Shown: positions 1-64,000 of the stretch, piece after piece
Position numbering within the stretch: the first letter of the stretch is position 1
How the letters are laid out: the number at the start of each line of letters is the position of its first letter
UHGV virus genome: UHGV-1370948
Direction: 5' to 3' (one strand)
From: a virus
DNA length: 64,000 nt
Notes under the pieces: model-generated
What the model saw: the letters and a program-made list of their open reading frames with translations, nothing else
Told to the model about the DNA's origin: nothing
Databases searched by the model: none
Program-made: the position numbers and the translations under genes

Positions 1-2
1 TG

Positions 3-224
3 AATGCTGCCTACATTAAGGATGGTTCAATAGGCAGTGCTAAAGTTGGGGATTTGATGAGTTCGGGTTTCCAAGAAAACGTTAGAGGCTGGCGAATCTC
101 TCGCGATGGAACGATGAATATAAATGGCTCAGGGCCGGGTAGTTCCAGAACGGTAATTACAAACGGTAAAATCGAAGTCTATGATTCAAACAACCGTCTC
201 CGTGTGAGAATGGGGATTTTCTAA
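3..224 (+). CDS. 3' end of upstream tail-fibre-like gene (partial, runs off window start)
   Basis: Open frame from window edge to TAA at 222-224; Gly/Ser/Asn-rich beta-strand-like sequence typical of fibre distal parts. Confidence 0.35.
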   Translation, partial: NAAYIKDGSIGSAKVGDLMSSGFQENVRGWRISRDGTMNINGSGPGSSRTVITNGKIEVYDSNNRLRVRMGIF

Positions 225-271
225 AACTAAAGCCGCCTACAGGAAGTGGGCGGCATCTCAAGGAAGAGATA

Positions 272-1813
272 ATGAGTATGTATGAAGTAGGCACCGTAAC
301 TGGTGCTGCAAATCAGGCGAAAGTGACCGGTGTAACGACTAAGTGGTCGCAGACCGCTCTTGGCGTTCAACAGGGTTCCATTCTTGTCGTGTATCGGAAC
401 GGGAGCGCGGACTTGTACGCGATTAAATCCGTCGACAGTGACACGCAGCTGACTCTTACCCGAAACATCACGACAGCGTTCTCTGGGGCGTCCTATGGCA
501 TTATCACATCAGAGACAGCCAGCACCTCCGCATTTGCAAACCAACTCGCCAGCGCCTTTTCTCTGTGGCGGAGTGTTGTTGAAGGATGGTCGACCGCGCT
601 GACGTCGACAGGTAACATTACAATGACTGATCCTATTACCGGAACGTCAGTTACTGTTCCTGCTATTAAGGGAATGGCGAAGCTTGCCGGAGGTAATAAT
701 TACACCGGCACACAAAGCCTGGATAGCGACGACTCAGGCTTCATTCTTGGAAAGAACGGCGATATTGGTCTGGTCAAGAAGAGCGGCACTTATGGGAAAG
801 TCATGGTTGGAAAATCATCTCGATTCTCAGTCGTTCGAAGTGATCAAGACCGGATATCGGCAACTGATGGGCAGACTGAAATTTTTGGCGTTGAAGCTAA
901 CGGTGACGTCAAAGTCGCGAATTCACTTTATGCCAAAGGCATTCTGCAAAGTGATTATCAGGTTAGATCGCAAAGTATCGAGCTTTCATTTTCCACGCCT
1001 TACATCGATTTTCATTATGGGAATAGCGCAGCCGACTATACTCATCGAATTATTGCGGATGATCCTGTGGCACTTGGTTTTGAATGCAGTATAAGAGTTT
1101 CCAAAAATATAAGAGCGCAAGAAGGTATAAAAGCAGATAAGTATGTACGCGCTGCGAGTAGAGCTGGTTTAATTGCGCAATATGACAGTGACCCCGGCGG
1201 AAATATCGGTGATATTCGAGTTGCCCCAATCTTGTGTAGCCAATTCGCAACTGTAGGCTCTGATGGAAACGGGAACGCTGGCGCGAATTTTTGGTTTGAG
1301 GAACACATAGGTTACAACCACCGTCTCGTTACCCAAGTCAAAGGGTATGGTGCATCCGTACAATACTGGCATCATCTCAGCGACGGAATGATCTGGAATA
1401 GTCAGCGAGGTGATGTAGCGTGGGCCGCAACTTCAGACAAAAACCTCAAGCATGATATTAAACCCACAGATGGATTACAGTCGCTGAAAAATATCAATGC
1501 CATGAAACTAGTTACTTTCATCTATAACGATGACGAGAGAGAGCGCCAGCGTCGAGGTGTGATTGCTCAGCAGCTTCAGAAAATTGACCCGTGCTACGTG
1601 AAGGTGAGTAAAGGTGTGGTAAACCGCCCAGCCATAAAGGATGATGAAGGTAATGAAATTGAACCAGAACATCAGGAGGTAATTGAAAAACTTGTGCTGG
1701 ACTCCAATCCTTTATTAATGGACGCTCTAAGTGCTATCCAGGTATTGTCGCGGGAGATTAGTGAACTCAGAGCTGAGAACAGAGATTTACGCGCATTTGT
1801 TCATTCTGAATAG
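272..1813 (+). CDS. tail fibre/tailspike protein with C-terminal intramolecular chaperone (peptidase S74-like) domain
   Basis: 513 aa; C-terminal segment (DKNLKHDIKP..LKNINAMKLVTFIYND..RQRRGVIAQQLQKIDP) matches the auto-cleaving chaperone module of endosialidase/L-shaped tail fibres. Confidence 0.7.
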   Translation: MSMYEVGTVTGAANQAKVTGVTTKWSQTALGVQQGSILVVYRNGSADLYAIKSVDSDTQLTLTRNITTAFSGASYGIITSETASTSAFANQLASAFSLWRSVVEGWSTALTSTGNITMTDPITGTSVTVPAIKGMAKLAGGNNYTGTQSLDSDDSGFILGKNGDIGLVKKSGTYGKVMVGKSSRFSVVRSDQDRISATDGQTEIFGVEANGDVKVANSLYAKGILQSDYQVRSQSIELSFSTPYIDFHYGNSAADYTHRIIADDPVALGFECSIRVSKNIRAQEGIKADKYVRAASRAGLIAQYDSDPGGNIGDIRVAPILCSQFATVGSDGNGNAGANFWFEEHIGYNHRLVTQVKGYGASVQYWHHLSDGMIWNSQRGDVAWAATSDKNLKHDIKPTDGLQSLKNINAMKLVTFIYNDDERERQRRGVIAQQLQKIDPCYVKVSKGVVNRPAIKDDEGNEIEPEHQEVIEKLVLDSNPLLMDALSAIQVLSREISELRAENRDLRAFVHSE

Positions 1814-1894
1814 TTAGTAAGTATTTACTTACTTTTATTTTGAACTGTGATATAACCGGGCGGATTTAGGTTTGACAGTCATGGAGGATTAACA

Positions 1895-2209
1895 ATGTCA
1901 AACGAGACGCCCGGTGTGAGCCACAAGGAAGTGGAACGCATTGCTCAAATCGTCGCACGAGAGGTTCTGCAAGGACTTCGTGACGAGGTTGGGGAAGAGG
2001 TGGATAAGCGACTGAAAGCGTACCTGGGAGATATGACCGCGACCCAGCACAGCATTCAGCACGCGAATCTGGACAAGCTACTGAACCGAATGGACGCCAT
2101 CTCAAGTGGGTTCTTCGGCGGTGTCGTGTCCAAAGTTACTTCTTTCCTGATCACCGCCTTGCTGCTGGGACTGGCAGCGTATGGCGTAAAAAGCGGCATT
2201 GGAAACTAA
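1895..2209 (+). CDS. small membrane protein (single C-terminal TM), possible holin
   Basis: 104 aa, strong RBS GGAGG, hydrophobic C-terminus; first gene of a lysis-like cluster. Confidence 0.3.
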   Translation: MSNETPGVSHKEVERIAQIVAREVLQGLRDEVGEEVDKRLKAYLGDMTATQHSIQHANLDKLLNRMDAISSGFFGGVVSKVTSFLITALLLGLAAYGVKSGIGN

Positions 2210-2912
2210 GGGGAAAAGGATGACTCCAAGAGGAATACGCAACAACAACCCAGGCAATCTGGACAACACGAATCCGTGGCAAGGTCTGATAGCTAACCCG
2301 GCAGAAAGTCGATTTGCTACCTTCAAAGACCCGACATGGGGTGTGCGTGCGCTGGCCGTTACGCTCATTACCTATCACGACAAGCGCAAAGCAAAAGACG
2401 GCTCACGAATCGACACGATCCGCGAAGTCATCGAACGCTGGGCGCCGCCGAGTGAAAACGACACCGAGGCGTATGTTCAGGCTGTCGCCAAAGCGGTAGG
2501 CGTTTCTCCTGATATGGAAATCGATCTGCATCAGTACGAGATTATGCGACCGACCGTTGAGGCAATCATTCGCCATGAGAACGGCAAAGGCCCGCTGCGA
2601 ACTGATAACACCTGGTACAACATCGACGTCATTGACGAAGGGTTGCGCCGGGCTGGTGTCGTTAAGCCCGTGAAGACCACCGCATCCATTCCGGTCACTA
2701 AGGAAACGGCCGGCGCAACCGTCACGGCAGGTATCGGTCTGGCGCAACTGGCCGACGTTGCTCCGCAGATCAGTGCGGCAATGGATAAGGCTCAGGGCAA
2801 TATTTCGAGCGGGGATACTGTTCGCATTGTCTTTGGGATCGCGACAATCGCCGTAGCGGTATTCATCGCCATAGCCCAGGTGCGGAAGTATCAGCGAGGA
2901 GTTGCGCAATGA
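2199..2912 (+). CDS. hypothetical protein with N-terminal GIRNNNPGN motif and C-terminal TM helix (candidate lysis/peptidoglycan-associated protein)
   Basis: 237 aa; translationally coupled (ATGA overlap) to downstream spanin. Confidence 0.3.
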   Translation: METKGKRMTPRGIRNNNPGNLDNTNPWQGLIANPAESRFATFKDPTWGVRALAVTLITYHDKRKAKDGSRIDTIREVIERWAPPSENDTEAYVQAVAKAVGVSPDMEIDLHQYEIMRPTVEAIIRHENGKGPLRTDNTWYNIDVIDEGLRRAGVVKPVKTTASIPVTKETAGATVTAGIGLAQLADVAPQISAAMDKAQGNISSGDTVRIVFGIATIAVAVFIAIAQVRKYQRGVAQ

Positions 2913-3160
2913 TTGAAGGCTTAATTGCCCGTATCAAAGCGTTCGTAATGACGGCTTCGGCCGTCATTGCGGTACTTTTTGGGGCGTATATTTTGGGTGG
3001 CCGCGCAGCTCGTCGATCGGCGGAGATTAAAAATCAACGTGAAGAGAATAAGCGGCTAAGCACGACTATTGAGGTAAAAAATGAAACGACTGATAAGATC
3101 AGGCGCATGGGTGATGGCGCTGTGGACGATGAGCTTTCTGCTAACTGGATGCGTGATTAA
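2909..3160 (+). CDS. i-spanin (Rz-like)
   Basis: 83 aa, N-terminal TM helix then charged coiled-coil periplasmic domain. Confidence 0.5.
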   Translation: MIEGLIARIKAFVMTASAVIAVLFGAYILGGRAARRSAEIKNQREENKRLSTTIEVKNETTDKIRRMGDGAVDDELSANWMRD

Positions 3161-3314
3161 GCAACATCAAAGCCTTTCATTCTGTGAGACGGCCAGTCCG
3201 ATATACATTTCCCGAGACGATGTGCTGACTCAGGAGACCAAAAGACAGATTCTGGCGCATGACGTCGTCGGTGAGCGTGTTTGTGGATGGGGGAGAAGCA
3301 ATCACACCAGTTAA
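3081..3314 (+). CDS. o-spanin (Rz1-like lipoprotein), out of frame and overlapping the i-spanin
   Basis: 77 aa, lipobox LLTGC, starts inside Rz-like gene in +1 frame - classic Rz/Rz1 architecture. Confidence 0.5.
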   Translation: MKRLIRSGAWVMALWTMSFLLTGCVIKQHQSLSFCETASPIYISRDDVLTQETKRQILAHDVVGERVCGWGRSNHTS

Positions 3315-3320
3315 AGAGAA

Positions 3321-3350
3321 AACGCCCCAAAATCGCTTAGGGGCGTTTTT
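3321..3350 (+). terminator. rho-independent terminator
   Basis: aacgcccc..ggggcgtt hairpin followed by T-run. Confidence 0.6.
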
Positions 3351-3477
3351 AACATAGACCAGTATACGTCCAGTTAGTTGAATGGTTTTTGTTGTCACTA
3401 TACCTTGTTTGTTTTAGGCTATAAGAAACATAAGAAAACATCTTGTTTTCAAAATAAACAAACTACAAGGCATAATC

Positions 3478-4146
3478 ATGGAAACCAAACTCATCATCGT
3501 CGGCGGGACGAAGGGTGGGCCGGGTAAGTCTACGGTCGCCCAGCAGGTAGCAGCAGGTCTGCAACTGAAGAGAGGTAAAAAGGTTCACATTACCGACATC
3601 GACATCCAGCAGACGACAACCTCATGGTGCGAAGAGCGCCGCAATAATAAAAATCTCGATCTCATCGCCTTTTCTTACATTGAGAATGACATTGTAAAGC
3701 ACCTTCAGTCTTTGAATGGCCGGTATGAGTACATCGTTGTTGATGCTGGCGGCTTCGACTCAGAAATTCAGCGTGAGGCCATGCTTATTGCCGACATCGT
3801 TCTGCTACCGCTCAGACCAAAGCGGCGCGATCTGAAGTCACTGCGAGATCTGGACACTGTGCTCGAAAGCGTAAAATCATCAAACCCGGAAGTTCAAATT
3901 CGTGCCGTCTTGAATCAGTGCCCGTCACTGCCGTCTCAGGTGTCGCGTATCCTTTCGTCCAAAGATATTATCGAGTCTTTCGGCATTAAATGTGCTCCAA
4001 CCAATATCTACACTCGTAACGTGTATGACGATGCAGAAGAGGCTGGACGGTCTATCTTCGAAATGAAAGGAAAAGACCGCGATAAAAAGGCGGAGTCGGA
4101 GATTGAAGAGTTGGTTGATTATTTGATGAGTCTGGAGGCGCAGTAA
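3478..4146 (+). CDS. parA: ParA/MinD-family partition ATPase
   Basis: Deviant Walker A IIVGGTKGGPGKST at N-terminus, 222 aa. Confidence 0.75.
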   Translation: METKLIIVGGTKGGPGKSTVAQQVAAGLQLKRGKKVHITDIDIQQTTTSWCEERRNNKNLDLIAFSYIENDIVKHLQSLNGRYEYIVVDAGGFDSEIQREAMLIADIVLLPLRPKRRDLKSLRDLDTVLESVKSSNPEVQIRAVLNQCPSLPSQVSRILSSKDIIESFGIKCAPTNIYTRNVYDDAEEAGRSIFEMKGKDRDKKAESEIEELVDYLMSLEAQ

Positions 4147-4147
4147 A

Positions 4148-4513
4148 ATGAAAATGGGTGATCTGGCTAAAAAGCCACAAGCCGCGGAAGAAGTTTCGCA
4201 ATCCACGGAGTCAGAAGTAAAACAACCTATGCGCTCCCCGACTCGACCACAGGGAAGACCTACTCGTGGGAAGTCCAGTATCAAGAGCCGGACGATGAGC
4301 ATCGAGGATGAGTTCATCAGCCTTATCTCTGTCATGGAGAACGTTGACCGCTGGAATCGCTTCACGCGTTCAGACGTTATTCGTGCCGCCATCATGAATC
4401 TGGCCAGCGAATCGCCTGAGCGTATTGCGGAAACCATTGCCGTGCTTCGCGAGACTCCAGCGTCTGAAGCAGAAATGCGCGGCGAACAAATCCGCCGTGA
4501 GCTGGAGAAGTAG
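4148..4513 (+). CDS. small ParG-like ribbon-helix-helix partner protein
   Basis: 121 aa, disordered basic N-terminus, C-terminal RHH-like segment (RSDVIRAAIMNL), directly follows parA. Confidence 0.4.
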   Translation: MKMGDLAKKPQAAEEVSQSTESEVKQPMRSPTRPQGRPTRGKSSIKSRTMSIEDEFISLISVMENVDRWNRFTRSDVIRAAIMNLASESPERIAETIAVLRETPASEAEMRGEQIRRELEK

Positions 4514-4620
4514 ATCGGCGATCCCCCCTTTATCTTTTAAAGACTTTAAAAAGCTATTAAATATATATAGGAGCCAGGCACTGTTTTGACTCCTAAAACT
4601 CCCAGAATACTGAAAGAATC

Positions 4621-4648
4621 AGGCGCTTTCAGCGCCTTATTCTTTGTG
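4621..4648 (+). terminator. rho-independent terminator inside repeated ~100-nt module (copy A)
   Basis: aggcgc-tttc-agcgcct + T-rich tail. Confidence 0.5.
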
Positions 4649-4842
4649 TCTGGGGTGTTATTTGAAAGCCTTGCTCTGGTAGTTATTATATATCTCTTCT
4701 TTGTTTTTAAAACATAAAGGGGTATGACGGAAGCCAGAATCACCGCCTTGGGCCTCAAGCAAACAACCTGTCTTTTCCGCTTTCAAAACCCCACGCCAGC
4801 GTTTATCATCTCCCCAAAAAGTAAGTAAGAGCTTATTTAGGT

Positions 4843-5583
4843 ATGGACAGATTATTAAACACACCAGACGGCGAAAAGTACGCGTTCATGCAGGAGATGA
4901 CAACCTCAGACATGGACAGATGGGTATCCGAAAACATTGGTCTCTCTCGCTGCTCAGGTGAGACGGAGTTGTTTGCGACAAAGTGGTTCGATTACCGCAA
5001 TATGCATCCGCTGGTTGCCACCTGTCTTTTCTCTGAAATCTATAAGATCGAGTACGCACGCATCATGCTGACTCACGGTCGCGACGACTTCCAGCGTGCT
5101 CCGTATCGTACCGGACTAAAGCGCGTCGCCTATCAGGATCACGGAATGGGGGTAAAAACCTCGCTGTGGCGTGCTCGCCAGTTTGCGGACAAGTATTGCT
5201 GTTCGTATGAGTATTACATCTCAACGATACTGAGCATCGCGGCGCAGCGCCTGTGGGCTAATCTCCCTCGCCCCCAGCATCTTTGGCAAGACGATCTTGT
5301 TGAGATATTTGAGCAGAAGCTTTCCCGCCGCTCTCAGATCCGCATCGATGACAGCATCTTCAGCTACCACAACATGCCGCAGTTGGTGGCCCCGGAAATG
5401 CAGAAAGATTACTGCATGTGGGTCATTAAGCACATTGACGCGATGAAGCCTTCGTTGCGTGTCAATGGTGTCCTGTCAGCCGTCTATCTCCGTCGTCTTA
5501 TCCCGGAAGCTGTGGCAGCAAAGCGGTATCCAAAGCTTATTCAGGATGCTCAAGGCTTGTATTTGAGCGCCTGCGAAGATTGA
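4843..5583 (+). CDS. hypothetical protein
   Basis: 246-aa ORF, precedes helicase. Confidence 0.4.
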   Translation: MDRLLNTPDGEKYAFMQEMTTSDMDRWVSENIGLSRCSGETELFATKWFDYRNMHPLVATCLFSEIYKIEYARIMLTHGRDDFQRAPYRTGLKRVAYQDHGMGVKTSLWRARQFADKYCCSYEYYISTILSIAAQRLWANLPRPQHLWQDDLVEIFEQKLSRRSQIRIDDSIFSYHNMPQLVAPEMQKDYCMWVIKHIDAMKPSLRVNGVLSAVYLRRLIPEAVAAKRYPKLIQDAQGLYLSACED

Positions 5584-5627
5584 ACATAATTAAGAAAACA
5601 AGTTGTTTAAAACAATAAGGAAAGCAC

Positions 5628-6989
5628 ATGACCACTACCTCTTCAGCGCTTGAGACGCCTGTTCACACAGGACGACCGCTATCGGAAGAATTTGACGCTG
5701 GGTTTGAAGATCGCCTGACTGCGTACTACTGCCGAGACAGAGAGTTTCTGATCAGAGCCGGCGATCTGGTTCTCCCTGAGCAATTCTCCAACAAGGCAAA
5801 TGGATACCTGGTCAGCATTGTGGCCGGCTATTTCCGCTCGTACAAAAGCTCCCCGTCGAAAGAGTTCATCATCGACATGATTAAGGAGGCGAAGAAGCGC
5901 GGAAAGATTCGAGAAGAGTTCGTGCCTGAAGTCGTTAATGCGATGAAGCGTATTTTGACCGAGAAGCTGGAAGACACCGGCTACATGATTGACCGCGTCG
6001 TGACTTTTGCGCGTTCGGTTGCTTTTGATGATGCGTTCATCAAGGCGGCGGAGCTGAAGGAGAAAGGCGAGTTTGAGCGTGCGATGCAGGTCATGCAGAA
6101 GGTGGACATGGTCGGCGCATCCGATATGGATGACGTGTACAGCTTCTATGAACGTTCCGGCGAACGACATGAGCGTCGCGAATACGAGGCGTCCGATGAC
6201 TTCGTACCTAACAGCGTAACAACAGGCATTCCGTTACTGGATAAAATGCTTCACCAAAAAGGCTGGGGGCGTAAAGAGCTGGTTCTGTTCATGGGCTTCG
6301 CAAAATCGGGTAAATCGACGGCCATGGGTGAGTTCGGCATCAATGCCACGCTGAAAGGCTACAACGTCCTGTATGTCTCACTGGAGGTACATAAAGACAT
6401 CCTGTCAGATCGCTGGGACGCCCGTATCTCCGAAACAGAAATGTCAAAACTTATTGAGCGCCGCGATGATATTGCGGAAAAGCTTCGCTCTGTGGGTGCT
6501 GATGGGAAAATCGGAAGCATGTGGATTGTTGAGCGTCGCGCCAATACATTTTCACCTGCAGACCTTGACCGCTTACTCAGCAACATGAAAGTGAATGGCA
6601 TGATACCTGACATGGTCATTGTCGACTATGCGGATCTGATGCGTGCCACCACGCCAACCAAAGACCCGCGCAATGATGTGAAGGACATCTACACCGACTT
6701 ACGTGCTGTCATGGATAAGCACGATGTGGCGGGTATGACAGCGTCCCAGACCAACCGTGAAGGTGGTTCCTCTGAAGTTGCGACGATGATGCACGCCGCG
6801 GACAACATCGAGAAGGTGCGTATCTGTGACCTGATTATCTCAATCAACAAGACCGAAGAGGAAGAAGCTAAAGGCGAGGCACGTCTGTATTTTGCTGGTT
6901 CTCGTAACCAGAAAGGCGGCGTTAGTTTGCGAGTGCTTCAGGATCTGGAACAGATGCGATTCATTAAGCGAATCATTGACGTTATGTAG
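5628..6989 (+). CDS. DnaB-family replicative DNA helicase
   Basis: Walker A GFAKSGKST, Walker B MVIVDYADLM, RecA-like C-terminal domain. Confidence 0.75.
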   Translation: MTTTSSALETPVHTGRPLSEEFDAGFEDRLTAYYCRDREFLIRAGDLVLPEQFSNKANGYLVSIVAGYFRSYKSSPSKEFIIDMIKEAKKRGKIREEFVPEVVNAMKRILTEKLEDTGYMIDRVVTFARSVAFDDAFIKAAELKEKGEFERAMQVMQKVDMVGASDMDDVYSFYERSGERHERREYEASDDFVPNSVTTGIPLLDKMLHQKGWGRKELVLFMGFAKSGKSTAMGEFGINATLKGYNVLYVSLEVHKDILSDRWDARISETEMSKLIERRDDIAEKLRSVGADGKIGSMWIVERRANTFSPADLDRLLSNMKVNGMIPDMVIVDYADLMRATTPTKDPRNDVKDIYTDLRAVMDKHDVAGMTASQTNREGGSSEVATMMHAADNIEKVRICDLIISINKTEEEEAKGEARLYFAGSRNQKGGVSLRVLQDLEQMRFIKRIIDVM

Positions 6990-6999
6990 GAAAAATGAA

Positions 7000-7028
7000 G
7001 GCGTTCCAAAGCGGAACGCCTTAATTTC
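7000..7028 (+). terminator. rho-independent terminator
   Basis: ggcgttcc..ggaacgcc hairpin + T-rich. Confidence 0.5.
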
Positions 7029-7079
7029 AATACAGAAATTCAAGCTTTCTTTTGCTAATAAAACCACAAAAGAAAACAC

Positions 7080-8243
7080 ATGTACTGCCATATTAATCTA
7101 TGGCCGGCTAAATGCAAGGTTTATCAAATGTCAGAATTAAAAGAACTAATGAAAGAATTCGACTTTGAGCAGTGGCTTGATACAGAGGGGATCTCGTATC
7201 GTCGTGGCTCAAGGACTTCAAAGGGGCGTGAAGTCAACATCCGTGAATGTCCGTGCTGCAAAAGTAGTAAGTGGAAGGTTTACTTCAACCTGACTACTGG
7301 CCTTGGCAAGTGTTTCGCCGGTGATCACCCGGAGGAGGTGCAGTTTAACAAGCTGAACTTCATCAAATACCATACCGGCGAATCATGGCGCGGATTGCAG
7401 CGTTACATCCGCAACGAACTGATGCAGCAAGGCTGGCGCCCAAAAGAAGAAGAGATTGAGCTAAAGTCGGATGTTGAGCTGACGTCTGAAGTTATCCTGC
7501 CTCCACATTATCAGCTGCCAATTGAAGGCCAACTTCCAACGTATCTTGTTGATCGTGACATCTCCCCGGAGCTGGCGACCTACTTTGATCTGCGGTACTG
7601 CGTAGAGGGTACGCACGTTTATCTCGATGAGCGAAATGGACGACCGCACGTCCAGTCTTTCGATATGCGCATCTTGATCCCCATTTACGATTTGGACGGC
7701 AAAATGCGGACGTTTCAGGGGCGCGACGTTACTGGTGAGTCAGATCGTCGTTATCTCTTTCCAATATCACTGCCGGCATCTGGCAAGTTCCTCTACAACG
7801 GACACAATGCCATCGGGAAGCGCACTGTAATCGTTTCTGAGGGCGCTTTTGACGTTATGGGCATAAAGCGTGCTCTTTTTGCTGAGGAATCGCTGAGAGA
7901 GTATGTGGAGCCGATAGGAACGTTCGGTATGCACTTGTCCGGCACGCTGGATGGTGAAACCGAGGATCAGCTTGGCGCATTCTTGAGATTGAAGCAAAAG
8001 GGATTAGAGACGGCCGTCATGATGTGGGACTCCGAAAAACAGGCAATACACAACACGTTTGGCGCAGCCAAGCGATTAGCCGGCATCGGGTTGCGTGTGA
8101 AAATCGCGTGTCTCGGAGAGGAAGGCTTAGACCCAGGCGATGCGACAATCGAGCAGGTTCTGAAAGCCTACTATCGAGCGAAGCCATACACCAAGATGCT
8201 CGAAATGATGGCGAAACTACACGGTATTAAAGCACTTCTCTGA
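7080..8243 (+). CDS. DNA primase (zinc-ribbon + TOPRIM)
   Basis: CPCC..C zinc motif, TOPRIM VIVSEGAFDVMG. Confidence 0.7.
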   Translation: MYCHINLWPAKCKVYQMSELKELMKEFDFEQWLDTEGISYRRGSRTSKGREVNIRECPCCKSSKWKVYFNLTTGLGKCFAGDHPEEVQFNKLNFIKYHTGESWRGLQRYIRNELMQQGWRPKEEEIELKSDVELTSEVILPPHYQLPIEGQLPTYLVDRDISPELATYFDLRYCVEGTHVYLDERNGRPHVQSFDMRILIPIYDLDGKMRTFQGRDVTGESDRRYLFPISLPASGKFLYNGHNAIGKRTVIVSEGAFDVMGIKRALFAEESLREYVEPIGTFGMHLSGTLDGETEDQLGAFLRLKQKGLETAVMMWDSEKQAIHNTFGAAKRLAGIGLRVKIACLGEEGLDPGDATIEQVLKAYYRAKPYTKMLEMMAKLHGIKALL

Positions 8244-8305
8244 CCGTAAAAAAGATAAGCACTTACTTATCATTTTGTATAAGATTCATAAAAAAAGGAG
8301 AGCAC

Positions 8306-9217
8306 ATGTATATCAAGAGCATCGACGAAGCCGTCAGAAAAGCCATTAGCGAAGCGGCGCACATCTTTAAAGATGGAGATGTAGAACGGATAGTTAAAGA
8401 GGCTTGTGAAAAGGCGAATCAACGCATCAGCATTAAGATGCCTGTCACTATATCCACCCCTAACGAGCCTTGGATTTACATTTCGTCAACTTTAACGGCT
8501 GATCGGAACTTCGAGCTGTTCGTCATCGTCAACCTTACTGACGTCGCCGAGGACTATCTGAAGGCGAAGGTGTTCCAAGGTATTTTTTATGCAGGAAGCC
8601 CGCGGCCGGCGATGTCACTCTACGAGAAGTCGATAATGATAAAAGCCGAGGATTATGAATCATACGTCGGCCCTGCAGCGGTAAAAAACTTCGCTAACTA
8701 TATGCTGGAAAGCGGCGTCCTGCAGGCTCCAGAGTTTGATCGTGTCCTGCGCTCACTTAGGGCTACGATGACGACAGAAGTTGTCTCAATGCCGAAGATC
8801 CCTAAAATTGTAGATGATACACCAGAGACTGCTGCCATTACGGCCGTGCATTCGAGCGCATTCGAGACGCCAGGCTATTCTCGTGCCTTCTCACTTAAAG
8901 CACCTGGCGGCATCATTGACGCGATCCTAGACCAGAAGTCGTCTCAGGCAAAAAACCGTTTCAATGAAAGCATTGAAATGCAGCTCTTCAGCGAATACGA
9001 CGGGGAAATGGATGAGATTGAGTCGGTTAAGGCCGTGTCGAAGTGCTTCGGCGGTCTTTTCGCAAGACCTGGTGAAATGATTACCCGTCTTGGTTATGAC
9101 AAAGCTGCCATGCTCTCAGAAGGCAAAAGCTACGCTCTCGCTCACGTCCGTGAAGCGATAAAACATGCAGAAGTACACAGCCTCGTCGCGGAAAACCCTC
9201 TTTGGGGTTCTTGGTAA
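8306..9217 (+). CDS. hypothetical protein
   Basis: 303-aa ORF. Confidence 0.4.
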   Translation: MYIKSIDEAVRKAISEAAHIFKDGDVERIVKEACEKANQRISIKMPVTISTPNEPWIYISSTLTADRNFELFVIVNLTDVAEDYLKAKVFQGIFYAGSPRPAMSLYEKSIMIKAEDYESYVGPAAVKNFANYMLESGVLQAPEFDRVLRSLRATMTTEVVSMPKIPKIVDDTPETAAITAVHSSAFETPGYSRAFSLKAPGGIIDAILDQKSSQAKNRFNESIEMQLFSEYDGEMDEIESVKAVSKCFGGLFARPGEMITRLGYDKAAMLSEGKSYALAHVREAIKHAEVHSLVAENPLWGSW

Positions 9218-9301
9218 CAATCCCCTCGTAAAAAATCTTTCAAGCCTGCGCCAGAGCATTAGACTGGCGCAATGATAAGTAAACATTTACTATAAGTATC
9301 T

Positions 9302-9757
9302 ATGAAAACCAACTTTAGCAAATTTCCGTCAATTAGCGGCAGTAATAGCTATTCGATGCTGTGCGAGGAACTTCTAATCAACGGATCGCCGACGCGCTCT
9401 TCCTATACGGTGTGTCAGCACACCGTACTGGCATTTAAAGAGAATCGACTCCCGCCTGGTTCATTCGATTCGTGCGCGACAGCCATTCGTGCCGGCAAGT
9501 GTCGTGCGGTCAAGATGATGTTGGAAGAAGTTAAAACAGGCGAGCGGATTTACTTCATCGATGGCCTCGAAGAGATGCGTAAGCTGAGAGAGGAAATTGA
9601 GAGTCGTGCAGCTGAAAGCGCAACGCGCAACAAGCGTGCTGCGACGTTTGGCTCAAGAGTGACGCCAAAGCCGGAAATCAAAAAACCAACCGTTCTCGTC
9701 GACATTTACGCCGAAGCGGTAAACGCAGAAGTTAATAAAACAGAGGAAAACACATGA
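9302..9757 (+). CDS. hypothetical protein
   Basis: 151-aa ORF, palindromic motif abuts start. Confidence 0.4.
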   Translation: MKTNFSKFPSISGSNSYSMLCEELLINGSPTRSSYTVCQHTVLAFKENRLPPGSFDSCATAIRAGKCRAVKMMLEEVKTGERIYFIDGLEEMRKLREEIESRAAESATRNKRAATFGSRVTPKPEIKKPTVLVDIYAEAVNAEVNKTEENT

Positions 9758-10224
9758 GTCAGTTCGAGCCACAAGTAGGCCAAGTATGCCAGATGATCTA
9801 CACTACCGCGGACGTTCCGCAATGGATTAATTGCTTGCCAAAGGCAGCATCGTCTCATGGTATTGCCGTGAGCATTGACGTTGTCAACGAAGGTGAAAGA
9901 ACACTCTGGTTCGACAGCTTCCAGATTAACCGCAACATCGTTTTCCGCCCGATCGTTCCTGAATGTAAGCTGTGGGCCGCTAAGGACTCTGACGACGTCT
10001 ACGAGATGGTGTGCCTTAGCAACGTGCTTACCGCCAAGCCCGGTTTCCCTTTGACTGTCATTTTCAAAAACAAAGAAAATGAGATTTTCTCCATGGACGC
10101 CGTCGATTTTCTTGATGCCTACGAACCAAAACCGAGTGATCTACCGATGGTAGAGCAAAGCGAACAGTGCGACATCCTCGATTCTCAGGATGAGCCTGTC
10201 GTTGTTGCGGGAGAGCTTCAATAA
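9754..10224 (+). CDS. hypothetical protein
   Basis: 156-aa ORF, ATGA coupling. Confidence 0.4.
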   Translation: MSQFEPQVGQVCQMIYTTADVPQWINCLPKAASSHGIAVSIDVVNEGERTLWFDSFQINRNIVFRPIVPECKLWAAKDSDDVYEMVCLSNVLTAKPGFPLTVIFKNKENEIFSMDAVDFLDAYEPKPSDLPMVEQSEQCDILDSQDEPVVVAGELQ

Positions 10225-11552
10225 TGGAAAAGTTGATTGCTCTGCGTGGAAAATTAGACGCCATTAAAGCTATGGGAACCAATGCCAAAAAAGTCGCCCT
10301 GGCTGAGCTGAACGAGTTTGAGCAAAGCATGGTGTCAATGATGCTCAACCCGTTCATCCGATTCGGGGTGAAGAAATACAGCGTCGCGGAGCCAGCGCTG
10401 GAGAATAAAATCCCTGATGAAGACGCTATCGATATTCTCAACTCCCTGGCCAGCCGTAAGCTCACTGGTAACAGCGCTATTGCGATGGTGGAGCAAGCTA
10501 TTTCAGACATGACAGAGGAAGGGCAAGACGTGTTCCGCCGCTTCCTGATTAAAGATCCGAAGGCCGGCATCGGTATTAGCCTGTGCAATAAAATCTTCGA
10601 CAACCCGATTCCGGTGTTCGAGGTTCAGCTGGCGACGTCGTACAAAGAAAAAGGCGACAAGTACCCGTTCAAGGAAAACCCGAAAGCCAAGTTCCCGATG
10701 ATTGCCAGCCTCAAGCTGGACGGGATGCGCGTCATTGCCGAAGTCATCGTTGACGAGGCAGAGGTTAACTTCCTGTCTCGTACCGGCAACCCGGTAACGT
10801 CTCTCGACCATCTGAAGCCAGCGGTATTAGATTTGGCGCGTATGACGCCGCATAAGCACATCTTCTTTGATGGCGAAGCGACGGCCGGCTCGTTCAACGA
10901 TTCCATCTCAGCGCTGCGTAAAAAAGGCGTATCAGCTATTGGCGCCGTATTCCACGTCTTCGATTACTTCTTGCCGGAATGGAAAGCCATTGCCAAAACC
11001 AAGGAGTACAAGAAAGAAGGCCGCAAGTTAAAAGACCGCCATATCGACTTGTGCAGCTGGACAAACTGGAAGAGCCGCCCGGACAGTCAGTACAAAGGCG
11101 ACGTGCGTTTGCATGACTTCCAGTTAGTACATAGTCATAAAGAGTTTATCGACTTGTTCATGGCGGCTCTGGACGCCAACGAAGAAGGCTATATGGCGAA
11201 AGATCCGTTCTCCGTTTACGAGTTTAAGCGCACCAAGAGCTGGTGGAAGATGAAGGACGAGATCGAAGCTGACGGTGAGATTATCGGCTTCAAGCCAGGT
11301 AAAGAGGATTCGGCATTCGCCCACACTCTCGGCTCGGTAACTATTCGCCTGGAGAACGGTGTTGAGGTCGAGGCATCGGGCATTAAGCACATGTACCTGG
11401 ATGAGATCTGGAACAACCAGGACAAGTACATCGGGCGCATCGTGAAGGTCAATGCCCACGAAGAGACGCCAGACGGCAGCTTGCGTCACCCTCGTCTGAA
11501 ATGGCCGTCCTGTCTGCGTGACACTGAAGACCGCATAGGGGATAAGGAATGA
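10224..11552 (+). CDS. ATP-dependent DNA ligase
   Basis: Motif I KLDGMR (KxDGxR), 442 aa. Confidence 0.8.
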   Translation: MEKLIALRGKLDAIKAMGTNAKKVALAELNEFEQSMVSMMLNPFIRFGVKKYSVAEPALENKIPDEDAIDILNSLASRKLTGNSAIAMVEQAISDMTEEGQDVFRRFLIKDPKAGIGISLCNKIFDNPIPVFEVQLATSYKEKGDKYPFKENPKAKFPMIASLKLDGMRVIAEVIVDEAEVNFLSRTGNPVTSLDHLKPAVLDLARMTPHKHIFFDGEATAGSFNDSISALRKKGVSAIGAVFHVFDYFLPEWKAIAKTKEYKKEGRKLKDRHIDLCSWTNWKSRPDSQYKGDVRLHDFQLVHSHKEFIDLFMAALDANEEGYMAKDPFSVYEFKRTKSWWKMKDEIEADGEIIGFKPGKEDSAFAHTLGSVTIRLENGVEVEASGIKHMYLDEIWNNQDKYIGRIVKVNAHEETPDGSLRHPRLKWPSCLRDTEDRIGDKE

Positions 11553-11749
11553 TAAGTGACATTATTGGCTTTGGTCTGTCGACCTTTTTGCTGGGCTTTG
11601 TTTTGGGTGGAATGTTTTTTGTGTCGATAAAGAAGGACAGTATCAAGGCTGGGGTTATGGAGTTCAGAGGTCGAATCTACCGAATTGTCGATGTGACCTC
11701 TGAGGCAAAGGGATTAGCTGTGGGAGGTGTAGATGATCCAGTTAAGTAA
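11549..11749 (+). CDS. small membrane protein (paralogue family A)
   Basis: N-terminal TM + conserved IKxGVxxFxGRxYRxV C-terminus. Confidence 0.4.
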   Translation: MISDIIGFGLSTFLLGFVLGGMFFVSIKKDSIKAGVMEFRGRIYRIVDVTSEAKGLAVGGVDDPVK

Positions 11750-11948
11750 GTTGGAAAAAAGCACGCTTCGAGAAATAAGCCAGTGGGAGAGTTTCTACGA
11801 ACACTGGCGCCCGAAGACTCGTGCAAAACTGGAGCGGATGGGATTCGTTGAAAATATCTCCCCTGAAGGGAAGCAAAAGAATTTTCAGCTGACGACCAGA
11901 GGCAGGGTTGTTCTGGCTGAACTTGTCAACGCAGGAGCTTTTAGTTGA
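11733..11948 (+). CDS. hypothetical small protein
   Basis: 71-aa ORF. Confidence 0.3.
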   Translation: MIQLSKLEKSTLREISQWESFYEHWRPKTRAKLERMGFVENISPEGKQKNFQLTTRGRVVLAELVNAGAFS

Positions 11949-11962
11949 TCCCATATCTTTTG

Positions 11963-12102
11963 ATGGGAGCTATCGCCGGGTTTCTACTCGGCGTAGTTGT
12001 TACCCACGATTTGATTAAGCAGGAAATTAAAACTGGCGTCATTTGCTTTGGGCGGCGCGTATATCGAGTGGTTCACTCAACTGACATAAGGAATGTTAAA
12101 TG
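11963..12102 (+). CDS. small membrane protein (paralogue of 11549..11749); not in supplied ORF track
   Basis: 46 aa MGAIAGFLLGVVVTHDLIKQEIKTGVICFGRRVYRVVHSTDIRNVK; TGA overlaps next ATG. Confidence 0.35.
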
Positions 12103-12351
12103 ACAGACTATATTTTGCTCGCATTTATTCTAGTTTGTATTTTTTACACCGTGACGAGAGCTGTATCTCGGATCGTCGATATGGTGACGGTTAAGTTTTT
12201 CGTTAATGACGACATGATGGAAAACGTCGTATCGAGGTTGATTAGCTTAACATCTCTCCGCTGGGATGGGATTCGAGACGATAGAAGTTATACTGTAACA
12301 ACAAAGGGTTACGTCGTAACCGTCAAAAAAAATAAAAACAAAGATAAATAA
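12100..12351 (+). CDS. hypothetical membrane protein
   Basis: 83 aa, N-terminal TM. Confidence 0.35.
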   Translation: MTDYILLAFILVCIFYTVTRAVSRIVDMVTVKFFVNDDMMENVVSRLISLTSLRWDGIRDDRSYTVTTKGYVVTVKKNKNKDK

Positions 12352-12407
12352 GTGTTTACTTATCTATAAGTTTTCACTAAGATTAACTCGTTTTCGACGT
12401 TAAGCAA

Positions 12408-12914
12408 ATGGAAGTCGACATTGTGGGAAGAAAGATACCAACACAAGAACGAGTTAGACATTTGTTTCGCTACGATAGAGATACAGGGGGGTTATTTTGG
12501 AATAACCCCACATCTCCAAGAGTGAAGCCTGGTGATGAAATCACCTATGTAAATGGTGGTTATCTCAAGGTTAAGTTTGATGGTCAGTTGCATTTGGCTC
12601 ATCGGGTTATGTGGCTATACGAAACAGGTCACTGGCCGCGCTACCCAAAAGAGTTGGTTGACCATAAGGACTTGAACAAATTGAACAACATATTTTCTAA
12701 TTTCAGGTTAACTGACCATGCTGGAAATCAGCACAACAGGCCACTGAATAGAAATAGTTCAACTGGGTATAAGGGGGTAACTCTCCGCAATGGAAAATAT
12801 CTCGCGCAAGGCCAGAGTTGCGGGAAGAAATTCTTCTTGGGGTCTTTTTCGACACCAGAGGCTGCGAGTGAAGCGTATGAGATTTTTGTCTCTGAGAGAC
12901 GTTCTCTTAGATAG
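12408..12914 (+). CDS. HNH homing endonuclease with AP2 DNA-binding domain
   Basis: HNH core VDHKDLNKLNNIFSNFRL; AP2-like GYKGVTLRNGKYLAQ. Confidence 0.65.
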   Translation: MEVDIVGRKIPTQERVRHLFRYDRDTGGLFWNNPTSPRVKPGDEITYVNGGYLKVKFDGQLHLAHRVMWLYETGHWPRYPKELVDHKDLNKLNNIFSNFRLTDHAGNQHNRPLNRNSSTGYKGVTLRNGKYLAQGQSCGKKFFLGSFSTPEAASEAYEIFVSERRSLR

Positions 12915-13232
12915 TAACGGGTGTTTTCGTCAGAGTTTGTGATTTTTGCGGGTTTTAGAAACTGACCAAAAAAATAATCGCTAACGATGATGTAGTTCTG
13001 ATGGCGGCTTAACAGCCTATAAGTCAGTGAGGTCTTCCGATTCCTCATTAACAAATTCGGCGCACTGATCCGGTGTGATTACTAATGGATAGCAGAGACT
13101 TGCTGGTGAATAGGCGATACTGACCCACGTACCCTTAACCACGCGATAGAGTCAGACGGCGAGTCTCTGCGAACATGGGTGATGGCCTTTTAGTTTGTCG
13201 ATTAGCTGTGCATAGCGTCGGCGAGCGAAGTC

Positions 13233-13326
13233 TGGTGACTTAAAGGTTTATTCCGATGCCTGATGTGTGAAATGCAAATAGCATATTTGAGGCTGAGGAT
13301 TGCGGGTTCGATTCCCGCGTCACTCT
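13233..13326 (+). tRNA. tRNA-like sequence (canonical T-arm GCGGG-TTCGATT-CCCGC, imperfect acceptor; oversized, possibly degenerate)
   Basis: T-arm seen directly; rest does not fold canonically by eye. Confidence 0.25.
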
Positions 13327-13732
13327 CCCACGTTTCAGCTGTTTGGGTGGTTAGGAGCATTTTCAATAACCATATCCCGGTTTCAGTCCGCAACTGACCG
13401 CCCAAACAGCTGCGTCGTGTGTGATTACTTAATGTCTCATTTCATCTTGGGTTAATTTGAAATTGCGACGCAGCGCCTTTCTCAAAGCGTGTAGAAGGTT
13501 TTGAGAAAGTGCGTGCTAACGATCGGACTTTCTTCTGCTATTGATAGACTCGTTTAGAGCTTGATATGTAGGCCATAGCCCAGCCGGAGGTGGCGAACAC
13601 CGGCAGACTGAGATGTTAGTCGATTGAAGAGGTTTTTTCATCGCCTCGATCTTTACTCCAGGCCATCAAATATGCCTCCGCTGTTTGGTGACAGGCTCAG
13701 TCCGTTTCCTCTTAACGATAAAAGAGGTGCAA

Positions 13733-13815
13733 GCAAACAAAGCAGTCTGGTTGACTGCGGCCGAGGAAGACGTCTTATCCGGCAGAGAGTGGTTCGATTC
13801 CGCTTGTTTGCGCCA
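13733..13815 (+). tRNA. tRNA-like gene with encoded CCA (7/7 acceptor stem, D-arm, T-arm AGTGG-TTCGATT-CCGCT); anticodon loop carries ~7 extra nt
   Basis: Acceptor gcaaaca/tgtttgc, D-loop tctggttga, discriminator G + CCA at 13813-13815. Confidence 0.45.
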
Positions 13816-13851
13816 ACCTAAAGGGCTTTTTCGAGAGTCCTTCAGATTGGA

Positions 13852-13925
13852 TACCCAATGCGACAAAACGGTAAGTCGAGAGGATGCTGAGTCCGATGAT
13901 GCAGGTTCGAGTCCTGCTTGGGTAA
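13852..13925 (+). tRNA. tRNA-like gene (7/7 acceptor tacccaa/ttgggta, D-arm cgac/gtcg, T-arm GCAGG-TTCGAGT-CCTGC), weak anticodon stem; no encoded CCA
   Basis: Folded by eye; anticodon loop tgctgag would give CUG (Gln) but position 33 is G. Confidence 0.4.
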
Positions 13926-14128
13926 CTTATCTAAGATGATGTGATTCCATACATCACTTAGTGTCGAGGTCTAAATGGTGCGGCCATCAACCGCATAAAC
14001 AGCCATTAGACCCGAGCCACAAGCCTCGTCTGGCACTAACGTAAAGTGCAAGTGACGTGAAATTCAGGTTGAACGGCCAGAAGAGTAGCGTTGCGAACCA
14101 TATAAATTAAACTACAAAGAGAAAACAC

Positions 14129-14740
14129 ATGTCTGAAGTCAAAAAAGTTATTACCGTAGCTGAGCGTTCCACTAAAGCACTGGTTAAAGTTGTTGCTGAC
14201 GGCCAAAAGCTGTTCGCTGATCTGGCCGCTCTGTCTCAGTCAACCGTAACTCTGACTGAAGAAATTGAATTTAAACAGGGTCAGTTGGCTGATATCGAAA
14301 ACCAGATCGCTGCCTCCGAGCGCGAATCCAAAGCCCAGCTGCGTCTGCGTGTAATCGAAAACGAAGACAAGGTTCTGGCCGAGCTGATGAAAGCACGCGG
14401 TTATGCCGTTATCACTCACGCTGATCTGGATGCACTAAACTCCGACCTGGTCGCGGCCAAAACCGACAACGAGTACGCAGTATCCGAAGCGCGTGAAGCT
14501 GGTTATCAGGCTGCTGCTGCTAAATTTGGCGCTGAGAACCGCGATCTGGTATCCCAGCATAAAGTTGAGCTGGCGGAGCACAAAGCCCAGGCTACTGCTA
14601 AAAACCAACGCATCTCCGATCTGGAAGCACAGGTTGCAGAGCTGCGCGGTCAAATTACCGCAGAGCGCGAAACCCGCCTCGAAATCGCCAAAGCTGATGC
14701 CGGTCGTGCAGGTGTTGTAGTTAACGCCGGTAAGAACTGA
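14129..14740 (+). CDS. hypothetical coiled-coil protein (Ala/Glu/Lys-rich), likely highly expressed
   Basis: 203 aa; consensus TIR; bracketed by hairpins at 14749-14768 and 14868-14888. Confidence 0.5.
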   Translation: MSEVKKVITVAERSTKALVKVVADGQKLFADLAALSQSTVTLTEEIEFKQGQLADIENQIAASERESKAQLRLRVIENEDKVLAELMKARGYAVITHADLDALNSDLVAAKTDNEYAVSEAREAGYQAAAAKFGAENRDLVSQHKVELAEHKAQATAKNQRISDLEAQVAELRGQITAERETRLEIAKADAGRAGVVVNAGKN

Positions 14741-14867
14741 TTGTGGCCGTAGCCTCTTCGGAGGCTACAGCTTAAAGACTGATGGCGACATTGGCCTTTA
14801 AGCTGTACTTCGACCCACAGCAACCATTGAGCATCACGATAGACACTTTTTAGAGCAGATAATTAAA

Positions 14868-14888
14868 GGAGCCTCGCGGCTCCTTTTT
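14868..14888 (+). terminator. rho-independent terminator
   Basis: ggagcc-tcgc-ggctcc + TTTTT. Confidence 0.6.
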
Positions 14889-14970
14889 GCTATTTTTAAA
14901 ATAAGTAATGATTTACTTATCCAATGCAGTTATATTTATTGCGACACCTAACCATTTGAAAGGAATCAAA

Positions 14971-15738
14971 ATGGGTACATCACGCAAACATGCGCGTAAG
15001 GTAGCGCGTAAAGCAGTAAAAGAGAATCGTGCGTTCCGCGGCCGTCGTGTTGATTACGTTATTGTCGATGAGCTGACCGACGCTCAGACCCCACGACCAA
15101 AGCGAGACAATACGCCAGTTGAGGCTCGTAACGAGGCTCAGGCGCATTATCTTATCAGCATCGAAAACAAGCCTCTGACGTTCGCCACCGGTGAAGCCGG
15201 CTGCGGCAAAACGTTCCTTGCCACGGCTGTCGCCGCGCAGAAGCTGTTGGATAAAGACGTCCGCAAAATCATCGTCACTCGCCCCGTATTGCAAGCTGAC
15301 GAAGATCTGGGCTTCCTTCCGGGCGATGTGGGTGAGAAGTTCGCCCCATACTTCCGCCCCGTCTATGACGTTCTCCAGAAGCGTCTGGGCGCATCCTTCC
15401 TCGAATACTGTCTCAAGCCAGAGATTGCCAAAGTAGAAATCGCCCCGTTCGCTTACATGCGTGGCCGGACGTTCGAAAACGCAGTGGTTATTCTGGATGA
15501 AGCGCAAAACGTTACACCGTCACAGATGAAGATGTTCCTGACCCGCATGGGTGAGAACGTTACGGTTATCGTGAACGGCGATGTGACGCAGTGTGACCTG
15601 CCTGGTAATAAAGAGTCCGGGCTATCCGACGCACTGCGCCGCTTTAAACCAAACGCGCACGTTGGGTTGATTGAGTTTGAAGCCGACGATTGCGTCCGCT
15701 CTGAACTCTGCAAAGTGGCTTTAAATGCCTATCAATAG
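14971..15738 (+). CDS. phoH: PhoH-family ATPase
   Basis: Walker A TGEAGCGKTFLA; start chosen at ATG 14971 after AAAGGA. Confidence 0.8.
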   Translation: MGTSRKHARKVARKAVKENRAFRGRRVDYVIVDELTDAQTPRPKRDNTPVEARNEAQAHYLISIENKPLTFATGEAGCGKTFLATAVAAQKLLDKDVRKIIVTRPVLQADEDLGFLPGDVGEKFAPYFRPVYDVLQKRLGASFLEYCLKPEIAKVEIAPFAYMRGRTFENAVVILDEAQNVTPSQMKMFLTRMGENVTVIVNGDVTQCDLPGNKESGLSDALRRFKPNAHVGLIEFEADDCVRSELCKVALNAYQ

Positions 15739-15748
15739 GGATATTGAA

Positions 15749-16270
15749 ATGACAAAAGTTAAATTACCGCAGTACCAAAGCATTAAAATCGTGGAAGCGG
15801 CTGAGATTGCGAAAATCGAGGGGCAGACAATGCTGTTATCCTTCCGCAAGCATGTGGCAAAAGTCGAAGTAGATCAGACTTATCTCGACAAGCATCAGCC
15901 TCAAGTTGGTGGATATTTCGTCCGCTATGAAAACGGTTATGAGTCCTACTCGCCAAAAGGGCCGTTTGAATCGGGCTATTTGTCAGTCGAAACCACTATT
16001 CACGCCGCCAGGGTAGGTGCATCTTTTGGCATCGCAATTGAGATGCTGAAAGACGGCCATCGCGTCGCTCGCAAAGGCTGGAACGGCAAAGGTATGTTCT
16101 TGCGCATGGTGTCAGGCAAACAGTACGACGTCGCTTGCGGCATTGCTCGTGATCTGGAGCTGGCGCCCTGGATTGGCATGAAAACAGCTGACGGGAAATT
16201 TGTGCCATGGCTGGCATCCCAGACTGACATGCTGGCCGAGGATTGGGTAATTGTGGAGATGGTGCCGTGA
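15749..16270 (+). CDS. hypothetical protein
   Basis: ORF 15725..16270 trimmed to internal ATG. Confidence 0.4.
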   Translation: MTKVKLPQYQSIKIVEAAEIAKIEGQTMLLSFRKHVAKVEVDQTYLDKHQPQVGGYFVRYENGYESYSPKGPFESGYLSVETTIHAARVGASFGIAIEMLKDGHRVARKGWNGKGMFLRMVSGKQYDVACGIARDLELAPWIGMKTADGKFVPWLASQTDMLAEDWVIVEMVP

Positions 16271-16512
16271 AAGACCAGCACACTAAAATCAAAGGCTATC
16301 GTGATCTGTCGGCCGAAGAGATCGCGCTGATGAACGAGGGAAAAGACCTGGCTCAGAAGGTAGGCGCCTTTATCGAAAAGCTAGAAGCCGCGGAGTTCGC
16401 ACAAACCAGCGATCAAACTCCAGACAAACGCTGGCTGGCCATCGGCAAAACTGACCTGCAGAAAGGCTTTATGGCCGTAATTCGCAGCATCGCAAAACCG
16501 ACCACTTTTTGA
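16243..16512 (+). CDS. hypothetical protein
   Basis: 89-aa ORF. Confidence 0.35.
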   Translation: MGNCGDGAVKDQHTKIKGYRDLSAEEIALMNEGKDLAQKVGAFIEKLEAAEFAQTSDQTPDKRWLAIGKTDLQKGFMAVIRSIAKPTTF

Positions 16513-16519
16513 GGCTGAT

Positions 16520-16729
16520 ATGACATCAGAGCAATTTGCATATTGGCTTCAGGGATTCGTCGAGCTGGGCGGTCAGATCCCAACGGAAGCACAGTGGGAT
16601 AGCATTAAAGATCACCTGAAAACGGTGTTTGAAAAAGTGACCCCGCCTGTTCAGACGTCTAGTATCGGCGTACTGGCGTCAATGCGTGGTGGCCCCATTG
16701 GTCAAAGCATCACATCTTTATCTTGCTAA
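16520..16729 (+). CDS. hypothetical protein
   Basis: 69-aa ORF. Confidence 0.3.
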   Translation: MTSEQFAYWLQGFVELGGQIPTEAQWDSIKDHLKTVFEKVTPPVQTSSIGVLASMRGGPIGQSITSLSC

Positions 16730-16737
16730 GGAAAAGC

Positions 16738-16983
16738 ATGAAAATCGTTATTTATGGAAAGGACAGCTGCTCTTACTGCAAACGTGCGGTAGAGCTGGCC
16801 AAGCAGTTAAAATCTCAGGGTCATGGTGACTATGAGTATATCGATATCGTTGAAGCTGGCATTGATGCCGCTGCGCTGGGTGAGTTAGTGGGGAAGCCGG
16901 TGCGAACGGTTCCGCAGATCTTCGTCGAGGGCGAGCCTATCGGCGGCTACACGGAACTGGTTACTTTAACCTCCATCCTGTAA
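16738..16983 (+). CDS. glutaredoxin (NrdH/Grx-like)
   Basis: MKIVIYGKDSCSYCKRA - CxxC redox motif. Confidence 0.7.
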   Translation: MKIVIYGKDSCSYCKRAVELAKQLKSQGHGDYEYIDIVEAGIDAAALGELVGKPVRTVPQIFVEGEPIGGYTELVTLTSIL

Positions 16984-16987
16984 GACA

Positions 16988-17012
16988 AAGGGGCCATTCG
17001 GCCCCTTTTTTC
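16988..17012 (+). terminator. rho-independent terminator
   Basis: aggggcc-attc-ggcccct + TTTTTT. Confidence 0.7.
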
Positions 17013-17078
17013 TTTGTGGACACACACAAAGAAAAGAGACTAAATTAGCTCTAAATTTAGCACTATTTAGAGGTGATT

Positions 17079-17330
17079 ATGTTTACTGAAACTGTTCTAG
17101 CCAAGCACACATCTTCCATTAGCGAGTTTAAAAAGAACCCTTCTGCCGCTATGAGCGAGTCTAATGGCGAGCCTGTGGCTGTACTTAGCCACAATAAACC
17201 TGCTTTTTACTGCGTCCCACCAGCACTGTTTGCTCTTATGATCGACCATATTGGCGACCAGATGCTTCTTGAGAAGGCCGTGGGTAGGCTGGACGATGAA
17301 GAGGTTGAAGTCAGCCTGGATCAGCTGTAA
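17079..17330 (+). CDS. Phd/YefM-family antitoxin-like protein (orphan)
   Basis: 84 aa; followed by a 12-codon ATGA-overlapped stub (17329..17367) where a toxin gene would normally sit. Confidence 0.45.
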   Translation: MFTETVLAKHTSSISEFKKNPSAAMSESNGEPVAVLSHNKPAFYCVPPALFALMIDHIGDQMLLEKAVGRLDDEEVEVSLDQL

Positions 17331-17484
17331 TGAGTAGTGGTTTCAAGGTAAAAATCATCAATGATTAACAGTCGACTCTATAGTTCTCACAATGTCCGCA
17401 TAATCGTAATATACTAATCCTGTTAGTGATTTAATCTACCTACCAAACCGTGGGCAACACATTCTATTAATCAGGAAAACGCAG

Positions 17485-19037
17485 ATGACCAGCCTGCAAC
17501 AACGCGCCGAATTACACCGTCAGATATGGGCTATTGCGAACGAGGTTCGCGGTGCCGTTGACGGATGGGACTTTAAACAATACGTCTTAGGGGCGCTGTT
17601 TTACCGTTTTATCAGTGAGAACTTCACCAGTTACATCGAAGCCGGTGATGACAGTGTTCAGTATGCCGGAATGGCTGACAGTGATATTGGTGATGAGATT
17701 AAGGACGATGCGGTCAGAACAAAGGGGTATTTTATCGCTCCAAGCCAGCTGTTCTGTAATGTGGCGAAGCGTGCCAATACGAATGACCACCTGAATGCTG
17801 ATTTAAACAGTATCTTTGTTGCGATTGAAAGCTCTGCATCCGGTTATCCGTCAGAAGCCGCCATTAAGGGACTGTTTGCTGATTTTGATACGACCAGTAA
17901 CCGGCTGGGCAGTACCGTTAAAGAGAAAAATATCCGGCTTGCTGCGGTACTGAAAGGGGTTGAGGGGCTGGCTCTCGGGGATTTTGATGCCCATCAGATT
18001 GACCTGTTCGGTGATGCCTATGAGTTTCTGATATCCAATTATGCCGCCAATGCGGGTAAGTCCGGCGGTGAGTTCTTTACCCCGCAGCATGTCTCTAAGC
18101 TGATTGCTCAGCTGGCCATGCACGGACAGACCTCCGTCAATAAAATCTATGACCCTGCGGCCGGTTCAGGTTCTCTGCTGCTTCAGGCCAAGAAACACTT
18201 TGATAATCACATTATCGAGGACGGTTTCTTTGGTCAGGAGATTAACCATACGACCTTTAACCTGGCGCGTATGAATATGTTCCTGCACAACATCAACTAC
18301 GACAAGTTTGATATCCGGTTAGGGAACACATTACTGGCCCCTGAATTTAAAGACCAGAAGCCGTTTGATGCGATTGTGTCTAACCCGCCGTACTCCGTGA
18401 AATGGGTGGGCAGTGATGACCCGACCCTGATTAACGATGACCGCTTTGCACCTGCGGGGGTACTGGCCCCGAAATCTAAAGCTGACTTTGCATTCGTACT
18501 TCACGCCCTGAATTACCTGTCTGCGAAAGGCCGTGCCGCGATTGTCTGTTTCCCCGGCATTTTCTACCGTGGCGGAGCTGAGCAGAAAATCCGACAGTAT
18601 CTGGTTGATAACAACTATGTGGAAACCGTGATATCACTGGCCCCGAACCTGTTCTTCGGTACCACCATTGAGGTTAATATTCTGGTGCTGTCAAAGCATA
18701 AGGCCGACACCAAAGTACAGTTTATCGATGCCAGCAGTCTGTTTAAGAAAGAGACCAACAACAACGTTCTTACCGATGCCCATATAGAACAGATTATGGC
18801 GGTGTTCGACAGTAAAGCCGATGCAGACTATCTGGCTAAATCTGTTACTGCTGAAGCCATTGCAGCTAATGATTACAACCTGTCTGTCAGTAGCTACGTG
18901 GAAGCCAAAGATACCCGCGAAATCGTCAACATAGCCGAACTGAATGCTGAGCTGAAAAAGACCGTCACCAGAATAGACCAGCTTCGTACTGATATTGATG
19001 CGATTGTTGCTGAGATTGAAGGTAGCGAGGTACAGGC

Positions 19038-19041
<4 letters not shown>
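17485..19041 (+). CDS. hsdM: type I restriction-modification methyltransferase subunit HsdM
   Basis: N6-adenine MTase motif IV VSNPPYS, AdoMet motif [10 protein letters not shown]. Confidence 0.9.
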
Positions 19042-20255
<1,214 letters not shown>

Positions 20256-20380
20256 CATAAACGCCCCTGCCAGAGAGAATATCTGGCTGGCAGGGTTGTT
20301 TGCATAGCTATAGCCCGATATTCACACTCTAAGGGCATCACCGTTTCATTCTTCGCAGCATAACGACAGCAGGGAGCAGC

Positions 20381-23300
20381 ATGACACAGCAGACCAGAAC
20401 CATCGCCGAATCCAATAACTTCATCGTGCTGGATAAATACGTTACAGAATGGGAAGCCGGTGACCGCTACCAGAGTGAGTCGGAGTTAGAGCGCGAGCTG
20501 ATTCAGGACTTGCGTAATCAGGGCTATGAGTTTGTGCCTGATTTAACCTCCCAGTCGGCGATGCTGGCGAATGTCAGGGTGCAACTTCAGACACTGAATC
20601 AGGTGGTGTTTAACGAAGGCGAATGGCGACGTTTTACCGAGCAGTATCTGGATAATCCGAGCGATACGATAGTCGATAAGACCCGTAAAATTCACACCGA
20701 TTACATCTGTGACTTTACCTTCGATGACGGACGACTGGAAAACATCTACCTGATTGACAAGAAAAGCCTTGTCCGTAACAAGGTGCAGGTTATCCAGCAG
20801 TTTGAGCAAACCGGCAGCCATGCCAATCGCTATGATGTCACGGTGCTGGTTAACGGCTTACCTCTGGTGCAAATCGAACTGAAAAAGCGGGGCGTAGCGA
20901 TTCGGGAAGCCTTCAATCAGATACACCGCTACAGCAAAGAGAGCTTTAATACCGAGAACTCCCTGTTCAAATATTTGCAGCTCTTCGTGATTTCAAACGG
21001 AACCGATACCCGTTACTTTGCCAATACCACAAAGCGGGATAAAAACAGCTTTGATTTCACCATGAACTGGGCGCGGTCTGATAACACCCTGATTAAAGAC
21101 CTTAAAGACTTTACCGCCACCTTCTTCCAGAAACACACCTTACTCAATGTTCTGTTCAACTACACCGTGTTTGATGTCAGCAACAATCTGCTGATTATGC
21201 GTCCCTACCAGATAGCAGCGACGGAGCGGATTTTGTGGAAAATCAACGGGGCTTATCAGGCAAAAAAATGGAGCTCCAGAGAGGGGGGCGGCTTTATCTG
21301 GCACACCACAGGTAGTGGTAAAACCTTAACCAGCTTTAAAGCCGCAAGGCTGGCAACTGAACTGGATTTCATTGATAAAGTGTTCTTTGTGGTTGACCGT
21401 AAAGACCTTGATTACCAGACTATGAAGGAGTATCAGCGTTTCTCACCTGACAGCGTTAATGGCTCTGACAGCACCGCAGGGCTGAAGCGTAATCTGGAGA
21501 AGAATGACAATAAAATCATTGTCACCACAATCCAGAAACTGAACAACCTGATGAAAGGTGAAGCCGATTTACCGGTCTATCAGCAACAGGTGGTCTTTAT
21601 CTTCGATGAGTGTCACCGCAGTCAGTTCGGTGAAGCCCAGAAGAACCTGAAAAAGAAATTCAAACGTTTCTATCAGTTTGGCTTTACCGGTACACCGATA
21701 TTTGTCGGTAAAAATGCCTTAGGGGATGAAGACACCGCCAGCGTATTCGGGGCAGAACTACACTCTTACATCATCACCGATGCTATTCGTGATGAAAAGG
21801 TGCTCAAGTTTAAAGTCGATTACAACGACGTTCGCCCGCAGTTCAAAGAGCTGGAAACGGAAACAGACGAAAAGAAACTCAGCGCCGCCGAGAATAAACA
21901 CGCTTTGCTGCATCCGATGCGGATTAGCGAAGTCACGCATTACATCCTGAAGAATTTCCGTCAAAAAACACATCGGGCATTCTCTGGTGCTACAGGCTTC
22001 AATGCCATGTTTGCCGTCAGCAGTGTGGATGCAGCCAAAGCCTACTATGAAGCGTTCAGAATCATACAGCAGTCGGCTGTTGAACAGGATAAGAACTACA
22101 AGCCTCTGAAGGTGGCGACCATCTTCTCCTTTGCCGCCAATGAAGAGCAGGACGCGGTCGGTGATATCAATGATGAAGGGTTTGATGTCACGGCGATGAA
22201 CAGCAGTGCGCGGGAGTTTCTGGAATCGGCTATCAGTGACTACAATGCCATGTTTAAGGTTAACCATAGTACTGATGGCAACAACTTCCAGAACTACTAT
22301 CGTGACCTCTCTGAGCGCGTCAAAAAGCAGGAAGTAGACCTGCTGATTGTGGTCGGGATGTTCCTGACCGGATTTGATGCCCCGACACTCAATACCCTGT
22401 TTGTGGACAAGAACCTGCGCTACCACGGCCTGATGCAGGCATTCTCCCGCACTAACCGGATTTATAACGCCACCAAAACCTTCGGGAATATTGTCACCTT
22501 CCGTGATTTAGAACAGGCCACAGTGGATGCCATTACCCTGTTCGGGAAGAGCAATACCCGAAGCGTGGTGATGGAAAAAAGTTATGACGAGTACATGGAA
22601 GGCTTCACGGACACGCTTACCGGAGAGGCGCGACGTGGCTTCACAGATATCGTGAGCGAGCTGGAGACGCGTTTCCCGAAACCCGCAGACATTGAGTCCG
22701 AAAAAGAGAAAAAAGCCTTCGTTAAGCTGTTCGGGGAATATCTTCGGGTAGAGAACATACTGCAAAACTACGATGAGTTTACCACGCTGAAAGCGCTGCA
22801 AACTGTTGACCTCAGTGACCCGGTAGCCGTGGAGGCGTTTAAAGCCGGGCACTATCTGGATGATGAGGCTTTCGCTGTGCTCCAGACAGTACGCTTACCC
22901 GCTGAGCGTAAAATTCAGGACTATCGCTCCAGCTACAACGATATCCGTGAGTGGCAGCGCCGTGAGCGTGATGCAAACACCAAAGATAAAAATAGCGTTG
23001 ACTGGGATGATGTGGTCTTTGAGATTGATTTGCTGAAATCGCAGGAGATTAACCTCGATTACATCCTGGGGCTGATTTACGAGCATCATCAAAAGAGTAC
23101 GGATAAAGAGACGCTGAAAGAGGAAGTGAAGCGCTTAATCCGGGCCAGTCTGGGGAACCGTGCAAAAGAGGGGCTGATGGTCGATTTTATCGAACAGACG
23201 AATCTCGATGCCCTGCCGGGCAAAGAGGGCGTCATTGAAGCCTTCTATACCTTTGCACAACAGGCTCAGCAGCGTGAGGCAGAAGCCTTAATCAAAGAGG

Positions 23301-23503
23301 AAAACCTGAATGAGGACGCCGCCCGGCGCTACATCAGAAATTCTCTCAAGCGCGAATATGCCACGGAGAACGGCACTGCGCTGAATGAAACATTACCTAA
23401 GCTCAGTCCGCTGAACCCACAATACAGAACCAAAAAGCAGACGGTCTTTCAGAAGTTCGTGGCCTTTATCGATAAGTTCAAAGGCGTCGGTGGAAGTGTC
23501 TGA
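20381..23503 (+). CDS. hsdR: type I restriction endonuclease subunit HsdR
   Basis: 1040 aa, helicase motifs TGSGKT and DEAH-box FDECHRS. Confidence 0.9.
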
Positions 23504-23598
23504 TACATCTGATATCACATGGGAGGCTTCGGCCTCCTGATTAAGTTCTCAGGATTTCTCTCCGCCATATGAAACCATACGGAATAGTTGTGCTGTAG

Positions 23599-23889
23599 GT
23601 GATTAAGTCATTTGCGAACAAGTGTCCAACTTATTTGCTAATAGGGGATCAGATAAATGCGAATGCACAGGTATTGGCAAAGCGTATGGAGTCTCTTGGT
23701 GCCTTGACAATGCCGAAAAATAGGCTCTCACTTAAACACAATTGCTACAAGATTAAGCTAAAGAATGACGGTTATCGTCTGGCCTATACGGTCAGAGACG
23801 ACGAGAACGGGGAAGTTAGCGTTGTTGCCGTGGATAGACGTGATGAAATTTACAACGAATTGAAGAAAAGGCTTGATGCTGATGTTTGA
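23599..23889 (+). CDS. HigB/RelE-family toxin-like protein
   Basis: MIKSF N-terminus; C-terminal GYRLAYTVRDDENGEVSVVAVDRRDEIY matches RelE/HigB beta-sheet core. Confidence 0.45.
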   Translation: MIKSFANKCPTYLLIGDQINANAQVLAKRMESLGALTMPKNRLSLKHNCYKIKLKNDGYRLAYTVRDDENGEVSVVAVDRRDEIYNELKKRLDADV

Positions 23890-24202
23890 TAGATTATCCC
23901 CAGAGCAAATTCGCGAGTTCCTGCTGGAACAAGGGTTTTTGAGAGTACGCCAGCTCGAAGACAGTAGTTGGATCGGTGTGCTAAGGCTTGCTTTTACAAC
24001 GTCGGTCTGTATGGATATTGACGAATTTTCGCCCTTTCGTTATCGCTGGTGTTTCGCTGACCCAGCAGAGGCAAACCACTTTTTCGAGACGGCCGTAGAT
24101 TATGACGAAGCGCCGACGAAGCGCGATTCGTTGAAGGGGCACCGGTATCGTGGTGAGCCGCTTCTGCGTGAAAAGGATGAGTTCGGCTTTGATAAGTGGT
24201 AA
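23876..24202 (+). CDS. hypothetical protein (possible non-canonical partner of HigB-like gene)
   Basis: Overlaps HigB-like stop; no recognisable HTH. Confidence 0.3.
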   Translation: MLMFDRLSPEQIREFLLEQGFLRVRQLEDSSWIGVLRLAFTTSVCMDIDEFSPFRYRWCFADPAEANHFFETAVDYDEAPTKRDSLKGHRYRGEPLLREKDEFGFDKW

Positions 24203-24285
24203 AAACTGTGGTTTTACTTGCACTGCGCTACAGTATAGAATGACAAGCGTTGTACATAGCCAGCAAAATGCGGGCGGTAAAAATT

Positions 24286-24810
24286 ATGAAAGAATCAATC
24301 ACAAAAATTGCAATGGTTTTGGCGCTTGCCTTATCCGGGATAACGCATGAATCGTGCGCTAAAGAAACTGTATGCGCTCAGCACATCGTTGCCCCTGGCA
24401 TCGGCGTATCGTTCAGCGAGGAAGTTATGTCAAACATCAATAAGATGAATGAGGTAACTGCAGAAGGTCGTGAACTTTACGCGAGAATTGATGAACTTGC
24501 AGAACGCGACTATGAAGCGGCAAAAATGGCTGCTGAGGGGATGCGTGCAGACATCATCGGAGCCTTGGCTATTGCTGAATTTTTATTCCAGGCACTGCCA
24601 GATGTTTCGGTGATCCGTTCATTCCCCAAAGACTCGATGCAGTACAAACTTTGCAGAGCGGTCGCAGAAGCACGACACAATGCAAAAAATCTGGACAACC
24701 TGTTAAATCAGATACTGAACGTCAGCCCGTATCGTGAGTCAAACATCAACCACGATGCACTGACATTACTAGCGGAACGTGGTACAAGGGCTGCGGCTAA
24801 ATGGCATTGA
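24286..24810 (+). CDS. secreted hypothetical protein (signal peptide)
   Basis: MKESITKIAMVLALALSGITHESCA signal-like N-terminus. Confidence 0.4.
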   Translation: MKESITKIAMVLALALSGITHESCAKETVCAQHIVAPGIGVSFSEEVMSNINKMNEVTAEGRELYARIDELAERDYEAAKMAAEGMRADIIGALAIAEFLFQALPDVSVIRSFPKDSMQYKLCRAVAEARHNAKNLDNLLNQILNVSPYRESNINHDALTLLAERGTRAAAKWH

Positions 24811-25217
24811 TTGTCGAATTTAACCCGGATACAAGATCCGAGTTTTTAGACCCAACTTTCAAAAAGTACCCCGATTTAGAAAGCCAACTCAAAGCCGAAT
24901 TTATTTATTGTAAGACGAAAAACGTCACAACGAATATTTTCGGCAACGATGCCATTTTCACTTTCCCCTCTTACGCAGTAGAGGCACAGTTGTCTCGCGT
25001 TCATATCAAGCTGCCGAGCGAAGCGCCGTGGCCCCACGGCATACCCGATCGTCAAAAGAAAAGTAACACTTACCTGGTTTACGCCCAGCATATGTGGAAC
25101 CTTTCGAGCTATTCCATTCTGGCTCTTGTAACTCCAGCGCATGACCTAATGAGTGCAGCAAACACTCAACTAATTTCTCGCTTTTCAGCCTACGCAGAGG
25201 CTTTTCACTCCCGTTAA
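24801..25217 (+). CDS. hypothetical protein
   Basis: 138-aa ORF. Confidence 0.35.
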   Translation: MALIVEFNPDTRSEFLDPTFKKYPDLESQLKAEFIYCKTKNVTTNIFGNDAIFTFPSYAVEAQLSRVHIKLPSEAPWPHGIPDRQKKSNTYLVYAQHMWNLSSYSILALVTPAHDLMSAANTQLISRFSAYAEAFHSR

Positions 25218-25324
25218 TCTGCAAGACAGAGTCCCATAAAGACCATCAGATTTCATCAAAACGCCCTTTTGTGATTCCATACCTATAGAGTATGGAATCA
25301 CAGGAAAAAAACGGTTATTCTGGG

Positions 25325-25372
25325 TTGACCTTATAGCTAAAATACCGTTAAATACTGTATATACATACAGTT
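25325..25372 (+). promoter_or_regulatory. sigma70-like promoter (TTGACC-17-TTAAAT) with near-consensus LexA box TACTGTATATACATACAGTT immediately upstream of integrase ATG
   Basis: CTGT-N8-ACAG SOS box at 25353-25372; -35 at 25325-25330, -10 at 25348-25353. Confidence 0.6.
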
Positions 25373-25374
25373 AC

Positions 25375-26421
25375 ATGGAGGCGGCGATGTTAAATTCGTT
25401 CGAGATCGATAAAGCTTTGGAAAATTGTTCTGCTGAAACAGTTCAATATCTCCAGCGCTGCCAAACCATGACCGGCTCACAAATGATGGCCATGGATGCC
25501 GATTCGAAATTCAGTGAAGCCTTTATGTTTTTCACGCGTTTATCACTCCTTGTGACTCGGCGGCGTCCTGAGCTGGGTGTTCACTGCATTCTCATTCACG
25601 CCATGCCGGTTATCGGCGACAAAAAAGTTTCGGACATCAACCGCCTCACAGTTAACAGACTAATTAATGCCTTGGTGTTGGATGGCAAGTTAGTACAAAG
25701 CCGGCGCGTTTTTTCTGTTTTAAAACAGTTCCTTGGGTGGTGTGAGTTCCAGGGCGTGATCGAGACTTCCCCACTTGGAGCGATGTCTCTTAACAAAGTT
25801 GCTGGCGGACTGAAGCCAAGACCTCGGGAGCGTGTGTTGTCGGATGATGAGCTGGAAAAATTTTGGCACATGTGGGACTTTGCCGATGTTTCAGAGAGCA
25901 CGCGTTGGGCCGCGCGTTTCGTGCTCTGCTCAGCCAGACGGCCGGATGAAGTGCTCCGGGCTAAACGAGCTGAATTCGATCTCAATAATGATGTATGGAA
26001 TCAGGGTAGTAGGAATAAGTCTGGTCGTGAACATTCACTACCCATTAGCCCCATAATGAAGCTGTGCATTAATAAAATGATGGCCGCAGCCGGGAATAGC
26101 GAGTGGCTAGTTCCCTCCCCAAAGAATGAGACGAAGCCTGCATCCAAGGTTCTGATAGCTCAGGCATCAAGAAGAATTATGAGTAGAGATTATCTTTCCG
26201 ATAACATCCCGGCCCCCTTCGAAATCAGAGATTTACGAAGAACGGCCAGAAGCACACTCTCTCGACTTGGTGTAGAGCAAGACGTGGCTCGTAAAATCAT
26301 GAACCACAGTCTTGAGGGAATAGATCGCGTCTATGACAGACACGACTATCTTGACCGAATGTCCGAGGCAATGTCAGCATACTCTGAATTCTTAATTGAA
26401 ACATGTAAGATCAATCAGTAA
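25375..26421 (+). CDS. int: tyrosine site-specific recombinase/integrase
   Basis: C-terminal catalytic R..HxxR..Y pattern (RDLRRTARSTL..HS..Y). Confidence 0.8.
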   Translation: MEAAMLNSFEIDKALENCSAETVQYLQRCQTMTGSQMMAMDADSKFSEAFMFFTRLSLLVTRRRPELGVHCILIHAMPVIGDKKVSDINRLTVNRLINALVLDGKLVQSRRVFSVLKQFLGWCEFQGVIETSPLGAMSLNKVAGGLKPRPRERVLSDDELEKFWHMWDFADVSESTRWAARFVLCSARRPDEVLRAKRAEFDLNNDVWNQGSRNKSGREHSLPISPIMKLCINKMMAAAGNSEWLVPSPKNETKPASKVLIAQASRRIMSRDYLSDNIPAPFEIRDLRRTARSTLSRLGVEQDVARKIMNHSLEGIDRVYDRHDYLDRMSEAMSAYSEFLIETCKINQ

Positions 26422-26716
26422 TACCTAACTTACTCTTCAGAGCATCATTTTCATTCTTTATTTTTTTAACAAATTCATAGATTTCGGGGAATCTCTCGGA
26501 TAAGTACATCATCATAAAATCGTCTGGCGGCGCACCAACAGCTCTCGCGAATGGGATGACCTTGTCTAACGAAAGATGAGCACGGCCAGATTTGATGAGA
26601 GAAATGTTGTTAGCGTTCTCAAATCCAACTTCTTTTGCAATCTGAGCTTGTGTTTTGCCACAGGTGAGCATCGCTGCGGTCATAAACGGACGGTAACGCC
26701 CTTTGGGTTCGTACAT
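26411..26716 (-). CDS. XRE/Cro-type helix-turn-helix regulator
   Basis: QAQIAKEVGFENANNISLIKSG HTH; convergent with and overlapping integrase 3' end. Confidence 0.55.
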   Translation of the reverse strand: MYEPKGRYRPFMTAAMLTCGKTQAQIAKEVGFENANNISLIKSGRAHLSLDKVIPFARAVGAPPDDFMMMYLSERFPEIYEFVKKIKNENDALKSKLGITD

Positions 26717-27322
26717 GTTATAGTCTGCCTTGTATTGAATTATTTTAGTAAGTAAGTAACCACATACTATTAAATCATTTTAGTAAGTAATCACATATTT
26801 ACGTATTGTTCAAGACTAAACCACTAAACCAAAAATGTAAACCCACACCGCCAACTTTGGGCTACGGCGCTAAATAACCACAAAATAGAATAAAAATCAA
26901 TAGGCTAAGTCTGCTTTTTTGATGCAAATTTGTTGTAATCTTAAAAAAATAATAGTAACTTTGACATGAATCATTTAAGACATACTAATAAGCAATAAAC
27001 TATTTAATGGTATTAACATGAATGCAATTTTGAACTGGATGTCGACGGCGACAAAACTATCAGCAATATCTTTGAGTGACCAAATCGGAGCCGACATCAT
27101 TTGCGAACTGGGCGCGAAAGATGGACACATAGCAGGCTCCGATGATCTTTTTTTCCATATTAATCATCTAGATAAAGATTTCGCTTTAGTACAGGGAATT
27201 TCGAACTACACTCTCATTTGCATTCACACCAACTAAGATTTACCCTTCCTTTTTGGCTTTATACTTTCATTGATTGTGATTATCATACCCATAAATAATA
27301 AGCATTTATTTATGGGTATGTC

Positions 27323-29311
27323 ATGAAAAAGACTTCAGTTAAAGATATCACTAAGTTTCGCGAGGCGATTAAAAACGTCGTTTCAATGCTGGTAGCACGC
27401 AACATCCCCGTCATAGAACGTGGAGATAAGGCATATGTTGAATACAACAAAGCCGGCGAACCTCTCTGCATCTGCATACCATCAATACCCGACGACGCCA
27501 GCGACAAGTTCCTGATGGCGGTACGCGGATTCATCGATCACGAAGTCGCTCACGTCCTTTTCACAGACAGTACGAAAGCCACCAGCTTCGTCTGGAACGC
27601 CGTAGAAGACACCTTCATTGAGCGAAAAATGGGGGAGATGTTCAAAGGCTCCAGAGCAAACCTCATCAACACACAAAAGCATGTCATCGATACGGTTTTC
27701 ATTCCTAAAGAAATGGAGGCCATTGCTGAAAAGCTGGGCGATCAGACCCGTATGTTTATGGAGTTCTATCTGGTTCCCGTGCTGCGTGCTTGGAATGATC
27801 AAACGCCGTTCATCGACTACATGGAAGACCGCTGGGAGCGCGTTAAAGAGCCTGTATCAATCCTGATTAAACATGGCGTCGATAAGATGATCCCCAAAAT
27901 ATGCAGCACGAGCGATAGTGTGGCAGTGGCCTCGCTAATTGTCCGACTACTGGTCGACAAGCCAATGGAAAGTGAAGACCCAGGTGAATCAAAGGAAAAT
28001 GGGGAAGGTAAAGGAAAGTCTTCAAGCGAATCGTCTAATGACGATTGCGGTGATGGCGATCTACCCTGGCATGGCGATGATGAGCCTGAAGATAGTGAGG
28101 AAAAGGATTCCCCAGGATCAGTTGATAACGAAGAGGGGGAAACCGAATCGGCCGACGACGGAGATGGCGGCTCTTCACAGTCAGAAGAAGACAAAAAGGC
28201 TGATGGTATCGGAGACGAACCTGGCGACCCGGAAAGCGGAGCGAGGGATATACCAAAACCAACGAAAGGTGATCTGGAAAAGCTGGAGTCAACCAAACTT
28301 CCAAAAGGCGCCATGGATATGTCTATGGAAGGGGCAATGAAGATGATTATTTCCAGCGAATCCGAATTGTCGACCGGCTATCGTCCGTATGAGCGCACTT
28401 ACGACTTTATGGGGAGGCTTGAGCACGCATCGGAGTTCTTCAGAAACGTTCTGGCCACTTCGCCGAAAGGGTTCCACATGTACGGTGACGCTGATAACTA
28501 CATGGTGATCCCAAAACATGAGGCCGTCTTCAATAAGAATATTAAGCCTCTAATTGGCGATGACATCGTCGCGACACTCGCTAAAGACCTTGAGCGAACG
28601 ATAGCCAGCCAGAACCGCAATCAGTTTGTTCCAGGTCAGCGTCGCGGCCGACTGCATGGCCCAAGTCTGTATCGCCTGTCCGTCGATGATGACCGAGTTT
28701 TTCGCAAGCTGGAGGTCAAACGCGCGGTCAACTCATGCGTGCAGATTGTTATTGATATGTCTGGCTCCATGAGAGGGCAAAAAATCAAGACAGCTTGTGC
28801 AGCAGCCTACACACTGGCGGATGCATTGGCGCGTATCAACGTGAAAACTATGATAACCGGCTTCACAACATCTTCTCTGGCGATGCCTGGGAAGTCCGAG
28901 TTTAACCGCTCTGAAGCGCTTTTTCTGCCAATTATCAAGGGGTGGGAGACGCCGATATCCAGCAAACAAACGATATGCAACCTAGGTGCTCTCGCAGGTA
29001 CGATGATACTGGCTGAAAATATCGATGGAGAAAGCATACTGGCCTTGCTTCAACATTTCTCTGGCCGCCAGGAAGATCGCAAAATCATGATTGTGCTTAG
29101 TGACGGAAGCCCAGCGGCTCAGGGGCGTGGTTTGACTGGCCACCTGAAAATGGTCACAAAACAGATTGAGCAGGATACCGATATCCATCTTCTAGGGATC
29201 GGGATTTTGACAGACGCTCCGCGTCACTTCTACCGCGACAACATCTGTCTGAACAATGTTGGTGATTTAGCCGAAACGCTCATCAAGCAAATGCAACGCC
29301 TACTTTCGTAG
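27323..29311 (+). CDS. CobT-like protein: acidic low-complexity middle + C-terminal von Willebrand A (MIDAS DMSGSM) domain
   Basis: 662 aa; D/E/S-rich region aa ~210-310; vWA motif VQIVIDMSGSMRG. Confidence 0.6.
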   Translation: MKKTSVKDITKFREAIKNVVSMLVARNIPVIERGDKAYVEYNKAGEPLCICIPSIPDDASDKFLMAVRGFIDHEVAHVLFTDSTKATSFVWNAVEDTFIERKMGEMFKGSRANLINTQKHVIDTVFIPKEMEAIAEKLGDQTRMFMEFYLVPVLRAWNDQTPFIDYMEDRWERVKEPVSILIKHGVDKMIPKICSTSDSVAVASLIVRLLVDKPMESEDPGESKENGEGKGKSSSESSNDDCGDGDLPWHGDDEPEDSEEKDSPGSVDNEEGETESADDGDGGSSQSEEDKKADGIGDEPGDPESGARDIPKPTKGDLEKLESTKLPKGAMDMSMEGAMKMIISSESELSTGYRPYERTYDFMGRLEHASEFFRNVLATSPKGFHMYGDADNYMVIPKHEAVFNKNIKPLIGDDIVATLAKDLERTIASQNRNQFVPGQRRGRLHGPSLYRLSVDDDRVFRKLEVKRAVNSCVQIVIDMSGSMRGQKIKTACAAAYTLADALARINVKTMITGFTTSSLAMPGKSEFNRSEALFLPIIKGWETPISSKQTICNLGALAGTMILAENIDGESILALLQHFSGRQEDRKIMIVLSDGSPAAQGRGLTGHLKMVTKQIEQDTDIHLLGIGILTDAPRHFYRDNICLNNVGDLAETLIKQMQRLLS

Positions 29312-29409
29312 CCGTTTTTTTGGGCAAGGATGATAAGTAAATACTTATTTCCTTGTCTGTTATATATAAGTATCATTGACACATCAGAACTACTTCAAAA
29401 GGAAAACAC

Positions 29410-30660
29410 ATGTCGGTCGAATTGCAGAACAAAACAGTCGCTGAACAAGAAAAATCTCGCGAGATCGAAGAAAAGCCTATTTTGTGCAAATGGTGTGGCG
29501 GCGAGACCCATCATGTCGGTTCTCATTTCATTGGAAAAAAATGCTCTAGCATCCCGAAAGAGCACGAAAACAAGACGCCTAATGAATTGATGAAAATCTA
29601 TGTTGCTGCATTTCCTGAAGCCCCGACTATGTCTGCAGCTGCCGCCAAACGTCTGAAAGAGCACCAGGTCAAAAAGAAAGAAGAGCCATCTGTGACTCAC
29701 GTCGGATATGCCGGTTTCGAAGACTACATGGTCGAAAAGGTTGCAGTGCATGAAATACTCGGTCTCGATGCTGACTTATTGAAGACGGCATCTGGCGAAC
29801 CTTTGCGCATCACCGTAAACATCAACAAACCATTCCCGGAATTCGTGCCAAAAGCGAATCCTGACTATGTGTTCGGCGACATCGAGTTGCTTAAAGACGT
29901 GCTTATGATGATCGAGATGCGTATCCCTGGGTATCTATGGGGTCACGCAGGAACCGGCAAGAGCACGCTACCAACTCAGCTTTGCGCTCGACTAAACCGC
30001 CCTATCATCCGTGCGCAGCACACCGCGTCCACTGAAGAGTCGCATATCTGCGGGCAAATTCTTGTGCGCAGTGGTGCGACTTATTTCGAGCCAGGTCTTC
30101 TGGCAAGTGCAATGCGTAACGGGTGGGTTTATCTGGCAGATGAATATGATTTCGCGTTCCCGCAAATCCTTGGCGTTTACCAGCCAGTGTTGGAAGGCGA
30201 ACCACTGATCATCAAAGAAGCGACCCCGGAGTGGCGCTACGTCGAACCGCATAAACGATTCGCTTTCATCGGAACTGGCAACACCAATGGTTCCGGTGAT
30301 GAAACTGGATTGTATCAGGGCACGAATATCCAGAACGCAGCTAACTTCTCTCGTTTCGGCATCGTCTCACACGTCAAGTACATGGACAGGTCTCATGAGT
30401 CCGCGATGCTGGAGAAAATGGGTTTACCGAAAGTGTACGCGACCATGCTTATCGATTTCGCAACCCGAATCCGTAGCGGGTATGAGGCAGGAAATATTAG
30501 CCAACCCATCGGGCCACGTGAACTGCGCAATGCAGCAGTGATTGGAATGGCGCACAAAAACTTCAAGAAAGGCGTGACGAAGTCTTTCATCAATAAATTA
30601 CCGTCCACCAGCGCGGTATCCGCAACCGAGATAGCGCAGCGCATCTTTGGTGATGAATAA
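29410..30660 (+). CDS. CobS/MoxR-like AAA+ ATPase
   Basis: Walker A GHAGTGKST, Walker B VYLADEYDF; adjacent to vWA partner. Confidence 0.6.
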   Translation: MSVELQNKTVAEQEKSREIEEKPILCKWCGGETHHVGSHFIGKKCSSIPKEHENKTPNELMKIYVAAFPEAPTMSAAAAKRLKEHQVKKKEEPSVTHVGYAGFEDYMVEKVAVHEILGLDADLLKTASGEPLRITVNINKPFPEFVPKANPDYVFGDIELLKDVLMMIEMRIPGYLWGHAGTGKSTLPTQLCARLNRPIIRAQHTASTEESHICGQILVRSGATYFEPGLLASAMRNGWVYLADEYDFAFPQILGVYQPVLEGEPLIIKEATPEWRYVEPHKRFAFIGTGNTNGSGDETGLYQGTNIQNAANFSRFGIVSHVKYMDRSHESAMLEKMGLPKVYATMLIDFATRIRSGYEAGNISQPIGPRELRNAAVIGMAHKNFKKGVTKSFINKLPSTSAVSATEIAQRIFGDE

Positions 30661-30841
30661 AGGTTGCTTTGGCTCAGCATTGACAGCCTCGGAAAAAAGC
30701 GAGATCTGCGCCCGATGTGGTGACAGATCTCGCTGTCATGATGAAGCCCGTAAAAACATTGAGGCTATGTTTGGGAAGTTTGTCGGATTCCCGATTGACA
30801 GCGTTAAAAATAAAAAAAGAACCACGAAGGAAAGCACATGA
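30653..30841 (+). CDS. small Cys-rich (zinc-ribbon-like) protein
   Basis: CxxC..C.H pattern, ATGA-coupled to dnaE part 1. Confidence 0.25.
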   Translation: MNKGCFGSALTASEKSEICARCGDRSRCHDEARKNIEAMFGKFVGFPIDSVKNKKRTTKEST

Positions 30842-33210
30842 AGGCATTAATGGTACGCACCGATTTTTCTCTTGGTGAATCGGCGCTGAAAGCAAGCCGC
30901 GTAGCGAAGGCTGCGAAAGAGTTAGGTTATTCAGCCATTATCAGCGCAGACACAATGAGTCTGGCTTCAATCATCCCGCTGCAGCAGTCGGCTGGTGATG
31001 ACCTGGCTGTTATTTGCGGCGTCCGTCTGGTCATTAGTGACAATCCGCTTTATGAAGGCATGGTCAGAAAAGCCAAAGAGGAAGGTACAGAGATTCCGGT
31101 ATGCAAGCCTGGTCGTCTGTACAGCTTCACAGCGTTGATAAAGAACGATGAAGGGTATAAAGATCTGTGTGAGCTGATGACGTTGGGCAACCGCCGCGAA
31201 CAGTTTTACTTTTTCCCGCGCATCTCGTTGGAGCAGCTGGCCGAAACGTATTCAAAGGGCAACATCCTTCTACTGACGTCTGATCGCGATAGCATATTTC
31301 ATCGGCAGGACTTCGTTAAAATCCTGACTAAATTGCTGGAGGTTGGTGGGCGTGGCAACTTCTACAGCGTTGTGTATCCGATTGCTACGCCTCTCTACGA
31401 TCAGTTGAACATGAAGGCGATGAAGGTGGCTAATGCGCTTAAAATCGCCCCTGTTGCGTTCTATCCAGCTTATTACGAGAAAGAAGAGGACGCAGACCTG
31501 CGCGACATTGCGCATATGGTTATCAATAACATCAAAACGGATCAGCCATATCGTTTTCACATCCCACACCAGCGCGACAACTCAATCCAGAACCGCAAGC
31601 ATTTGCTGGTTCGCTTGATGGAATTCTCGAAACGCATGGGTATCGAGGGTATTAGTTCCGCGATGGTTAACGAGACTCAGGACGAAATCATTGCGGCGTG
31701 CAGCTGGCGCTGGCATGAGATGCCGGTCAGTCTGCCAGTTATGGCGGAAGATGAGGGTGATTCGTTGACGCGAATGGCGGCAGAAGGATTGAAGCGTCGT
31801 TTAACAACGCTTGAATTTGGTTGGAAGCCACCAGCAGAGCAGTATCAGGTTTACATCAACCGTTTACGTTATGAGTTGAGTGTTCTGAAAAAGCTGGGAT
31901 TTTGCGGCTACTTCCTGATGGTTGAAAATCTACTGTCATGGGCGCGTAAACAGGATATCCCGGTCGGGCCGGGTCGCGGATCGTCCGCCGGTTCACTTGT
32001 TGCGTGGGCGATTGGGATCACCAACATCGACCCGCTACGCCACGGTCTCCTGTTTGAGCGCTTCATCAACCCTGAACGTCTGGATTTGCCTGACGCGGAT
32101 CTGGACTTTAGCCAGGCGCTCCGCCCCCGCGTTCTCGAATATCTTGAAGAGCATTACGGCGAAAAATATGTGGCTGGCATTCCAAACTTCTCTTATCTGG
32201 GTATGGCGTCGGCACTACGTGACACGGCACGTATCTACGGCGTGTCTACCGAAGATATGGCGGTATCTAAGCAGTTGAAGCAATTCGATGATGAGGGATT
32301 ATCTCTTGAAGAGACTCGTGAGCAGCTGGGCGCCCTCGACAAATACGCGAAAGCAAACCCGGAAGCATTCGACGCCGCGTGCAAACTCCAGTCACTGATG
32401 CGCAGCTATGGTAAGCACGCCGCGGGTGTCATCGTTTCTGGCGTACCACTGACTGAGCGAACACCAGTTGAATTACGCAACGGGGTGCGCTGTATCGCGT
32501 TTGACAAGCGTTTCTGTGAATCTATGGGGCTTATCAAGCTGGACGTGTTAGGGCTGGCTACGCTCGATCTACTGGCTCTCGCTAAACGCTACATCAAAGA
32601 GAACGAGGGGATCGACGTTAACCTCGACGCAATCCCTCTCGATGATAAACGCGTCCTTGAGGGTATGGCGTTGGGTGAAACAACTGGCGTGTTCCAGTTC
32701 GAGTCTGGCGGCATGAGAAACCTGCTTAAAAACCTTGGAAGCGGCATCAAACCAATGTCGTTTGAAATGGCCGTCGCCACTACCGCGCTATATCGCCCAG
32801 GCCCAATGCAGTCCGGCATGATGGATACCTACGTCAGCGTTGCGCGTGGTTATGAGGACGCTCACTCACTTCACCCAAGCCTTGACGAATTGACCAAAGA
32901 AACCAACGGGGTTTTGGTCTATCAGGAACAAATCATGAAAGCGTCGCAGATCCTCGCCGGCTTCTCTCTGTCGGAAGCAGATATGGTAAGGAAGGCGATT
33001 GGTAAAAAAGACATCGAGAAGATGAAAAAGATTGGTGCCGACTTTTCAGATCGTGCGCAGCTTGGTTGGTTGGAAGTCCAGACTGACGACGGCCAGATTG
33101 TCACTGTTCATCGCGCCGCGCTTCATCCGTGCTCTGATGGTAAGAAGCGCACTGTCGAGCAAGCCATGAAAGAAGATGCCGACATTATTGAATTTGACAC
33201 CTCTAAGTAA
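30838..33210 (+). CDS. dnaE: DNA polymerase III alpha (DnaE-type) N-terminal part: PHP + palm/thumb
   Basis: GPGRGSSAGSLVAWAIGIT and catalytic LPDADLDF motifs. Confidence 0.85.
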   Translation: MKALMVRTDFSLGESALKASRVAKAAKELGYSAIISADTMSLASIIPLQQSAGDDLAVICGVRLVISDNPLYEGMVRKAKEEGTEIPVCKPGRLYSFTALIKNDEGYKDLCELMTLGNRREQFYFFPRISLEQLAETYSKGNILLLTSDRDSIFHRQDFVKILTKLLEVGGRGNFYSVVYPIATPLYDQLNMKAMKVANALKIAPVAFYPAYYEKEEDADLRDIAHMVINNIKTDQPYRFHIPHQRDNSIQNRKHLLVRLMEFSKRMGIEGISSAMVNETQDEIIAACSWRWHEMPVSLPVMAEDEGDSLTRMAAEGLKRRLTTLEFGWKPPAEQYQVYINRLRYELSVLKKLGFCGYFLMVENLLSWARKQDIPVGPGRGSSAGSLVAWAIGITNIDPLRHGLLFERFINPERLDLPDADLDFSQALRPRVLEYLEEHYGEKYVAGIPNFSYLGMASALRDTARIYGVSTEDMAVSKQLKQFDDEGLSLEETREQLGALDKYAKANPEAFDAACKLQSLMRSYGKHAAGVIVSGVPLTERTPVELRNGVRCIAFDKRFCESMGLIKLDVLGLATLDLLALAKRYIKENEGIDVNLDAIPLDDKRVLEGMALGETTGVFQFESGGMRNLLKNLGSGIKPMSFEMAVATTALYRPGPMQSGMMDTYVSVARGYEDAHSLHPSLDELTKETNGVLVYQEQIMKASQILAGFSLSEADMVRKAIGKKDIEKMKKIGADFSDRAQLGWLEVQTDDGQIVTVHRAALHPCSDGKKRTVEQAMKEDADIIEFDTSK

Positions 33211-33280
33211 TAAGTAAAATGTGAAAACAAGTTGTTTTTTAGTTTCTGAAAACAACTTGTTTAATGACAAAGGAAAACAC

Positions 33281-34441
33281 ATGAAGATTACTAAAATCAT
33301 CTCAGAGAAGCCCGGACTCAGCGAATCAAAAGCAAAAGAGGTCTGGGATGCTTTCGAGAAATTCGGGTCGTATGGCTTTAACAAATCACACGCCGTGGCC
33401 TATACCGCAATCAGCTACCAGGCAATGTATCTGAAGACTCACCATCCGGCTGCATTCTTCGCCGCCGCACTGACAATTCAGGATGATGAAAAACACCGAG
33501 CTGTTGTAAAGGATGCACTGGCACGCGGCGTTATTGTGATGCCGCCAGACATCAATCTCTCAACTGACCGCATCGAAATAGTCGAACTGAAGGATGGCCG
33601 GGCGGCGCTATATGCCCCCTTCTCAGCTGTCAAAGGTTGTTCTGAAAAAGGCAGCTTAGCCATTATGCGTGCTCGCGAGCGTGTAGGTGGTAAGTTTGAG
33701 TCGCGAGCACAATTCAAGGAAGCGATAGAGGCCAGACTTTGCAATATCCGAGTTCAGGAGGCTCTGGAAGCCGTTGGTGCATTTGCCAGTATTGAGCCTG
33801 GCAGCGAACCGGCGATGGCAGAATCCCGCCGCAAGGCTCAATCAGAGCTGATGGGAAGCCTCATTATCGATGCGGTAAAAGTGAGTCGCCCGTTCGAGAT
33901 GAATCCGAAACGCCAGGCAGAAGTGTCGATGTTGATGGAAGAGCTGCGTAAAGAGGTCGGGGTGGGCGAAGATCTGGTTACTCCGCATATCGGCGTATCG
34001 CCAAAAATAATGATTATCCTCGACACAGCAAACGGCAACGATATCAGGACGGGGATCTTCATGGAGAACGGCTACGAAGATTTTAAGGCGAAAATGCTCG
34101 TTAATGGCGATCTGCGCATGAGCGAGGTGTACGTTACCGGCGTCATTAAGCAAGATAAGAAGTTGCCACTGTCCCGCGACGCAGAGAACACCTACATCGA
34201 GTTTATGAAGAAAGAGCTTGAGCTGGTTAAACCAACCTACGTCCTGACGTGTGGTCGCCTATCGGCCAGTCTCTTCAACGACAAAACCAAGGCAACGGAT
34301 TTGGTCGGACGTAAGGAATACTTTGGCGCAATGGACTTGACCGTGTTTTACGGATTCAATCCGGGCATACTTCACTTCAGACCGGAAGAAGGTGAGAAAT
34401 TGGAACTTATTATGGAAGACATTAAGGAAGCATTGTCATGA
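33281..34441 (+). CDS. dnaE: DNA polymerase III alpha (DnaE-type) C-terminal part: fingers/C-terminal domains
   Basis: FNKSHAVAYTAISYQAMYLKTHHPAAFFAA motif; own TIR AAAGGAAAACACATG at 33281. Confidence 0.8.
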   Translation: MKITKIISEKPGLSESKAKEVWDAFEKFGSYGFNKSHAVAYTAISYQAMYLKTHHPAAFFAAALTIQDDEKHRAVVKDALARGVIVMPPDINLSTDRIEIVELKDGRAALYAPFSAVKGCSEKGSLAIMRARERVGGKFESRAQFKEAIEARLCNIRVQEALEAVGAFASIEPGSEPAMAESRRKAQSELMGSLIIDAVKVSRPFEMNPKRQAEVSMLMEELRKEVGVGEDLVTPHIGVSPKIMIILDTANGNDIRTGIFMENGYEDFKAKMLVNGDLRMSEVYVTGVIKQDKKLPLSRDAENTYIEFMKKELELVKPTYVLTCGRLSASLFNDKTKATDLVGRKEYFGAMDLTVFYGFNPGILHFRPEEGEKLELIMEDIKEALS

Positions 34442-34860
34442 GCGAGGTTACAGTGTCACAGGAGTATATCGATAAGGCAATTATCGCTCTAAATAAGTCA
34501 GCATTCTGGGAGTTCGCAGACTGTCCCGTCACCATTCGTCTCGCTATGCGGCAGGCGGAGCTTGATGGGCGCCGAGCGAATAGCGCAGCACGTAGCGCAG
34601 CAAAGATAATTCTGAAGCGCGTGCGCGACCCGATGGTTCGAGATTATGTCGCTGTGATAGCTAAATCAAGCAATGTCAAAAAACACCTTGCTGAGTTTGA
34701 GGCTTATCGAGACCGACTGATATCAAAGGTTGCGGAGGAATTTGTCGAGGTAGGTAAAGCGGCCAGCGTCAAAGACTACCGTCTCCAGCGTGCTCAGCGT
34801 ATAGCCATTACCGGGCGGGGAGTCGGAAAAAGAACGCTGGCAGAAATGTACGTAGCCTAA
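34438..34860 (+). CDS. hypothetical protein
   Basis: 140-aa ORF, ATGA coupling. Confidence 0.4.
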   Translation: MSEVTVSQEYIDKAIIALNKSAFWEFADCPVTIRLAMRQAELDGRRANSAARSAAKIILKRVRDPMVRDYVAVIAKSSNVKKHLAEFEAYRDRLISKVAEEFVEVGKAASVKDYRLQRAQRIAITGRGVGKRTLAEMYVA

Positions 34861-34905
34861 TTGTTCGTGTTAATATTTAAGCTCAAAGATAAGTAAGGAT
34901 TTACT

Positions 34906-35070
34906 ATGGATTTAACCATTCCAATGTTCGTTTTAGCCTACTTAATCGCTGGCATCGGTTTCGCGAAAATCTGGTCTGAAGCGGCGAGTTGCGGTGATGT
35001 TGAGCTGAAGATAATCGGCTGCATCTTCTGGCCGATTGGACTGTTTGTTAGCGCTTTCTGGAGCTGGTAA
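34906..35070 (+). CDS. small membrane protein (54 aa) not in ORF track
   Basis: MDLTIPMFVLAYLIAGIGF..IIGCIFWPIGLFVSAFWSW; two TM-like segments; TAATG overlap with next gene. Confidence 0.35.
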   Translation: MDLTIPMFVLAYLIAGIGFAKIWSEAASCGDVELKIIGCIFWPIGLFVSAFWSW

Positions 35071-35510
35071 TGGATAAGGCGATCATCAAAGAAGTGATGG
35101 ATGACATCAGGCTTGATACGCATGATTTGGACGCTGTCTGGCGTCGTCAGCCGGAGCTTGTCGCCATTTATGGTTTTAAACAGGTTGAGGCTGAAAGCGC
35201 CGCGAATGCTGCAAAGCGAGATTTAGAATCCATCGAAGCACGTCTCTATTCGACGACGCGTGCCGGTCTGAGTTTCGACGGTGTGAAGATCAGCGAATCG
35301 ACGATTGAAGCCAAAATAAAGTCGTCTCCGGCGTATCTTTCGGCTCGCCAAAAGTACGATGACGCGAAGTATCTCGCTGAGTTTTACAAGCAGGTTGTAA
35401 ACGCACTCGGACACCGTCGAGACATGATCGTTCAGGCGTCTAAAAAGGCAATTTCCGAATACGAAAGAACAGGTGTTGAACGATTCAACGCCCCTAAAAA
35501 TGTATCTTGA
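35070..35510 (+). CDS. hypothetical protein
   Basis: 146-aa ORF. Confidence 0.4.
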   Translation: MDKAIIKEVMDDIRLDTHDLDAVWRRQPELVAIYGFKQVEAESAANAAKRDLESIEARLYSTTRAGLSFDGVKISESTIEAKIKSSPAYLSARQKYDDAKYLAEFYKQVVNALGHRRDMIVQASKKAISEYERTGVERFNAPKNVS

Positions 35511-35576
35511 TAATAAGTGATCGCTTATCTATCATAACCAAGTGCAATAAAAGCCATTAACAATAAAGGAAAACAC

Positions 35577-36554
35577 ATGTCCGCTTTAATGAACCTTCTG
35601 AAGAAAAGCCAAGAAGTTGCGAAAAACGCACGCGGCAATCGCGGGAACGATCTGCAAAAGATGCAACCAGGCGAAAACTACGTTCGCATCATCCTGAACA
35701 AAGACGACCCTGACAATATTCCATTCTCCCACAAGTACGGCATTCACTATGCCAAATCTAAAGGCGAAGATGGGAAGGACGTATACAGCGCTCATCTGTG
35801 CTTTCAGCATACCCATGATAAGCCGTGCGAAATGTGCGAAATGGTTATGGAAGCTAAAGCGAAGTACAAAGGCAACAAAGCCATGGAAAAAGTCATTGAC
35901 GATATGCGTGCCTCTCCGCGCATGGCTGTTGTCGGCATGTGGTCTCAGAAAGAAGACTTCAGCGACACCGACAAGACTTCTCTCATCGATATGCCTATGT
36001 CCGTGTTTGACGACCTGATGGACGCCATTATGCAGGATATGAACGATGAGATCGGCGAGCCGCTGAGCCGCGAAAAAGGTTACGCGTATCAAATTACTCG
36101 CACCGGCTCTGGTCTGGACACTGATTACAAAGTCAAACCGATGCGTAAAAACAAAACAGCCGTTCCGGCTAAGTTCTGGGATAACCAACCGTCTCTGGAA
36201 CAGTTTGTAAACCAGACCGATCCGACAAAACTGATGGCGACCTCCAAAATGATTGCTCGCGCGACCGGCATCGCACTGCCAGCGTCTATGGGTTCAAGCG
36301 CCGGCGCTCTGCCAACCCCAACCGGCAAAGCAGCTGCATCTCTTCCGGGCATGACCATTACCGGAGTTGATGACTCAACTGCCGAAGCCTCTTTGCTGGA
36401 TAAAGAAGTTGAATACGCGAAAGAAGCCGTATTCGAGCCAGAAGAGAAAGAGGTAAAAGAAGTAAAAGAAGCGCCAGCAAGCGAGCCAGCAGCTGAGCCG
36501 GAAAACGAAGATCTGGATGACATTTACGCGCAACTTAACGCGCTTTCAATGTAA
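35577..36554 (+). CDS. ssDNA-binding protein (T4 gp32-like zinc site, acidic C-tail)
   Basis: H-x-C..C-x-x-C cluster (HLCFQHTHDKPCEMCEM), acidic C-terminus EPENEDLDDIY. Confidence 0.45.
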   Translation: MSALMNLLKKSQEVAKNARGNRGNDLQKMQPGENYVRIILNKDDPDNIPFSHKYGIHYAKSKGEDGKDVYSAHLCFQHTHDKPCEMCEMVMEAKAKYKGNKAMEKVIDDMRASPRMAVVGMWSQKEDFSDTDKTSLIDMPMSVFDDLMDAIMQDMNDEIGEPLSREKGYAYQITRTGSGLDTDYKVKPMRKNKTAVPAKFWDNQPSLEQFVNQTDPTKLMATSKMIARATGIALPASMGSSAGALPTPTGKAAASLPGMTITGVDDSTAEASLLDKEVEYAKEAVFEPEEKEVKEVKEAPASEPAAEPENEDLDDIYAQLNALSM

Positions 36555-36572
36555 GCCAGCCGTTGATTTTAA

Positions 36573-36598
36573 AGGCGTCTTCGGACGCCTTATTTATT
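36573..36598 (+). terminator. rho-independent terminator
   Basis: aggcgtc-ttcg-gacgcct + T-rich. Confidence 0.6.
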
Positions 36599-36599
36599 C

Positions 36600-37577
36600 G
36601 TGGAGAACAATGCCGTGAACATTTTAATAATCGACGGAAATAGCCTCGGTTACTACCACCAGCAGCAACCAAAAAAACTCCATAGCGGCGATATGGAGAC
36701 CCACGCAGTGTTTGGTTTTATCACCAACATGCGCCGCTATGCTTCGCTTCTGAAGGCTCGACCAATAGTTCTGTGGGATGGTTTCAGCGATAAGCGTCGC
36801 GAGTTTTACCCGGACTACAAAGCCAATCGTGACGACAACGCAGAAATGAAACAGATGAAAGAAGGTTTTGCAGTCCAAAAGCCCTTCATCAAAAAAGCAA
36901 TCACCTCGCTGGGTGTTGATCAGATTACTGCAATCGACGGTGAAGCTGACGATTTGGCCGGAATTCTGAAGAAGCGTTATGTTGCGTCGAAAGACGTCGA
37001 GCACATCTACCTGTTAACCGCGGACTCCGACTGGATTCAGCTGGTTGACGAAAAGGTAACATGGGTCAGTTTGCGCGAGGATACTAAGCATAAGCGCATC
37101 AATATCGAGGCGTTCCCTGAGTTGACTGGCTACCCAACGCCACGCGGCTATCTGGAAGGTAAAGCGCTGCAGGGTGACAAGTCGGACAACATTCAGCAAG
37201 TCGGTGGCATTGGTGACAAAGGCGCGATGGATCTGATTAACGAGTATGGCTCCATTGTTACGCTGGTTAAGGGGATTTGCGATGGATCTATTGTCATGGA
37301 CAAAGGTCGCAACAAAACGGCAGTGAATAACCTGGCAAAGAACGCTTTCAATGAGAAAACCGGCTGTCGGATGCTTGAAGCGTTTATGCGGAATATTAAG
37401 TTGATGGATCTCATCGACACCAAATTCGCCCCGGAGAAGCTGGAGATTATTCGCGGTGAGCAAAGTCTGGAAGCATTTAAGCAAATCTGTATGCAGTTAA
37501 ATTTCCAGTCAATCCTCAGCGATCTGGATGTTTTTGTCGTGCCGTTCGTTAAGCGCTGCGGGTTGGTGGCTGAATGA
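36600..37577 (+). CDS. 5'-3' exonuclease / flap endonuclease (FEN, T5 D15-like)
   Basis: ILIIDGNSLGY N-terminal motif and GDKSDNI helix-hairpin-helix motif; GTG start. Confidence 0.8.
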   Translation: MENNAVNILIIDGNSLGYYHQQQPKKLHSGDMETHAVFGFITNMRRYASLLKARPIVLWDGFSDKRREFYPDYKANRDDNAEMKQMKEGFAVQKPFIKKAITSLGVDQITAIDGEADDLAGILKKRYVASKDVEHIYLLTADSDWIQLVDEKVTWVSLREDTKHKRINIEAFPELTGYPTPRGYLEGKALQGDKSDNIQQVGGIGDKGAMDLINEYGSIVTLVKGICDGSIVMDKGRNKTAVNNLAKNAFNEKTGCRMLEAFMRNIKLMDLIDTKFAPEKLEIIRGEQSLEAFKQICMQLNFQSILSDLDVFVVPFVKRCGLVAE

Positions 37578-37834
37578 TTGCGTCAATTATTACTGGAAAA
37601 TCCACTACGCCGACCGCGCTGGCGAAGGAGTTAGTCTTCACCTATGGCGAGTATGTCGTGTCTGATTTTAACGCGTGCATCGTCGGTCACAAAATCGCTC
37701 TGACAGCGCGTGAAGTAGATATCGTGAAAGGCCATATTCTCACCATCATTGAGCGATCCGCAAAAATGATGAACTGCGACACCATCACATTTAACCGTGA
37801 ACAAGCCGAAAAAGAAATCGGCTTAACTAAATAA
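37574..37834 (+). CDS. hypothetical protein
   Basis: 86-aa ORF. Confidence 0.35.
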   Translation: MIASIITGKSTTPTALAKELVFTYGEYVVSDFNACIVGHKIALTAREVDIVKGHILTIIERSAKMMNCDTITFNREQAEKEIGLTK

Positions 37835-37850
37835 AACCAAAGGAAAACAC

Positions 37851-38918
37851 ATGAAAAAGTCACCATTAGCAGTAGCCATGAAAAAACGTATCGGCGGAAA
37901 TGATGAGATCCAGAAAGTCGAGCAATGGCTGGACACCGGTTTTCCCCCGTTAAACGAAGCCGTTTCTGGTGATCTGGAAGGCGGTCTTCCTTGTGGGCGT
38001 ATTGTGGAGATTTTTGGACCTCCGTCTGCAGGCAAAACTTTCCTCGCAACCCGCGCGATGATTGCAGCGCAGAAGGTCGGAGGTATCGCCGTATTCCTCG
38101 ATCATGAAAACAGTTTTGACGTTGGTCTGGCTGAAGTTATGGGACTTCAATCTGATGAAGATGAAGGTAATTGGGTCTATAAGCAGCCTGACACCTTTGA
38201 GGATGCCATCGACTTGACCGGGCAAATCTTGTCTCTGGTTCGCAAGGAGAGTCTGATCCCAGCTGAAGCGCCCATCGTCATTGTCTATGACTCGCTGGCC
38301 TCAATGGTTCCGCGCCAGAAGTTCGAGAAGTTCGAGAAGATGGCGGATGGCACGGCCAAAGAGAAAGACGAGCTGAATATGAACGACAACACGGCACTGG
38401 CTCGCGCGACTTCGGCAAATCTCCCAACGCTGGCTAAGTGGGCGCAGAAGTACAATGCCTGCCTCATTTTCCTGAACCAGGTTCGTACAAAAATGGGCGT
38501 CATGTTCGGAGACCCTACCACTTCACCAGGCGGCGACTCCCCGAAATTCTACGCTTCCGTCCGCATCAAGCTGGGTGGCGGTCAGTTGAAAGAAGGCGGC
38601 GATCGTGTTGGTCAGCTGGTTAAAGCAGAGTGCGTCAAAAACAAGGTGGCGCCACCGTTCCAGAAATGTGAATGGAACTTCTACTTCGACCCTTCGCGTG
38701 GTCTGGACGTCGTAGAATCGCTTGTAGAGTACATGCTTGATAAGGGATACATTCCGAAGACGTCCACCGGGCGCATCGAGATTGGCGACAAGAAGTATAC
38801 AAAGTCCCAGATCGTCGATATGTACCGCGAGAAGGATTTGAGCGAAATCGTGAAGGCTATTAAGTCGATTCAGGCGAAGATGAAGTCAAAGGACGAATTA
38901 GAGCCAGCTGACGCGTAA
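37851..38918 (+). CDS. RecA-family recombinase
   Basis: EIFGPPSAGKTFLATRAMIAAQK matches RecA Walker A region. Confidence 0.7.
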   Translation: MKKSPLAVAMKKRIGGNDEIQKVEQWLDTGFPPLNEAVSGDLEGGLPCGRIVEIFGPPSAGKTFLATRAMIAAQKVGGIAVFLDHENSFDVGLAEVMGLQSDEDEGNWVYKQPDTFEDAIDLTGQILSLVRKESLIPAEAPIVIVYDSLASMVPRQKFEKFEKMADGTAKEKDELNMNDNTALARATSANLPTLAKWAQKYNACLIFLNQVRTKMGVMFGDPTTSPGGDSPKFYASVRIKLGGGQLKEGGDRVGQLVKAECVKNKVAPPFQKCEWNFYFDPSRGLDVVESLVEYMLDKGYIPKTSTGRIEIGDKKYTKSQIVDMYREKDLSEIVKAIKSIQAKMKSKDELEPADA

Positions 38919-38935
38919 ATCACCAGAGAGCGACC

Positions 38936-39661
38936 TCAGTCGCTCTCTTTACTTCCCTTTCTAACACCAACTTTAGAGAAATGACCATACATTGCGCCAA
39001 GGCTGGCAAATGGAAATTTTTCGCCCATTTGAGACCGAATGTCCTTGCCTGTATATTCGCCAGATGCCCACATATCAGTACATACAGCTCTAAGTTGAAC
39101 ACGAGGATTTACCGGTTTCGGTTTAGGGGGCTTCTCACGAGGTTTTCTCGGATGCTCAGGTACGATGCCATTTTTCTTAAACCAGCGTCTAAGTGCGCCG
39201 ACGTTTTTCATACCTAACTCGGGAGAGAGTTCATCAAAGATTTGTCGGGTTGTGTGCTGGCCGGCTTTCCTTAATTCCACGGCTCTTTCTCTCAAAATTG
39301 CTCGCGGATTCTTCGGAGCGTCGGTCGACTCCGAGTTTCTTACGTATCCATTTTGCCGGAACCAGAAAAGAAGAGATTCCTTGCGCTGTATACCCAGACG
39401 GCCTTTAAACATTTCAAGTAATTCGGGGGCGCTATACAGACCTGAAATCCATAACTCGGCAGCTTTATGCCTGTTTTCATTAATTTTTTCTTTGGACTTG
39501 GAGCCTCGGATCGTGCCTTGTGATGAAAGCCAATGAACGAGTTCAGCTGAAGAACTCATGCCCATTCGTTTTCCTAACACCATAAGGATCATGTCAGCAT
39601 CAAAGGCCCCATTCTCCCATAGCTCAATGGCTTTTAACCCCGCCAACTCTCTGTCTGTCAT
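38936..39661 (-). CDS. DNA-binding protein built of four ~45-aa helix-turn-helix-like repeats
   Basis: Internal repeats LW.SG.YS..EL...F..RLG....SL..WF..NG.V x4; one of only three minus-strand genes. Confidence 0.4.
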   Translation of the reverse strand: MTDRELAGLKAIELWENGAFDADMILMVLGKRMGMSSSAELVHWLSSQGTIRGSKSKEKINENRHKAAELWISGLYSAPELLEMFKGRLGIQRKESLLFWFRQNGYVRNSESTDAPKNPRAILRERAVELRKAGQHTTRQIFDELSPELGMKNVGALRRWFKKNGIVPEHPRKPREKPPKPKPVNPRVQLRAVCTDMWASGEYTGKDIRSQMGEKFPFASLGAMYGHFSKVGVRKGSKESD

Positions 39662-39783
39662 TCGTCTTCCCGGCCGTTAAAACGATCATGGTATGCAGGA
39701 TAAAAACAGGGTTCAACATGTTTTGCTTGATGATAAGTAAGCGCTTATCTATTATGTGTAAGCTTTTCAACAAGAGAAAACAC

Positions 39784-39996
39784 ATGACCACAAAACTGTA
39801 TTTGAAAATCTGCGTCACGATCGGGTTTGCGATGACGATGGTAGGGTTAGTTATCCCCTATCTCATCTCTCAAAAAAGCGACATCACTGTCCTGATTGGC
39901 TTCGTGCTGATGTTCGCAACCCCCTTCGCTTCCTATAAAGCGGCTAAAAGCATTATCCATCAACTAATTCTCTTCACGGCACATTCACAGAGGTAA
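39784..39996 (+). CDS. small membrane protein
   Basis: Two TM segments; consensus TIR at 39784. Confidence 0.35.
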   Translation: MTTKLYLKICVTIGFAMTMVGLVIPYLISQKSDITVLIGFVLMFATPFASYKAAKSIIHQLILFTAHSQR

Positions 39997-40120
39997 AAAA
40001 CAGTGACATTGCAGAGTAATAGGTAAGTAGAAAGATAATTCTGTGACCGCGTAACATTTTTGATTCACCTCAATTAAGAACATAAGATAACAACTTGTTT
40101 ATTACAACAAAGGAAAACAC

Positions 40121-40393
40121 ATGAAAGCCTTATTACACGTCCACGCTTCACTGAACTCTTCGTACTCCCCCTATTCCATTCTGGAATTTCCTGAAGGGAC
40201 GGACGAAGATCAGCTTCAATCCTTGGCCATTAAATTTCTTCCGTCTCTTTACGGTGACGAGGAAACCGTTTTCGTTGACGAGGACGGTGTTTGCTGGAAC
40301 AACGGAGAGTGTTGGTATATCGAGGACTTACGTCTCATTAGTGAAGAAGACGCGGCGCACTTGACCCGTATTCTGGGCATTTCCACGCTCTAA
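40121..40393 (+). CDS. hypothetical acidic protein
   Basis: 90 aa, consensus TIR. Confidence 0.4.
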   Translation: MKALLHVHASLNSSYSPYSILEFPEGTDEDQLQSLAIKFLPSLYGDEETVFVDEDGVCWNNGECWYIEDLRLISEEDAAHLTRILGISTL

Positions 40394-40427
40394 ATAATAA
40401 GTAGACATTTATTTAATGAGGTGTAAT

Positions 40428-40586
40428 ATGCCGCTCCTGTATTTGACCACGTCGATTTTTCTGCTCTTTGATAGTGTTTTTGTTGGGAGTTTTCGCAAAG
40501 CACTGGCTCCCGTGAATGGTCGGATCATAGACGTACTCGTGGGCGTTTTTCTGGCCATCGCTTTAGGGAAGTGCTTCGCATCATGA
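40428..40586 (+). CDS. small membrane protein (52 aa) not in ORF track
   Basis: MPLLYLTTSIFLLFDSVFVG..VLVGVFLAIALGKCFAS; ATGA overlap with next gene. Confidence 0.3.
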   Translation: MPLLYLTTSIFLLFDSVFVGSFRKALAPVNGRIIDVLVGVFLAIALGKCFAS

Positions 40587-40921
40587 AAAAGATTATTGCA
40601 GCCTCTATGATCCTCTTCTCATCCGTGGCGTTTGGAGAGAGTGAGACCGTCATGAAGTGCCAGATGAACATTATGCGTATAAGCAGCGGAAAAATGATCG
40701 GAGATCCGCATCAGTTGGCGGAGGCGATTCTGACAGCGGATACGCGACAGTTCTATGCTGTCATCGGTGAGCGAATCATCAGTTCACCAATACTTTCAGA
40801 GCAAAAAGGTGGTTTAGCCGCATACCAAGCTGGCGCCGCTTACTTTATGCGTAAAGACACCTTTGGTGTTATTTATGATGACTTCGGATATGTGTTTGAT
40901 GAATGTGAAAAGGTTGCGTAA
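40583..40921 (+). CDS. secreted hypothetical protein
   Basis: MKKIIAASMILFSSVAFGE signal peptide. Confidence 0.4.
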   Translation: MKKIIAASMILFSSVAFGESETVMKCQMNIMRISSGKMIGDPHQLAEAILTADTRQFYAVIGERIISSPILSEQKGGLAAYQAGAAYFMRKDTFGVIYDDFGYVFDECEKVA

Positions 40922-41136
40922 TGAACAACATCGCTAACAGCATGGAAATTGAAAAAATAAGACCATACTGGCGTGCAAAAGGATTTACTCGCCCGGAAGA
41001 CTTCTCAACAAGACTGGAGCGTGACGACTGCCAGATTGTGTACCGCTATCGTTCGTGGCAGATGATTGAAATCGGCGAGACAAAAGCAAAGGCTAAATCA
41101 CATCGCCTCTACAACCTTCTGTCTTCAATCACCTGA
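40921..41136 (+). CDS. hypothetical protein
   Basis: 71-aa ORF. Confidence 0.3.
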   Translation: MNNIANSMEIEKIRPYWRAKGFTRPEDFSTRLERDDCQIVYRYRSWQMIEIGETKAKAKSHRLYNLLSSIT

Positions 41137-41244
41137 CATTAGATAAATTGTTAGTGGTTACTAACCCTTTGATATCAACATCTCACAGGTTAGTAACCAC
41201 TAGGGGGCTAAATGGAACCCTCTAAAAATGAATCCTGATCGAAG

Positions 41245-41501
41245 TCACCGCTGACGGCATAGTGTACCGCTAACAGCATATCAATTACCGCTGGTAACAT
41301 ACATTGAGCCGCTGACAGCATATCCACAACCGCTGACAGCATACGAAATAAAAAAGCCCTCTATTCGAGGGCTTAAATTTGGTGTGAATAAACGATTCCA
41401 GACCTTCCTAATCACCGCTGACAGCATATCTAATAGTCAAATCACCGCTGGCAGCATACCATTTGCCGTTCACAGCATATATTGCACCGCTCAGAGCATA
41501 T
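41245..41501. repeat. nine direct iterons (consensus ~CACCGCTGACAGCATA) downstream of repA (incA-like)
   Basis: Copies at 41245, 41265, 41287, 41308, 41329, 41412, 41442, 41464, 41486; hairpin 41354-41374 splits the array. Confidence 0.8.
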
Positions 41502-42613
41502 CAAAGCAACTTCAGACCGTTACTAAGTATCTCAATTAGCTTTATATTCTCAGGCGTCAAATCTGCAGAAAGTTCAGCTATCTTCTTGATCATGTTTTGT
41601 TTTACGACGTCCAGCTCGCCGCTCTCTTGTGGCCCTTCCACTTGCTCTGCAGGCTTCTCAGGCTTCGACGGTTTCTCTTCACCAATGACTTTAAGTTTCG
41701 GGTTGCGTCCATGAATCTGAATAAATACAGAGCGACCACGCTTCACCTCTGAGTAATCGAGGTAGCCAAGCTCTTTAAGAGACTTCAGACCGTTTCGAAT
41801 GGTCTGATTTTGGGAGCTGATGCTTGAGCTATTCAGATTCAACCTCGCACGCAAACGAGCCAGAGATATTGGCGCCGGCCGCGCCGGAAGACTTTCAATG
41901 AAGGTGTATAGCGCCTGGGCGGTTTCTTTACGTGGAAGTTTGTTGATGACCTTCAGTTGGAGAAGAACTTTGTGGTCAAACCGGTATAGCTCTGACAGCT
42001 TTGGTTCGGCGTGAAATATGATGGTGTTATTTTTCTCATTGTAATCCACGCTATTCACCAGATGAACCATGAGCAGAGATATCTTGTTCGAGCCGTCCAC
42101 GTTCTTCTCTTCGTATGTGCGCTGGAACGAAAGCGTTGTGCGCATTATCTTCAGCAGGCTGTTCGTAATCCTGTCTCGCAGCGTCTTGCGTATCTGGGAA
42201 GATGGATACCCACAGAACTTGGCAAACTTCGTGATGCTTAGCTCAACGCGCCCACTGGCCTCCCCATACTCGGCAAGTGATCGGACGACACCAACCCACG
42301 TCTTGAAGTCGTGATCCATATCGAGACGTGGACCGGTTATTTTGATATCGGAATAACCCTCAGATCTCGCAACCTCCAGTTGCACCAGTTCTTTTGAGGC
42401 GTCTATCTGGTTGGAGTTATTTCGTTTACTATTCTTCGTGCCTTTGAGCGTGGGAACGAACAATCCAAGTCTCATCAACGCAATGGGTTGTACGGTATTG
42501 TTGCTGTTAGGGGTGAGGTCGCCTGTGAATAACGCCGGAACACTTTCGTCGATCGCGTCATCATCATCGATTAACGGTATGTTTTCTTTCTTCTTTTTTT
42601 TGCCTGTGGACAT
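41501..42613 (-). CDS. repA: iteron-binding replication initiator RepA (P1 RepA-like)
   Basis: NSNNTVQPIALMRLGLFVP and YTFIESLP segments recalled from P1 RepA; flanked by iterons on both sides. Confidence 0.65.
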   Translation of the reverse strand: MSTGKKKKKENIPLIDDDDAIDESVPALFTGDLTPNSNNTVQPIALMRLGLFVPTLKGTKNSKRNNSNQIDASKELVQLEVARSEGYSDIKITGPRLDMDHDFKTWVGVVRSLAEYGEASGRVELSITKFAKFCGYPSSQIRKTLRDRITNSLLKIMRTTLSFQRTYEEKNVDGSNKISLLMVHLVNSVDYNEKNNTIIFHAEPKLSELYRFDHKVLLQLKVINKLPRKETAQALYTFIESLPARPAPISLARLRARLNLNSSSISSQNQTIRNGLKSLKELGYLDYSEVKRGRSVFIQIHGRNPKLKVIGEEKPSKPEKPAEQVEGPQESGELDVVKQNMIKKIAELSADLTPENIKLIEILSNGLKLL

Positions 42614-42632
42614 GTGGACACCTCATTGCTTA

Positions 42633-42734
42633 AACCGCTGGTAGCATACTTCATTTACCGTTAGCAGCATACACAAAACAGTCCACAGCATATCGCACGC
42701 CGCTCGCAGCATATATTTTTCCGCTGACAGCATA
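42633..42734. repeat. five direct iterons upstream of repA (origin iterons)
   Basis: Copies at 42633, 42656, 42679, 42698, 42720. Confidence 0.75.
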
Positions 42735-42775
42735 CGCCAATGGTCTTTCAGAGCAGGCGTGGCGCGGGTTGCGAG

Positions 42776-42856
42776 GATCGGGGATCTCTTTTGATCTAAT
42801 GTATGATCTATATAGGGATCTTATTATTGGGATCTATCCAGTTGATATGTGGATAA
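42776..42856. promoter_or_regulatory. origin-like AT-rich region with six GATC sites in 59 bp and consensus DnaA box TGTGGATAA (42848-42856)
   Basis: GATC at 42776, 42783, 42793, 42805, 42817, 42831. Confidence 0.6.
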
Positions 42857-42929
42857 CTTTTCAAGGCATTTTAGTACGTGAGCCTTGTTTTTGGTTTAAT
42901 GTGATAAAAAATACAAGGCCAAGCATCAA

Positions 42930-43577
42930 ATGAATATCAAACAGTCGCGTTACATCAGAAGACTTGAAGATGGGACTTACACCATCAAGTCTGACTCTAA
43001 ACTGGTTGCTTCCAGGGACATGTGTGAGGTTTGCGGCATCAAAACCGCCTGCCCGATCTACAAAACCCGGGCATCACTGCTGGAACAAGGTGCGTCATTT
43101 GAAATCAACACATGCGCACGATACGTTCCACTCATTTCCTTCAGAAAACCTTATCTTGGCTTAAAGGAAGCTTACTTCAACACAATGCGCAGCGGCGTAA
43201 CCTGGGTCAACCGCGTCAGTGAAAATTCTGTCGTTTGTCTGGTTGGCGCTGAGAACGGCGAGATAATTCGCTTTGCTCGCGTCGCGAAGGTATTCTCTGG
43301 CCCCGTCGACAAAATGCTCAAGATAAACGCCAGGTTCAACCATCTGTGTCTCGGCGGCAAAACGCAGGATGAGGTAAGAACCGTTATTCAAAAGTCATAC
43401 GGTCACTTCTTAAAAGAAGACAGCTTGCTGACGGTGATCTACCTGAAAAGCCTAAAGCACGAGTACGATTGGGAGTATCATACCGAAGAAGAAATCCGAA
43501 TGATGGAGGACATCACCCCTCCAGATAACGTCGTGAGTCTCGATGAGTTAAGACGCAGGTTCGAAGAGAAGATTTAA
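42930..43577 (+). CDS. hypothetical protein
   Basis: 215-aa ORF. Confidence 0.4.
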   Translation: MNIKQSRYIRRLEDGTYTIKSDSKLVASRDMCEVCGIKTACPIYKTRASLLEQGASFEINTCARYVPLISFRKPYLGLKEAYFNTMRSGVTWVNRVSENSVVCLVGAENGEIIRFARVAKVFSGPVDKMLKINARFNHLCLGGKTQDEVRTVIQKSYGHFLKEDSLLTVIYLKSLKHEYDWEYHTEEEIRMMEDITPPDNVVSLDELRRRFEEKI

Positions 43578-43812
43578 CCGCGCATATTCCTCCCCCTCCG
43601 CTATTGTGAGGGGTTTTCTCGCCCAACCCAAACATTCCCCCAACTTAATCACAAAACCTCACTGAGAGCGTCTGGTGGCCTCGCTCCTTCCTTTATGATG
43701 AAAAATAGATAAGCATTTACTTATCTAATGGTGTTTAATATGCACCTGATGAAGTCGCTTGGTGGCCTGTTAACCCACTCTATCATCGAATAAAACAACA
43801 ACAGGAAAACAC

Positions 43813-44898
43813 ATGAAAACGATATACGGTGTGATTTCAGACCCACACTATCATAGCTGGTCTGCGTTCTCGACAATCAGCGTCAGCGGTCTGAATTCTC
43901 GTTTAAAAATTCAGCTCGATGCAACCATCGAGGCGGCAAAAGCGATCAAAGCTTCTGGCGCAAAATACATGTTTGTTGCCGGCGACACATTCCATACGCG
44001 CGGCTCTATAACGCCTTCCGTACTCCACTTCGTCACTGAAGCATACAAAACCATCATTAACGAAATCGGTCTGGAAGTCTGGATGCTGGCAGGCAATCAC
44101 GATCTGGAAACCAATGACTCAGTATTTTCGGCAAATGCGGCAGCATCATTGCAGTCAATTGGCGTAAACATCGTTTGTGGCCCGGCCCAGAGCGTGAAAA
44201 TTGATGATGTAACAGTCCACTTTATCAGCTGGCGTAACAGTCATGCCGAACTGCTGGCGGATATGAAATCGCTTCGTGAGAAAGCTGGTGCCGGAATCCA
44301 CGACATCGTGATCCACACAGGTATCAACAAAGCCATTCCGACAATGCCAGACGTTGGCATTGAGGCGAATGATTTGAAGGAACTCGGCTTCCGTCTGGTT
44401 CTTTCCGGCCACTATCACAATCACAAAGAGATAATCCCTGGTGTCGTGTCAGTCGGTGCGTTAACCCACCAGAATTGGGGCGACGTTGGTACGTTGGCCG
44501 GGTTCATGTTGGTTCAGGAAGACGGTTCATTCACGCAGCACGAAACATCGGCACCGAAGTTTGTATCTCTGGAAGGCGATGTGACTGAAGACGATATTCG
44601 CGGCAATTATGTTCGCTATCGCGCAGTCATTGAGAACGACGCCGAGGCAGTGCAAATAAAAGAGCAACTGGCGACGCTGGGTGCCGCGGGTGTTGTGACA
44701 AATCTCATCAAAAAAGCGTCGATGATGGCTGGAACTGCAAGCACCGAATCCACCAGCAAAATCGACAGTCTCTCTGAATCAATCAGTGCCTACTGCAAGG
44801 TTGTCCACGATACGGATGGCGGCTTCGATCTGGCTAAGCTCGACTCACTATGCAACGAAATCCTATTAGAAGCGGAAAGCGCGGGGACGTCTGAATGA
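43813..44898 (+). CDS. Mre11/SbcD-family nuclease
   Basis: Metallophosphoesterase motifs GDTFH, GNHD. Confidence 0.8.
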   Translation: MKTIYGVISDPHYHSWSAFSTISVSGLNSRLKIQLDATIEAAKAIKASGAKYMFVAGDTFHTRGSITPSVLHFVTEAYKTIINEIGLEVWMLAGNHDLETNDSVFSANAAASLQSIGVNIVCGPAQSVKIDDVTVHFISWRNSHAELLADMKSLREKAGAGIHDIVIHTGINKAIPTMPDVGIEANDLKELGFRLVLSGHYHNHKEIIPGVVSVGALTHQNWGDVGTLAGFMLVQEDGSFTQHETSAPKFVSLEGDVTEDDIRGNYVRYRAVIENDAEAVQIKEQLATLGAAGVVTNLIKKASMMAGTASTESTSKIDSLSESISAYCKVVHDTDGGFDLAKLDSLCNEILLEAESAGTSE

Positions 44899-46811
44899 AA
44901 TTCCTAAATCTGAAAGTTGAAAACTTTATGGTCATTGCTGAGGCCAGCGTTGATTTGGATAGCCGAGGCTTGGTTCTGATTCAGGGCATTAACGCCGCGG
45001 ACTCCAGTGCAGCGAGTAATGGCGCCGGCAAATCAACGCTGATGAATGCTTTGATGTGGTGTTTGTACGGGGAAACAGCCACTGGATACAAGGGCGATGA
45101 CGTTCTGAACTCAACGACGCCAAAGAACTGCCGCGTTTCCGTGACCATTGAAGACGAAGGTAAGCAATATGCGGTAATTCGTCACCGTGCTCACAAAGAA
45201 TTCAAAAATCGTCTCATTGTCCGCAGTGAAGACGGTGATTTGACCAAAGGCAAGGACACGCTGACTCAGGAACTGGTTGAGCGGCTGATCGGCTCTTCGA
45301 AAGAAGTATTCATGGCATCCATCTATGCCAGTCAGGAAGCCATGCCGGATTTACCAGGTATGACGGATAAAAACCTGAAGGCAATTGTTGAAGAAGCAGC
45401 TGGCATCGACCGTCTGACAAAGGCTTATGCTATCGCTCGCGACAGAGCTAATGCGATGAGCGCTCGACTGGACAGAGCAAACGCACAAGCCGAAAGCACA
45501 GTGTCGCTTATCACTTCGACAGAGACAGAGATTGAGACCAGTACAGCAGCAGCCGAGGCGTGGGAGAGAACGCGTTCCGTTCGTCTCGACGAAGCACGAG
45601 CTGAAGCGACTATGATCGAAGTCAAGGTAACAGAGGCCAGCATGGAAATGGCCGACATCCCGGCCACCATCAGCAAAATTGAGAATCAAATCACGGATGA
45701 AAAGAAAAAGCTTTCCGGCAGGGCTGAACATGATAAGAAAGTTCAGGCAGCGAACACAATGGTGGCTGATGCAGCGGCGGAGATCCGAGCGACTGAATCA
45801 GCCCGCGACAGAGCCGTTAGCGCAGCAAAAAAAGCCAAGCTGAATGCGGATAATGTCAATTCAAGCGTAGGCAAGCCATGTTCGACGTGCGGTAAGCCAT
45901 ACACTAGCGGTGATCTGTCTCACGTTCATGACAACTACGTCGGCGAAGTCCGTAAGTATGTAGGCGAAGCTAAATCACTAACAGCGGATTTAGCGGCCAA
46001 AACGGAGCGTCACGATAAAATCGTCGTGCTGCGTGATCGTCTTGTCGCCTCGACCCCCGACGTCTCCGCAATCACTGAGCGCATTTCTGAGCTTACCCGT
46101 AGTCTGGGTAACGTAAAGTCACGACAAGTTGAAATAAAAGCGGCAGAGAGTGCTCTGGCTCGCGCAAACGCACAAGTGAAAGCGATCTCGGAAGAAGTTA
46201 ACCCTCACAATGCAGCCATTTCCCGTCATCGCGAAAATCTGGCAATCCACAAAGAGAAGCTGAAAGAGATCCGACGCGAAATCGAAGGGATGAAAGATCA
46301 GGCACTGCTGCTTGAGAAGGCGCGTCAGGTTTACTCTCCGGCCGGAGTTCGTTCACATATTCTGACGGCGGTAACACCATTCCTGAACGATAAAACGGCG
46401 GAATATCTGAGCACGATGTCGGACGGCAACATCTCTGCCATCTGGTCGACGATGGATACCACGAAGAAAGGAGAGATCCGCGACAAATTCAACATTGCCG
46501 TTGAGAAGACCGGATTCAGTAAAGACTTCCGCGGTCTGTCCGGTGGTGAAAAGCGGAAAGTGCGTCTGGCTTGTGCGCTGGCTCTTCAGGATATGGTCGC
46601 GAACCGGGCCAGCAAAAGCATTCAGTTGTTTATCGGCGATGAGATCGATGATGCACTGGATTCGGCGGGACTTGAGCGTCTGATGGGGATTCTGGAAGCG
46701 AAGGCGCGTGAGCGTGGTACGGTGATGATCGTCTCGCACAAGGAGATGAAGTCGTGGTTCCGCGAAACGGTGACGCTGGAAGTCAAAGAGGGCCGCAGCT
46801 ATGTCGTTTAA
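44895..46811 (+). CDS. Rad50/SbcC-family ATPase
   Basis: Walker A NGAGKST, CxxC zinc hook CSTCGKP in coiled coil, ABC signature LSGGEKRKV. Confidence 0.8.
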   Translation: MKFLNLKVENFMVIAEASVDLDSRGLVLIQGINAADSSAASNGAGKSTLMNALMWCLYGETATGYKGDDVLNSTTPKNCRVSVTIEDEGKQYAVIRHRAHKEFKNRLIVRSEDGDLTKGKDTLTQELVERLIGSSKEVFMASIYASQEAMPDLPGMTDKNLKAIVEEAAGIDRLTKAYAIARDRANAMSARLDRANAQAESTVSLITSTETEIETSTAAAEAWERTRSVRLDEARAEATMIEVKVTEASMEMADIPATISKIENQITDEKKKLSGRAEHDKKVQAANTMVADAAAEIRATESARDRAVSAAKKAKLNADNVNSSVGKPCSTCGKPYTSGDLSHVHDNYVGEVRKYVGEAKSLTADLAAKTERHDKIVVLRDRLVASTPDVSAITERISELTRSLGNVKSRQVEIKAAESALARANAQVKAISEEVNPHNAAISRHRENLAIHKEKLKEIRREIEGMKDQALLLEKARQVYSPAGVRSHILTAVTPFLNDKTAEYLSTMSDGNISAIWSTMDTTKKGEIRDKFNIAVEKTGFSKDFRGLSGGEKRKVRLACALALQDMVANRASKSIQLFIGDEIDDALDSAGLERLMGILEAKARERGTVMIVSHKEMKSWFRETVTLEVKEGRSYVV

Positions 46812-47499
46812 TCCGACAGGCAATCAGTTTGGTCAGATCGTTACCTGCGTTGCTGCAGCGCGGGTAATGGCTATGCGTTTTGGCGGTATTGTAGACTTCG
46901 GTTCTTTCACAAGCCATTACAAAGACAAGCTGACACACCAGCGCATTGCCGAGACAAGCGAAGCTCTGTTTGACGCTCAATGGATAGGCGATTCATCGCT
47001 TGTTTACATGGGGAATGTATTTGGTGTCGATCATATGGGCGACAGCATCATCATTTCGAGCAAGGAAGACACTGATATTGTCTTTAACCCGGTGAAGTCC
47101 GTCAAAATGTCTGGCCGTATCCAGCATATGAGCGCAAGGATGGCTGTTCGCCGCGTTCAGAATGACATGGCTCGATTTGGGCAACGACATAAATCAAAGG
47201 CATTTTCGAAGGTGGAGATGCCGGTAACGCTGATTAGCGATGGTGTTCTGCACTTCGGCATATGCTTCGATGACAAAGTTGAAACAGGTTTCATCGTGTC
47301 GGCTGCTGACCCAGATGACGCAAATGAAAGCCTTCAGTACGCCAGTGAAACTATGAAAAAACTGGCCGTTTGTATCACTGAAATATGGCCCGATATCATT
47401 GCCGGCTTCTCAGAAATTCGGGCATCGGACTGCGAACTTGATGAATTTAGCGAGGTGAGAGAGCTTCGAAAAGCTAACCCCATTTGGGGAACGTGGTAA
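46801..47499 (+). CDS. hypothetical protein
   Basis: 232-aa ORF. Confidence 0.4.
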   Translation: MSFNPTGNQFGQIVTCVAAARVMAMRFGGIVDFGSFTSHYKDKLTHQRIAETSEALFDAQWIGDSSLVYMGNVFGVDHMGDSIIISSKEDTDIVFNPVKSVKMSGRIQHMSARMAVRRVQNDMARFGQRHKSKAFSKVEMPVTLISDGVLHFGICFDDKVETGFIVSAADPDDANESLQYASETMKKLAVCITEIWPDIIAGFSEIRASDCELDEFSEVRELRKANPIWGTW

Positions 47500-47515
47500 C
47501 AACAAAGGAAAGCAC

Positions 47516-48088
47516 ATGAGTAATAAAATTATTAAATTCGCCGGGTTTGACCCAAGTCTTCGCAACTTTGGGATCGTCACTGGCTCATTAAACCTCGATA
47601 CGTCAGAAGTGTCCGATGTGTCAATAAAACTGATTGAAACAGAGGCTACTTCAGCAAAAAAAACTGTTCGAACCAATAGCGATGATCTGCGTCGGGCGAA
47701 CGAAATATGGCGAGGCATTAAGCCAATCGTTGATAGCGTAAATATCGTGTTTGCAGAGCTGCCTGTGGGTAGCCAGTCTTCCCGCGCCCAAACGTCATAC
47801 GGCCTGTGTCTCGGCGTTCTGGCGTGTATCGATAAACCCATTATTCAGTTGACACCAAATGACATCAAAATGCATATCGGCGGAAAAAAAGACACCTCCA
47901 AAAACACCATCATTGAATGGGCGGTATCTAAGCATCCGGATGCTGGCTGGTTTACGAAGAAGGTTAAAGGTGAAGTGAGTATTGTCAGCAAAAACGAACA
48001 TCCGGCCGACGCATTGGCTGCGGTTTATACCGGACTGGAGACGGATCAATACCGTCAAGCTGTCTCTATGATGAGAGCATTCTTTTAA
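47516..48088 (+). CDS. RuvC-like Holliday junction resolvase
   Basis: FAGFDPSLRNFGIV, AELP, EHPADALAAV acidic/His catalytic pattern. Confidence 0.5.
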   Translation: MSNKIIKFAGFDPSLRNFGIVTGSLNLDTSEVSDVSIKLIETEATSAKKTVRTNSDDLRRANEIWRGIKPIVDSVNIVFAELPVGSQSSRAQTSYGLCLGVLACIDKPIIQLTPNDIKMHIGGKKDTSKNTIIEWAVSKHPDAGWFTKKVKGEVSIVSKNEHPADALAAVYTGLETDQYRQAVSMMRAFF

Positions 48089-48128
48089 GTTAGCTTTATT
48101 GATAAGTAAGAGTTTACTTATTACTATA

Positions 48129-48158
48129 GGCCACTACATTTAGTGGCCTTTTTCTTTT
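48129..48158 (+). terminator. rho-independent terminator
   Basis: ggccact-acattt-agtggcc + T-run. Confidence 0.6.
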
Positions 48159-48168
48159 GGATAACAAC

Positions 48169-50496
48169 ATGATTCGAATCATCAAACGGAATGGCAGTGT
48201 CGAAGCACTGTCTGAAGAGAAGTATAACCGCGTCGTTATGTGGGCAACGGACGGTGTTGATGGCGTAAGCGCCTCTGCCGTCGCTATGGGAGCCGCAGCG
48301 AGTATCGTTGACGGCATGACGACAAGCCAAGTACACGACGCTCTAATCAAAGCTGCCGCCGATCTTATCAGTGCCGACACACCTAACTACAGCCAGGTTG
48401 CTGCGCGTCTGAGTATTTTCAAAATTCGCAAAGATGCCCACGGCCAATACGAATACCCTGACTTCTACGAACACATCCTGAAGAACGTTACTCGCGGCGT
48501 TTATGATGACGAAATCATGCATAAATACAGCTGCGAAGAGATCGACGAGCTGGGCGCGTACATGAAGCCTGAGCGTGACGACAACTTCGGTTACGCGGCC
48601 ACGACCCAGCTGCGCGGCAAATATCTGGTACAACATCGAGTCAGCGGGGAAATCTATGAGTCACCTCAACATATCTACATGCTGGTGGGCATGTGTCTAT
48701 ATCAGGACTGGGCTGACGGTGATATGGGCAAAACACGGCTGGAAATGGTCAAAGGCTTTTACGATGTCACTAGTACATTCAAGCTGTCGTTACCTACTCC
48801 AATTATGGCCGGTGTCCGCACTCCTACTCGCCAGTTCTCAAGTTGCGTCCTGATCGAGTCCGGTGATTCACTGAAGTCCATCAATGCAACGACCTCGGCC
48901 ATTGTGGAGTACATCTCCCAGCGTGCCGGCATCGGCGTTAACTTCGGTTCTATTCGTGCGCTGGGTAGCCCTATTCGCAACGGTGAAGCGACCCATACAG
49001 GTGTTATTCCGTTCCTGAAGCTGTTCCAGGCGGCTGTTAAGTCCTGTTCTCAAGGTGGTGTCCGCGGTGGTGCGGCAACGGCTTATTATCCGCTATGGCA
49101 TCTGGAGGCGAATAGTTTGCTGGTGCTGAAGAATAACCGTGGTGTCGAAAGTAACCGTGTTCGCCACATGGACTACGGTGTTGAATTGAACCGCTTAATG
49201 TACCGTCGTTTGATCGAGGGTGGAGCTATCACGCTGTTTAGCCCTCATGATGTTCCCGGTCTTCTGAATGCCTTCTATGCTGACCAGGATGAGTTTGAGC
49301 GTCTATATGTTCAGTACGAAAATGACCCGTCAATCCGCAAAGAGTCTGTGCCTGCAGTGGAGCTATTCTCTTCGCTTATGCAGGAACGAGCATCTACCGG
49401 CCGTATCTACATCGCCAACATCGACCATATGAATACGCATGGCGCTTTCGATGAGGCTGTGGCGCCTATTAAGCAATCTAACCTTTGCGCCGAAATTGCC
49501 CTGCCGACTAAGCCGCTGGCATTTACTGACGATCCGAACGGCGAAATCGCGCTGTGTACTCTGTCCGCATTCAATCTTGGCGCTCTTGAGTCTCTGGCAG
49601 ATCTGGAAGAAGTAGCCTTCTACGCTGTCTCTGCGCTGGACTGTCTGCTTGATTATCAGGACTATCCGATGTTTGCGGCGGAAACACCAGCCAAGGCGCG
49701 TCGTAGTTTGGGGATTGGTGTAACCAACTTCGCTTACTGGCTGGCTAAGAACGGTGCAAAGTATTCCGGCGTTGATGGAAACAAACTGGTTCACGAAACA
49801 TTTGAAGCGGTTCAGTTCTATTTGCTGAAGGCCAGTAACCTGCTTGCATCAGATAAGGGAGCGTGCGAATGGTTTAGCCAGACGAAATATGCGAAAGGTT
49901 TGCTGCCTATCGATCACTACCGCAAGCAGCTGGACGCCCCAGAACTGAATGCCAACCACCCTCTTCTTCTGGATTGGGATGGGTTGCGAAAAGATATTGA
50001 GCGATACGGTCTACGCAACTCCACTCTGTCCGCTCAAATGCCCTGTGAGACCTCCAGCCAAATTACCAACTCTACCAATGGCATTGAGCCGCCGCGTGGC
50101 CCGGTATCCGTGAAGTCGTCCAAAGATGGTGTCGTGAAGATGGTCGTGCCGGAATTTTCTCGCATTGGCGACGCTTACGAGTACCTGTGGGACATCGCTG
50201 ATAACTTTGGCTACCTGACCAAAGTGGCGATCATGCAGAAGTTCATCGATCAGTCTATTTCTGCCAATACCAACTATGACCCGACGCGCTTCCCCAATGG
50301 CCGCGTGCCAATGCAAAAGATGCTGACTGATTTGCTGGATGCGTATCGCATGGGGGTGAAGACGCTTTATTACCACAACACCCGCGATGGCGCCGGCGCT
50401 CGCGAAGACGACAAGATCACACATCAGGCGCATCTTCCATCTTCGACCGAATTTGTCGAGGAAGAGGATGAGTGCGGCGGCGCTTGCAAAATCTGA
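48169..50496 (+). CDS. nrdA: ribonucleoside-diphosphate reductase alpha (class Ia) with ATP-cone
   Basis: N-terminal ATP-cone MIRIIKRNGS, C-terminal CGGACKI. Confidence 0.9.
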   Translation: MIRIIKRNGSVEALSEEKYNRVVMWATDGVDGVSASAVAMGAAASIVDGMTTSQVHDALIKAAADLISADTPNYSQVAARLSIFKIRKDAHGQYEYPDFYEHILKNVTRGVYDDEIMHKYSCEEIDELGAYMKPERDDNFGYAATTQLRGKYLVQHRVSGEIYESPQHIYMLVGMCLYQDWADGDMGKTRLEMVKGFYDVTSTFKLSLPTPIMAGVRTPTRQFSSCVLIESGDSLKSINATTSAIVEYISQRAGIGVNFGSIRALGSPIRNGEATHTGVIPFLKLFQAAVKSCSQGGVRGGAATAYYPLWHLEANSLLVLKNNRGVESNRVRHMDYGVELNRLMYRRLIEGGAITLFSPHDVPGLLNAFYADQDEFERLYVQYENDPSIRKESVPAVELFSSLMQERASTGRIYIANIDHMNTHGAFDEAVAPIKQSNLCAEIALPTKPLAFTDDPNGEIALCTLSAFNLGALESLADLEEVAFYAVSALDCLLDYQDYPMFAAETPAKARRSLGIGVTNFAYWLAKNGAKYSGVDGNKLVHETFEAVQFYLLKASNLLASDKGACEWFSQTKYAKGLLPIDHYRKQLDAPELNANHPLLLDWDGLRKDIERYGLRNSTLSAQMPCETSSQITNSTNGIEPPRGPVSVKSSKDGVVKMVVPEFSRIGDAYEYLWDIADNFGYLTKVAIMQKFIDQSISANTNYDPTRFPNGRVPMQKMLTDLLDAYRMGVKTLYYHNTRDGAGAREDDKITHQAHLPSSTEFVEEEDECGGACKI

Positions 50497-50502
50497 TAAC
50501 TA

Positions 50503-50527
50503 GGTGGGCGAAAGCCCGCCTTTCTTC
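50503..50527 (+). terminator. rho-independent terminator
   Basis: ggtgggcg-aaa-gcccgcc + T-rich. Confidence 0.6.
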
Positions 50528-50590
50528 TCTGTTTGAGAGCCTGCTAAGCCCACATACCATTACGTTACTGACAACTGAAGCGAATAAAAA

Positions 50591-50995
50591 ATGACTGTTT
50601 ACGATCTGTCTGAGTTCGAAATCAACATCCGCCTGGCGAAGTTGATGAAATTGCAGGTTCAGGAAATTGATGACAGCCGATCAACCGGCATGACGTCGTG
50701 GTATCACCACCAGATGCCGCATACAGTCTGGGTTACGGACGGCGAATCACCGTGGCGCCAGTTTTGCGCGACGCGTTCATGGGAAGACATTGGCCCGGTG
50801 ATAACAGATTTGCAGATCGCGCTTATTCCAGAAGCCCACGAAGGTCGTTTAGGCACTGAAGACTCTGAAATGTGGGGTGCAAACGTCTATTACTCTGGCG
50901 GCGAAGAGTTTACTACTCGATATGTCCAGCGACCTGAGCTGGCCGCGTCTATTGCCGCACTTGTCGCGTTAAGCGGCACTGAATTTATTAAATAA
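50591..50995 (+). CDS. hypothetical protein between nrdA and nrdB
   Basis: 134-aa ORF. Confidence 0.4.
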
Positions 50996-51008
50996 CAAAG
51001 GAAAACAC

Positions 51009-52151
51009 ATGTCATATTCAACCTTCCGTCTCGGCGCAAACGACGCGACGAAAGAACCAATGTTTCTCGGCAACTCCGTTAACGTTTCGCGCTACGACGT
51101 TCAAAAGTACCGTGAATTCGAAAAGCTGATTGAGAAACAGCTGTCATTCTTCTGGCGCCCGGAAGAGGTCGATATCTCGCAAGACCGAATCGACTACATG
51201 ACGAAATTGGCCGATCATGAGCGGCATATCTTCACCAGTAACCTGCGCTACCAGACACTATTGGACAGCGTTCAAGGCCGTAGCCCTAACGTTACGCTGC
51301 TGCCGCTGGCTTCCATCCCGGAGCTTGAAACGTGGATTGAAACCTGGGCCTTCTCCGAGACCATTCACAGCCGCAGCTACACCCATATCATTCGAGGCAT
51401 GGTTGATGATCCAAGCGAGATTTTCGACGGCATCGTAACTGATGAACAGATTATCAGCCGCGCATCGAGCGTATCGGCAGAGTACGACAAGCTTTATCAA
51501 ATGGTCTGCGCTCGCGAGCATCTCGGGGAAGATGAATTTGAGCGTCTGTACGCGTCTGAGTTCGGCGGGAAGCCATACCCGATGCAACGCCAGCTGTTCC
51601 GCACCCTCGTGTCTGTAAACGCGCTGGAAGCGATTCGTTTTTATGTCAGTTTTGCCTGCACGTTCGCGTTTGGCGAGCGAAAGCTGCTGGAAGGCAACGC
51701 GAAGATTATGCGACTGATTGCGCGTGACGAGGCGCTGCACTGCGAAGGCACTGAGCGCATGTTGCGAAATATGCGAAATGGTCGCGAAGGTTTGCTGTGG
51801 AAGCAGATCGCCGAAGAAGAAGAGCCGTTTGTCTACCAGACGATGCTCGACGTGGCCGAGCAGGAAATGCGTTGGGCTGATTATCTGTTCAAAGACGGCT
51901 CGATGATTGGTCTGAATGCGAAGATCCTGAAACAGTACGTGAAGTACCGCACAAATCTGGCGATGAAGCGACTTCATCTCAACCCTCTGTTTGACGATGT
52001 CACTTTCGATCCGCTGCCGTGGATGAACAGCTGGCTGTTCACCGACAACGTTCAGGTGGCGCCGCAGGAAACGGAGATCCCTTCGTATCTGGTGGGGCAA
52101 ATTGACGCAGCCGTTGATACATCAATGCTTGGCGGATTTGGCGATCTGTAA
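51009..52151 (+). CDS. nrdB: ribonucleoside-diphosphate reductase beta (class Ia)
   Basis: Long collinear match to E. coli NrdB recalled ([24 protein letters not shown]-terminal YLVGQID). Confidence 0.9.
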
Positions 52152-52225
52152 GCCTTTTAGTTTGTTTTTGTGACCTGGTTCGCTGGGTCACAATAATCAC
52201 ATCATTCAAATGCACGGAATTAAAA

Positions 52226-53092
52226 ATGTTAAAGAAAGTATTAGAGAAATCTCGCCTGAAATCTGAAGCCAAAAATGGTGCAGAAATCGACACGCTTTAC
52301 GAGATCTACCCTGGCGGCTTCGACATTACGATGAAAATCGGCGAGATGGTGTCAGAGTTTCATGAATTATTTCAGCATCCGATCGCGGTCGACGTCACGC
52401 CTGAGCTTTTAGAACTGCGGGCTGGTCTTATCCGTGAAGAGGCTGTAGACGAAGCTGCCGAAGCCGTTGAACGCCTGGACATGGATAAGGTTCTGGACGC
52501 TATGGCCGATGGTTTATACGTTGGTATTGGCACATTGATCAGCGTGCGTGGCGGTGTGGCTAACACCATGGCCCACTTCACAAAAGAGCAGAGCGAAGAC
52601 ATTTACACCAGCTATGTTCATGCTCATAGCAAAAAGCCGCAGGAAGACATCATCCTCGGGCTATCTCAGTTTGGTGTGGCCGTAGAAGAGCTTGAAATTA
52701 TTGCGGCCAAAATCCGATCTGGGTATGCGGATACCACCAGTCTGGCCGTGGACTTGCGTGGCGCAATGAATCGCATCTACGTGGCGTCACAGATGGTTTA
52801 TCACCTGGCGGATTTGATGAATGTCCCTGTTGTTGATCTGGTGGCCGAAGTCCATCGCAGTAATATGACTAAGCTTTGGCCGGCTGACGCCGAACTGCGC
52901 ATGAAGTTGGTTGCGAAGTGCAAATACGACAAAGATGACCTGGCATTCCGTGTTGCTGAAGGTCGGGATGGCATGATCGGATATCGAATTTCTGATGGCA
53001 AGATCCTGAAATCGCCGACATATGACTCGGCGGACTTGTCCCGGTTTGTTGATATGGCAATGAACTCAATAATCGGGCGTCACTTTTTCTAA
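52226..53092 (+). CDS. hypothetical protein
   Basis: 288-aa ORF. Confidence 0.4.
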   Translation: MLKKVLEKSRLKSEAKNGAEIDTLYEIYPGGFDITMKIGEMVSEFHELFQHPIAVDVTPELLELRAGLIREEAVDEAAEAVERLDMDKVLDAMADGLYVGIGTLISVRGGVANTMAHFTKEQSEDIYTSYVHAHSKKPQEDIILGLSQFGVAVEELEIIAAKIRSGYADTTSLAVDLRGAMNRIYVASQMVYHLADLMNVPVVDLVAEVHRSNMTKLWPADAELRMKLVAKCKYDKDDLAFRVAEGRDGMIGYRISDGKILKSPTYDSADLSRFVDMAMNSIIGRHFF

Positions 53093-53195
53093 AAAAGATG
53101 AATTATGCCTTGATAAGTAAATACTTATTGATGTATATTCTTTCCCGCCTTGTATTATTTTGTTTTGCTTAAACACCACCCCGTAAGAACCTTAG

Positions 53196-53228
53196 CGGTC
53201 GGCCATTTGGTCGACCGTTTTTTTTTCT
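53196..53228 (+). terminator. rho-independent terminator
   Basis: cggtcggcc-attt-ggtcgaccg + T9. Confidence 0.65.
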
Positions 53229-53287
53229 GCAATACCTCTTGTTGTTGTGTAAAATAAGTAAATCATTACTTACCAACGAGAGACGAA

Positions 53288-54379
53288 ATGAACGAACTAT
53301 TCGAAAACGGCCTTTTGACCGATTCATCCTACGCCTGTGTTCTCGCGGAAGCCGCCTCCTCCAACATTAAGTCAGACAATCGCACTGGAACTCCTACTAT
53401 TGGCACCTGCTATGTGAATTCACAGTATCCGCTCTGGGGCGCTGCCGTTCCGCTTATCTCCGCCAAAGCCGTCAATCTGAAGCCTCTACTTGTAGAGCTT
53501 GAGTGGTATTTGAAAGGAACCGGTGATGTCTCTTTTCTGCGCGAACACAACGTAAAAATCTGGGATGCATGGGTAAAAGAAGACGGCACGCTTGGCCCGG
53601 TATATGGCAAGCAATGGCGTCGCTGGAACGATACCCGGATCGTCAATCGATATGAATTCGTTAAAAACGGTCTGGACTATCGCAAGCGCGGCTACAAAGT
53701 CGAGGGTTATCTGGGCCACGAAGAAGATCGCGTCGTTCTCTCTCGTGAAATTGACCAGTTACAGCGCATCGTCGACAAGCTGCGAAGCAACCCGACTGAT
53801 CGTCGCATGATGATGAGCGCGTGGAATGTTGGAGAACTCGAAGACATGGCACTGCCGCCGTGCCACTTCATGTATCACGTTTGGAGCCGCGAACTCGGCT
53901 TTGAAGAGCGTCTGCGCCAGGCCAATGCCATCGGTGAGGTTCATGCAAAATATCTCCACGAGTCACGCTATACGGCTCTACTGGCCGAGATTGAGCGCCG
54001 CGGCGAAGCCAGCGAAGAAATGCTGGACTCATTAAACATCCCCCGCCGTGCGCTCTGTTCGGCAATGATTCAACGTAGCGTCGATGTGTTCGTCGGTATG
54101 CCATTCAATATCGCCGGCTACGGCATCCTGACGTCTCTGATTGCTCAGATCACCAACCACATGCCGATGATGTTCTCTCACTTCGGTATGGACGTTCACG
54201 TCTACGAAAACCACATGGACGGTGTTAACGAGATGATGGATCGCGACATCCCGGAAAATTCAGACCCGGTCGTCATTTTTCCCGAGTCGTGGAAAGAGAT
54301 TGATGACTTCTGCTGGCAGGACGTTCGCATCGAAGGTTACGCGCCGCATCCGTGGATCAAAGTGCCGGTGGCTGTTTGA
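53288..54379 (+). CDS. thyA: thymidylate synthase (ThyA-type, with insertions)
   Basis: Active-site ALPPCHFMYHVW. Confidence 0.85.
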   Translation: MNELFENGLLTDSSYACVLAEAASSNIKSDNRTGTPTIGTCYVNSQYPLWGAAVPLISAKAVNLKPLLVELEWYLKGTGDVSFLREHNVKIWDAWVKEDGTLGPVYGKQWRRWNDTRIVNRYEFVKNGLDYRKRGYKVEGYLGHEEDRVVLSREIDQLQRIVDKLRSNPTDRRMMMSAWNVGELEDMALPPCHFMYHVWSRELGFEERLRQANAIGEVHAKYLHESRYTALLAEIERRGEASEEMLDSLNIPRRALCSAMIQRSVDVFVGMPFNIAGYGILTSLIAQITNHMPMMFSHFGMDVHVYENHMDGVNEMMDRDIPENSDPVVIFPESWKEIDDFCWQDVRIEGYAPHPWIKVPVAV

Positions 54380-54380
54380 T

Positions 54381-54794
54381 ATGGCTAAGGGAATGTTCGC
54401 GCTCGTGGAGCTGGATGACGTAGTCGCAGACAGCAGACACCGCGCCTCCGTAGACATTGAAAAAGACCGCATCGACATGATGTCCGGTGACGAGCTGATT
54501 TACCCAACGAGCAGGATGCTGAAAGGCTTCTATCGCTCGGGTATTGAAATCGTGCTGGTCACAACCAAACGTCTTTTGAAAGAAGAGCGGGAAGTTACCC
54601 GGGCGTGGCTTTCCGCTCACGGCGTCAGTTACGACTATTTGGTTCAGGCCGAAAGCGTGGAGCATCTGGCTCGATGGATCAAAGACAACCAGCGGGAAAA
54701 TATTTTTGTCATGGCGATTTGTGCTGGCAACAAGCTAATCAGCATGGCGAATAACCACCCGCACAAGCCTCATATTTACCAGGTTCAACGATGA
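54381..54794 (+). CDS. HAD-superfamily phosphatase/5'-deoxynucleotidase-like protein
   Basis: Motif I LVELDDVVAD (DxD); trimmed from ORF 54300..54794 to ATG after thyA stop. Confidence 0.35.
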   Translation: MAKGMFALVELDDVVADSRHRASVDIEKDRIDMMSGDELIYPTSRMLKGFYRSGIEIVLVTTKRLLKEEREVTRAWLSAHGVSYDYLVQAESVEHLARWIKDNQRENIFVMAICAGNKLISMANNHPHKPHIYQVQR

Positions 54795-55273
54795 GAATGA
54801 TAGCGGCCGTTGGCCGAAATTTTGAAATAGGCAGAGGAAATGATCTGCCTTGGAAATGCCCCGCAGAACTGAGTCTCTTCAGACAGTTGACGCATGGGTT
54901 CACCGTAATCATGGGCAGAAAAACAGCCGAGAGTCTGGGTAAGGCATTGCCGGGTCGACGCAACGTAATGCTGACACGTTCACCAGCTGTAGTGGCGCCT
55001 CAAGGCATCCAGAACGCCTCAGTCGAACGCTGTTTGCGCGAGTTCCCCAATGCGTGGGTTATCGGTGGCGCCGTCGTGTATGAGGTGATGCTTCCGCATG
55101 TGACGGAAATTTGGCTGAGCCATATCAATATTGAAGTGCCGGATGCAGACGCTTTCTTCCCGTTTGAAGCAATGCGTCAGATGGGTTTTGAAGCGGTTGA
55201 TAAGGTGAATGAATTTGCTGGTGATGAGAATTCACCATCGTTTAAACAAATTGTTTACAGGAAGTTGAAATGA
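54791..55273 (+). CDS. folA: dihydrofolate reductase
   Basis: MRMIAAVGRNFEIGRGNDLPW, VIMGRKT, GRRNVMLT. Confidence 0.85.
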   Translation: MRMIAAVGRNFEIGRGNDLPWKCPAELSLFRQLTHGFTVIMGRKTAESLGKALPGRRNVMLTRSPAVVAPQGIQNASVERCLREFPNAWVIGGAVVYEVMLPHVTEIWLSHINIEVPDADAFFPFEAMRQMGFEAVDKVNEFAGDENSPSFKQIVYRKLK

Positions 55274-55920
55274 AAATTGGCCTTTGTGGTGCGCAAGGAA
55301 CGGGTAAAACGACGCTGGCGAAAGCTTACAGTGAAGTGTCAGGTATCCCATACATCGACGCTAAAGTCGGCGATTTTCTCAACGAGATAGACGTAGATTT
55401 GTCACGAAGCGATATGCCGATTGTTGAACGGATGAAGGCGCAATTAATGGTGGCCGGCCACATCGCGAGCATAACTGAGGCGCCAGATCTCCTCAAAACC
55501 GGGTTTATTATCGACCGCACGCCTATCGACGTCATGGCGTACACCCACGACATTGCCGTTCCACACTACAAAAATGATGAGGTGCTGGAGCTGTATGCTC
55601 AGACGCATATGGTATGTATGGACGCGGTCTCGGAGAATTTTAATCTGTGTCTCATGCTGCGCCCCGGTGTCCAGCTTTCCTCGCAAGACCATTACCGAAA
55701 GCAGAGAGCCTCACTGCAGCCGTTCTACGTTAACCACATCGATATGCTCATGGTTTCGATGATCATGTCGTTTTCAACGAAAGTGGTTGCCGGCTCACTA
55801 TCTCGATTTGCGTTTATGCAGGACGACGTTGTTGACCTGAGCCTCCGCGTCGATGCCCTGGAGGACATCGTGAGAAATATCGCTTTAAATTCTGTTACGA
55901 AGCGCGAGCCTTGTCATTGA
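55270..55920 (+). CDS. P-loop NTPase (dNMP kinase/NadR-like)
   Basis: Walker A MKIGLCGAQGTGKTTLAKAY. Confidence 0.4.
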   Translation: MKIGLCGAQGTGKTTLAKAYSEVSGIPYIDAKVGDFLNEIDVDLSRSDMPIVERMKAQLMVAGHIASITEAPDLLKTGFIIDRTPIDVMAYTHDIAVPHYKNDEVLELYAQTHMVCMDAVSENFNLCLMLRPGVQLSSQDHYRKQRASLQPFYVNHIDMLMVSMIMSFSTKVVAGSLSRFAFMQDDVVDLSLRVDALEDIVRNIALNSVTKREPCH

Positions 55921-55975
55921 TATTGATCCCCTGTTCGCATGAGTCAGAATAATAAAAAAAAACAGAGGAAAGCAC

Positions 55976-56383
55976 ATGTATAGCGCTGCCGAAGAACTTG
56001 ACAGAAAAGTTTCAGAAACCCTTGTGGACATAATCAAAAAGCAGACTGGCGGTTTGATGACGACGAATGAGGCGAAAGCAGCCATTCATTCGGTGTTCTG
56101 TTCTGTCATGGGTCTGGTAGGCCCGGATGTCGCCGAACTTCTAGAAGAGGCAATGAATACGATAGAGAAGGAGCGACCGTCGCCGTTCCCTCTCTATCTG
56201 AAAACTGCCAATGGCGTTTATATCTCGGTAACGCCAGACCCTATGATCAGGAGAGTTTTCGTCAGGGTTATGGCTGGTGAATATCGAACAATGAATTACG
56301 AGTGCGAAAGCGCAAGCAGCACGATTAAAAAGGCACTTGAAGTGGTGCAGTTACTTGTCAAACAGGGTGCAAAACGACTATGA
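55976..56383 (+). CDS. hypothetical protein
   Basis: 135 aa, consensus TIR. Confidence 0.35.
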   Translation: MYSAAEELDRKVSETLVDIIKKQTGGLMTTNEAKAAIHSVFCSVMGLVGPDVAELLEEAMNTIEKERPSPFPLYLKTANGVYISVTPDPMIRRVFVRVMAGEYRTMNYECESASSTIKKALEVVQLLVKQGAKRL

Positions 56384-56922
56384 CAGTTGCAACAGGTGTG
56401 GATATTGAGACCACTGGTCTCGATGTTTACTCAGGTCATAAAATTATTGAGATCGCTCTTGTCTCATATGAGTTAGAGACCTCGCGGAAAATTCATGAAG
56501 TGTCGCTGAGGTTCAACCCACGGCGCAGCATTGACGCGAAAGCCCAGGCAGTCCACCACATCTCGCTTGAGATGCTGGCCGACTGTCCACTGTTCGAAGA
56601 TAAAGCCGCTGCGCTGGCTAAAGCATTGGCAGCGGCGGATGTGTGGGTCGCGCACAACGGTCGACAGTTCGATATCCCCTTCATCACCAAGCAAATGAGT
56701 GATTGCGGCGTAGAGCTACCGCAGCGTCCGCTGGTGGACACCATGGATGCGCGGTGGGCATGTGAGAACGGCAAGATCCCCCGATTACAGGAACTAGCCG
56801 TCGCCATGGGATTCGTCTATGACGAGGAAAAGGCGCATGGGGCGCTTTATGATACTGACCTCATGATGAAGTGTTTTATGAAGGCCAGAAACGATTACGG
56901 ATTCTTCCCAATACCTTCCTGA
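56380..56922 (+). CDS. DnaQ-like 3'-5' exonuclease (Pol III epsilon-like)
   Basis: Exo I DIETTGL, Exo II HNGRQFDIPFI, Exo III HGALYDTD. Confidence 0.75.
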   Translation: MTVATGVDIETTGLDVYSGHKIIEIALVSYELETSRKIHEVSLRFNPRRSIDAKAQAVHHISLEMLADCPLFEDKAAALAKALAAADVWVAHNGRQFDIPFITKQMSDCGVELPQRPLVDTMDARWACENGKIPRLQELAVAMGFVYDEEKAHGALYDTDLMMKCFMKARNDYGFFPIPS

Positions 56923-56935
56923 TTACCACCACACC

Positions 56936-56962
56936 AAAAAGTCGCCGCCTGGCGGCTTTTCT
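56936..56962 (+). terminator. rho-independent terminator
   Basis: gtcgccgcc-tg-gcggc + TTTTC. Confidence 0.5.
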
Positions 56963-57064
56963 TATGCCTCAAAACAAGATGTTTACCTGATTGATTTATC
57001 TTTTATGCCTGCTGTCGCATGTCAAAATAACTTCATTGAAACGATTACAACAAAGGAAAAACAC

Positions 57065-57859
57065 ATGAGCGCTACACATTCAACTAATAAAGAAAACAGC
57101 AACGCAGACCTGATCGCAATGCTGTCAGAGCTAGATGGCTTAAACCCCATTGAAGAGCACGAAGAGGTTGCGGGTGAAGTTGTTGAGGTGAAAAAACCTA
57201 CGACCTACACGACTGATGATCTGTTCAGCGAACTCTTGCCGCTGGTCTCATCTGAAAAGCCCGTCAGAAGTGAAGAAGAGGCGATACAGGAGCTTCTAAG
57301 TAATATTGATGATGAAATTAAGCCGATTGAGAAATCGATAGAAGTGGTTGAAGAGCCGGTTGAAGCTGTTGCAGCGCCAGTAGCTGAAGAACAGGCATCG
57401 GATACAAAGTCAGAACCTGAAAAGCCGAAACGCTCACCATCTTCAACCGGCGCTCGCAAAAAACGGTTCTCAATGGATCAACTTTCAGACGAAGTCATGG
57501 CTGAGCTAGGTTTTGAACGCAAAGCCTTCATGGATGCATATAATGCTTGTCCGGTAAAAGCGATGGACAAGGTGCAGAACTTTATGGCCTGGAGTCAGGG
57601 GTTGGCTGAGCTTAGCGTATATACCCAGATATCGGTCACTCATCTCATTAACGCAGGCACCAGCGATACGGCAGGATTCCGTCTGGCTATGATGAGCAAT
57701 CCAACAAAGCCATACCCTTCATCGACCGCGTCAGCGCAGGCGGGGCAGATGATGAGCATCCTTCCGGTGTTGGGGATGGCGATCAAAGATGGTAAAACGC
57801 TCACGTTGAATGAAGATTCACCGTTGGTTAAGAAATTTAGAAGAGAAATACTTTTGTGA
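57065..57859 (+). CDS. hypothetical acidic protein
   Basis: Consensus TIR at 57065. Confidence 0.4.
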   Translation: MSATHSTNKENSNADLIAMLSELDGLNPIEEHEEVAGEVVEVKKPTTYTTDDLFSELLPLVSSEKPVRSEEEAIQELLSNIDDEIKPIEKSIEVVEEPVEAVAAPVAEEQASDTKSEPEKPKRSPSSTGARKKRFSMDQLSDEVMAELGFERKAFMDAYNACPVKAMDKVQNFMAWSQGLAELSVYTQISVTHLINAGTSDTAGFRLAMMSNPTKPYPSSTASAQAGQMMSILPVLGMAIKDGKTLTLNEDSPLVKKFRREILL

Positions 57860-58111
57860 AGAAACATTATCATGCATAGCTATTTTTCGGTAAAGTTACG
57901 GTTTTGCTTATGTCTGATGCTGTGATATGTACAATTCTTTTGAAAGGAAGTTGTGTATGTTTGAAAACACAAGCGGCCGCTTTCTTACCTTGTTACATGC
58001 TTTCATGAGTTATGTTATGCTGCTTGAGGTATCATAAGGCTAAGAATCTTAAGCACTTAGTCAGTGAATTGGTTAAGTTATCTACGATTTGTGTATTAAC
58101 AAGATGGATAA

Positions 58112-58546
58112 ATGAAAATGGTTGTAAAAATGAAAAAACAAATCATCGCATCCTTGCTGCTTATGGTTGGCTTTAATGCGTCGGCAGAACCTGTTTGTCG
58201 TTACGCAGCATTTCAATTAAATGATCCTTCGACAGAAGTATTGCTTTGTAAAAATACAACTGGAAATCTAATAATAGCAAGTAGAGTAAATGGAAGGATA
58301 GATAATCATTTTTGGGGCGTTCCAGATAAACAACTGAAAAAAATAGAAAAGATAGAAAACGGCTCAAATGTAAAGGGCTATCAAGTTACTTACTATAATT
58401 TATTGAATCATAAGGTGGTTGTTTCTCTCTTAGTTAAAGATAATAATGGAAAAATAACATCTGAAATGAGAAAGGTGAATAAACAAGAACATGTGGATGA
58501 CACTATCAAAATGAATCCAAATGGTATGACATTCAATTTTTATTGA
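58112..58546 (+). CDS. secreted hypothetical protein, low GC
   Basis: Signal peptide MKKQIIASLLLMVGFNASA (likely start at 58130); AT-rich codon usage. Confidence 0.45.
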   Translation: MKMVVKMKKQIIASLLLMVGFNASAEPVCRYAAFQLNDPSTEVLLCKNTTGNLIIASRVNGRIDNHFWGVPDKQLKKIEKIENGSNVKGYQVTYYNLLNHKVVVSLLVKDNNGKITSEMRKVNKQEHVDDTIKMNPNGMTFNFY

Positions 58547-58587
58547 AATGTCGTCGATGGGCAAGCCTATTAAAGGAATGATTTTCA

Positions 58588-59673
58588 ATGAAAGAGCAAA
58601 TAGACCTAGCAATAAAAGAAGATAAGATTTTTTTTCTTGGTAAAAAATTACAAGATGATTGGTATCAGGCTTTTGCTGAGTGGTCTGATATAGCCCGGAA
58701 GGATAATAATCCTGAAGCATATTTCAATATGGCGTATTGCTATTTAACAAGCAATGGAACCAAAAAAAATATAGAGAAGGCTATTGAATATTATGAACTT
58801 GCTGGCTCATTAGGTTTAAATGAAGCCTACACTCACGCTTACAAAGCAAGAGCGGAATATATTTTCAAGGATGACATTAATGATTATATTTCTTATCTAG
58901 AATCTTTGAAAGAAAAGGGTGTTTGGAGTCATGACCCTGACGAAAAAGGGTGCAGAACTTATTTTTCTTGTGAGCACGAAGCATTGCAATTTCAGGATGT
59001 TATGATACAACTCTCACTGAGATCATCGCCTGGCGATAGAGCGGCAAAAGCTAAAGAGCTGCGGGGAAAATATAAGGCCCACTACATAAATTTGGTTTTA
59101 GATCATTTCATTGCAATATCTGAAGTTTCAGCTGAAGTGGAGTACAGAGAATCAAAAATTAGCCACCTAGAACATAAAGGAAGAATACATAAAGGCAATT
59201 CATTGTTAAGCACAAGATATTCATATAAGGTTGAATATTTGGCTAAGCTAAAAAATAATGGCAAGGGAGATGCACATTTTGATTTTACATTCCGCGCTGC
59301 GAATATGGCAGAGATGAAGGCAGCACATGACAAAGACCCACTCAATGGGTTGAACAAGCTGTATACAAAAATCTCCAATATAATGTTAAAGCCAGGGGAG
59401 CAGGTAGAGAAAATATTGGTAACTGATTTGCCAGTAAAAAACCTGAGTTCAAACTGCGTAAACTTTTCTTATGATTTTAAAAGAAATTTTGAGAGGTATT
59501 ACGTGTCAAGTAGTTATAGAGGCTATATCACCTATGATTTTGACATCAAACCTGGGAGTATTTCAGTTGTCAGAAAGGCAAGTGAAACTGAAAAATATAA
59601 GATAAAGCAATTTATAGCTTATGCGGTAGTGATCTTGGGTATCTATCTCTACATAAAGCACTTATTGGGTTGA
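58588..59673 (+). CDS. Sel1/TPR-like repeat protein with C-terminal TM anchor, low GC
   Basis: Repeated A.Y..G.G....A..YY.LAG motifs; C-terminal FIAYAVVILGIYLYIKHLLG. Confidence 0.45.
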   Translation: MKEQIDLAIKEDKIFFLGKKLQDDWYQAFAEWSDIARKDNNPEAYFNMAYCYLTSNGTKKNIEKAIEYYELAGSLGLNEAYTHAYKARAEYIFKDDINDYISYLESLKEKGVWSHDPDEKGCRTYFSCEHEALQFQDVMIQLSLRSSPGDRAAKAKELRGKYKAHYINLVLDHFIAISEVSAEVEYRESKISHLEHKGRIHKGNSLLSTRYSYKVEYLAKLKNNGKGDAHFDFTFRAANMAEMKAAHDKDPLNGLNKLYTKISNIMLKPGEQVEKILVTDLPVKNLSSNCVNFSYDFKRNFERYYVSSSYRGYITYDFDIKPGSISVVRKASETEKYKIKQFIAYAVVILGIYLYIKHLLG

Positions 59674-59872
59674 ACACTCCTAGGCCGTTCCACTACTTTG
59701 CCAGACTTTCTAAAAAGCCCCATGTGGGCTTTTTCTCTTGACTAGCACCATCGCATCACTCACCACAGAAAAACGCGATCCCGAGCGTTACAGAGAAGAT
59801 CCCGATACGCCCTCTTGTCAGTTACAATTAATCCTGTAAAATAAGTAAGCATCTACCTATTTAAGTTATCCA

Positions 59873-60505
59873 GTGAACGGTTCTCAGAAAATAAAAAACA
59901 GAGAGCGCGATGGCAATCTACGCGACCTCTGGCGAACGCCTCTGTGGTTGTTTCATGCTTTCGAAGTTTATCTCGGCATGAAGTTCCAGGTCGACGTCGC
60001 GTGCAACAAAGACAATGCGATCCTGCCTGACTTTATCGGCGTAGAACGTGACGCGCTAAAGTCCAGCTGGTGCGAAGCCGGTACAATCGCATTCCTCAAC
60101 CCGCCCTACTCCAAAATCAAACCATGGATAGACGCCGCGGCGCGTGAACAGGTCAATGGTGTTACAACTGTCATGCTGGTTCCTCAGTCCCTCGACACTC
60201 AGTGGTATCTGGACGTTAAGCGCAGCGCGAATCAGACCGTACTTATTGTTGGCGGTCGCGTCGCTTTTATGGAGCCAGATACAACGCTGGGATTGGTTGA
60301 AGTTCGCGAGAATACTGGCGGTAGCATGTTGCTGGTCTTCCGGGGCTTCTATGGCGCTGCTGGACACCAGACGACGGAGATCGACATCGGCGTGATGAAA
60401 TTGTTGGGTGGCTATGATCCACTAACGGCGAAACGGAAGCCACGTAAGAAGCCTGTTAAGAAAGCATCTCCACCCCTTAATAAAAAGACTTTAAAAGCGC
60501 TTTAA
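59873..60505 (+). CDS. dam: phage-type DNA N6-adenine methyltransferase (Dam family)
   Basis: DLWRTP N-terminal motif, catalytic FLNPPYS; GTG start. Confidence 0.7.
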   Translation: MNGSQKIKNRERDGNLRDLWRTPLWLFHAFEVYLGMKFQVDVACNKDNAILPDFIGVERDALKSSWCEAGTIAFLNPPYSKIKPWIDAAAREQVNGVTTVMLVPQSLDTQWYLDVKRSANQTVLIVGGRVAFMEPDTTLGLVEVRENTGGSMLLVFRGFYGAAGHQTTEIDIGVMKLLGGYDPLTAKRKPRKKPVKKASPPLNKKTLKAL

Positions 60506-60538
60506 ATAATATACAGAGCCAGGCTTATTTAAGAGATT

Positions 60539-60569
60539 CAGGCACTTGCGTGCCTTAATCTCTCTTTTG
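60539..60569 (+). terminator. rho-independent terminator inside repeated module (copy B)
   Basis: caggcac-ttgc-gtgcctt + T-rich; homologous to 4621-4648 with compensatory stem changes. Confidence 0.5.
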
Positions 60570-60661
60570 TCTGGAGTGTATTCAAAAGAACCTCAAACAC
60601 CAGCTTTGTAGCCTGTTTAATGGCTTTAAGATGGCTTTAACAAAACGAAAAGGATCGCAAA

Positions 60662-60886
60662 ATGACTTATGAAACAAACATCGTCGCCCTGGCGGAGAAC
60701 GAATTTCTGGACAACACTCGGAAGCTGATGGAGAAGCGAGATACGGCCTTTAGTCTTTATCAATGGGTCGTTGATAGTCTGCGTGAAGGAAAACACACTG
60801 AAGAGATTGGGATGCTGGTTGGCGACCTGATTAACTCAAACTTTGCTCTTGAGGTGCAGCTCAAGGGTCGTTCTGAGGCTCGATGA
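60662..60886 (+). CDS. hypothetical protein
   Basis: 74-aa ORF. Confidence 0.35.
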   Translation: MTYETNIVALAENEFLDNTRKLMEKRDTAFSLYQWVVDSLREGKHTEEIGMLVGDLINSNFALEVQLKGRSEAR

Positions 60887-60936
60887 TAAGTAATTATTTA
60901 CTTATAAATATCTGGCATGTATCATTGCTGGGCTAC

Positions 60937-60966
60937 CAATGGTAGCCCAAATTTTTTAGCAGCCAA
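60937..60966 (+). terminator. rho-independent terminator
   Basis: gggctacc-aat-ggtagccc + aaaTTTTTT. Confidence 0.6.
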
Positions 60967-61365
60967 GCTAACACAAAATGGCAACGACACCAGTCTCTCG
61001 GTGAGAAACGGTCGGGACTGGTGGAGCAGTAAAGAACCTTGAGCAAGCGCTCTTGGGAAGGCCCAGACGGGATTTGTAGCATAGGGTCTGTATTGCCGGT
61101 GTGGACGCGAAGTGGTAACTCGCGTCGGTTGAGGGCAAAAGCTACAGGGCTGTGAGACAGGGGGAGCGACTTAGATACCTGACTCACAGAATAAAAGCTC
61201 AACCATTAAATTCTAAGAGGAACCTATACGAGTAAGCCCTTTCCACGAGAATGAAAGTGCTTACCAGTAGGGGGAGTTGCTGGACTTACGCCTAACTTTT
61301 TCGATTAAAAAGACACTGATTCGACCGAACCGTTAAACAATATGGGTCGAAGTTTTTTTAACGAA
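60966..61365 (+). ncRNA. candidate structured non-coding RNA (ORF-free, multiple stable hairpins, terminal hairpin+T-run at ~61323-61365)
   Basis: No plausible ORF on either strand; nested hairpins gacgcga..tcgcgtc, gtaagc-ctttc..gaaag-gcttac, ttcgacc..ggtcgaa+T7. Confidence 0.3.
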
Positions 61366-61467
61366 ATCGTTAGGATAAGTATGTCCAGCAGCCCCTACCG
61401 AGAAGATTAAAAACATCAGCGAAACGGCGAAACAGAGAAGCGTAAGGCAACGAACTGGAAAGGCGAA

Positions 61468-62037
61468 ATGGCGAAAAAACCAACAAAACAAAAAGGCATC
61501 AAATACAACCGGCAGAAACATATCTCTGACAAAAACATGGCGACAAAATTTGACCCGCGTTTGAAAGAGGTTGTTCTGTATACGGACGGATCATGCCTGA
61601 AGAACCCAGGCGGTGCTGGTGGAGTTGCGGCCATCGTTCGTTTTGGCGAACACTATAAAACAGTTCAAGAAGGTTTTCGCTCCACAACCAATAACCGCAT
61701 GGAAATGCTCGCTGCGATCCGAGGGTTGGATCTACTTAATCAAAAATGCAACGTGACGATCTACACGGATAGCCAGTACCTAATTAATGGCATTTCGCTG
61801 TGGATTAAAGGTTGGAAAAAGCGCGGCTGGAAGCTGGCGAACGGTGAGCGGGTTAAAAATGTGGATCTCTGGCAGGAGCTGGATGCTGCGGTATCCGGTC
61901 ATCGTGTCCGTTGGTGTTGGGTTAAAGGTCATGATGGAAACCCAGACAATGAGCTGTGCGACATGATGGCGCGATCGGCTGCTGAATCGCCAACGATGGT
62001 TGATCGTATTTACGAATCTATTTGTGCCTATAATTAA
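61468..62037 (+). CDS. rnhA: ribonuclease HI
   Basis: LYTDGSCLKNPGGAGG, TTNNRMEMLAAI, WVKGHDGNPDNELCDMMAR collinear with E. coli RNase HI; basic N-terminal extension. Confidence 0.8.
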   Translation: MAKKPTKQKGIKYNRQKHISDKNMATKFDPRLKEVVLYTDGSCLKNPGGAGGVAAIVRFGEHYKTVQEGFRSTTNNRMEMLAAIRGLDLLNQKCNVTIYTDSQYLINGISLWIKGWKKRGWKLANGERVKNVDLWQELDAAVSGHRVRWCWVKGHDGNPDNELCDMMARSAAESPTMVDRIYESICAYN

Positions 62038-62187
62038 TAAGTAAGTGTTTACTTATTCGCTGGCGTGTTGTATCTTTGGTCTGCAAGGATGATAGCGCGG
62101 TTAGCGCTTGTCTCATGGAAGAGACGACCTGTAAGCGGCTGAGTTTTCTCAGCCGCAACTATTTTAAGGCTCCTGTTAAGAGGCTTT

Positions 62188-62682
62188 ATGATTAATTACC
62201 TCTCCGATCTTCTTCGAAATAAGCGGTTTGAGCGAAATGTCATCTCAAATCTAAACTTCCTCGAAAGTCGTATCCAAAACCTCAATGAGCGAATCCGAGT
62301 GCTTGAAAGCACCGTAGTGTCACAAGCCAACACGATCACCTCTCTCACGAAGAGCAGTGATTCGACGCCGCGCCCCGACCCGTTCCCTGATAAAAACTTT
62401 GCCCATGGAAAATTACCAAAGAAAAAGACTACAGCCGCTGGCGCTTCTGGTTATCGGGCTGACTCTGTCACCTCTCGGCATCGCGCCAGTTACGCAGATG
62501 ATGCAGCCGGCGCTCAGCAATTCACGGAAAACAGAAGCCAAGTCCACGAGGACAGCGCATCTGTCTCCAGACATCACGGCTCATCCCACCACCACGACTC
62601 CAGTTCCTGCTACAGCAGCCACGGGGACGTTGGAGGGTATGACTCTGGATGCTCCGATTCGTCGTCCGGGTCTTTTGACTGA
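62188..62682 (+). CDS. hypothetical protein with Ser/His-rich disordered C-terminus
   Basis: 164-aa ORF. Confidence 0.35.
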   Translation: MINYLSDLLRNKRFERNVISNLNFLESRIQNLNERIRVLESTVVSQANTITSLTKSSDSTPRPDPFPDKNFAHGKLPKKKTTAAGASGYRADSVTSRHRASYADDAAGAQQFTENRSQVHEDSASVSRHHGSSHHHDSSSCYSSHGDVGGYDSGCSDSSSGSFD

Positions 62683-62750
62683 GTCATTAGCCTGATATTT
62701 AAACCTAAAAAACAAATTGTTTAACAGCATAAGAAAACAAAGGAAATCAC

Positions 62751-63176
62751 ATGTTTGGTATGTTTAAAAAGAAAGTCCGCAAAGCAGCCGTTGAAGTTAA
62801 GAAAATGGAGAACCGCGATGCTGTAGAAGCAACCGTATGGGGCGCTTATGCGATCGCCTATGCGGATGGCTCATGCGACGCGAAAGAGATCAGCGTTCTG
62901 GAAAAAACCATCTCCGCTCTGCCCTCTTTCTCCCCGTTTGCTGGCGAGATTGCCCAGATGAGCGCCAATATTCGCTCTCGCTACGAAGCATCCCCTCGCT
63001 CCGCAAACGCTGAAGCCATGCGCCAGCTGGCCGACGTTGCCGGTACAACCGATGCGGTCGACGTTTTATGTCTGTGCCTGGATATCGCTGATAACGACGG
63101 CATCGATGAGAAAGAAGAGGTGATGCTGAAGAAGATCGCTCAGGCGTTGCAGTTGTCGCTGGATCAGTATCTGTGA
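62751..63176 (+). CDS. TerB-like domain protein
   Basis: Two ADG..d..E..l..ia helical repeats typical of TerB fold; consensus TIR. Confidence 0.35.
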   Translation: MFGMFKKKVRKAAVEVKKMENRDAVEATVWGAYAIAYADGSCDAKEISVLEKTISALPSFSPFAGEIAQMSANIRSRYEASPRSANAEAMRQLADVAGTTDAVDVLCLCLDIADNDGIDEKEEVMLKKIAQALQLSLDQYL

Positions 63177-63331
63177 TGGCTCGCGTCAGCATTGCGCTGG
63201 CGCTGCTGGTTTTGTCTGTGCTGGTGGATTTCACCAGCCGGATTCTGTCAGTGGCCGCGGACGGTGTTTTGGTCATAACAGGCATAACTCTATTACTGCC
63301 TGCTCTGATTAAAGGTGCCAAGACAAAGTAA
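63176..63331 (+). CDS. small membrane protein (51 aa) not in ORF track
   Basis: MARVSIALALLVLSVLVDF..VLVITGITLLLPALIKGAKTK; ATG overlaps previous stop. Confidence 0.3.
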   Translation: MARVSIALALLVLSVLVDFTSRILSVAADGVLVITGITLLLPALIKGAKTK

Positions 63332-63351
63332 GGAGCTTCGGCTCCTTTTTT
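63331..63351 (+). terminator. rho-independent terminator
   Basis: aggagc-ttcg-gctcct + TTTTTT. Confidence 0.7.
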
Positions 63352-63471
63352 ATCGAACTGTGAAATTTCCGTAGTTTGTTTTTTCGCCCTGCTCTGCTGA
63401 GCGAGAATGTACGCTTCAATTATTAAAGAGTGAAAACGTTGGAAGACTTAACTCCTGCAGAACCTAAATCC

Positions 63472-64000
63472 ATGAAGTCAGTTGGATATATTTACGTCAT
63501 TGAAGATGTTCAAAGAGGGCTAGTAAAGATTGGGAAGAGCGTCGATCCAGTCGCCCGGATATCCAATATTGTCAACATCAGCGGAATTACCAAGATAAAA
63601 CAATTCATATCACACCGTATCGCTGGCTATAGCCAGGTAGAGCATCGAATGCATGTCATCTTTACAGACCATCGGGTACGAGGTGAATGGTTTCGCTGTG
63701 ACTTCGAGGAGGCTAAATCAGCCCTGATTTCTATCCTCCCCGCAGAGATAACCGAAGAGGAGGTTGTCGAGACGAGAAAGCGAGACATGGAGCGTTCCGC
63801 ATCGGCCTTAGAGACTATGCGTGAAAAGTTTTCAGGCTCATCAACCGATATACGGCGAACTCCAATGGACTGGACGCTCGAATTTTTGTCGTCAGCCCAT
63901 CAATTCGTTTTAGCTCAGCAAAAGCTTTATGGCGATGTGAGAGCGCTGGGCCGGCTTGGGGTCGTTTACGAGGGCTATCTCGAGTTATTTGCGGCCCTAG
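63472..64000 (+). CDS. T5orf172/GIY-YIG-like domain protein (partial, runs off window end)
   Basis: GYIYVIEDVQRGLVKIGKSVDPVARI..EWFRCD pattern; open to end of window. Confidence 0.45.
   Translation, partial: MKSVGYIYVIEDVQRGLVKIGKSVDPVARISNIVNISGITKIKQFISHRIAGYSQVEHRMHVIFTDHRVRGEWFRCDFEEAKSALISILPAEITEEEVVETRKRDMERSASALETMREKFSGSSTDIRRTPMDWTLEFLSSAHQFVLAQQKLYGDVRALGRLGVVYEGYLELFAAL

Follow-up and report, generated by a model that had tools for sequence, protein, structure and literature searches.

The SSU5-type elements form a large family that takes in Yersinia pestis pMT1-like and Salmonella plasmids, and in one relative, the E. coli phage Cyrano, the homologue of an XRE-type regulator is transcribed in lysogens (PMC9928086). 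A control circuit based on operators has not yet been described for the SSU5 supergroup, and we propose one here. The DNA analysed, a stretch of 64,000 nucleotides (the window), is part of a Klebsiella SSU5-supergroup (pKpn-type) phage-plasmid, the full element being 115 kb long.

The first-pass annotation of the window had pointed to a highly recurrent intergenic palindrome, and the searches clearly confirmed it. A consensus of 18 bp, TARRTAAG-NN-CTTAYYTA, fits all sites in one register, the window holding about 21 copies and the full element about 31 (a 24-mer containing a site is, for instance, TGATAAGTAAGAGTTTACTTATTA). When two mismatches were allowed, the 18-mer gave 16 matches, all 16 intergenic, vs. 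a mean of 0.25 in shuffled sequence; three mismatches gave 30 matches (27 intergenic) vs. 2.35, and at up to four, 26 of 36 distinct sites were intergenic, intergenic DNA making up 13.8% of the window (binomial 3e-15). The 22-mer GATAAGTAANNNTTTACTTATC with at most three mismatches yielded 14 strand-matches at 9 loci vs. 0.02 expected, and exact ATAAGTAA occurred 19 times vs. 1.4 expected. Of the 45 intergenic gaps that measure at least 40 nt, 18 contain a site, and the earlier statement that all copies lie between genes holds. Nearly all genes share one strand, such that every copy would be transcribed if read-through occurs.

Other early observations fared unevenly. The coordinates were nearly all correct, except that 8264-8281 covers only the right arm of the real site (8252-8269), 62042-62068 is shifted relative to the real one (62038-62055), and 29364-29380 is no palindrome but a single half-site or a −10-like box (TATAAGTAT). 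Most sites were said to precede a start codon by 0-60 nt, which is true of about 13 of 19, and often to lie just after a terminator, which applies to only three or four (14902, 29334, 53255 and 9276); four others (48103, 60887, 53114 and 62038) instead have the terminator on their downstream side.

About 60% of the sites are embedded in good predicted σ70-type promoters directed toward the genes, where they occupy the 17-bp spacer or lie over the −35 or the −10/+1. With an approximate σ70 matrix, a PWM score of at least 9 was found on the gene strand for 46 of 77 sites in three genomes vs. 12 of 77 on the opposite strand (means 9.39 vs. 7.05), and within the window for 13 of 21 vs. 1 of 21; promoters and start sites are given throughout as predictions. 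The dyad centres of the 77 sites cluster at −17 to −26, −32 to −37 and +1.5. An independent promoter scan marks 35507, 39727, 48099, 53110, 59815 and 60897, the predicted transcripts starting near 35542, 39762, 48134, 53146, 59849 and 60932.

The spacer register (mismatches to the consensus are given as left + right arm) is seen at 35514..35531, within the promoter TTGATA(35507)-17-TATCAT (10/12 by the scan tool, PWM 13.8) upstream of a gp32-like SSB gene, the product of which matches Pfam gp32 at 3e-39. It is also seen at 39734..39751 (TAAGTAAG-cg-CTTATCTA, 0+0), within TTGATG(39727)-17-TATTAT, the orthologous promoters of Cyrano and the Salmonella phage SSU5 reading TTGAAA-17-TATCAT. The site 48103..48120 (0+1) fills the spacer of the nrdA promoter TTGATA(48099)-17-TACTAT, which is kept as TTGATA-17-TAACAT in both phages and whose predicted start (~48134) falls within the 5′ arm of an upstream terminator (48128-48149), while 53114..53131 lies in the promoter TTGATA(53110)-18-TATATT (10/12 by the scan tool, PWM 13.8), about 60 nt ahead of a terminator (53194-53219), a layout shared with Cyrano 72462 and SSU5 72361.

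At other sites, the right arm itself serves as the −35 of a predicted promoter. The site 12345..12362 (TAAATAAG-tg-TTTACTTA, 0+1; orthologs at Cyrano 38252 and SSU5 41773) overlaps the stop codon of ORF 12100-12351 upstream of an HNH endonuclease gene and provides the −35 of TTTACT(12355)-17-TAAGAT (score 10.9), and 60887..60904 (TAAGTAAT-ta-TTTACTTA, 1+1) overlaps the stop codon of ORF 60662-60886 and provides that of TTTACT(60897)-17-TATCAT, with the predicted start (~60932) inside a terminator stem (60929-60949). At 62038..62055 (TAAGTAAG-tg-TTTACTTA, 0+1; orthologs at Cyrano 79651 and SSU5 79904), the stop codon of an RNase H-like gene is accompanied by TTTACT-17-TATCTT (score 10.3). Two sites have their dyad centre at +1.5: 53255..53272 (TAAGTAAA-tc-ATTACTTA, 1+1), 15 nt ahead of the thymidylate synthase ATG 53288, with the left arm overlapping the −10 box TAAAAT, and 59842..59859, which begins at the −10 of TTGTCA(59815)-16-TAAAAT (10/12 by the scan tool, PWM 13.9) upstream of an adenine methyltransferase gene.

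Further copies lie at 14902..14919 (TAAGTAAT-ga-TTTACTTA, 1+1, promoter score 9.2), after the terminator 14865-14886 and upstream of phoH; at 40398..40415 (TAAGTAGA-ca-TTTATTTA, 2+1), directly 3′ of the stop codon of ORF 40121-40393, with a promoter-like TAGACA-16-TAATAT; and at 43706..43723 (TAGATAAG-ca-TTTACTTA, 0+1; orthologs at Cyrano 63195 and SSU5 63080), upstream of an sbcD-like gene (ATG 43813). The site 1814..1831 (TTAGTAAG-ta-TTTACTTA, 1+1) overlaps the tail-fibre stop codon ahead of the lysis cassette (ATG 1895), its Cyrano and SSU5 orthologs preceding the holin gene, and a conserved extended −10 TGTGATATAA(A/C) at 1846-1856 puts its dyad centre at about −40. A box gTATAAGAT/TGTAAGAAT, kept in Kq, Cyrano and SSU5, follows the site 8252..8269 (AAGATAAG-ca-CTTACTTA, 1+0) between the primase gene and ATG 8306, and a TATATAAG box, kept in Cyrano and SSU5, follows 29334..29351 (TAAGTAAA-ta-CTTATTTC, 1+1) between the cobT-like and cobS/MoxR-like genes. 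About 40% of the sites have no good predicted promoter, and some of these instead lie over a start codon or a ribosome-binding site: 4822..4839 (TAAGTAAG-ag-CTTATTTA, 0+0; orthologs at Cyrano 31296 and SSU5 33600), 3 nt ahead of ATG 4843 of the first gene in the helicase/primase block, where σ70 prediction gives no good promoter; 9276..9293 (TAAGTAAA-ca-TTTACTAT, 1+3, PWM score of the operator copy 20.6), 8 nt ahead of ATG 9302; and 34890..34907 (TAAGTAAG-ga-TTTACTAT, 0+3), over the ribosome-binding site and ATG 34906, again with no promoter by σ70 prediction. Where capsid stop, palindrome and terminator follow one another in conserved order, no promoter is visible either.

The palindrome is deeply conserved. 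In Cyrano and SSU5, the same motif marks orthologous gene junctions whose flanking sequence has diverged, for instance upstream of nrdA, thyX, sbcD, gp32, the holin gene and parB-like, as well as at terL|portal, at the portal 3′ end and 3′ of the major capsid gene. The Rhizobium plasmid pRlX6 (60% GC, about 40% protein identity) likewise carries it at orthologous junctions, with 33 sites vs. at most one in shuffles, and the motif is also found in high-GC IMG/VR relatives. In the Acinetobacter plasmid NZ_CP027608, a re-coded operator TCAGTCAG-TA-CTGACTGA occupies equivalent positions, GATCAGTCAGTACTGACT replacing the TAAG motif (17 sites in 50 kb vs. 0-2 in shuffles), and its sites again lie within promoter spacers, e.g., TTGAAA-18-TATACT. 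As enterobacteria and Rhizobium share one version and Acinetobacter has another, host phylogeny is not followed; judged from these comparisons, the motif version tracks the element rather than the host.

Taken together, these features lead us to favor, as the probable reading, an 18-bp operator for a dimeric, phage-encoded lysogeny repressor, most likely the XRE protein. Varied registers inside ordinary σ70-like promoters are what is expected of an operator and not of a promoter element, such that the phage-specific promoter class once suggested finds no support. Most copies would sit in the core of separate σ70-type promoters, all in the lytic-gene direction, serving replication, recombination, nucleotide metabolism, lysis and virion structure. 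At such positions a bound protein would block host RNA polymerase, and because it would do so at each of them, a single small repressor could hold about 30 promoters silent and keep the whole lytic programme off during plasmid replication, its loss releasing all operator-bearing promoters together.

Both binders put forward in the first-pass annotation were considered, and only the XRE regulator stood. The reverse-strand “4xHTH” protein (38936-39661) was rejected, having no Pfam match and no homologue in the motif-bearing Cyrano and SSU5; FljA-like, 88-aa wHTH, orf71 and Cra-like proteins have no homologue in the Rhizobium plasmid. The XRE-type helix-turn-helix protein (101 aa, 26411..26716, minus strand, WP_048255567.1), the most likely candidate, matches Pfam HTH_31/HTH_3 weakly, below the cut-off; its AlphaFold model (pLDDT 87; helices at 22-29 and 35-42) has Stl, C.BclI, C.AhdI and DdrO as Foldseek neighbours. 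Homologues occur in 866 PLSDB plasmids, in essentially every plasmid of the family, with genus counts matching those of the core CobS-like marker (Klebsiella 347/347, Enterobacter 92/92, Yersinia 63/63, Salmonella 49/49). Among the members compared, only the free phage SSU5 lacks one; it keeps the palindrome sites, consistent with a repressor-less phage. The order regulator, small ORF, cobT-like gene is kept out to Rhizobium and Acinetobacter, and 3-4 operator-like sites flank the XRE gene in five lineages. The first residue of helix 3 is Asn in all TAAG-arm lineages and Arg in the CAGT-arm Acinetobacter lineage, paralleling the A-to-C change of the operator, a correlation from a single lineage change; XRE proteins with a common operator are only 26-48% identical.

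The operators closest to the XRE gene are the poorest matches to the consensus. The two direct copies noted earlier at 26742-26800 are indeed two sites in the XRE/orf72 divergent control region, but degenerate variants: 26749..26766 (0+4, operator PWM 12.9), which precedes the XRE start codon by 33 nt, has a good left arm alone, and 26784..26801 reads TAAGTAAT-ca-CATATTTA (1+1). In L024, L294, Rhizobium L299, Acinetobacter L298 and Cyrano (GGTAAGTGCTTACC), equivalents of the latter adjoin the XRE homologue. The related palindrome reported at 27280-27318 proved to hold an operator-like core, ATAATAAG-ca-TTTATTTA at 27295..27312 (2+1, operator PWM 20.5), within a perfect palindrome with 14-bp arms (27284-27318), 10 nt ahead of the cobT-like ATG 27323 and near promoter-like sites at 27258 and 27270. 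The variant operators in the control region of the XRE gene suggest that it may be autoregulated.

The same DNA operators might be bound by another core protein, above all the conserved ParB-like pair (Kq record 91146-92517, outside the window), either as a KorB-like global silencer or in partition/condensation with dispersed parS-like sites. The ParB_N-domain pair is present in every lineage examined, Rhizobium and Acinetobacter included, being as universal as XRE, and a palindrome lies 6-25 nt upstream of its first gene in all examined TAAG-motif lineages (Kq, Cyrano, SSU5, L040 and L061). However, the ribbon-helix-helix-like strand at the ParB1 C-terminus (H-x-x-MRFK; fold judged by eye) is invariant between TAAG- and CAGT-arm lineages and so shows no covariation with the operator, the genes that Cyrano transcribes in lysogens (PMC9928086) do not include the ParB-like ones, the sites are placed within core promoters instead of away from them, and a partition role leaves conservation at specific gene junctions unexplained; we regard such a binder as unlikely. 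About equally unlikely is a positive element for middle/late transcription, used by a phage activator or an alternative sigma-like factor and likened to the inverted repeat of P1 Lpa-dependent late promoters. Some sites do take the −35 place beside −10-like boxes without a good −35 hexamer, the lysis promoter combines a dyad centre at about −40 with an extended −10, 14 sites are followed at 4-20 nt by TATAAG/TAAGAT boxes vs. 3 in a mirrored control, and sites are found all through the virion gene block. Yet positions relative to the predicted start span −45 to +2, no flanking element is conserved at a fixed distance (nor is this a pure −35/−10 element, as was noted early on, since past the immediate A/T flank no position reaches 0.3 bits), and many sites fill the 17-bp spacer or the −10/+1 of near-consensus promoters (TTGAAA-17-TATGAT, TTGATA-17-TATCAT), from where an activator could not work.

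An RNA hairpin, acting as a processing/stability signal, translational operator or antiterminator loading site, appears improbable. Read-through on the shared strand would transcribe every copy, many copies share bases with a ribosome-binding site or begin at or just past a stop codon, the order of stop, palindrome and terminator behind the capsid gene is conserved, and the outermost pair 2/21 covaries modestly (p=0.0008). Against this, lineages whose proteins are about 40% identical have kept the sequence rather than the pairing; core changes are single-arm and non-compensatory, A.C mismatches included (at pair 6/17, 27+15 single-arm vs. 2 double changes, 0 complementary); flank complementarity stops after the first position without extending the stem; information content is equal in both arms; hairpin energies are weak and variable (−1.9 to −7.2 kcal/mol); and an Rfam search with the palindrome gave no family match. 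The independent arm deviations, weak hairpins and unextended stem support the dimeric DNA-binding protein that the dyad had originally suggested. Least probable of all, and by our estimate very much so, is that a host factor such as a TetR-family regulator binds the sites, or that they have no binder of their own and are mobile promoter cassettes or recombination hotspots. The identical 18-mer TAAGTAAG-YR-CTTACTTA does serve as the operator beside autoregulated TetR-family genes at 55 of 120 bacterial loci in many phyla, and some phage sites have genes for HNH and GIY-YIG endonucleases or variable accessory genes as neighbours. But no TetR-like ORF occurs in any phage-plasmid examined, the bacterial sites have a YR centre bias that the phage sites lack, the distribution follows element lineage instead of host phylogeny, and the sites are kept at orthologous core-gene junctions, not just beside variable genes.

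The recurrent intergenic palindrome reported in the first-pass annotation clearly stood out from chance expectation. The 22-mer proposed there was found at nine loci with ≤3 mismatches (0.02 expected), and ATAAGTAA occurred 19 times in the window vs. 1.4 expected. All sites share one 18-bp register, TARRTAAG-NN-CTTAYYTA, referred to below as the operator, i.e., a candidate protein-binding site. When this 18-mer was used as the query, the window gave 16 hits at ≤2 mismatches, every one of them intergenic (0.25 expected), and 30 hits at ≤3 mismatches (2.35 expected). Twenty-one sites in the window were considered credible, and 18 of the 45 longer intergenic gaps bear at least one; the complete 115.6-kb sequence of NZ_CP084809.1 bears 31, including those in the virion-gene block, while its shuffled versions gave about 2-4. 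The sites are dispersed over the plasmid-prophage, each at a separate operon. The positions listed initially were mostly right, with those at 8264-8281, 29364-29380 and 62042-62068 in need of correction. When 77 sites from three genomes were aligned, each arm proved to consist of 4-bp periodic units, which explains the enrichment of half-site gaps of 2, 6 and 10; two spacing classes (16 and 20 bp) deduced from these gaps were abandoned, as the single 18-mer register fits everything.

The window belongs to Klebsiella plasmids of about 110 kb (megablast) and is 99.5-99.8% identical to pKqq_SB1124_3 (NZ_CP084809.1) across most of its length. It differs from this record in part of the type I restriction specificity (hsdS) region and does not bear the ISKpn26 of that record (19640-20109, 59444-59451). 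Judging from the annotation of NZ_CP084809.1, E. coli phage Cyrano and Salmonella phage SSU5, the window is a phage-plasmid of the SSU5 supergroup. Its gene content combines siphovirus structural genes with T4-like replication and recombination genes (gp32-like SSB, UvsX/Y/W-like, SbcCD-like), nrdAB, thymidylate synthase, a RepFIB-type replicon and accessory modules, and almost all genes of the window lie on the plus strand. No larger set of phage-plasmids than the SSU5 supergroup is known, and SSU5 itself, a free-phage isolate, has been suggested for phage cocktails (PMC7969092). Among the members of the supergroup are the Klebsiella pKpn-type elements, the Salmonella pHCM2-type plasmids and the Yersinia pestis pMT1-type plasmids. 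In the searchable literature, we found no description of lysogeny control, promoters or operators in this supergroup; a 2026 phage-plasmid preprint deals with an unrelated 49-kb element.

We asked whether the palindrome is a site in double-stranded DNA or a hairpin in the transcript. Among 145 distinct sites, departures from the consensus at core positions affected one arm at a time and were uncompensated: at the G/C pair, we counted 27 and 15 single-arm changes vs. 2 double changes, none of them complementary. Modest covariation was seen at the outermost R/Y positions only. No complementarity of the flanks was detected past the first position, and the stem extension that seemed visible by eye in high-GC relatives disappeared in a shuffle test, again except for the first flanking position. 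The predicted RNA hairpins are weak and uneven (-1.9 to -7.2 kcal/mol), and tRNA was the sole Rfam match in the window, with no match at any site. Thus, in covariation, fold stability and similarity to curated families, the sites do not behave like a structured RNA. Both arms are equal in information content, as should be for an 18-bp dyad whose arms are recognized independently. Taken together, the uncompensated core changes, the absence of stem extension, the weak hairpins, the lack of Rfam matches and the symmetric information fit a dimeric protein reading double-stranded DNA.

To what extent the sites coincide with promoters was evaluated from their flanks. An information profile covering 30 nt upstream to 45 nt downstream of the sites revealed no -35/-10 elements at a constant distance. 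A phage promoter class of fixed geometry was rejected, as no flank keeps a constant offset and the dyad centre falls anywhere from -45 to +2 with respect to the predicted starts. A T4-like late promoter, considered because of the likeness of TATAAGTA to TATAAATA, was set aside, given the strict palindromy of the sites and the lack of an annotated gp55-like gene. The flanks are directional: -10-like boxes, ribosome-binding sites and start codons are overrepresented downstream, and A-tracts upstream. We scored a sigma70 model within 45 nt on either side of each of the 77 sites, with the opposite strand serving as a control for the palindrome composition. A score of ≥9 was reached on the gene strand at 46 of the 77 sites and on the opposite strand at 12; for the 21 sites of the window, the corresponding figures were 13 and 1. 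Six predicted promoters in the window were also flagged by an independent scan tool, namely TTGATA-17-TATCAT at 35507, TTGATG-17-TATTAT at 39727, TTGATA-17-TACTAT at 48099, TTGATA-18-TATATT at 53110, TTGTCA-16-TAAAAT at 59815 and TTTACT-17-TATCAT at 60897. Transcripts from the operator-bearing promoters of the window are predicted to begin near 1863, 12390, 35542, 39762, 48134, 53146, 53262, 59849, 60932 and 62083. Several predicted promoters are kept in all three genomes, e.g., TTGAAA-17-TATGAT in the portal gene and TTGATA-17-TA(C/A)(T/C)AT before nrdA.

Relative to these predicted promoters, the dyad centre mostly takes one of three registers: -17 to -26, inside the 17-bp spacer; -32 to -37, over a -35 element whose hexamer is the right arm TTTACT itself; or +1.5, just past a -10 element that overlaps the left arm. 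A protein sitting on the operator would occlude RNA polymerase in any of the three. Since occlusion would occur at all three registers and good hexamers are already present, the arrangement bears the signature of repressor operators overlapping predicted core promoters, rather than that of activator sites or of a special promoter class. About 40% of the sites have no convincing predicted promoter. The operators at 4822, 9276 and 34890 overlap a ribosome-binding site or a start codon. After the capsid gene, the order of stop codon, palindrome and GC-rich terminator, with no visible promoter, is kept from Klebsiella to Rhizobium-type elements. All such sites could be roadblocks, looping partners or weak promoters, and at some of them a role at the RNA level could be envisaged. 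The predicted starts near 48134 (site 48103) and 60932 (site 60887) lie inside the 5′ arm of the terminator of the upstream gene (48128-48149 and 60929-60949, respectively), such that read-through transcription would stop there, while a local transcript, devoid of the complete hairpin, would escape.

The operator is conserved well beyond the Klebsiella elements. Cyrano bears about 30 sites and SSU5 about 28 with the consensus unchanged; their helicases are about 68% identical to those of the window, and the intergenic DNA has diverged. The sites occupy equal gene junctions in the window element, Cyrano and SSU5: before the lysis cassette, the helicase block and the cobS-like, uvsY-like, gp32-like and sbcD-like genes, before nrdA, thyX, the methylase and a ParB-like gene, between terL and portal, inside the portal 3′ end, before the major tail gene, and downstream of both the major capsid gene and tail gene M. 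Pattern scans of IMG/VR found the motif in more than 100 SSU5-like contigs and also in relatives of 56-64% GC whose proteins are only 30-55% identical; in the latter, the AT-rich core (A/G)TAAGTAAG-NN-CTTACTTA(T/C) stands out sharply. One of these relatives, the Rhizobium beringeri plasmid pRlX6, bears 33 sites vs. at most one in shuffled sequences. Spurious long ORFs made a classification of sites by the orientation of flanking ORFs unreliable in the high-GC loci. In L024, L061, L086 and others of these loci, we noticed a recurrent box, (C)GCTATAAG, which probably represents the promoter -10 element of the Rhizobium-type relatives and is in several cases fused to the left arm of the operator.

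A different version of the operator was found in Acinetobacter. In the A. baumannii plasmid NZ_CP027608 (positions 1-50000, an "AB-group" relative), the gene order is kept, but the TAAGTAAG motif is missing and its place is taken by (G/A)ATCAGTCAGTACTGACT, with 17 sites in 50 kb vs. 0-2 in shuffled sequences. These lie at equivalent junctions and again within promoter spacers, e.g., TTGAAA-18-TATACT; the dispersed palindrome, GATCAGTCAGTACTGACT, is often directly followed by ATACT, part of the -10 box TATACT. When the arms are written as TNAGTNAG, N is A in the enterobacterial and Rhizobium elements (TAAG arms) and C in Acinetobacter (CAGT arms). The version of the motif thus tracks the lineage of the element and not host phylogeny, which favours an element-encoded factor and disfavours a host protein. 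Two IMG/VR contigs with a GC content of about 0.55 (L292 and L295) encode a homologue of the XRE protein discussed below with Lys at the position of Asn34. No TAAGTAAG sites were found in the 6 kb covered, and local palindromes, GTGAC-N7-GTCAC and AGTCAC-TT-GTGACT among them, give a hint of a third operator version.

Two candidate binders are universal: the XRE-type protein of 101 amino acids (WP_048255567.1) encoded on the minus strand at 26411-26716, and a pair of ParB_N-domain proteins encoded outside the window. The first-pass annotation had named the XRE regulator and a "4xHTH" protein (38936-39661), and the latter was dropped, having neither a Pfam match nor a homologue in Cyrano or SSU5. 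Likewise, a FljA-like repressor (PF03614), an 88-aa winged-helix protein, the orf71 product and a Cra-like protein were rejected, as they have no detectable homologue in the Rhizobium plasmid with 33 sites. The ParB_N pair is present in all lineages. In its first member (91146-91859 in NZ_CP084809.1, and homologues), the ParB_N domain is accompanied by a conserved segment at the C terminus, H-x-x-MRFKV ... NAGDALV-L, which by eye looks like a ribbon-helix-helix strand or domain. This putative DNA-reading strand is invariant across the TAAG and CAGT versions of the operator, which argues against the protein as the binder. As for host factors, none of Fur, IHF, DnaA, TyrR and FNR fits when their consensus sequences are compared by eye, and the motif does not track host phylogeny; a likeness to the SlmA site was considered and dropped. 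A TetR-family protein deserved attention, since a genome-wide scan found the 18-mer TAAGTAAG-YR-CTTACTTA beside a TetR-family gene in 55 of 120 bacterial loci (L124-L243) from Acidobacteriota, Bacillota, Bacteroidota, Actinomycetota and Proteobacteria, in many cases flanked by TTGACA and TAcaAT. This 18-mer is a widespread bacterial operator. When a profile built from the 55 TetR proteins was run against the phage-plasmids (hmmsearch), no ORF was found at E≤1, and the likeness is therefore probably convergence. In Pyrinomonadaceae, a DUF883 gene lies on the far side of the TetR-adjacent 18-mer.

The XRE protein is the best candidate, and several lines of data point to it. Its homologues are present in 866 PLSDB plasmids, with per-genus counts nearly equal to those of the core CobS-like marker; a word-indexed protein search had returned only homologues of ≥81% identity. 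Among phage records, it is present in all lysogen-derived phage-plasmids and absent from SSU5, which lacks the integrase-regulator module between its tRNA and cobT-like genes. The synteny of the regulator, a small ORF and the cobT-like and MoxR-like genes is kept as far as Rhizobium and Acinetobacter. In every lineage examined, three or four operator-like sites surround the XRE gene. In the window, the variant sites 26749 and 26784 lie 30-90 nt 5′ of its start codon, and equivalents are present in Cyrano (GGTAAGTGCTTACC), in the compared loci L290, L248, L024 and L294, in Rhizobium and in Acinetobacter; operators beside the repressor gene are what autoregulation would require. Lysogens transcribe the Cyrano homologue, which its annotators regarded as the putative repressor (PMC9928086). 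The AlphaFold model of the XRE protein (pLDDT 87) predicts HTH helices 22-29 and 35-42, the latter being the recognition helix, and its Foldseek neighbours (Stl, C.BclI, C.AhdI and DdrO) are all of the XRE family. A profile search matched an XRE-type domain, 2kpj, at E=0.0013, and the scores against Pfam HTH_31/HTH_3 were below the curated cut-offs (21.3 bits vs. 27 and 19.4 vs. 23, respectively). According to the model, the element encodes a protein with a helix-turn-helix fold of the XRE type.

The two versions of the operator provide a further clue. The cap residue of helix 35-42 is Asn in each of the seven sequences from enterobacterial and Rhizobium-type elements, which have TAAG arms, as opposed to Arg in the protein from Acinetobacter. 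Under the usual contacts of Asn with adenine and Arg with guanine, the Asn-to-Arg exchange would match the A·T-to-C·G change in the operator, although it represents one evolutionary event. We tentatively propose, as a reading whose chances we put somewhat below even, that about 30 sigma70 promoters of early, replication, lysis and virion genes over the whole 110-kb phage-plasmid are under the direct control of one XRE-type repressor of 101 amino acids, which thereby acts as a flat, one-tier lysogeny switch, and that its 18-bp operator, identical from Enterobacteriaceae to Rhizobium, was re-coded in Acinetobacter (A replaced by C in every 4-bp unit of the two arms) along with one Asn-to-Arg exchange at the recognition helix. 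If true, this would be a natural, genome-wide case of a repressor and its operators shifting specificity together.

A near-consensus LexA box (TACTGTATATACATACAGTT, 25353-25372) different in sequence from the operator lies just 5′ of the integrase gene (25387-26421). At its 3′ end, the latter overlaps the XRE gene, which is read in the opposite direction. Convergent transcription driven by the SOS response could lower the repressor expression. Ciprofloxacin induces Cyrano (PMC9928086).

Several known systems resemble this arrangement in part. In P1, the C1 repressor silences the plasmid-prophage via at least 17 scattered operators, each overlapping the promoter of a separate operon; the operators are asymmetric 17-mers, and the late genes are controlled indirectly via Lpa. 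The phage-plasmid studied here shares with P1 a single candidate repressor and many dispersed operators at separate operons, about 60% of them over predicted promoters, but its operator is a symmetric 18-mer of unrelated sequence that is also found within the virion-gene block, and the 101-aa XRE-type candidate belongs to a protein family other than that of C1. The site thus differs from the asymmetric 17-bp operator of P1, and no C1 homologue is annotated. The CI/Cro proteins of lambda, 434 and P22 are similar to the proposed repressor in being small HTH dimers that bind 14-18-bp palindromes over sigma70 -35/-10 elements, with operators adjacent to the repressor gene allowing autoregulation; however, the lambdoids have about six operators in one immunity region and control later genes via antitermination, whereas here about 30 are spread over 110 kb, and no S24 peptidase domain is present. 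The KorA-KorB system of RK2/RP4 likewise coordinates repression of many operons through short palindromic operators spread over the plasmid (7 OA and 12 OB), but KorB, a ParB-family protein, is able to act from a distance, whereas here the sites lie in predicted core promoters and the ParB-like proteins do not co-vary with the operator. In the LexA/SOS regulon, one repressor recognizes a 16-20-bp palindrome placed in varying registers in some tens of otherwise normal promoters; in contrast to our candidate, LexA is host-encoded and is inactivated by self-cleavage. The C proteins of restriction-modification systems and Stl of SaPI are also dimeric, have the XRE fold and bind palindromic promoter operators, but C proteins regulate a single local operon, and both resemble the XRE model in fold alone (Foldseek E about 0.01, 16-21% identity). 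Finally, the bacterial TetR operators have identical arms and are placed between the -35 and -10 elements of TTGACA...TAcaAT promoters, but they are single sites beside the TetR gene with a centre restricted to YR. By analogy, the system would work like the dispersed C1 operators of P1 or a LexA-type regulon, with an XRE/Cro-CI-type candidate and a lambdoid-like symmetric operator. By the features tested, it is not P1 C1, KorB, TetR or any Rfam family.

The operator map, together with the named candidate repressor, defines a regulon that can be tested, predicts where transcripts start and gives a handle on the induction or curing of these elements; the Acinetobacter version adds a natural protein/DNA specificity pair in which the joint change of a repressor and some 20-30 operators can be studied. 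For those working on phage-plasmids, the chief value lies in a complete and testable operator map, a candidate repressor for a family that is both very large and of medical relevance, and a natural case of operator re-coding.

Some other elements of the window deserve mention. At 27284-27318, a perfect inverted repeat with 14-bp arms (ATACCCATAAATAA / TTATTTATGGGTAT), far longer than the other copies, encloses an operator-like core and ends 4 nt upstream of the cobT-like start codon. A second recurrent palindrome, AAACAANTTGTTT, has eight matches at ≤1 mismatch vs. 0.4 expected (3436-3448, 5596-5608, 33225-33237, 33250-33262, 40088-40100, 55244-55256, 56972-56984 and 62710-62722). It is usually located 15-30 nt 5′ of a start codon, is also found before the cobT-like gene in SSU5 and Cyrano, and could be a second operator or a translational operator. 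More than 12 genes of the window have in common a stereotyped translation start region, AAAGGAAAACAC-ATG (e.g., 29397-29412, 33268-33283, 35564-35579, 40108-40123 and 43800-43815). The plasmid-maintenance region around the minus-strand replication initiator gene (41501-42613), flanked on both sides by iteron arrays (CCGCTGACAGCATA-like, 41137-41383 and 42614-42768), is free of operator copies. A long non-coding stretch at 12915-13687, with a tRNA-like T-arm fragment (GGTTCGATTCCCGC) near 13400, precedes the genes of tRNA-Phe (13733-13815) and tRNA-Gln (13852-13926), the latter, but not the former, being confirmed by Rfam. A candidate small RNA or leader at 53146-53225 (fold z-score -3.4) follows an operator-controlled predicted promoter (53110-53139) and has a strong terminator about 60 nt on (53194-53219), a layout kept in Cyrano (72462) and SSU5 (72361). 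Lastly, a 581-nt stretch 3′ of another operator-bearing predicted promoter (60907-61467) has no convincing ORF and no Rfam match, and the equivalent region of Cyrano holds a tiny gene, CYRAN_81, which is expressed in lysogens.

Follow-up and report, generated by a model that had tools for sequence, protein, structure and literature searches.

A conserved predicted LexA operator at the promoter of a lox-like tyrosine recombinase module in an SSU5-supergroup Klebsiella phage-plasmid

In the Cre/loxP system of phage P1, which lives as a plasmid, a simple site with 13-bp arms adjoins the recombinase gene and serves in dimer resolution and circularisation. Tyrosine recombinases also keep other replicons monomeric, as do XerCD at cer and psi, ResD at rfsF of F, and TnpI at the IRS of Tn4430. 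To our knowledge, LexA gating has not been described for cre, and we know of no LexA control in the XerCD, ResD/rfsF or TnpI/IRS systems. For integrons, Guerin et al. in 2009 reportedly found that the SOS response induces recombination by the integrase. The SOS response induces integron recombination via a LexA-controlled integrase (PMC3108266), and SOS and LexA control the expression of the SCCmec ccr recombinases (PMC5397144). N15, a phage with a LexA-controlled antirepressor, is cited in a further source (PMC11652158).

Here we describe a locus that joins a predicted LexA operator to a lox-like recombination module. It lies in a 64,000-nucleotide stretch of the UHGV virus genome UHGV-1370948 (the window, i.e. 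the whole stretch of DNA that was analysed), and its features are given in Table 1. How SSU5-type phage-plasmids sense damage and maintain themselves is poorly described; our search for publications on LexA control of a recombinase in SSU5, pHCM2, pMT1 or phage-plasmids, in which subscription journals were mostly uncovered, found none. What is new is a conserved LexA input (predicted), with no other strong one on the element from Klebsiella; a lox-like recombinase/site pair, apparently uncharacterised, that could serve as a new recombination tool; and a specific hypothesis tying SOS to a putative repressor gene. Like ccr of SCCmec, the locus would place the site-specific recombinase of a mobile element under SOS/LexA control, but the ccr genes encode serine recombinases that excise a staphylococcal chromosomal island, whereas the enzyme here is a tyrosine recombinase, and the element that bears its gene is an enterobacterial phage-plasmid living outside the chromosome.

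Table 1. Features of the recombinase locus and associated motifs, in positions of the window.
Feature	Position	Strand	Description
Mini-site TGTGATTCCATACATCAC	13940..13957	+	exact 13-bp left arm + ATCAC; candidate arm-like motif
Semi-conserved A/T-rich motif CAGATTTCATCAAAACGCCCTTT	25245..25269	.	left flank of inverted repeat
Perfect 13-7-13 inverted repeat TGTGATTCCATAC-CTATAGA-GTATGGAATCACA	25270..25302	.	candidate lox-like core site
-35 hexamer TTGACC (P_int)	25325..25330	+	TTGA among the most conserved columns in 39 distinct promoter contexts
-10 hexamer TTAAAT	25348..25353	+	17-bp spacer after -35; TAATAT in most relatives
LexA operator (SOS box), predicted	25353..25372	.	TACTGTATATACATACAGTT; 28.1 bits; CTGT-N8-ACAG
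Shine-Dalgarno GGAGG	25377..25381	+	5 nt before ATG 25387
int, tyrosine recombinase gene, 344 aa	25387..26421	+	core-binding + catalytic domains; Pfam PF00589
XRE-family HTH gene, 101 aa	26411..26716	-	converges on int, overlaps int 3' end by 11 bp

The window belongs to an SSU5-supergroup Klebsiella phage-plasmid of ~110-115 kb that replicates outside the chromosome. The 3.2-kb int region is 100% identical to Klebsiella plasmids of 110-116 kb typed as non-mobilizable; in PLSDB, 137/140 matching records are so typed, and among the matches listed the best are plasmids of ~110 kb. The element encodes terminase, portal, capsid and tail genes, together with CobT, AAA_5 and DnaE domains and a RecA/UvsX-like gene. 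Its size (~100-120 kb in the group), its non-mobilizable typing, its siphovirus structural genes and its CobT/CobS-like, DnaE and RecA-like genes for replication and recombination are those of the SSU5 supergroup, and its gene order agrees with that of the SSU5-like phage-plasmid Cyrano. Such phage-plasmids are exclusively extrachromosomal and mitomycin C-inducible (PMC9600943), and Cyrano is induced by ciprofloxacin (PMC9928086). They carry resistance and defence genes and are inducible by DNA-damaging antibiotics (PMC9928086, PMC9600943). SSU5-type phage-plasmids are common in clinical Enterobacterales, and the E. coli-type site was present in 206/5,426 complete E. coli genomes.

In about 139 related loci, a single perfect inverted repeat precedes int. 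Each protein clade has its own invariant arms (GATTCCATAC for clade A, GACTCCAGAC for clade B), and the difference between the clades is symmetric; the spacer measures 7 bp in all loci, occurs in 19 distinct variants and stands in either orientation. The window's element holds a single full copy. This 13-7-13 anatomy, with fixed arms, a variable spacer and free orientation, fits a putative simple recombination site of the Cre/loxP kind; a semi-conserved left flank and distant mini-sites accompany it. As at loxP, two 13-bp inverted arms enclose a short asymmetric spacer beside the recombinase gene, although the loxP spacer is 8 bp; as with Cre, a phage living as a plasmid encodes a tyrosine recombinase that has no arm-binding domain, and dimer resolution and circularisation are the expected roles, here predicted from sequence. 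In the XerCD, ResD and TnpI systems, too, the core is a short inverted repeat with a spacer of 6-8 bp, and accessory sequences or extra binding motifs lie near it; the int module differs from these systems in being self-encoded and host-independent and in belonging to a distinct protein family. An intrinsic terminator is an unlikely alternative for the repeat: the + strand has no T-run after it, it is retained beside a co-directional upstream gene (window) as well as beside a divergent one (Cyrano), and its arms are conserved in sequence, beyond mere pairing.

Judged by its catalytic residues and tyrosine nucleophile, Int is a member of the tyrosine recombinase superfamily. It matches Pfam PF00589 (E = 1.5e-8), and the family alignment has invariant R184/R185, K211, R281-x-x-R284, H307 and Y316, with R281 replacing the first H of the catalytic HxxR motif. 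A fold search with an AlphaFold2 model of Int (pLDDT 86.5) returned lambda Int residues 75-356, Tn1549 Int and XerH as the best matches (probability 1.00). Cre ranked 37th, its match being weak (E about 0.05) and far poorer than those to lambda Int and Tn1549 Int, and a PDB sequence search with the Int family profile gave no match. By prediction, then, the module works like Cre/loxP, but Int is not a member of the Cre family. The closer structural likeness to lambda Int and Tn1549 Int than to Cre is a point against resolution as the role of the module.

The first-pass annotation had described a good sigma-70 promoter ahead of int. Its hexamers, spacer and coordinates are exact and the relatives agree, but its strength is only moderate, with matches at 5/6 positions of the -35 hexamer and 4/6 of the -10 hexamer. 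The distance from the inverted repeat to the -35 hexamer is constant at 22 bp. A simple promoter scan of the window did not list P_int, because its -10 hexamer is without the A at position 2; that P_int is a real promoter is supported by the relatives, which have TTGATC-17-TAATAT at the same position, and we predict it from the hexamers together with their conservation. The imperfect -10 hexamer, and a scan that passes over P_int, weigh against the LexA-controlled resolution module that we propose below. The translation start had been placed at ATG 25375, and we revise it: ATG 25387 is the more likely start, given the GGAGG Shine-Dalgarno sequence, the PGAP start in an identical plasmid and the homologues, which align from ATG 25387 (one, L070, has GTG there).

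A near-consensus LexA box at this promoter had likewise been proposed, and here the proposal is borne out, in sequence as in coordinates. TACTGTATATACATACAGTT is identical to the 20-bp LexA consensus TACTGTATATATATACAGTA at 18/20 positions (two mismatches), and 100 dinucleotide-preserving shuffles gave 0 matches at three or fewer mismatches. It shares its first base with the end of the -10 hexamer and extends over the expected +1, at about 25359-25362, a placement from which bound LexA would block RNA polymerase. A PSSM scan, the suggested check, was run across the whole ~115-kb element, where the runner-up to TACTGTATATACATACAGTT reached 12.4 bits; the best score in 20 shuffles was 19.7 bits. 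The PSSM was trained on E. coli SOS boxes, which themselves score 12.4-27.5 bits, so that TACTGTATATACATACAGTT stands higher than all training sites. TACTGTATATACATACAGTT has the 16-bp palindrome CTGT-N8-ACAG of gammaproteobacterial SOS boxes, AT-rich in its centre. This core alone is not rare (2 in the window against 0.74 expected), but TACTGTATATACATACAGTT is the sole credible LexA site on the element.

Comparison with relatives points the same way. CTGT-N8-ACAG is found 52-55 bp after the inverted repeat in 80/90 clade-A loci; these 80 loci with promoter and box, which are not phylogenetically independent, represent 39 distinct sequence contexts and come from Klebsiella, E. coli, Kluyvera and Y. 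pestis pMT1-like elements. CTGT and ACAG are fixed, variation falls on the 8 bp between them and on the sequence downstream, and the information at the aligned promoters peaks at TTGA, TAAnAT, TACTGT and ATACAG. Because promoter and box are co-located and the half-sites are fixed while the inner bases vary, this is strong comparative evidence for a working operator, whose position and half-sites have been conserved in diverged relatives. The box is absent from 6 clade-A loci and from 49/49 clade-B loci, so the recombinase itself does not need LexA control; these loci count against the proposed model, and the resolution role leaves the acquisition of LexA control by the phage-plasmids unexplained. 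Cyrano has a single other strong box, which precedes by 36 bp a gene for a UmuD-like S24 peptidase, a type of gene classically under SOS control, and thus these elements carry ordinary SOS boxes as well.

We hold with moderate confidence that LexA represses a Cre/loxP-like module which resolves or circularises plasmid copies of the phage-plasmid; chromosomal integration or excision by the module is unlikely. The analysis shows how the sequence is built, that it is conserved, and that the element is extrachromosomal; from this we infer that LexA binds, that SOS induces int, that the repeat recombines and that the module serves resolution. Positions 25270-26421 would form a self-contained module of a lox-like site, a sigma-70 promoter 22 bp on, and a gene for a two-domain recombinase. 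Host LexA, bound to the operator over -10/+1, would keep the recombinase low during the quiet plasmid state; on DNA damage, RecA would be activated, LexA would cleave itself, P_int would be freed and the recombinase would rise. Int would then recombine directly repeated sites, so that dimers of the plasmid, or concatemers left by replication, become monomers; incoming phage DNA may also be circularised by it, as by Cre/loxP in P1. The multimers would be made by homologous recombination, through host RecA and the element's RecA/UvsX-like protein; since homologous recombination makes multimers and the phage-plasmid is induced under the same conditions, the demand for resolution would rise in SOS. 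The predicted LexA gating sets int apart from cre. Were Int needed to circularise the DNA upon infection, however, its repression by LexA in a new host without DNA damage would oppose this.

The recombinase had been thought to act without a CI-type repressor switch, which is not established, for a candidate XRE-type HTH repressor gene converges on int. The gene is a homologue of CYRAN_45, annotated 'putative repressor' in Cyrano, where the overlap with int is 6 bp. Because int converges on and overlaps this putative repressor gene, SOS-driven antisense transcription is a possible second role: transcription from derepressed P_int into the HTH gene would lower the putative repressor, by interference or antisense, and link damage to lytic induction. 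We judge this unlikely, and it may operate alongside the recombinase role. The convergent HTH gene is present in 84/87 clade-A loci tested against 4/50 clade-B loci, the latter clade being without the LexA box; the 3 clade-A loci that miss the HTH gene also miss the box, but two loci (L072 and L081) keep the HTH gene and have no box. With 101 aa and no S24 peptidase domain, the HTH protein is unlikely to undergo RecA-stimulated self-cleavage, P_int bears the only credible LexA box, and genotoxic agents induce related phage-plasmids (PMC9600943, PMC9928086), but other routes from SOS to induction are possible, by an antirepressor or by the element's own RecA-like protein. A simple scan, which is crude and blind to Rho-dependent termination, found no + strand terminator after int. 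The link is drawn from gene arrangement alone, and the HTH protein as master repressor is putative.

It is unlikely, too, that the LexA-gated P_int is a DNA-damage sensor in which one operator would both trigger lytic development, by bringing the repressor down, and supply the recombinase for the processing of replicating genomes. A related possibility is that LexA, at its fixed 52-55 bp from the core site, would also serve recombination as an architectural factor, by analogy with ArgR/PepA at cer. The arrangement resembles that of N15 AntC, 186 Tum and the Gifsy antirepressors in having a host LexA box on the element's own promoter and not a self-cleaving CI; it differs in that the predicted LexA-controlled gene is a recombinase, and an effect on the repressor would need convergent transcription, which is putative.

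Beside the site that we take to serve resolution, the DNA varies. The mini-sites kilobases upstream and the variable cargo hint at functions beyond simple resolution, and one could picture an SOS-gated platform whose recombinase inserts, deletes or swaps accessory modules beside its site, loosely analogous to an integron with a LexA-controlled integrase at an adjacent primary site, a form of control that is established for integron integrases (PMC3108266). This we consider quite improbable. The DNA just left of the site is a variable hotspot: among Klebsiella relatives with int at least 97% identical there are at least six unrelated upstream modules, a YafO toxin module standing in place of other genes and a type I restriction system being present or absent, and a similar ~25-bp motif lies at the end of each module. 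This left-flank motif is kept even beside unrelated upstream genes, and homology to relatives with different cargo starts at about 25250. Upstream, at 1-11 kb, there are mini-sites in the same orientation: the window's TGTGATTCCATACATCAC (0.02 expected by chance) stands 14 bp past tRNA-Gln, with the full site following 11.3 kb downstream, E. coli relatives have similar ones 1-3 kb upstream of theirs, and the outer bases of the mini-sites co-vary with the full site on the same element. Against exchange, each element has a single full site, and in the mini-sites the arm is followed by ATC in place of the full-site spacer, so that they are without the spacer identity required for strand exchange. 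An integron-like array of mini-sites is not supported, the full-site spacer being absent from them, and neither is a role as cassette boundaries: the window's copy lies within backbone conserved among Klebsiella relatives (97% identity, 14000-17015) and not at a border of the variable DNA. One of them is no more than the stretch around the start codon of a small ORF.

The likeness to integrons is real in some respects. As for IntI1 and VchIntIA, a LexA box overlaps the promoter of a tyrosine recombinase, the primary site is immediately upstream, and there is variable cargo beside the site. Int, however, lies outside the IntI family: there is no NCBIfam or Pfam integron-integrase model among the matches listed, and IntI4 was only the 27th fold match. 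Unlike attI/attC, the site here is palindromic in double-stranded form. A cassette array is missing, and int points away from the site, whereas an integron integrase is divergent from its cassette array. The locus has neither an IntI-family integrase nor attI and attC-bounded cassettes, and is not an integron.

That SOS would couple integration into, or excision from, the host chromosome to DNA damage was the reading of the first-pass annotation, and we regard it as very unlikely. The gene is annotated 'site-specific integrase', the nearest relatives of Int in sequence and structure are integrases of phages and transposons, and some contigs that bear a homologue, few in number, are very long (up to 897 kb), but the E. 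coli carriers have gene and site on plasmids only. In 5,426 complete E. coli genomes, a set with Klebsiella chromosomes outside its scope, megablast with a 28-bp exact word, which degenerate sites would escape, gave 149 plasmid and 0 chromosomal matches for the int fragment, and the E. coli-type site was found on 206 plasmids, one copy each, and on 0 chromosomes, with no chromosomal attB or integrated copies. The non-mobilizable PLSDB records (137/140; best among the matches listed, ~110-kb plasmids) and the exclusively extrachromosomal habit of the group (PMC9600943) agree with this. A domain search found no arm-binding domain in Int (PF13356/DUF4102 or lambda Int N-domain), and PF13356 is present in the nearest outgroup integrases (27-31% identity) and in 0 family members; having neither an arm domain nor chromosomal copies, Int is not an arm-binding integrase of the lambda/P4 type. 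The lox-like site beside it is symmetric and simple, with its orientation free relative to the flanks, and is not an attP with flanking arm sites, because free orientation would not be tolerated there. The label 'integrase' is thus a likely mis-annotation, as these elements appear not to integrate.

That the LexA-like sequence arose by chance, or is a vestigial palindrome, and regulates nothing is very improbable, for although partial palindromes are frequent in AT-rich promoter regions and the box is lost or degraded in some relatives with no obvious consequence, an 18/20 match is not expected by chance, 28 bits lies above each PSSM training site, and the conservation is LexA-specific (half-sites fixed, centre variable) across 39 contexts with flanks diverged beyond megablast detection.

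The recombinase/site pair is common to phage-plasmids and to large plasmids of Pantoea, Erwinia and Rahnella. Beside the clade-B recombinases there are no rep/par genes but ordinary cargo instead (GGDEF, MCP, H-NS, TonB-dependent receptors). A half-site within int at 25993-26002 (GTATGGAATC) was considered and set aside: it does not co-vary with the arms across clades, clade B mostly uses CGG for Arg there, and it tracks the codons of VWNQG, a coding coincidence.

The promoter of the tyrosine-recombinase gene int (P_int) carries a near-consensus LexA box over its -10/+1 region, and box and promoter hexamers have exactly the bases and coordinates reported in the first-pass annotation. The box, two mismatches away from the LexA consensus TACTGTATATATATACAGTA, is the window's sole match with three or fewer mismatches to the 20-mer, a match that none of 100 dinucleotide-preserving shuffles contained. 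Bare CTGT-N8-ACAG cores are not rare (two in the window, the second intragenic and GC-rich at 31117, against 0.74 expected), so the evidential weight rests on the full 20-mer. Scored with a LexA PSSM trained on known E. coli SOS boxes, the box reached 28.1 bits (training sites 12.4-27.5; best in 20 shuffles 19.7), while the other sites on the whole Klebsiella element scored at most 12.4 bits, none above noise. The promoter, earlier called a good sigma70 promoter, does have both hexamers but is of moderate strength, TTAAAT being without the A at position 2, and it was absent from the output of a simple promoter scan. The start of int, previously placed at 25375, is probably ATG 25387, which has a Shine-Dalgarno sequence just upstream, is the PGAP start on an identical plasmid and is where int homologue alignments begin; one relative (L070) has GTG at the equivalent position and no in-frame ATG upstream.

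Positions of features in the window, in Cyrano and in a related locus
Feature	Position	Detail
tRNA-Phe (GAA)	13733-13815	
tRNA-Gln (CTG)	13852-13926	
Mini-site	13940-13957	13-bp left arm + ATC(A/T/C); 14 bp after tRNA-Gln
Variable cargo hotspot	~17015-25250	immediately upstream of site
Type I restriction-modification hsdM/S/R	17485-23503	in hotspot
YafO-family toxin pair	24286-25217	in hotspot
Perfect inverted repeat (site)	25270-25302	TGTGATTCCATAC-CTATAGA-GTATGGAATCACA; upstream of int
Spacer of site	25283-25289	CTATAGA
-35 hexamer	25325-25330	TTGACC; 17 bp before -10 hexamer
-10 hexamer	25348-25353	TTAAAT; last base is start of LexA box
LexA box	25353-25372	TACTGTATATACATACAGTT; 20-mer
Shine-Dalgarno of int	25377-25381	GGAGG; precedes ATG 25387
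Direct repeats (2-3, ~17-23 bp)	26733-26800, 26871-26887	ATTTTAGTAAGTAAyCACATA; just upstream of HTH start
Perfect 15-7-15 inverted repeat	27284-27320	CATACCCATAAATAA-taagcat-TTATTTATGGGTATG
RecA/UvsX-like recombinase	37851-38918	
Mini-sites, Cyrano	OV696614.1 37804, 38816	
Mini-sites, int-relative locus L086	218, 1238	
Second LexA box, Cyrano	OV696614.1 89275-89294	TACTGTATGTGTATACAGTA; 26.2 bits; 36 bp upstream of CYRAN_98

The int product (344 aa) has a PF00589 tyrosine-recombinase catalytic domain and a weak central-domain match, and no arm-binding domain was found in a domain search. Its homologues, 340-380 aa long, group tightly and are confined to Enterobacterales; beyond this family identity drops sharply from ~45% to ~30%, the latter matches being P4-type integrases with a PF13356 arm domain. 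The family alignment shows invariant catalytic residues (R184/R185, K211, R284, H307 and Y316), with R281 replacing the usual first His. The top fold match of an AlphaFold2 model (pLDDT 86.5) is lambda Int residues 75-356, i.e. lambda Int minus its arm domain, followed by Tn1549 Int, XerH and IntI4, with Cre weak; a profile search of PDB sequences with the recombinase family gave zero matches. Clade A comprises phage-plasmid recombinases (at least 57% protein identity), and clade B those of Rahnella, Pantoea, Erwinia, Xenorhabdus and others (at most 52%). Clade-B recombinases (loci L009-L063) lie among ordinary cargo genes, usually without an adjacent HTH gene; titled records are large plasmids (Pantoea allii pA, L059; pPANA1, L060; an Erwinia rhapontici plasmid, L032), and the Rahnella relatives sit on long contigs.

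Across 63 genome and 80 viral loci encoding int relatives, one perfect inverted repeat of the kind found in the window precedes the recombinase gene in almost all. Its arms are clade-specific (GATTCCATAC-N7-GTATGGAATC in 90/90 clade A loci; GACTCCAGAC-N7-GTCTGGAGTC in 49 clade B loci), so that a symmetric arm change tracks the protein. With a sister clade, B, that has its own co-varying site among ordinary cargo genes, the recombinase/site pair is older and broader than the phage-plasmids. The spacer is 7 bp throughout, with 19 sequence variants, and either orientation with respect to the gene is found, even where the recombinases are 97-98% identical. That of the window is the exact reverse complement of TCTATAG in close relatives (L066, L067, L068, L073, L147 and L148), one of four such pairs in the family; the flip might come about by template switching at this perfect palindrome. 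Fixed arms, a variable spacer of crossover length and free orientation are consistent with a simple core site like loxP or FRT, and would not be expected of an attP flanked by arm sites. Full copies number one on the Klebsiella element and one on Cyrano (pLF82), an SSU5-like phage-plasmid used for comparison. The distance from repeat to -35 hexamer is fixed at 22 bp, and site-bound recombinase may, speculatively, also influence P_int.

The putative operator is conserved. A complete CTGT-N8-ACAG box lies 52-55 bp past the repeat in 80/90 clade A loci (degraded in four, absent in six), while no clade B locus has one. These clade A loci are redundant rather than phylogenetically independent, yet 39 distinct promoter contexts are represented among them (for instance from Klebsiella, E. 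coli, Kluyvera and a Y. pestis pMT1-like plasmid) whose flanks have diverged beyond megablast detection. Information over these contexts peaks at TTGA (-35), TAAnAT (-10), TACTGT and ATACAG, and the box's inner eight bases and all sequence downstream vary, which is the footprint to be expected where a LexA operator lies over a promoter. In most relatives the hexamers read TTGATC-17-TAATAT, the box beginning at the last T of the -10 hexamer. Cyrano has two strong LexA sites, P_int (22.6 bits) and a box before CYRAN_98, whose UmuD-type S24 peptidase product marks it as a classic SOS-type gene; the latter box serves as an internal positive control, suggesting that SSU5-like elements use ordinary host SOS boxes. 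The comparative evidence thus confirms and strengthens the LexA-box observation.

The 3.2 kb around P_int and int match, at 100% identity, Klebsiella plasmids of 110-116 kb that are typed non-mobilizable and encode terminase, portal, major capsid, tape-measure and tail genes as well as CobT/CobS-like, DnaE, SbcCD and RecA/UvsX-like genes, and gene order agrees with that of Cyrano (PMC9928086). Together these indicate that the window comes from a phage-plasmid of the SSU5 supergroup, of the pKpn/pCAV kind that PMC11652158 describes for Klebsiella. Homologues of UvsY, gp32-like SSB, RuvC, UvsW and SbcCD are further encoded by Cyrano; the recombination genes are a T4-style toolkit on a temperate phage-plasmid.

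All functional statements made here are inferred from sequence, and they point to a lox-like module under SOS control on a phage-plasmid that stays extrachromosomal. In the plasmid state, LexA over -10/+1 would keep basal recombinase expression low; upon DNA damage, RecA-stimulated LexA cleavage would let P_int fire, and the induced recombinase would act at the site that lies 50 bp upstream of P_int. Cre/loxP-like resolution of multimers, which would arise from host RecA and the element's RecA/UvsX-like protein, appears to fit best as its role, with circularisation of incoming DNA a possible further one.

P_int could also provide an SOS input to the lysis-lysogeny switch, its convergent transcription lowering expression of the XRE-type HTH gene (26411..26716, minus strand), a homologue of Cyrano's 'putative repressor'. 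int converges on this gene with an 11-bp overlap, an arrangement found in 84/87 clade A versus 4/50 clade B loci; the HTH protein is without a peptidase domain, and a simple scan found no plus-strand terminator after int. The link, drawn from the gene arrangement, is plausible, and attractive because P_int bears this element's sole LexA box.

There are hints, too, of cargo exchange by the recombinase. Directly left of the site, Klebsiella relatives have a hotspot with at least six unrelated modules, each terminating in a similar ~25-bp A/T-rich motif adjoining the repeat. The window's cargo includes a Phd/YefM antitoxin, and in close relatives the restriction system is missing or two unrelated minus-strand genes replace the YafO module. 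Upstream of the full site, at 1-11 kb and always on the strand of its left arm, are arm-like mini-sites (xTGATTCCATACATCx); their outer bases co-vary with the same element's full site (TGTG for Klebsiella and AATG for E. coli). The mini-sites, however, are without the full-site spacer and do not bound the variable region, and one in Cyrano is the start (MIPYI...) of a small ORF, CYRAN_38.

SOS-coupled chromosomal integration or excision, the mechanism proposed in the first-pass annotation, is poorly supported, and the reading as an SOS-gated lox-like module replaces it. All 149 E. coli replicons matched by a conserved 72-bp int piece are plasmids, none a chromosome, and 206 of 5,426 complete E. 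coli genomes contain the 33-bp E. coli-type site, in single copy and always on a ~100-120 kb plasmid, this search covering E. coli whereas the window's element is of Klebsiella type. With the arm domain missing and the site simple, chromosomal integration seems unlikely; these phage-plasmid types are found exclusively outside the chromosome, and SSU5-like elements are induced by mitomycin C (PMC9600943). A non-functional LexA-like box is likewise poorly supported, given the positional conservation of its half-sites in clade A.

The module resembles Cre/loxP of P1 in apparent function, but the int product is not a Cre homologue. Integron integrases offer a regulatory parallel, with LexA boxes overlapping their promoters (PMC3108266), but the int module differs from integrons in protein family, attC sites and cassettes. 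Genes under LexA control are already known from phage-plasmids, the N15 antirepressor being one (cited in PMC11652158), and SOS-controlled recombinases from other elements, such as SCCmec ccr (PMC5397144). Neither LexA control of the int recombinase nor its site is described in the literature searched, outside which most subscription journals lie. A known regulatory theme would here be applied to an apparently uncharacterised recombinase/site pair.

The segment with tRNA-Gln differs in otherwise close relatives (locus L001), and the position equivalent to the window tRNAs is occupied in Cyrano by tRNAs for Asn, Thr and Ser. The direct repeats before the HTH gene are candidate operators of the putative repressor. 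The 15-7-15 repeat, finishing 2 bp ahead of the ATG (27323) of the CobT-like gene, might act as an operator or in translational control of the early/replication operon.

Follow-up and report, generated by a model that had tools for sequence, protein, structure and literature searches.

How can a replicative DNA polymerase be encoded by two adjacent genes, and do the two products still form one enzyme? This question is raised by a 64,000-nucleotide stretch of DNA (UHGV virus genome UHGV-1370948; hereafter the window), which is an SSU5-like phage-plasmid of Klebsiella. A preliminary description had read two neighbouring ORFs, 30838..33210 and 33281..34441, as a DnaE-type (C-family) polymerase divided inside the fingers domain. 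Pfam and motif searches bore this out: the locus encodes a C-family replicative polymerase (DnaE / Pol III alpha), with most of the fingers in part 1 and the FNKSH tip in part 2. The fracture is very likely real, selected and associated with homing endonuclease genes (HEGs). As a whole, the locus is probably a fractured dnaE in which an intein has decayed to a relic and the HEG has been lost, while the polymerase still works. Its features are as follows.

30838..33210, + strand: dnaE part 1, 790 aa; PHP, palm with catalytic Asp residues, thumb and most of the fingers (ORF list, Pfam)
31972-32007, + strand: motif GRGSSAGSLVAW in part 1 (by sequence)
32092-32109, + strand: DADLDF catalytic Asp motif in the palm of part 1 (by sequence)
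32536-32556, + strand: KLDVLGL motif in the palm of part 1 (by sequence)
33055..33207, + strand: C-terminal tail of part 1, residues 740-790, the N-side of the insertion; absent in Taq and E. coli alpha
33208..33213, + strand: tandem stops TAA TAA closing part 1 (by sequence)
33211..33280, + strand: intercistronic spacer, 70 nt, non-coding, where sister alleles hold homing endonuclease genes
33224..33263, + strand: hairpin from two palindrome copies, 15 bp with an 8-nt loop
33267..33283, + strand: translation-initiation cassette of part 2, ACAAAGGAAAACAC-ATG, exact consensus match
33281..34441, + strand: dnaE part 2, 386 aa from the ATG; FNKSH fingers tip, HhH, clamp-binding-like motif and UDG-like domain
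33281-33310, + strand: putative relic head of part 2, MKITKIISEK (by sequence)
33377-33409, + strand: FNKSHAVAYTA fingers motif of part 2 (FNKSH at 33377-33391; by sequence)
33527-33796, + strand: HhH domain of part 2 (Pfam HHH_6 PF14579, E 1.4e-12)
33839-33856, + strand: clamp-binding-like QSELMG in part 2 (by sequence)
33893..34438, + strand: C-terminal family-4 UDG-like fold of part 2 (Foldseek, phmmer and Pfam, the last with a weak UDG match)
56380..56922, + strand: DEDD (DnaQ-like) 3'-5' exonuclease (Pfam RNase_T, E 4e-24)

Part 1 matched PHP (PF02811, E 2.4e-11), DNA_pol3_alpha (PF07733, E 5e-72) and DNA_pol3_finger (PF17657, E 7e-50); its length of 790 aa, its PHP, palm and thumb and the motifs GRGSSAGSLVAW and DADLDF were all found as described before. 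The homology of part 2 to DnaE was seen in its alignment to residues 731-897 of E. coli alpha and 790-978 of the Taq enzyme. The full-length AF2 model (pLDDT 86) resembled Pol III alpha (2hnh, TM 0.81; 2hpi, E 4e-56), the model of part 2 reached a pLDDT of 88, and Q187 and L190 of part 2 are conserved at 90% or more. PHP, palm, thumb, fingers, HhH, the catalytic Asp motifs and FNKSH are shared with the bacterial Pol III alpha of E. coli and Taq, as is a clamp-binding-like motif after HhH. The window enzyme differs from these in being made as two chains, in an insertion of ~58 aa in the fingers and in its C-terminus. Part 2 had been said to carry FNKSHAVAYTA and the C-terminal domains; the motif is present at 33377-33409, but a UDG-like fold takes the place of the canonical domains.

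This family-4 UDG fold comprises the C-terminal ~185 aa of part 2 and replaces the OB and tau-binding domains of the DnaE1 type; the OB fold PF01336 had no Pfam match in either half. Foldseek aligned the domain to 1l9g (E 3e-10, TM 0.75) together with 1ui0 and 4zbx (TM 0.74-0.77), and phmmer found 1ui0 with E 2e-4. By alignment, the UDG catalytic motifs are lost or altered: motif A, GE(A/G)PG (GEGPG in 1ui0), reads LDTANG, and motif B, HP(S/A) (HPA), reads NPG at the aligned positions. As the domain contains just one Cys, it has no ligand set of four Cys for a 4Fe-4S cluster. The replacement suggests a non-canonical link of the polymerase to the replisome.

The 70-nt spacer (33211-33280) contains two palindrome copies (33224-33238 and 33249-33263), in agreement with the earlier account. 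They are copies of a family-wide gene-start motif, with seven sites in the window against 0.31 expected, and pair with each other into a hairpin. Its MFE fold reached z = -2.5 in the window and -3.8 and -4.1 in related lineages. Covariation was followed over 15 pairs in four lineages, two pairs having compensatory and four wobble-preserving changes. No hairpin was found in one short-spacer allele, L017. The 17-mer start cassette ACAAAGGAAAACACATG occurs 16 times in the window (0.33 expected), and its exact copy at 33267-33283 supports the proposed true start at 33281; the mechanical ORF begins upstream of this ATG, at GTG 33221. Hairpin and cassette may couple or balance the expression of the two cistrons. 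A scan of 32900-33500 for sigma-70 promoters and intrinsic terminators found none. A promoter-like TTGACA-15 nt-TAAAAT was spotted by eye.

Megablast found no match to the locus in the phage collection, and relatives came from protein-level and plasmid searches. The replication module is syntenic in distant relatives, too. Fused as well as split forms were found, in four junction states: fused without the insertion (P0214, P0215 and L009), fused with an insertion of ~55-60 aa (SSU5 and Cyrano), split with a HEG (L003, L006, L007, L008, L012, L014 and L015), and split with a spacer of 56-84 nt (L016-L019 and the window, which form one clade). In a spread sample of 983 plasmids, about 28 were fused, 16 HEG-split and two of the window type. 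HEG-split alleles carry a free-standing 0.7-kb HNH gene exactly at the break, and two HNH homing endonuclease families occur there, a NUMOD4+HNH_3 gene and a second HNH family. The window holds no HEG at its own break, only the non-coding spacer. The break always lies within one loop of the insertion, and a longer IntC-like head was looked for among the relatives in vain, every stand-alone part-2 protein beginning 32 residues before FNKSH. P0027 / L021 was considered as a second fracture site and rejected, as its two same-frame ORFs, 18 nt apart, reflect an in-frame stop. Both the clade and our inference on whether the intein or the HEG came first are read from a midpoint-rooted NJ tree only.

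Could the split be an artefact, or does it only appear to divide one chain? RefSeq holds no protein for either half in a near-identical plasmid, which suggests that PGAP handles both as pseudogenes and would fit faulty sequencing or assembly, or a nonsense mutation that has inactivated the polymerase. This can be regarded as virtually excluded, and the comparison of sequences already refutes it: 29 independent Klebsiella plasmid assemblies share the layout, aligned over exactly 3604 nt at 80-100% identity, and the protein clusters count 383 members for part 1 and 247 for part 2. Purifying selection acts strongly on both halves (dN/dS against the K. oxytoca allele of 0.036 for part 1 and 0.023 for part 2, at a saturated dS above 1.5), the spacer is conserved with covariation, and the same break occurs in lineages as distant as 31% identity. 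The earlier argument against a frameshift artefact also stands, with a stop, a spacer and a separate RBS and start; part 2 lies in another frame than part 1, and stops block all frames across the spacer, so that no simple frameshift links the two and frameshift joining was ruled out. Ribosomal bypass or reinitiation over the spacer would give a single chain, for instance by a gene-60-like hop from AAG 33205 to AAG 33284, and matching Lys codons on either side of the gap, a stop after the take-off codon and a stable hairpin in the gap would suit it. It is nevertheless highly improbable, since the cassette from which part 2 starts is identical to the phage's consensus, alleles with an intervening 0.7-kb HEG require independent initiation at the same ATG, the hairpin begins 13 nt past the stop and not at the take-off codon, and the spacer varies in length and lacks the hairpin in L017. 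Very unlikely as well, if a little less so, are uncoupled halves, with part 1 as a self-sufficient core and part 2 as an independent factor, e.g. a UDG-like DNA-binding protein. The GenBank name of part 2, uracil-DNA glycosylase, and its own start cassette, possibly with its own regulation, point that way, but part 2 keeps the invariant FNKSH and the HhH that complete the Pol III alpha fold, close fused alleles carry the same sequence in one chain, and the UDG catalytic motifs are lost.

The origin of the insertion was addressed with profiles and models. Mapped on Taq alpha, the ~58-aa, beta-rich insertion lies in a fingers-domain loop between residues 788 and 790; it is absent from Taq alpha, E. 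coli alpha and the no-insert relatives. In the full-length model the break falls in residues 786-788, the sole low-confidence loop of a confident mini-domain, and the tail of part 1 is predicted as beta-beta-beta-alpha-beta (pLDDT 83-89). When the PDB was searched with the insertion profile, DnaE inteins, of the cyanobacterial split type, were the only natural matches, improving from E 0.005 to 5e-5 with a larger profile; with the latter, at least 14 different intein chains matched, and nothing else of natural origin came below E 0.18. The top match was a spurious designed TIM-barrel repeat; the profile is short. Hhalign of the insertion profile with a DnaE intein gave 87% (P 4e-6), and none of 2000 shuffles reached the real scores. 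The similarity begins at block B and extends as far as the natural split site of the intein, with which the gene break coincides, and the alignment with the Cfa intein crosses this site; the detectable segment is equivalent to intein residues ~57-112, short of the six HINT motifs. With an intein profile, 28 family inserts scored higher than any of the 1482 six-frame background segments, and appending the part-2 head raised the score. Taken singly, the window's own tail scored low (7.2 bits together with the head, 3.3 bits on its own), and a three-intein profile run against the six-frame window did not single it out. Generic intein/Hint models from Pfam and NCBIfam had no match in part 1 or in 17 insert sequences, and an exhaustive phmmer search of 1.84 billion proteins with the window tail returned family members and spurious repeat proteins and no genuine intein. 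A relative with a more complete intein was not found; ~58 of ~137 intein residues would remain. On balance there is a good probability that the insertion is what erosion has left of the middle of a DnaE-type split intein, namely the stretch between block B and the split site together with the first C-fragment strand; the tail of part 1 (residues 740-790) would then derive from the last ~45 residues of the N-fragment.

As tail and head resemble a split DnaE intein and the layout is that of a fractured gene, protein trans-splicing as in cyanobacterial DnaE could be imagined to join the two polypeptides. The insertion, however, begins with A-Q-x-G-W and has no Cys or Ser at its start, block A is absent, and in block B the Thr position is His and the His position Glu or Lys, so that TxxH is missing. 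The head has 10 aa, compared to 36 for IntC, with no HN or Cys, and blocks F and G, the terminal Asn and the +1 nucleophile are absent. With every splicing residue gone, nothing would be spliced, and fused alleles retain the insertion in the mature protein; trans-splicing is extremely improbable. A weightier alternative, though still an unlikely one, accepts a real, HEG-associated fracture and takes the module for something not derived from an intein, either a lineage-specific beta-module or HEG-cassette tails as in Aeh1 NrdA/mobE. Tails from mobile elements are a documented solution (PMC3045599), all catalytic residues are missing, and no Pfam or NCBIfam intein model matched; the profile match spans only ~40 columns, and in its C-terminal half the profile shows a generic helix-strand pattern, which designed TIM barrels fit as well. 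Against it stand the restriction of natural PDB matches below E = 0.18 to DnaE inteins, with a signal that rose ~100-fold with the better profile, the hhalign result, the fitting order of predicted secondary structures, the break at the intein split site, and the presence of the module in fused alleles that have no HEG.

Under the preferred reading of a fractured dnaE with an intein relic, an intein in dnaE would have decayed until no splicing residues were left, and loss of the endonuclease in the window clade would have left behind the covarying hairpin and the consensus start site. Because the break lies at the HEG site, in what looks like the eroded remains of an intein, the products are probably two separate polypeptides held together without splicing, and the polymerase probably works as an unspliced, non-covalent heterodimer. 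Part 1, the catalytic core, would assemble with part 2 (fingers tip, HhH, clamp-binding-like motif and UDG-like domain) through the fingers interface and the relic hairpin with its acidic tail and basic head, while the spacer hairpin and start cassette would adjust the supply of the two parts. Tails are always acidic across the family and heads are basic only in some clades, the window clade included; charge complementarity was therefore rejected as a family-wide rule. The zipper role of the relic and the coupling role of the spacer are plausible, but stop short of being probable. On the furthest-reaching reading, somewhat less likely than not, a dead split intein may have been kept as a ~58-aa non-covalent zipper joining two polymerase chains, in a loop that is still a homing site for two HNH families; alleles would then cycle between fused, HEG-split and spacer-split forms.

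Gene fracture of this kind is already known, and a DnaE split with an intein-relic insertion would be a new variation of it. Among the fractured genes of Dassa et al. (2009), which include three DnaE loci and HEGs of the GIY-YIG or Vsr-like type, a later stage has lost the HEG and left a hairpin upstream of the C-terminal part (PMC2677866). The present locus likewise has adjacent halves in the same orientation, a replication enzyme as host and a HEG in sister alleles, and the window matches the HEG-less spacer with a hairpin; its break flanks are probably intein-like as well. It differs in its ~58-aa remnant with none of the five catalytic residues (Cys1, block B Thr and His, terminal Asn, Cys+1), in the absence of blocks A, F and G, so that no trans-splicing is expected, in its HNH HEGs and in the retention of the remnant by some fused alleles. 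Gene 43 (family B polymerase) is split in the Aeromonas T4-like phages 25 and 44RR, and Aeh1 nrdA is split by mobE (PMC2988022; PMC3045599). These, too, are essential replication genes in two cistrons with a HEG or a short untranslated spacer at the break; split gp43 is active with either (PMC2988022), and their halves assemble non-covalently, with the tails at the break being important for assembly. The window, in contrast, has a C-family (DnaE) polymerase of temperate phage-plasmids, and its break lies in an intein-like inserted module with a site shared by two HEG families. The cyanobacterial split DnaE intein (Ssp, Npu; PDB 1zd7, 2keq, 4kl5) resides in the same host protein; the insertion profile aligns to its residues ~57-98 and the break to its natural split site. 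Split-intein fragments associate via an anionic IntN region and a cationic IntC (PMC11766414), which the acidic tail and, in the window clade, the basic head resemble. The insertion point here, however, lies 32 residues further upstream than the cyanobacterial site, which is before CFNKSH. The two genes are neighbours, while those of cyanobacteria are at separate loci, and of the intein fold only the centre is left, with no catalytic residues.

These close relatives form a comparative series (no insert, fused with the relic, HEG-split and spacer-split) that shows an essential replicative polymerase tolerating being cut in two. If the insertion is indeed a relic, the series documents an end state of intein decay, in which an intein no longer splices but is kept for assembly. 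Should the relic also act as a zipper, this would be a natural exaptation of an intein, from splicing element to protein-assembly module, and would offer a ready-made orthogonal heterodimerisation tag; it would concern a large phage-plasmid family with many members from clinical Enterobacterales and Acinetobacter isolates. SSU5-like phage-plasmids were common in the plasmid collection searched, many of them from clinical isolates. Gene-content and typing analyses are misled where the halves are labelled pseudogenes or 'uracil-DNA glycosylase'.

The surrounding replication genes had been called an unusual replisome mosaic with a T7-type helicase/primase. Separate DnaB-like and DnaG-like genes were found instead of a fused T7 gp4 type, and the set is what SSU5-like phage-plasmids normally carry as their replication module and recurs in hundreds of plasmids. 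The DnaQ-like exonuclease reported elsewhere in the genome was recovered as ORF 56380-56922; it is labelled 3'-5' exonuclease in the annotation of a near-identical plasmid and is a candidate proofreader of the polymerase.

The DnaE-type replicative polymerase (Pol III alpha) is encoded by two adjacent genes and a DnaQ-like exonuclease is encoded elsewhere, as the preliminary description had proposed.

30838-33210, same strand as part 2: dnaE part 1, 790 aa (ORF list)
33281-34441, same strand as part 1: dnaE part 2, 386 aa counted from the ATG (ORF list)
33893-34438: UDG-like C-terminal domain of part 2
56380-56922: DnaQ-like DEDD/RNase_T exonuclease (E 4e-24)

Part 1 ends with TAA TAA and is followed by an intercistronic spacer of 70 nt. 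Part 2 lies in a different frame, and every frame across the spacer is closed by stops. The Pfam domains of part 1 are PHP, DNA_pol3_alpha and DNA_pol3_finger; part 2 gave HHH_6 and, weakly, UDG. The catalytic motifs named in that description were found in the sequence. Its observation was confirmed, and its interpretation was supported in part.

The window is an SSU5-like phage-plasmid, and its DnaE protein is ~66% identical to that of Salmonella phage SSU5. The stretch 30838-34441 was 100% identical to Klebsiella quasipneumoniae plasmid pKqq_SB1124_3 (NZ_CP084809.1), while small indels and one IS element differ outside the dnaE locus. Comparison of 1-29400 and ~59500-60500 with that record gave an 18-nt offset upstream, where the window carries an indel, and the record's ISKpn26 copy is apparently missing from the window, which thus derives from a close relative and not from the exact record. 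In 29 Klebsiella plasmids the alignment spans exactly 3604 nt at 80-100% identity. Both ORFs are intact in a K. oxytoca allele (81% identical), against which dN/dS was 0.036 for part 1 and 0.023 for part 2 (dS >1.5). These findings rule out an artefact or a pseudogene; given the intact ORFs, the low dN/dS and the layout shared among plasmids, the split is old, inherited and selected. Neither half has a protein entry in RefSeq for the near-identical plasmid, which suggests pseudogene flagging, and part 2 appears in GenBank as 'uracil-DNA glycosylase' or as 'hypothetical protein'. Annotation of the dnaE halves is a systematic problem across this plasmid family.

The break lies within an insertion in the fingers loop. 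SSU5 residues 315-739 align with Taq Pol III alpha 363-788 and SSU5 793-954 with Taq 790-947, so the insertion is a pure addition. Residues 8-177 of part 2 align with E. coli alpha 731-897. The concatenated halves of the window were modelled with a 50-sequence alignment (mean pLDDT 86) and matched Pol III alpha 2hnh with a TM score of 0.81. In the model the insertion forms a mini-domain that is rich in beta strands and predicted with confidence (beta 744-749, beta 754-758, beta 763-765, alpha 773-778, beta 783-784, beta 793-800); confidence is low only at 786-788, where the gene break lies. With the strands and the break so placed, the first strand of part 2 is predicted to complete a module built otherwise by the C-terminal tail of part 1.

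Four junction states were found among relatives, the third with two families of homing endonuclease gene (HEG).

Fused, no insertion: P0214, P0215 (1118 aa), Acinetobacter L009; GKK motif to FNKSH 46 residues, matching E. coli
Fused, ~55-60-aa insertion: SSU5, Cyrano, Xenorhabdus; GKK motif to FNKSH 93-101 residues
Split, HNH HEG family A (NUMOD4+HNH_3): p4727, K. grimontii, Acinetobacter (44% identical), L014, L015
Split, HNH HEG family B (HTH+HNH), unrelated to family A: E. coli L007 and L012 (42% mutual identity)
Split, 56-84-nt spacer: window, L004, L016, L017, L018, L019

The junction endonuclease genes are free-standing and placed between the polymerase halves. In a spread sample drawn from 983 matching plasmids, about 28 alleles were fused, 16 HEG-split and 2 of the window type. 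The residue position of the break is identical in every split allele, even at 31% identity, and part 2 of these alleles always starts with MKIxxI, 32 residues ahead of FNKSH. In an NJ tree of the conserved polymerase core, the six verified short-spacer alleles, whose spacers were inspected, form one clade with P0199. In the SSU5 clade, HEG-split and fused-with-insert alleles are intermixed and separated by very small distances, and on deep branches alleles with insertion and HEG adjoin alleles with no insertion. The junction is also a recombination hot spot: the relative L006 shares 97% identity with SSU5 overall and 39% within the insert.

Several loci deviate from these states. At the junction of a distant relative (L011, 3613-4986), three ORFs (172, 95 and 184 aa) that lack Pfam matches take the place of the HEG; the fracture site is therefore able to host other cargo. 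The protein P0025 (391 aa), with NUMOD4 and HNH_3 at its N-terminus, matches part 2 at 61% identity across 59% of its length; a HEG fused to part 2 or a wrongly called gene may explain it. In a marine metagenome relative (L021, 685-3744), dnaE consists of two same-frame ORFs 18 nt apart and has no insertion, for which a stop codon in frame, recoding or misassembly could be responsible.

When a 17-sequence insertion profile was run against the whole of the PDB, it matched DnaE inteins: 7qil had E 0.005, Npu and Ssp entries came next, and in each case the match fell on intein residues ~62-100. A larger profile of the tail only (26 non-redundant sequences) gave 7qil with E 5e-5, seven Npu-type chains with 5-7e-4 and six Ssp-type chains with ~0.3; no other natural protein in the PDB scored below 0.18. 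Designed TIM barrels heading the PDB list were four-fold repeat artefacts, as a single repeat gave E about 22. With hhalign, 87% probability and P 4e-6 were obtained over 42 columns. In a separate control, 0 of 2000 shuffled inteins reached the real scores, and reversed sequences had scores of about 0. The alignment with the Cfa consensus intein crosses the natural split site into the C-fragment, so that the gene break probably coincides with the intein split site. Reciprocally, an intein profile placed 28 family inserts above all 1482 six-frame window segments, and its score rose in each pair compared when the part 2 head was added. Divergence is greatest in the copy of the window itself, which scores 7.2 bits together with the head and 3.3 bits when the head is left off. 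The generic intein models of Pfam and NCBIfam did not match the insertion, and a fuller intein was found in none of the relatives. The insertion holds no splicing residues: it lacks Cys1, block A, blocks F and G, the terminal Asn and the +1 nucleophile, and TxxH is not kept. On these sequence comparisons, the insertion can with fair confidence be regarded as the remnant of a decayed split intein.

The observed basis of the proposed mechanism consists of two conserved cistrons, a break within the inserted module and the HEGs that relatives carry at this site. The module would probably be a decayed split intein, and the polymerase a non-covalent heterodimer to which part 1 would contribute PHP, the catalytic palm, the thumb and most of the fingers, and part 2 the FNKSH fingers tip, the HhH domain, the QSELMG motif and the UDG-like domain. 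QSELMG is conserved at the position of the internal clamp-binding motif of E. coli. Split-intein fragments bind each other by way of a negatively charged IntN region and a positively charged IntC (PMC11766414). All dnaE alleles have an acidic tail, and those of the window clade have a basic head. The UDG-like domain has a family-4 UDG fold with altered catalytic motifs (GEGPG to LDTANG, HPA to NPG) and one Cys. It occupies the position of the OB and tau-binding domains of bacterial DnaE, is conserved in fused and split relatives alike and may be a protein- or DNA-binding module.

The layout is the same as in fractured genes, which are broken within a split intein with a HEG between the halves, include three DnaE loci and at a later stage have lost the HEG, leaving a hairpin upstream of the C-terminal part (PMC2677866). 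Gene 43 of T4-like phages, whose halves are separated by a seg HEG or by an untranslated spacer and whose product works as two chains (PMC2988022), is a parallel. Aeh1 NrdA, in which mobile-element-derived tails are essential (PMC3045599), is a further parallel. The present case differs in that a C-family polymerase of temperate phage-plasmids is concerned, the intein is reduced to a putative non-catalytic remnant that persists also in fused alleles, the site is common to two HNH families, and the OB and tau-binding domains give way to a UDG-like fold. The searchable papers on SSU5-type phage-plasmids mention neither the polymerase nor homing endonucleases. The importance of the locus comes mainly from the comparative series of junction states and from a possible dead-intein assembly module.

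Further genes of the window are:

41501-42613 (-): Rep3-type plasmid initiator
17485-23503: type I restriction-modification system
5628-11552 and 35577-38918: replication/recombination module (DnaB-like helicase, DnaG-like primase, ATP-dependent ligase, gp32-like SSB, FEN, RecA)
12408-12914: separate free-standing HNH_3 endonuclease gene with AP2-like C-terminus, between the ligase region and downstream genes

This HNH_3 gene shows no relationship to the endonuclease genes of the junction (E 0.16). The annotation of the window showed no gene for a sliding clamp.

The dnaE spacer contains two copies of a palindrome that recurs in the window and in relatives.

33224-33238 and 33249-33263: palindrome copies in the dnaE spacer
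3435, 5595, 33224, 33249, 40087, 56971, 62709: AAACA(A/G)nTTGTTT sites in the window
L007 ~3270-3285; L008 ~5275-5290: sites in relatives

The AAACAAnTTGTTT motif occurs at 7 intergenic sites in the window (0.31 expected), each 5-30 nt ahead of a conserved start cassette (16 occurrences, 0.33 expected) and often preceded by CATAAG. It is kept in elements ranging from Klebsiella to Acinetobacter and also lies ahead of the junction HEG genes of L007 and Acinetobacter L008, which makes it a family-wide gene-start element that probably serves as an operator or a phage promoter. Its two copies in the dnaE spacer form a 15-bp hairpin with one another (z = -2.5), with compensatory changes at 2 pairs and wobble-preserving changes at 4 across four lineages. 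L019 has a different 12-bp hairpin and the L017 spacer has none. An outer helix of AUGUG (33219-33223) with CACAU (33278-33282) would cover the part 2 start codon in part and would be opened by a ribosome terminating at 33208; translational coupling of both parts is thus a reasonable inference. A sigma-70 family factor is encoded just upstream of dnaE in some relatives (L008, 1445-2110; L014, 560-1252).
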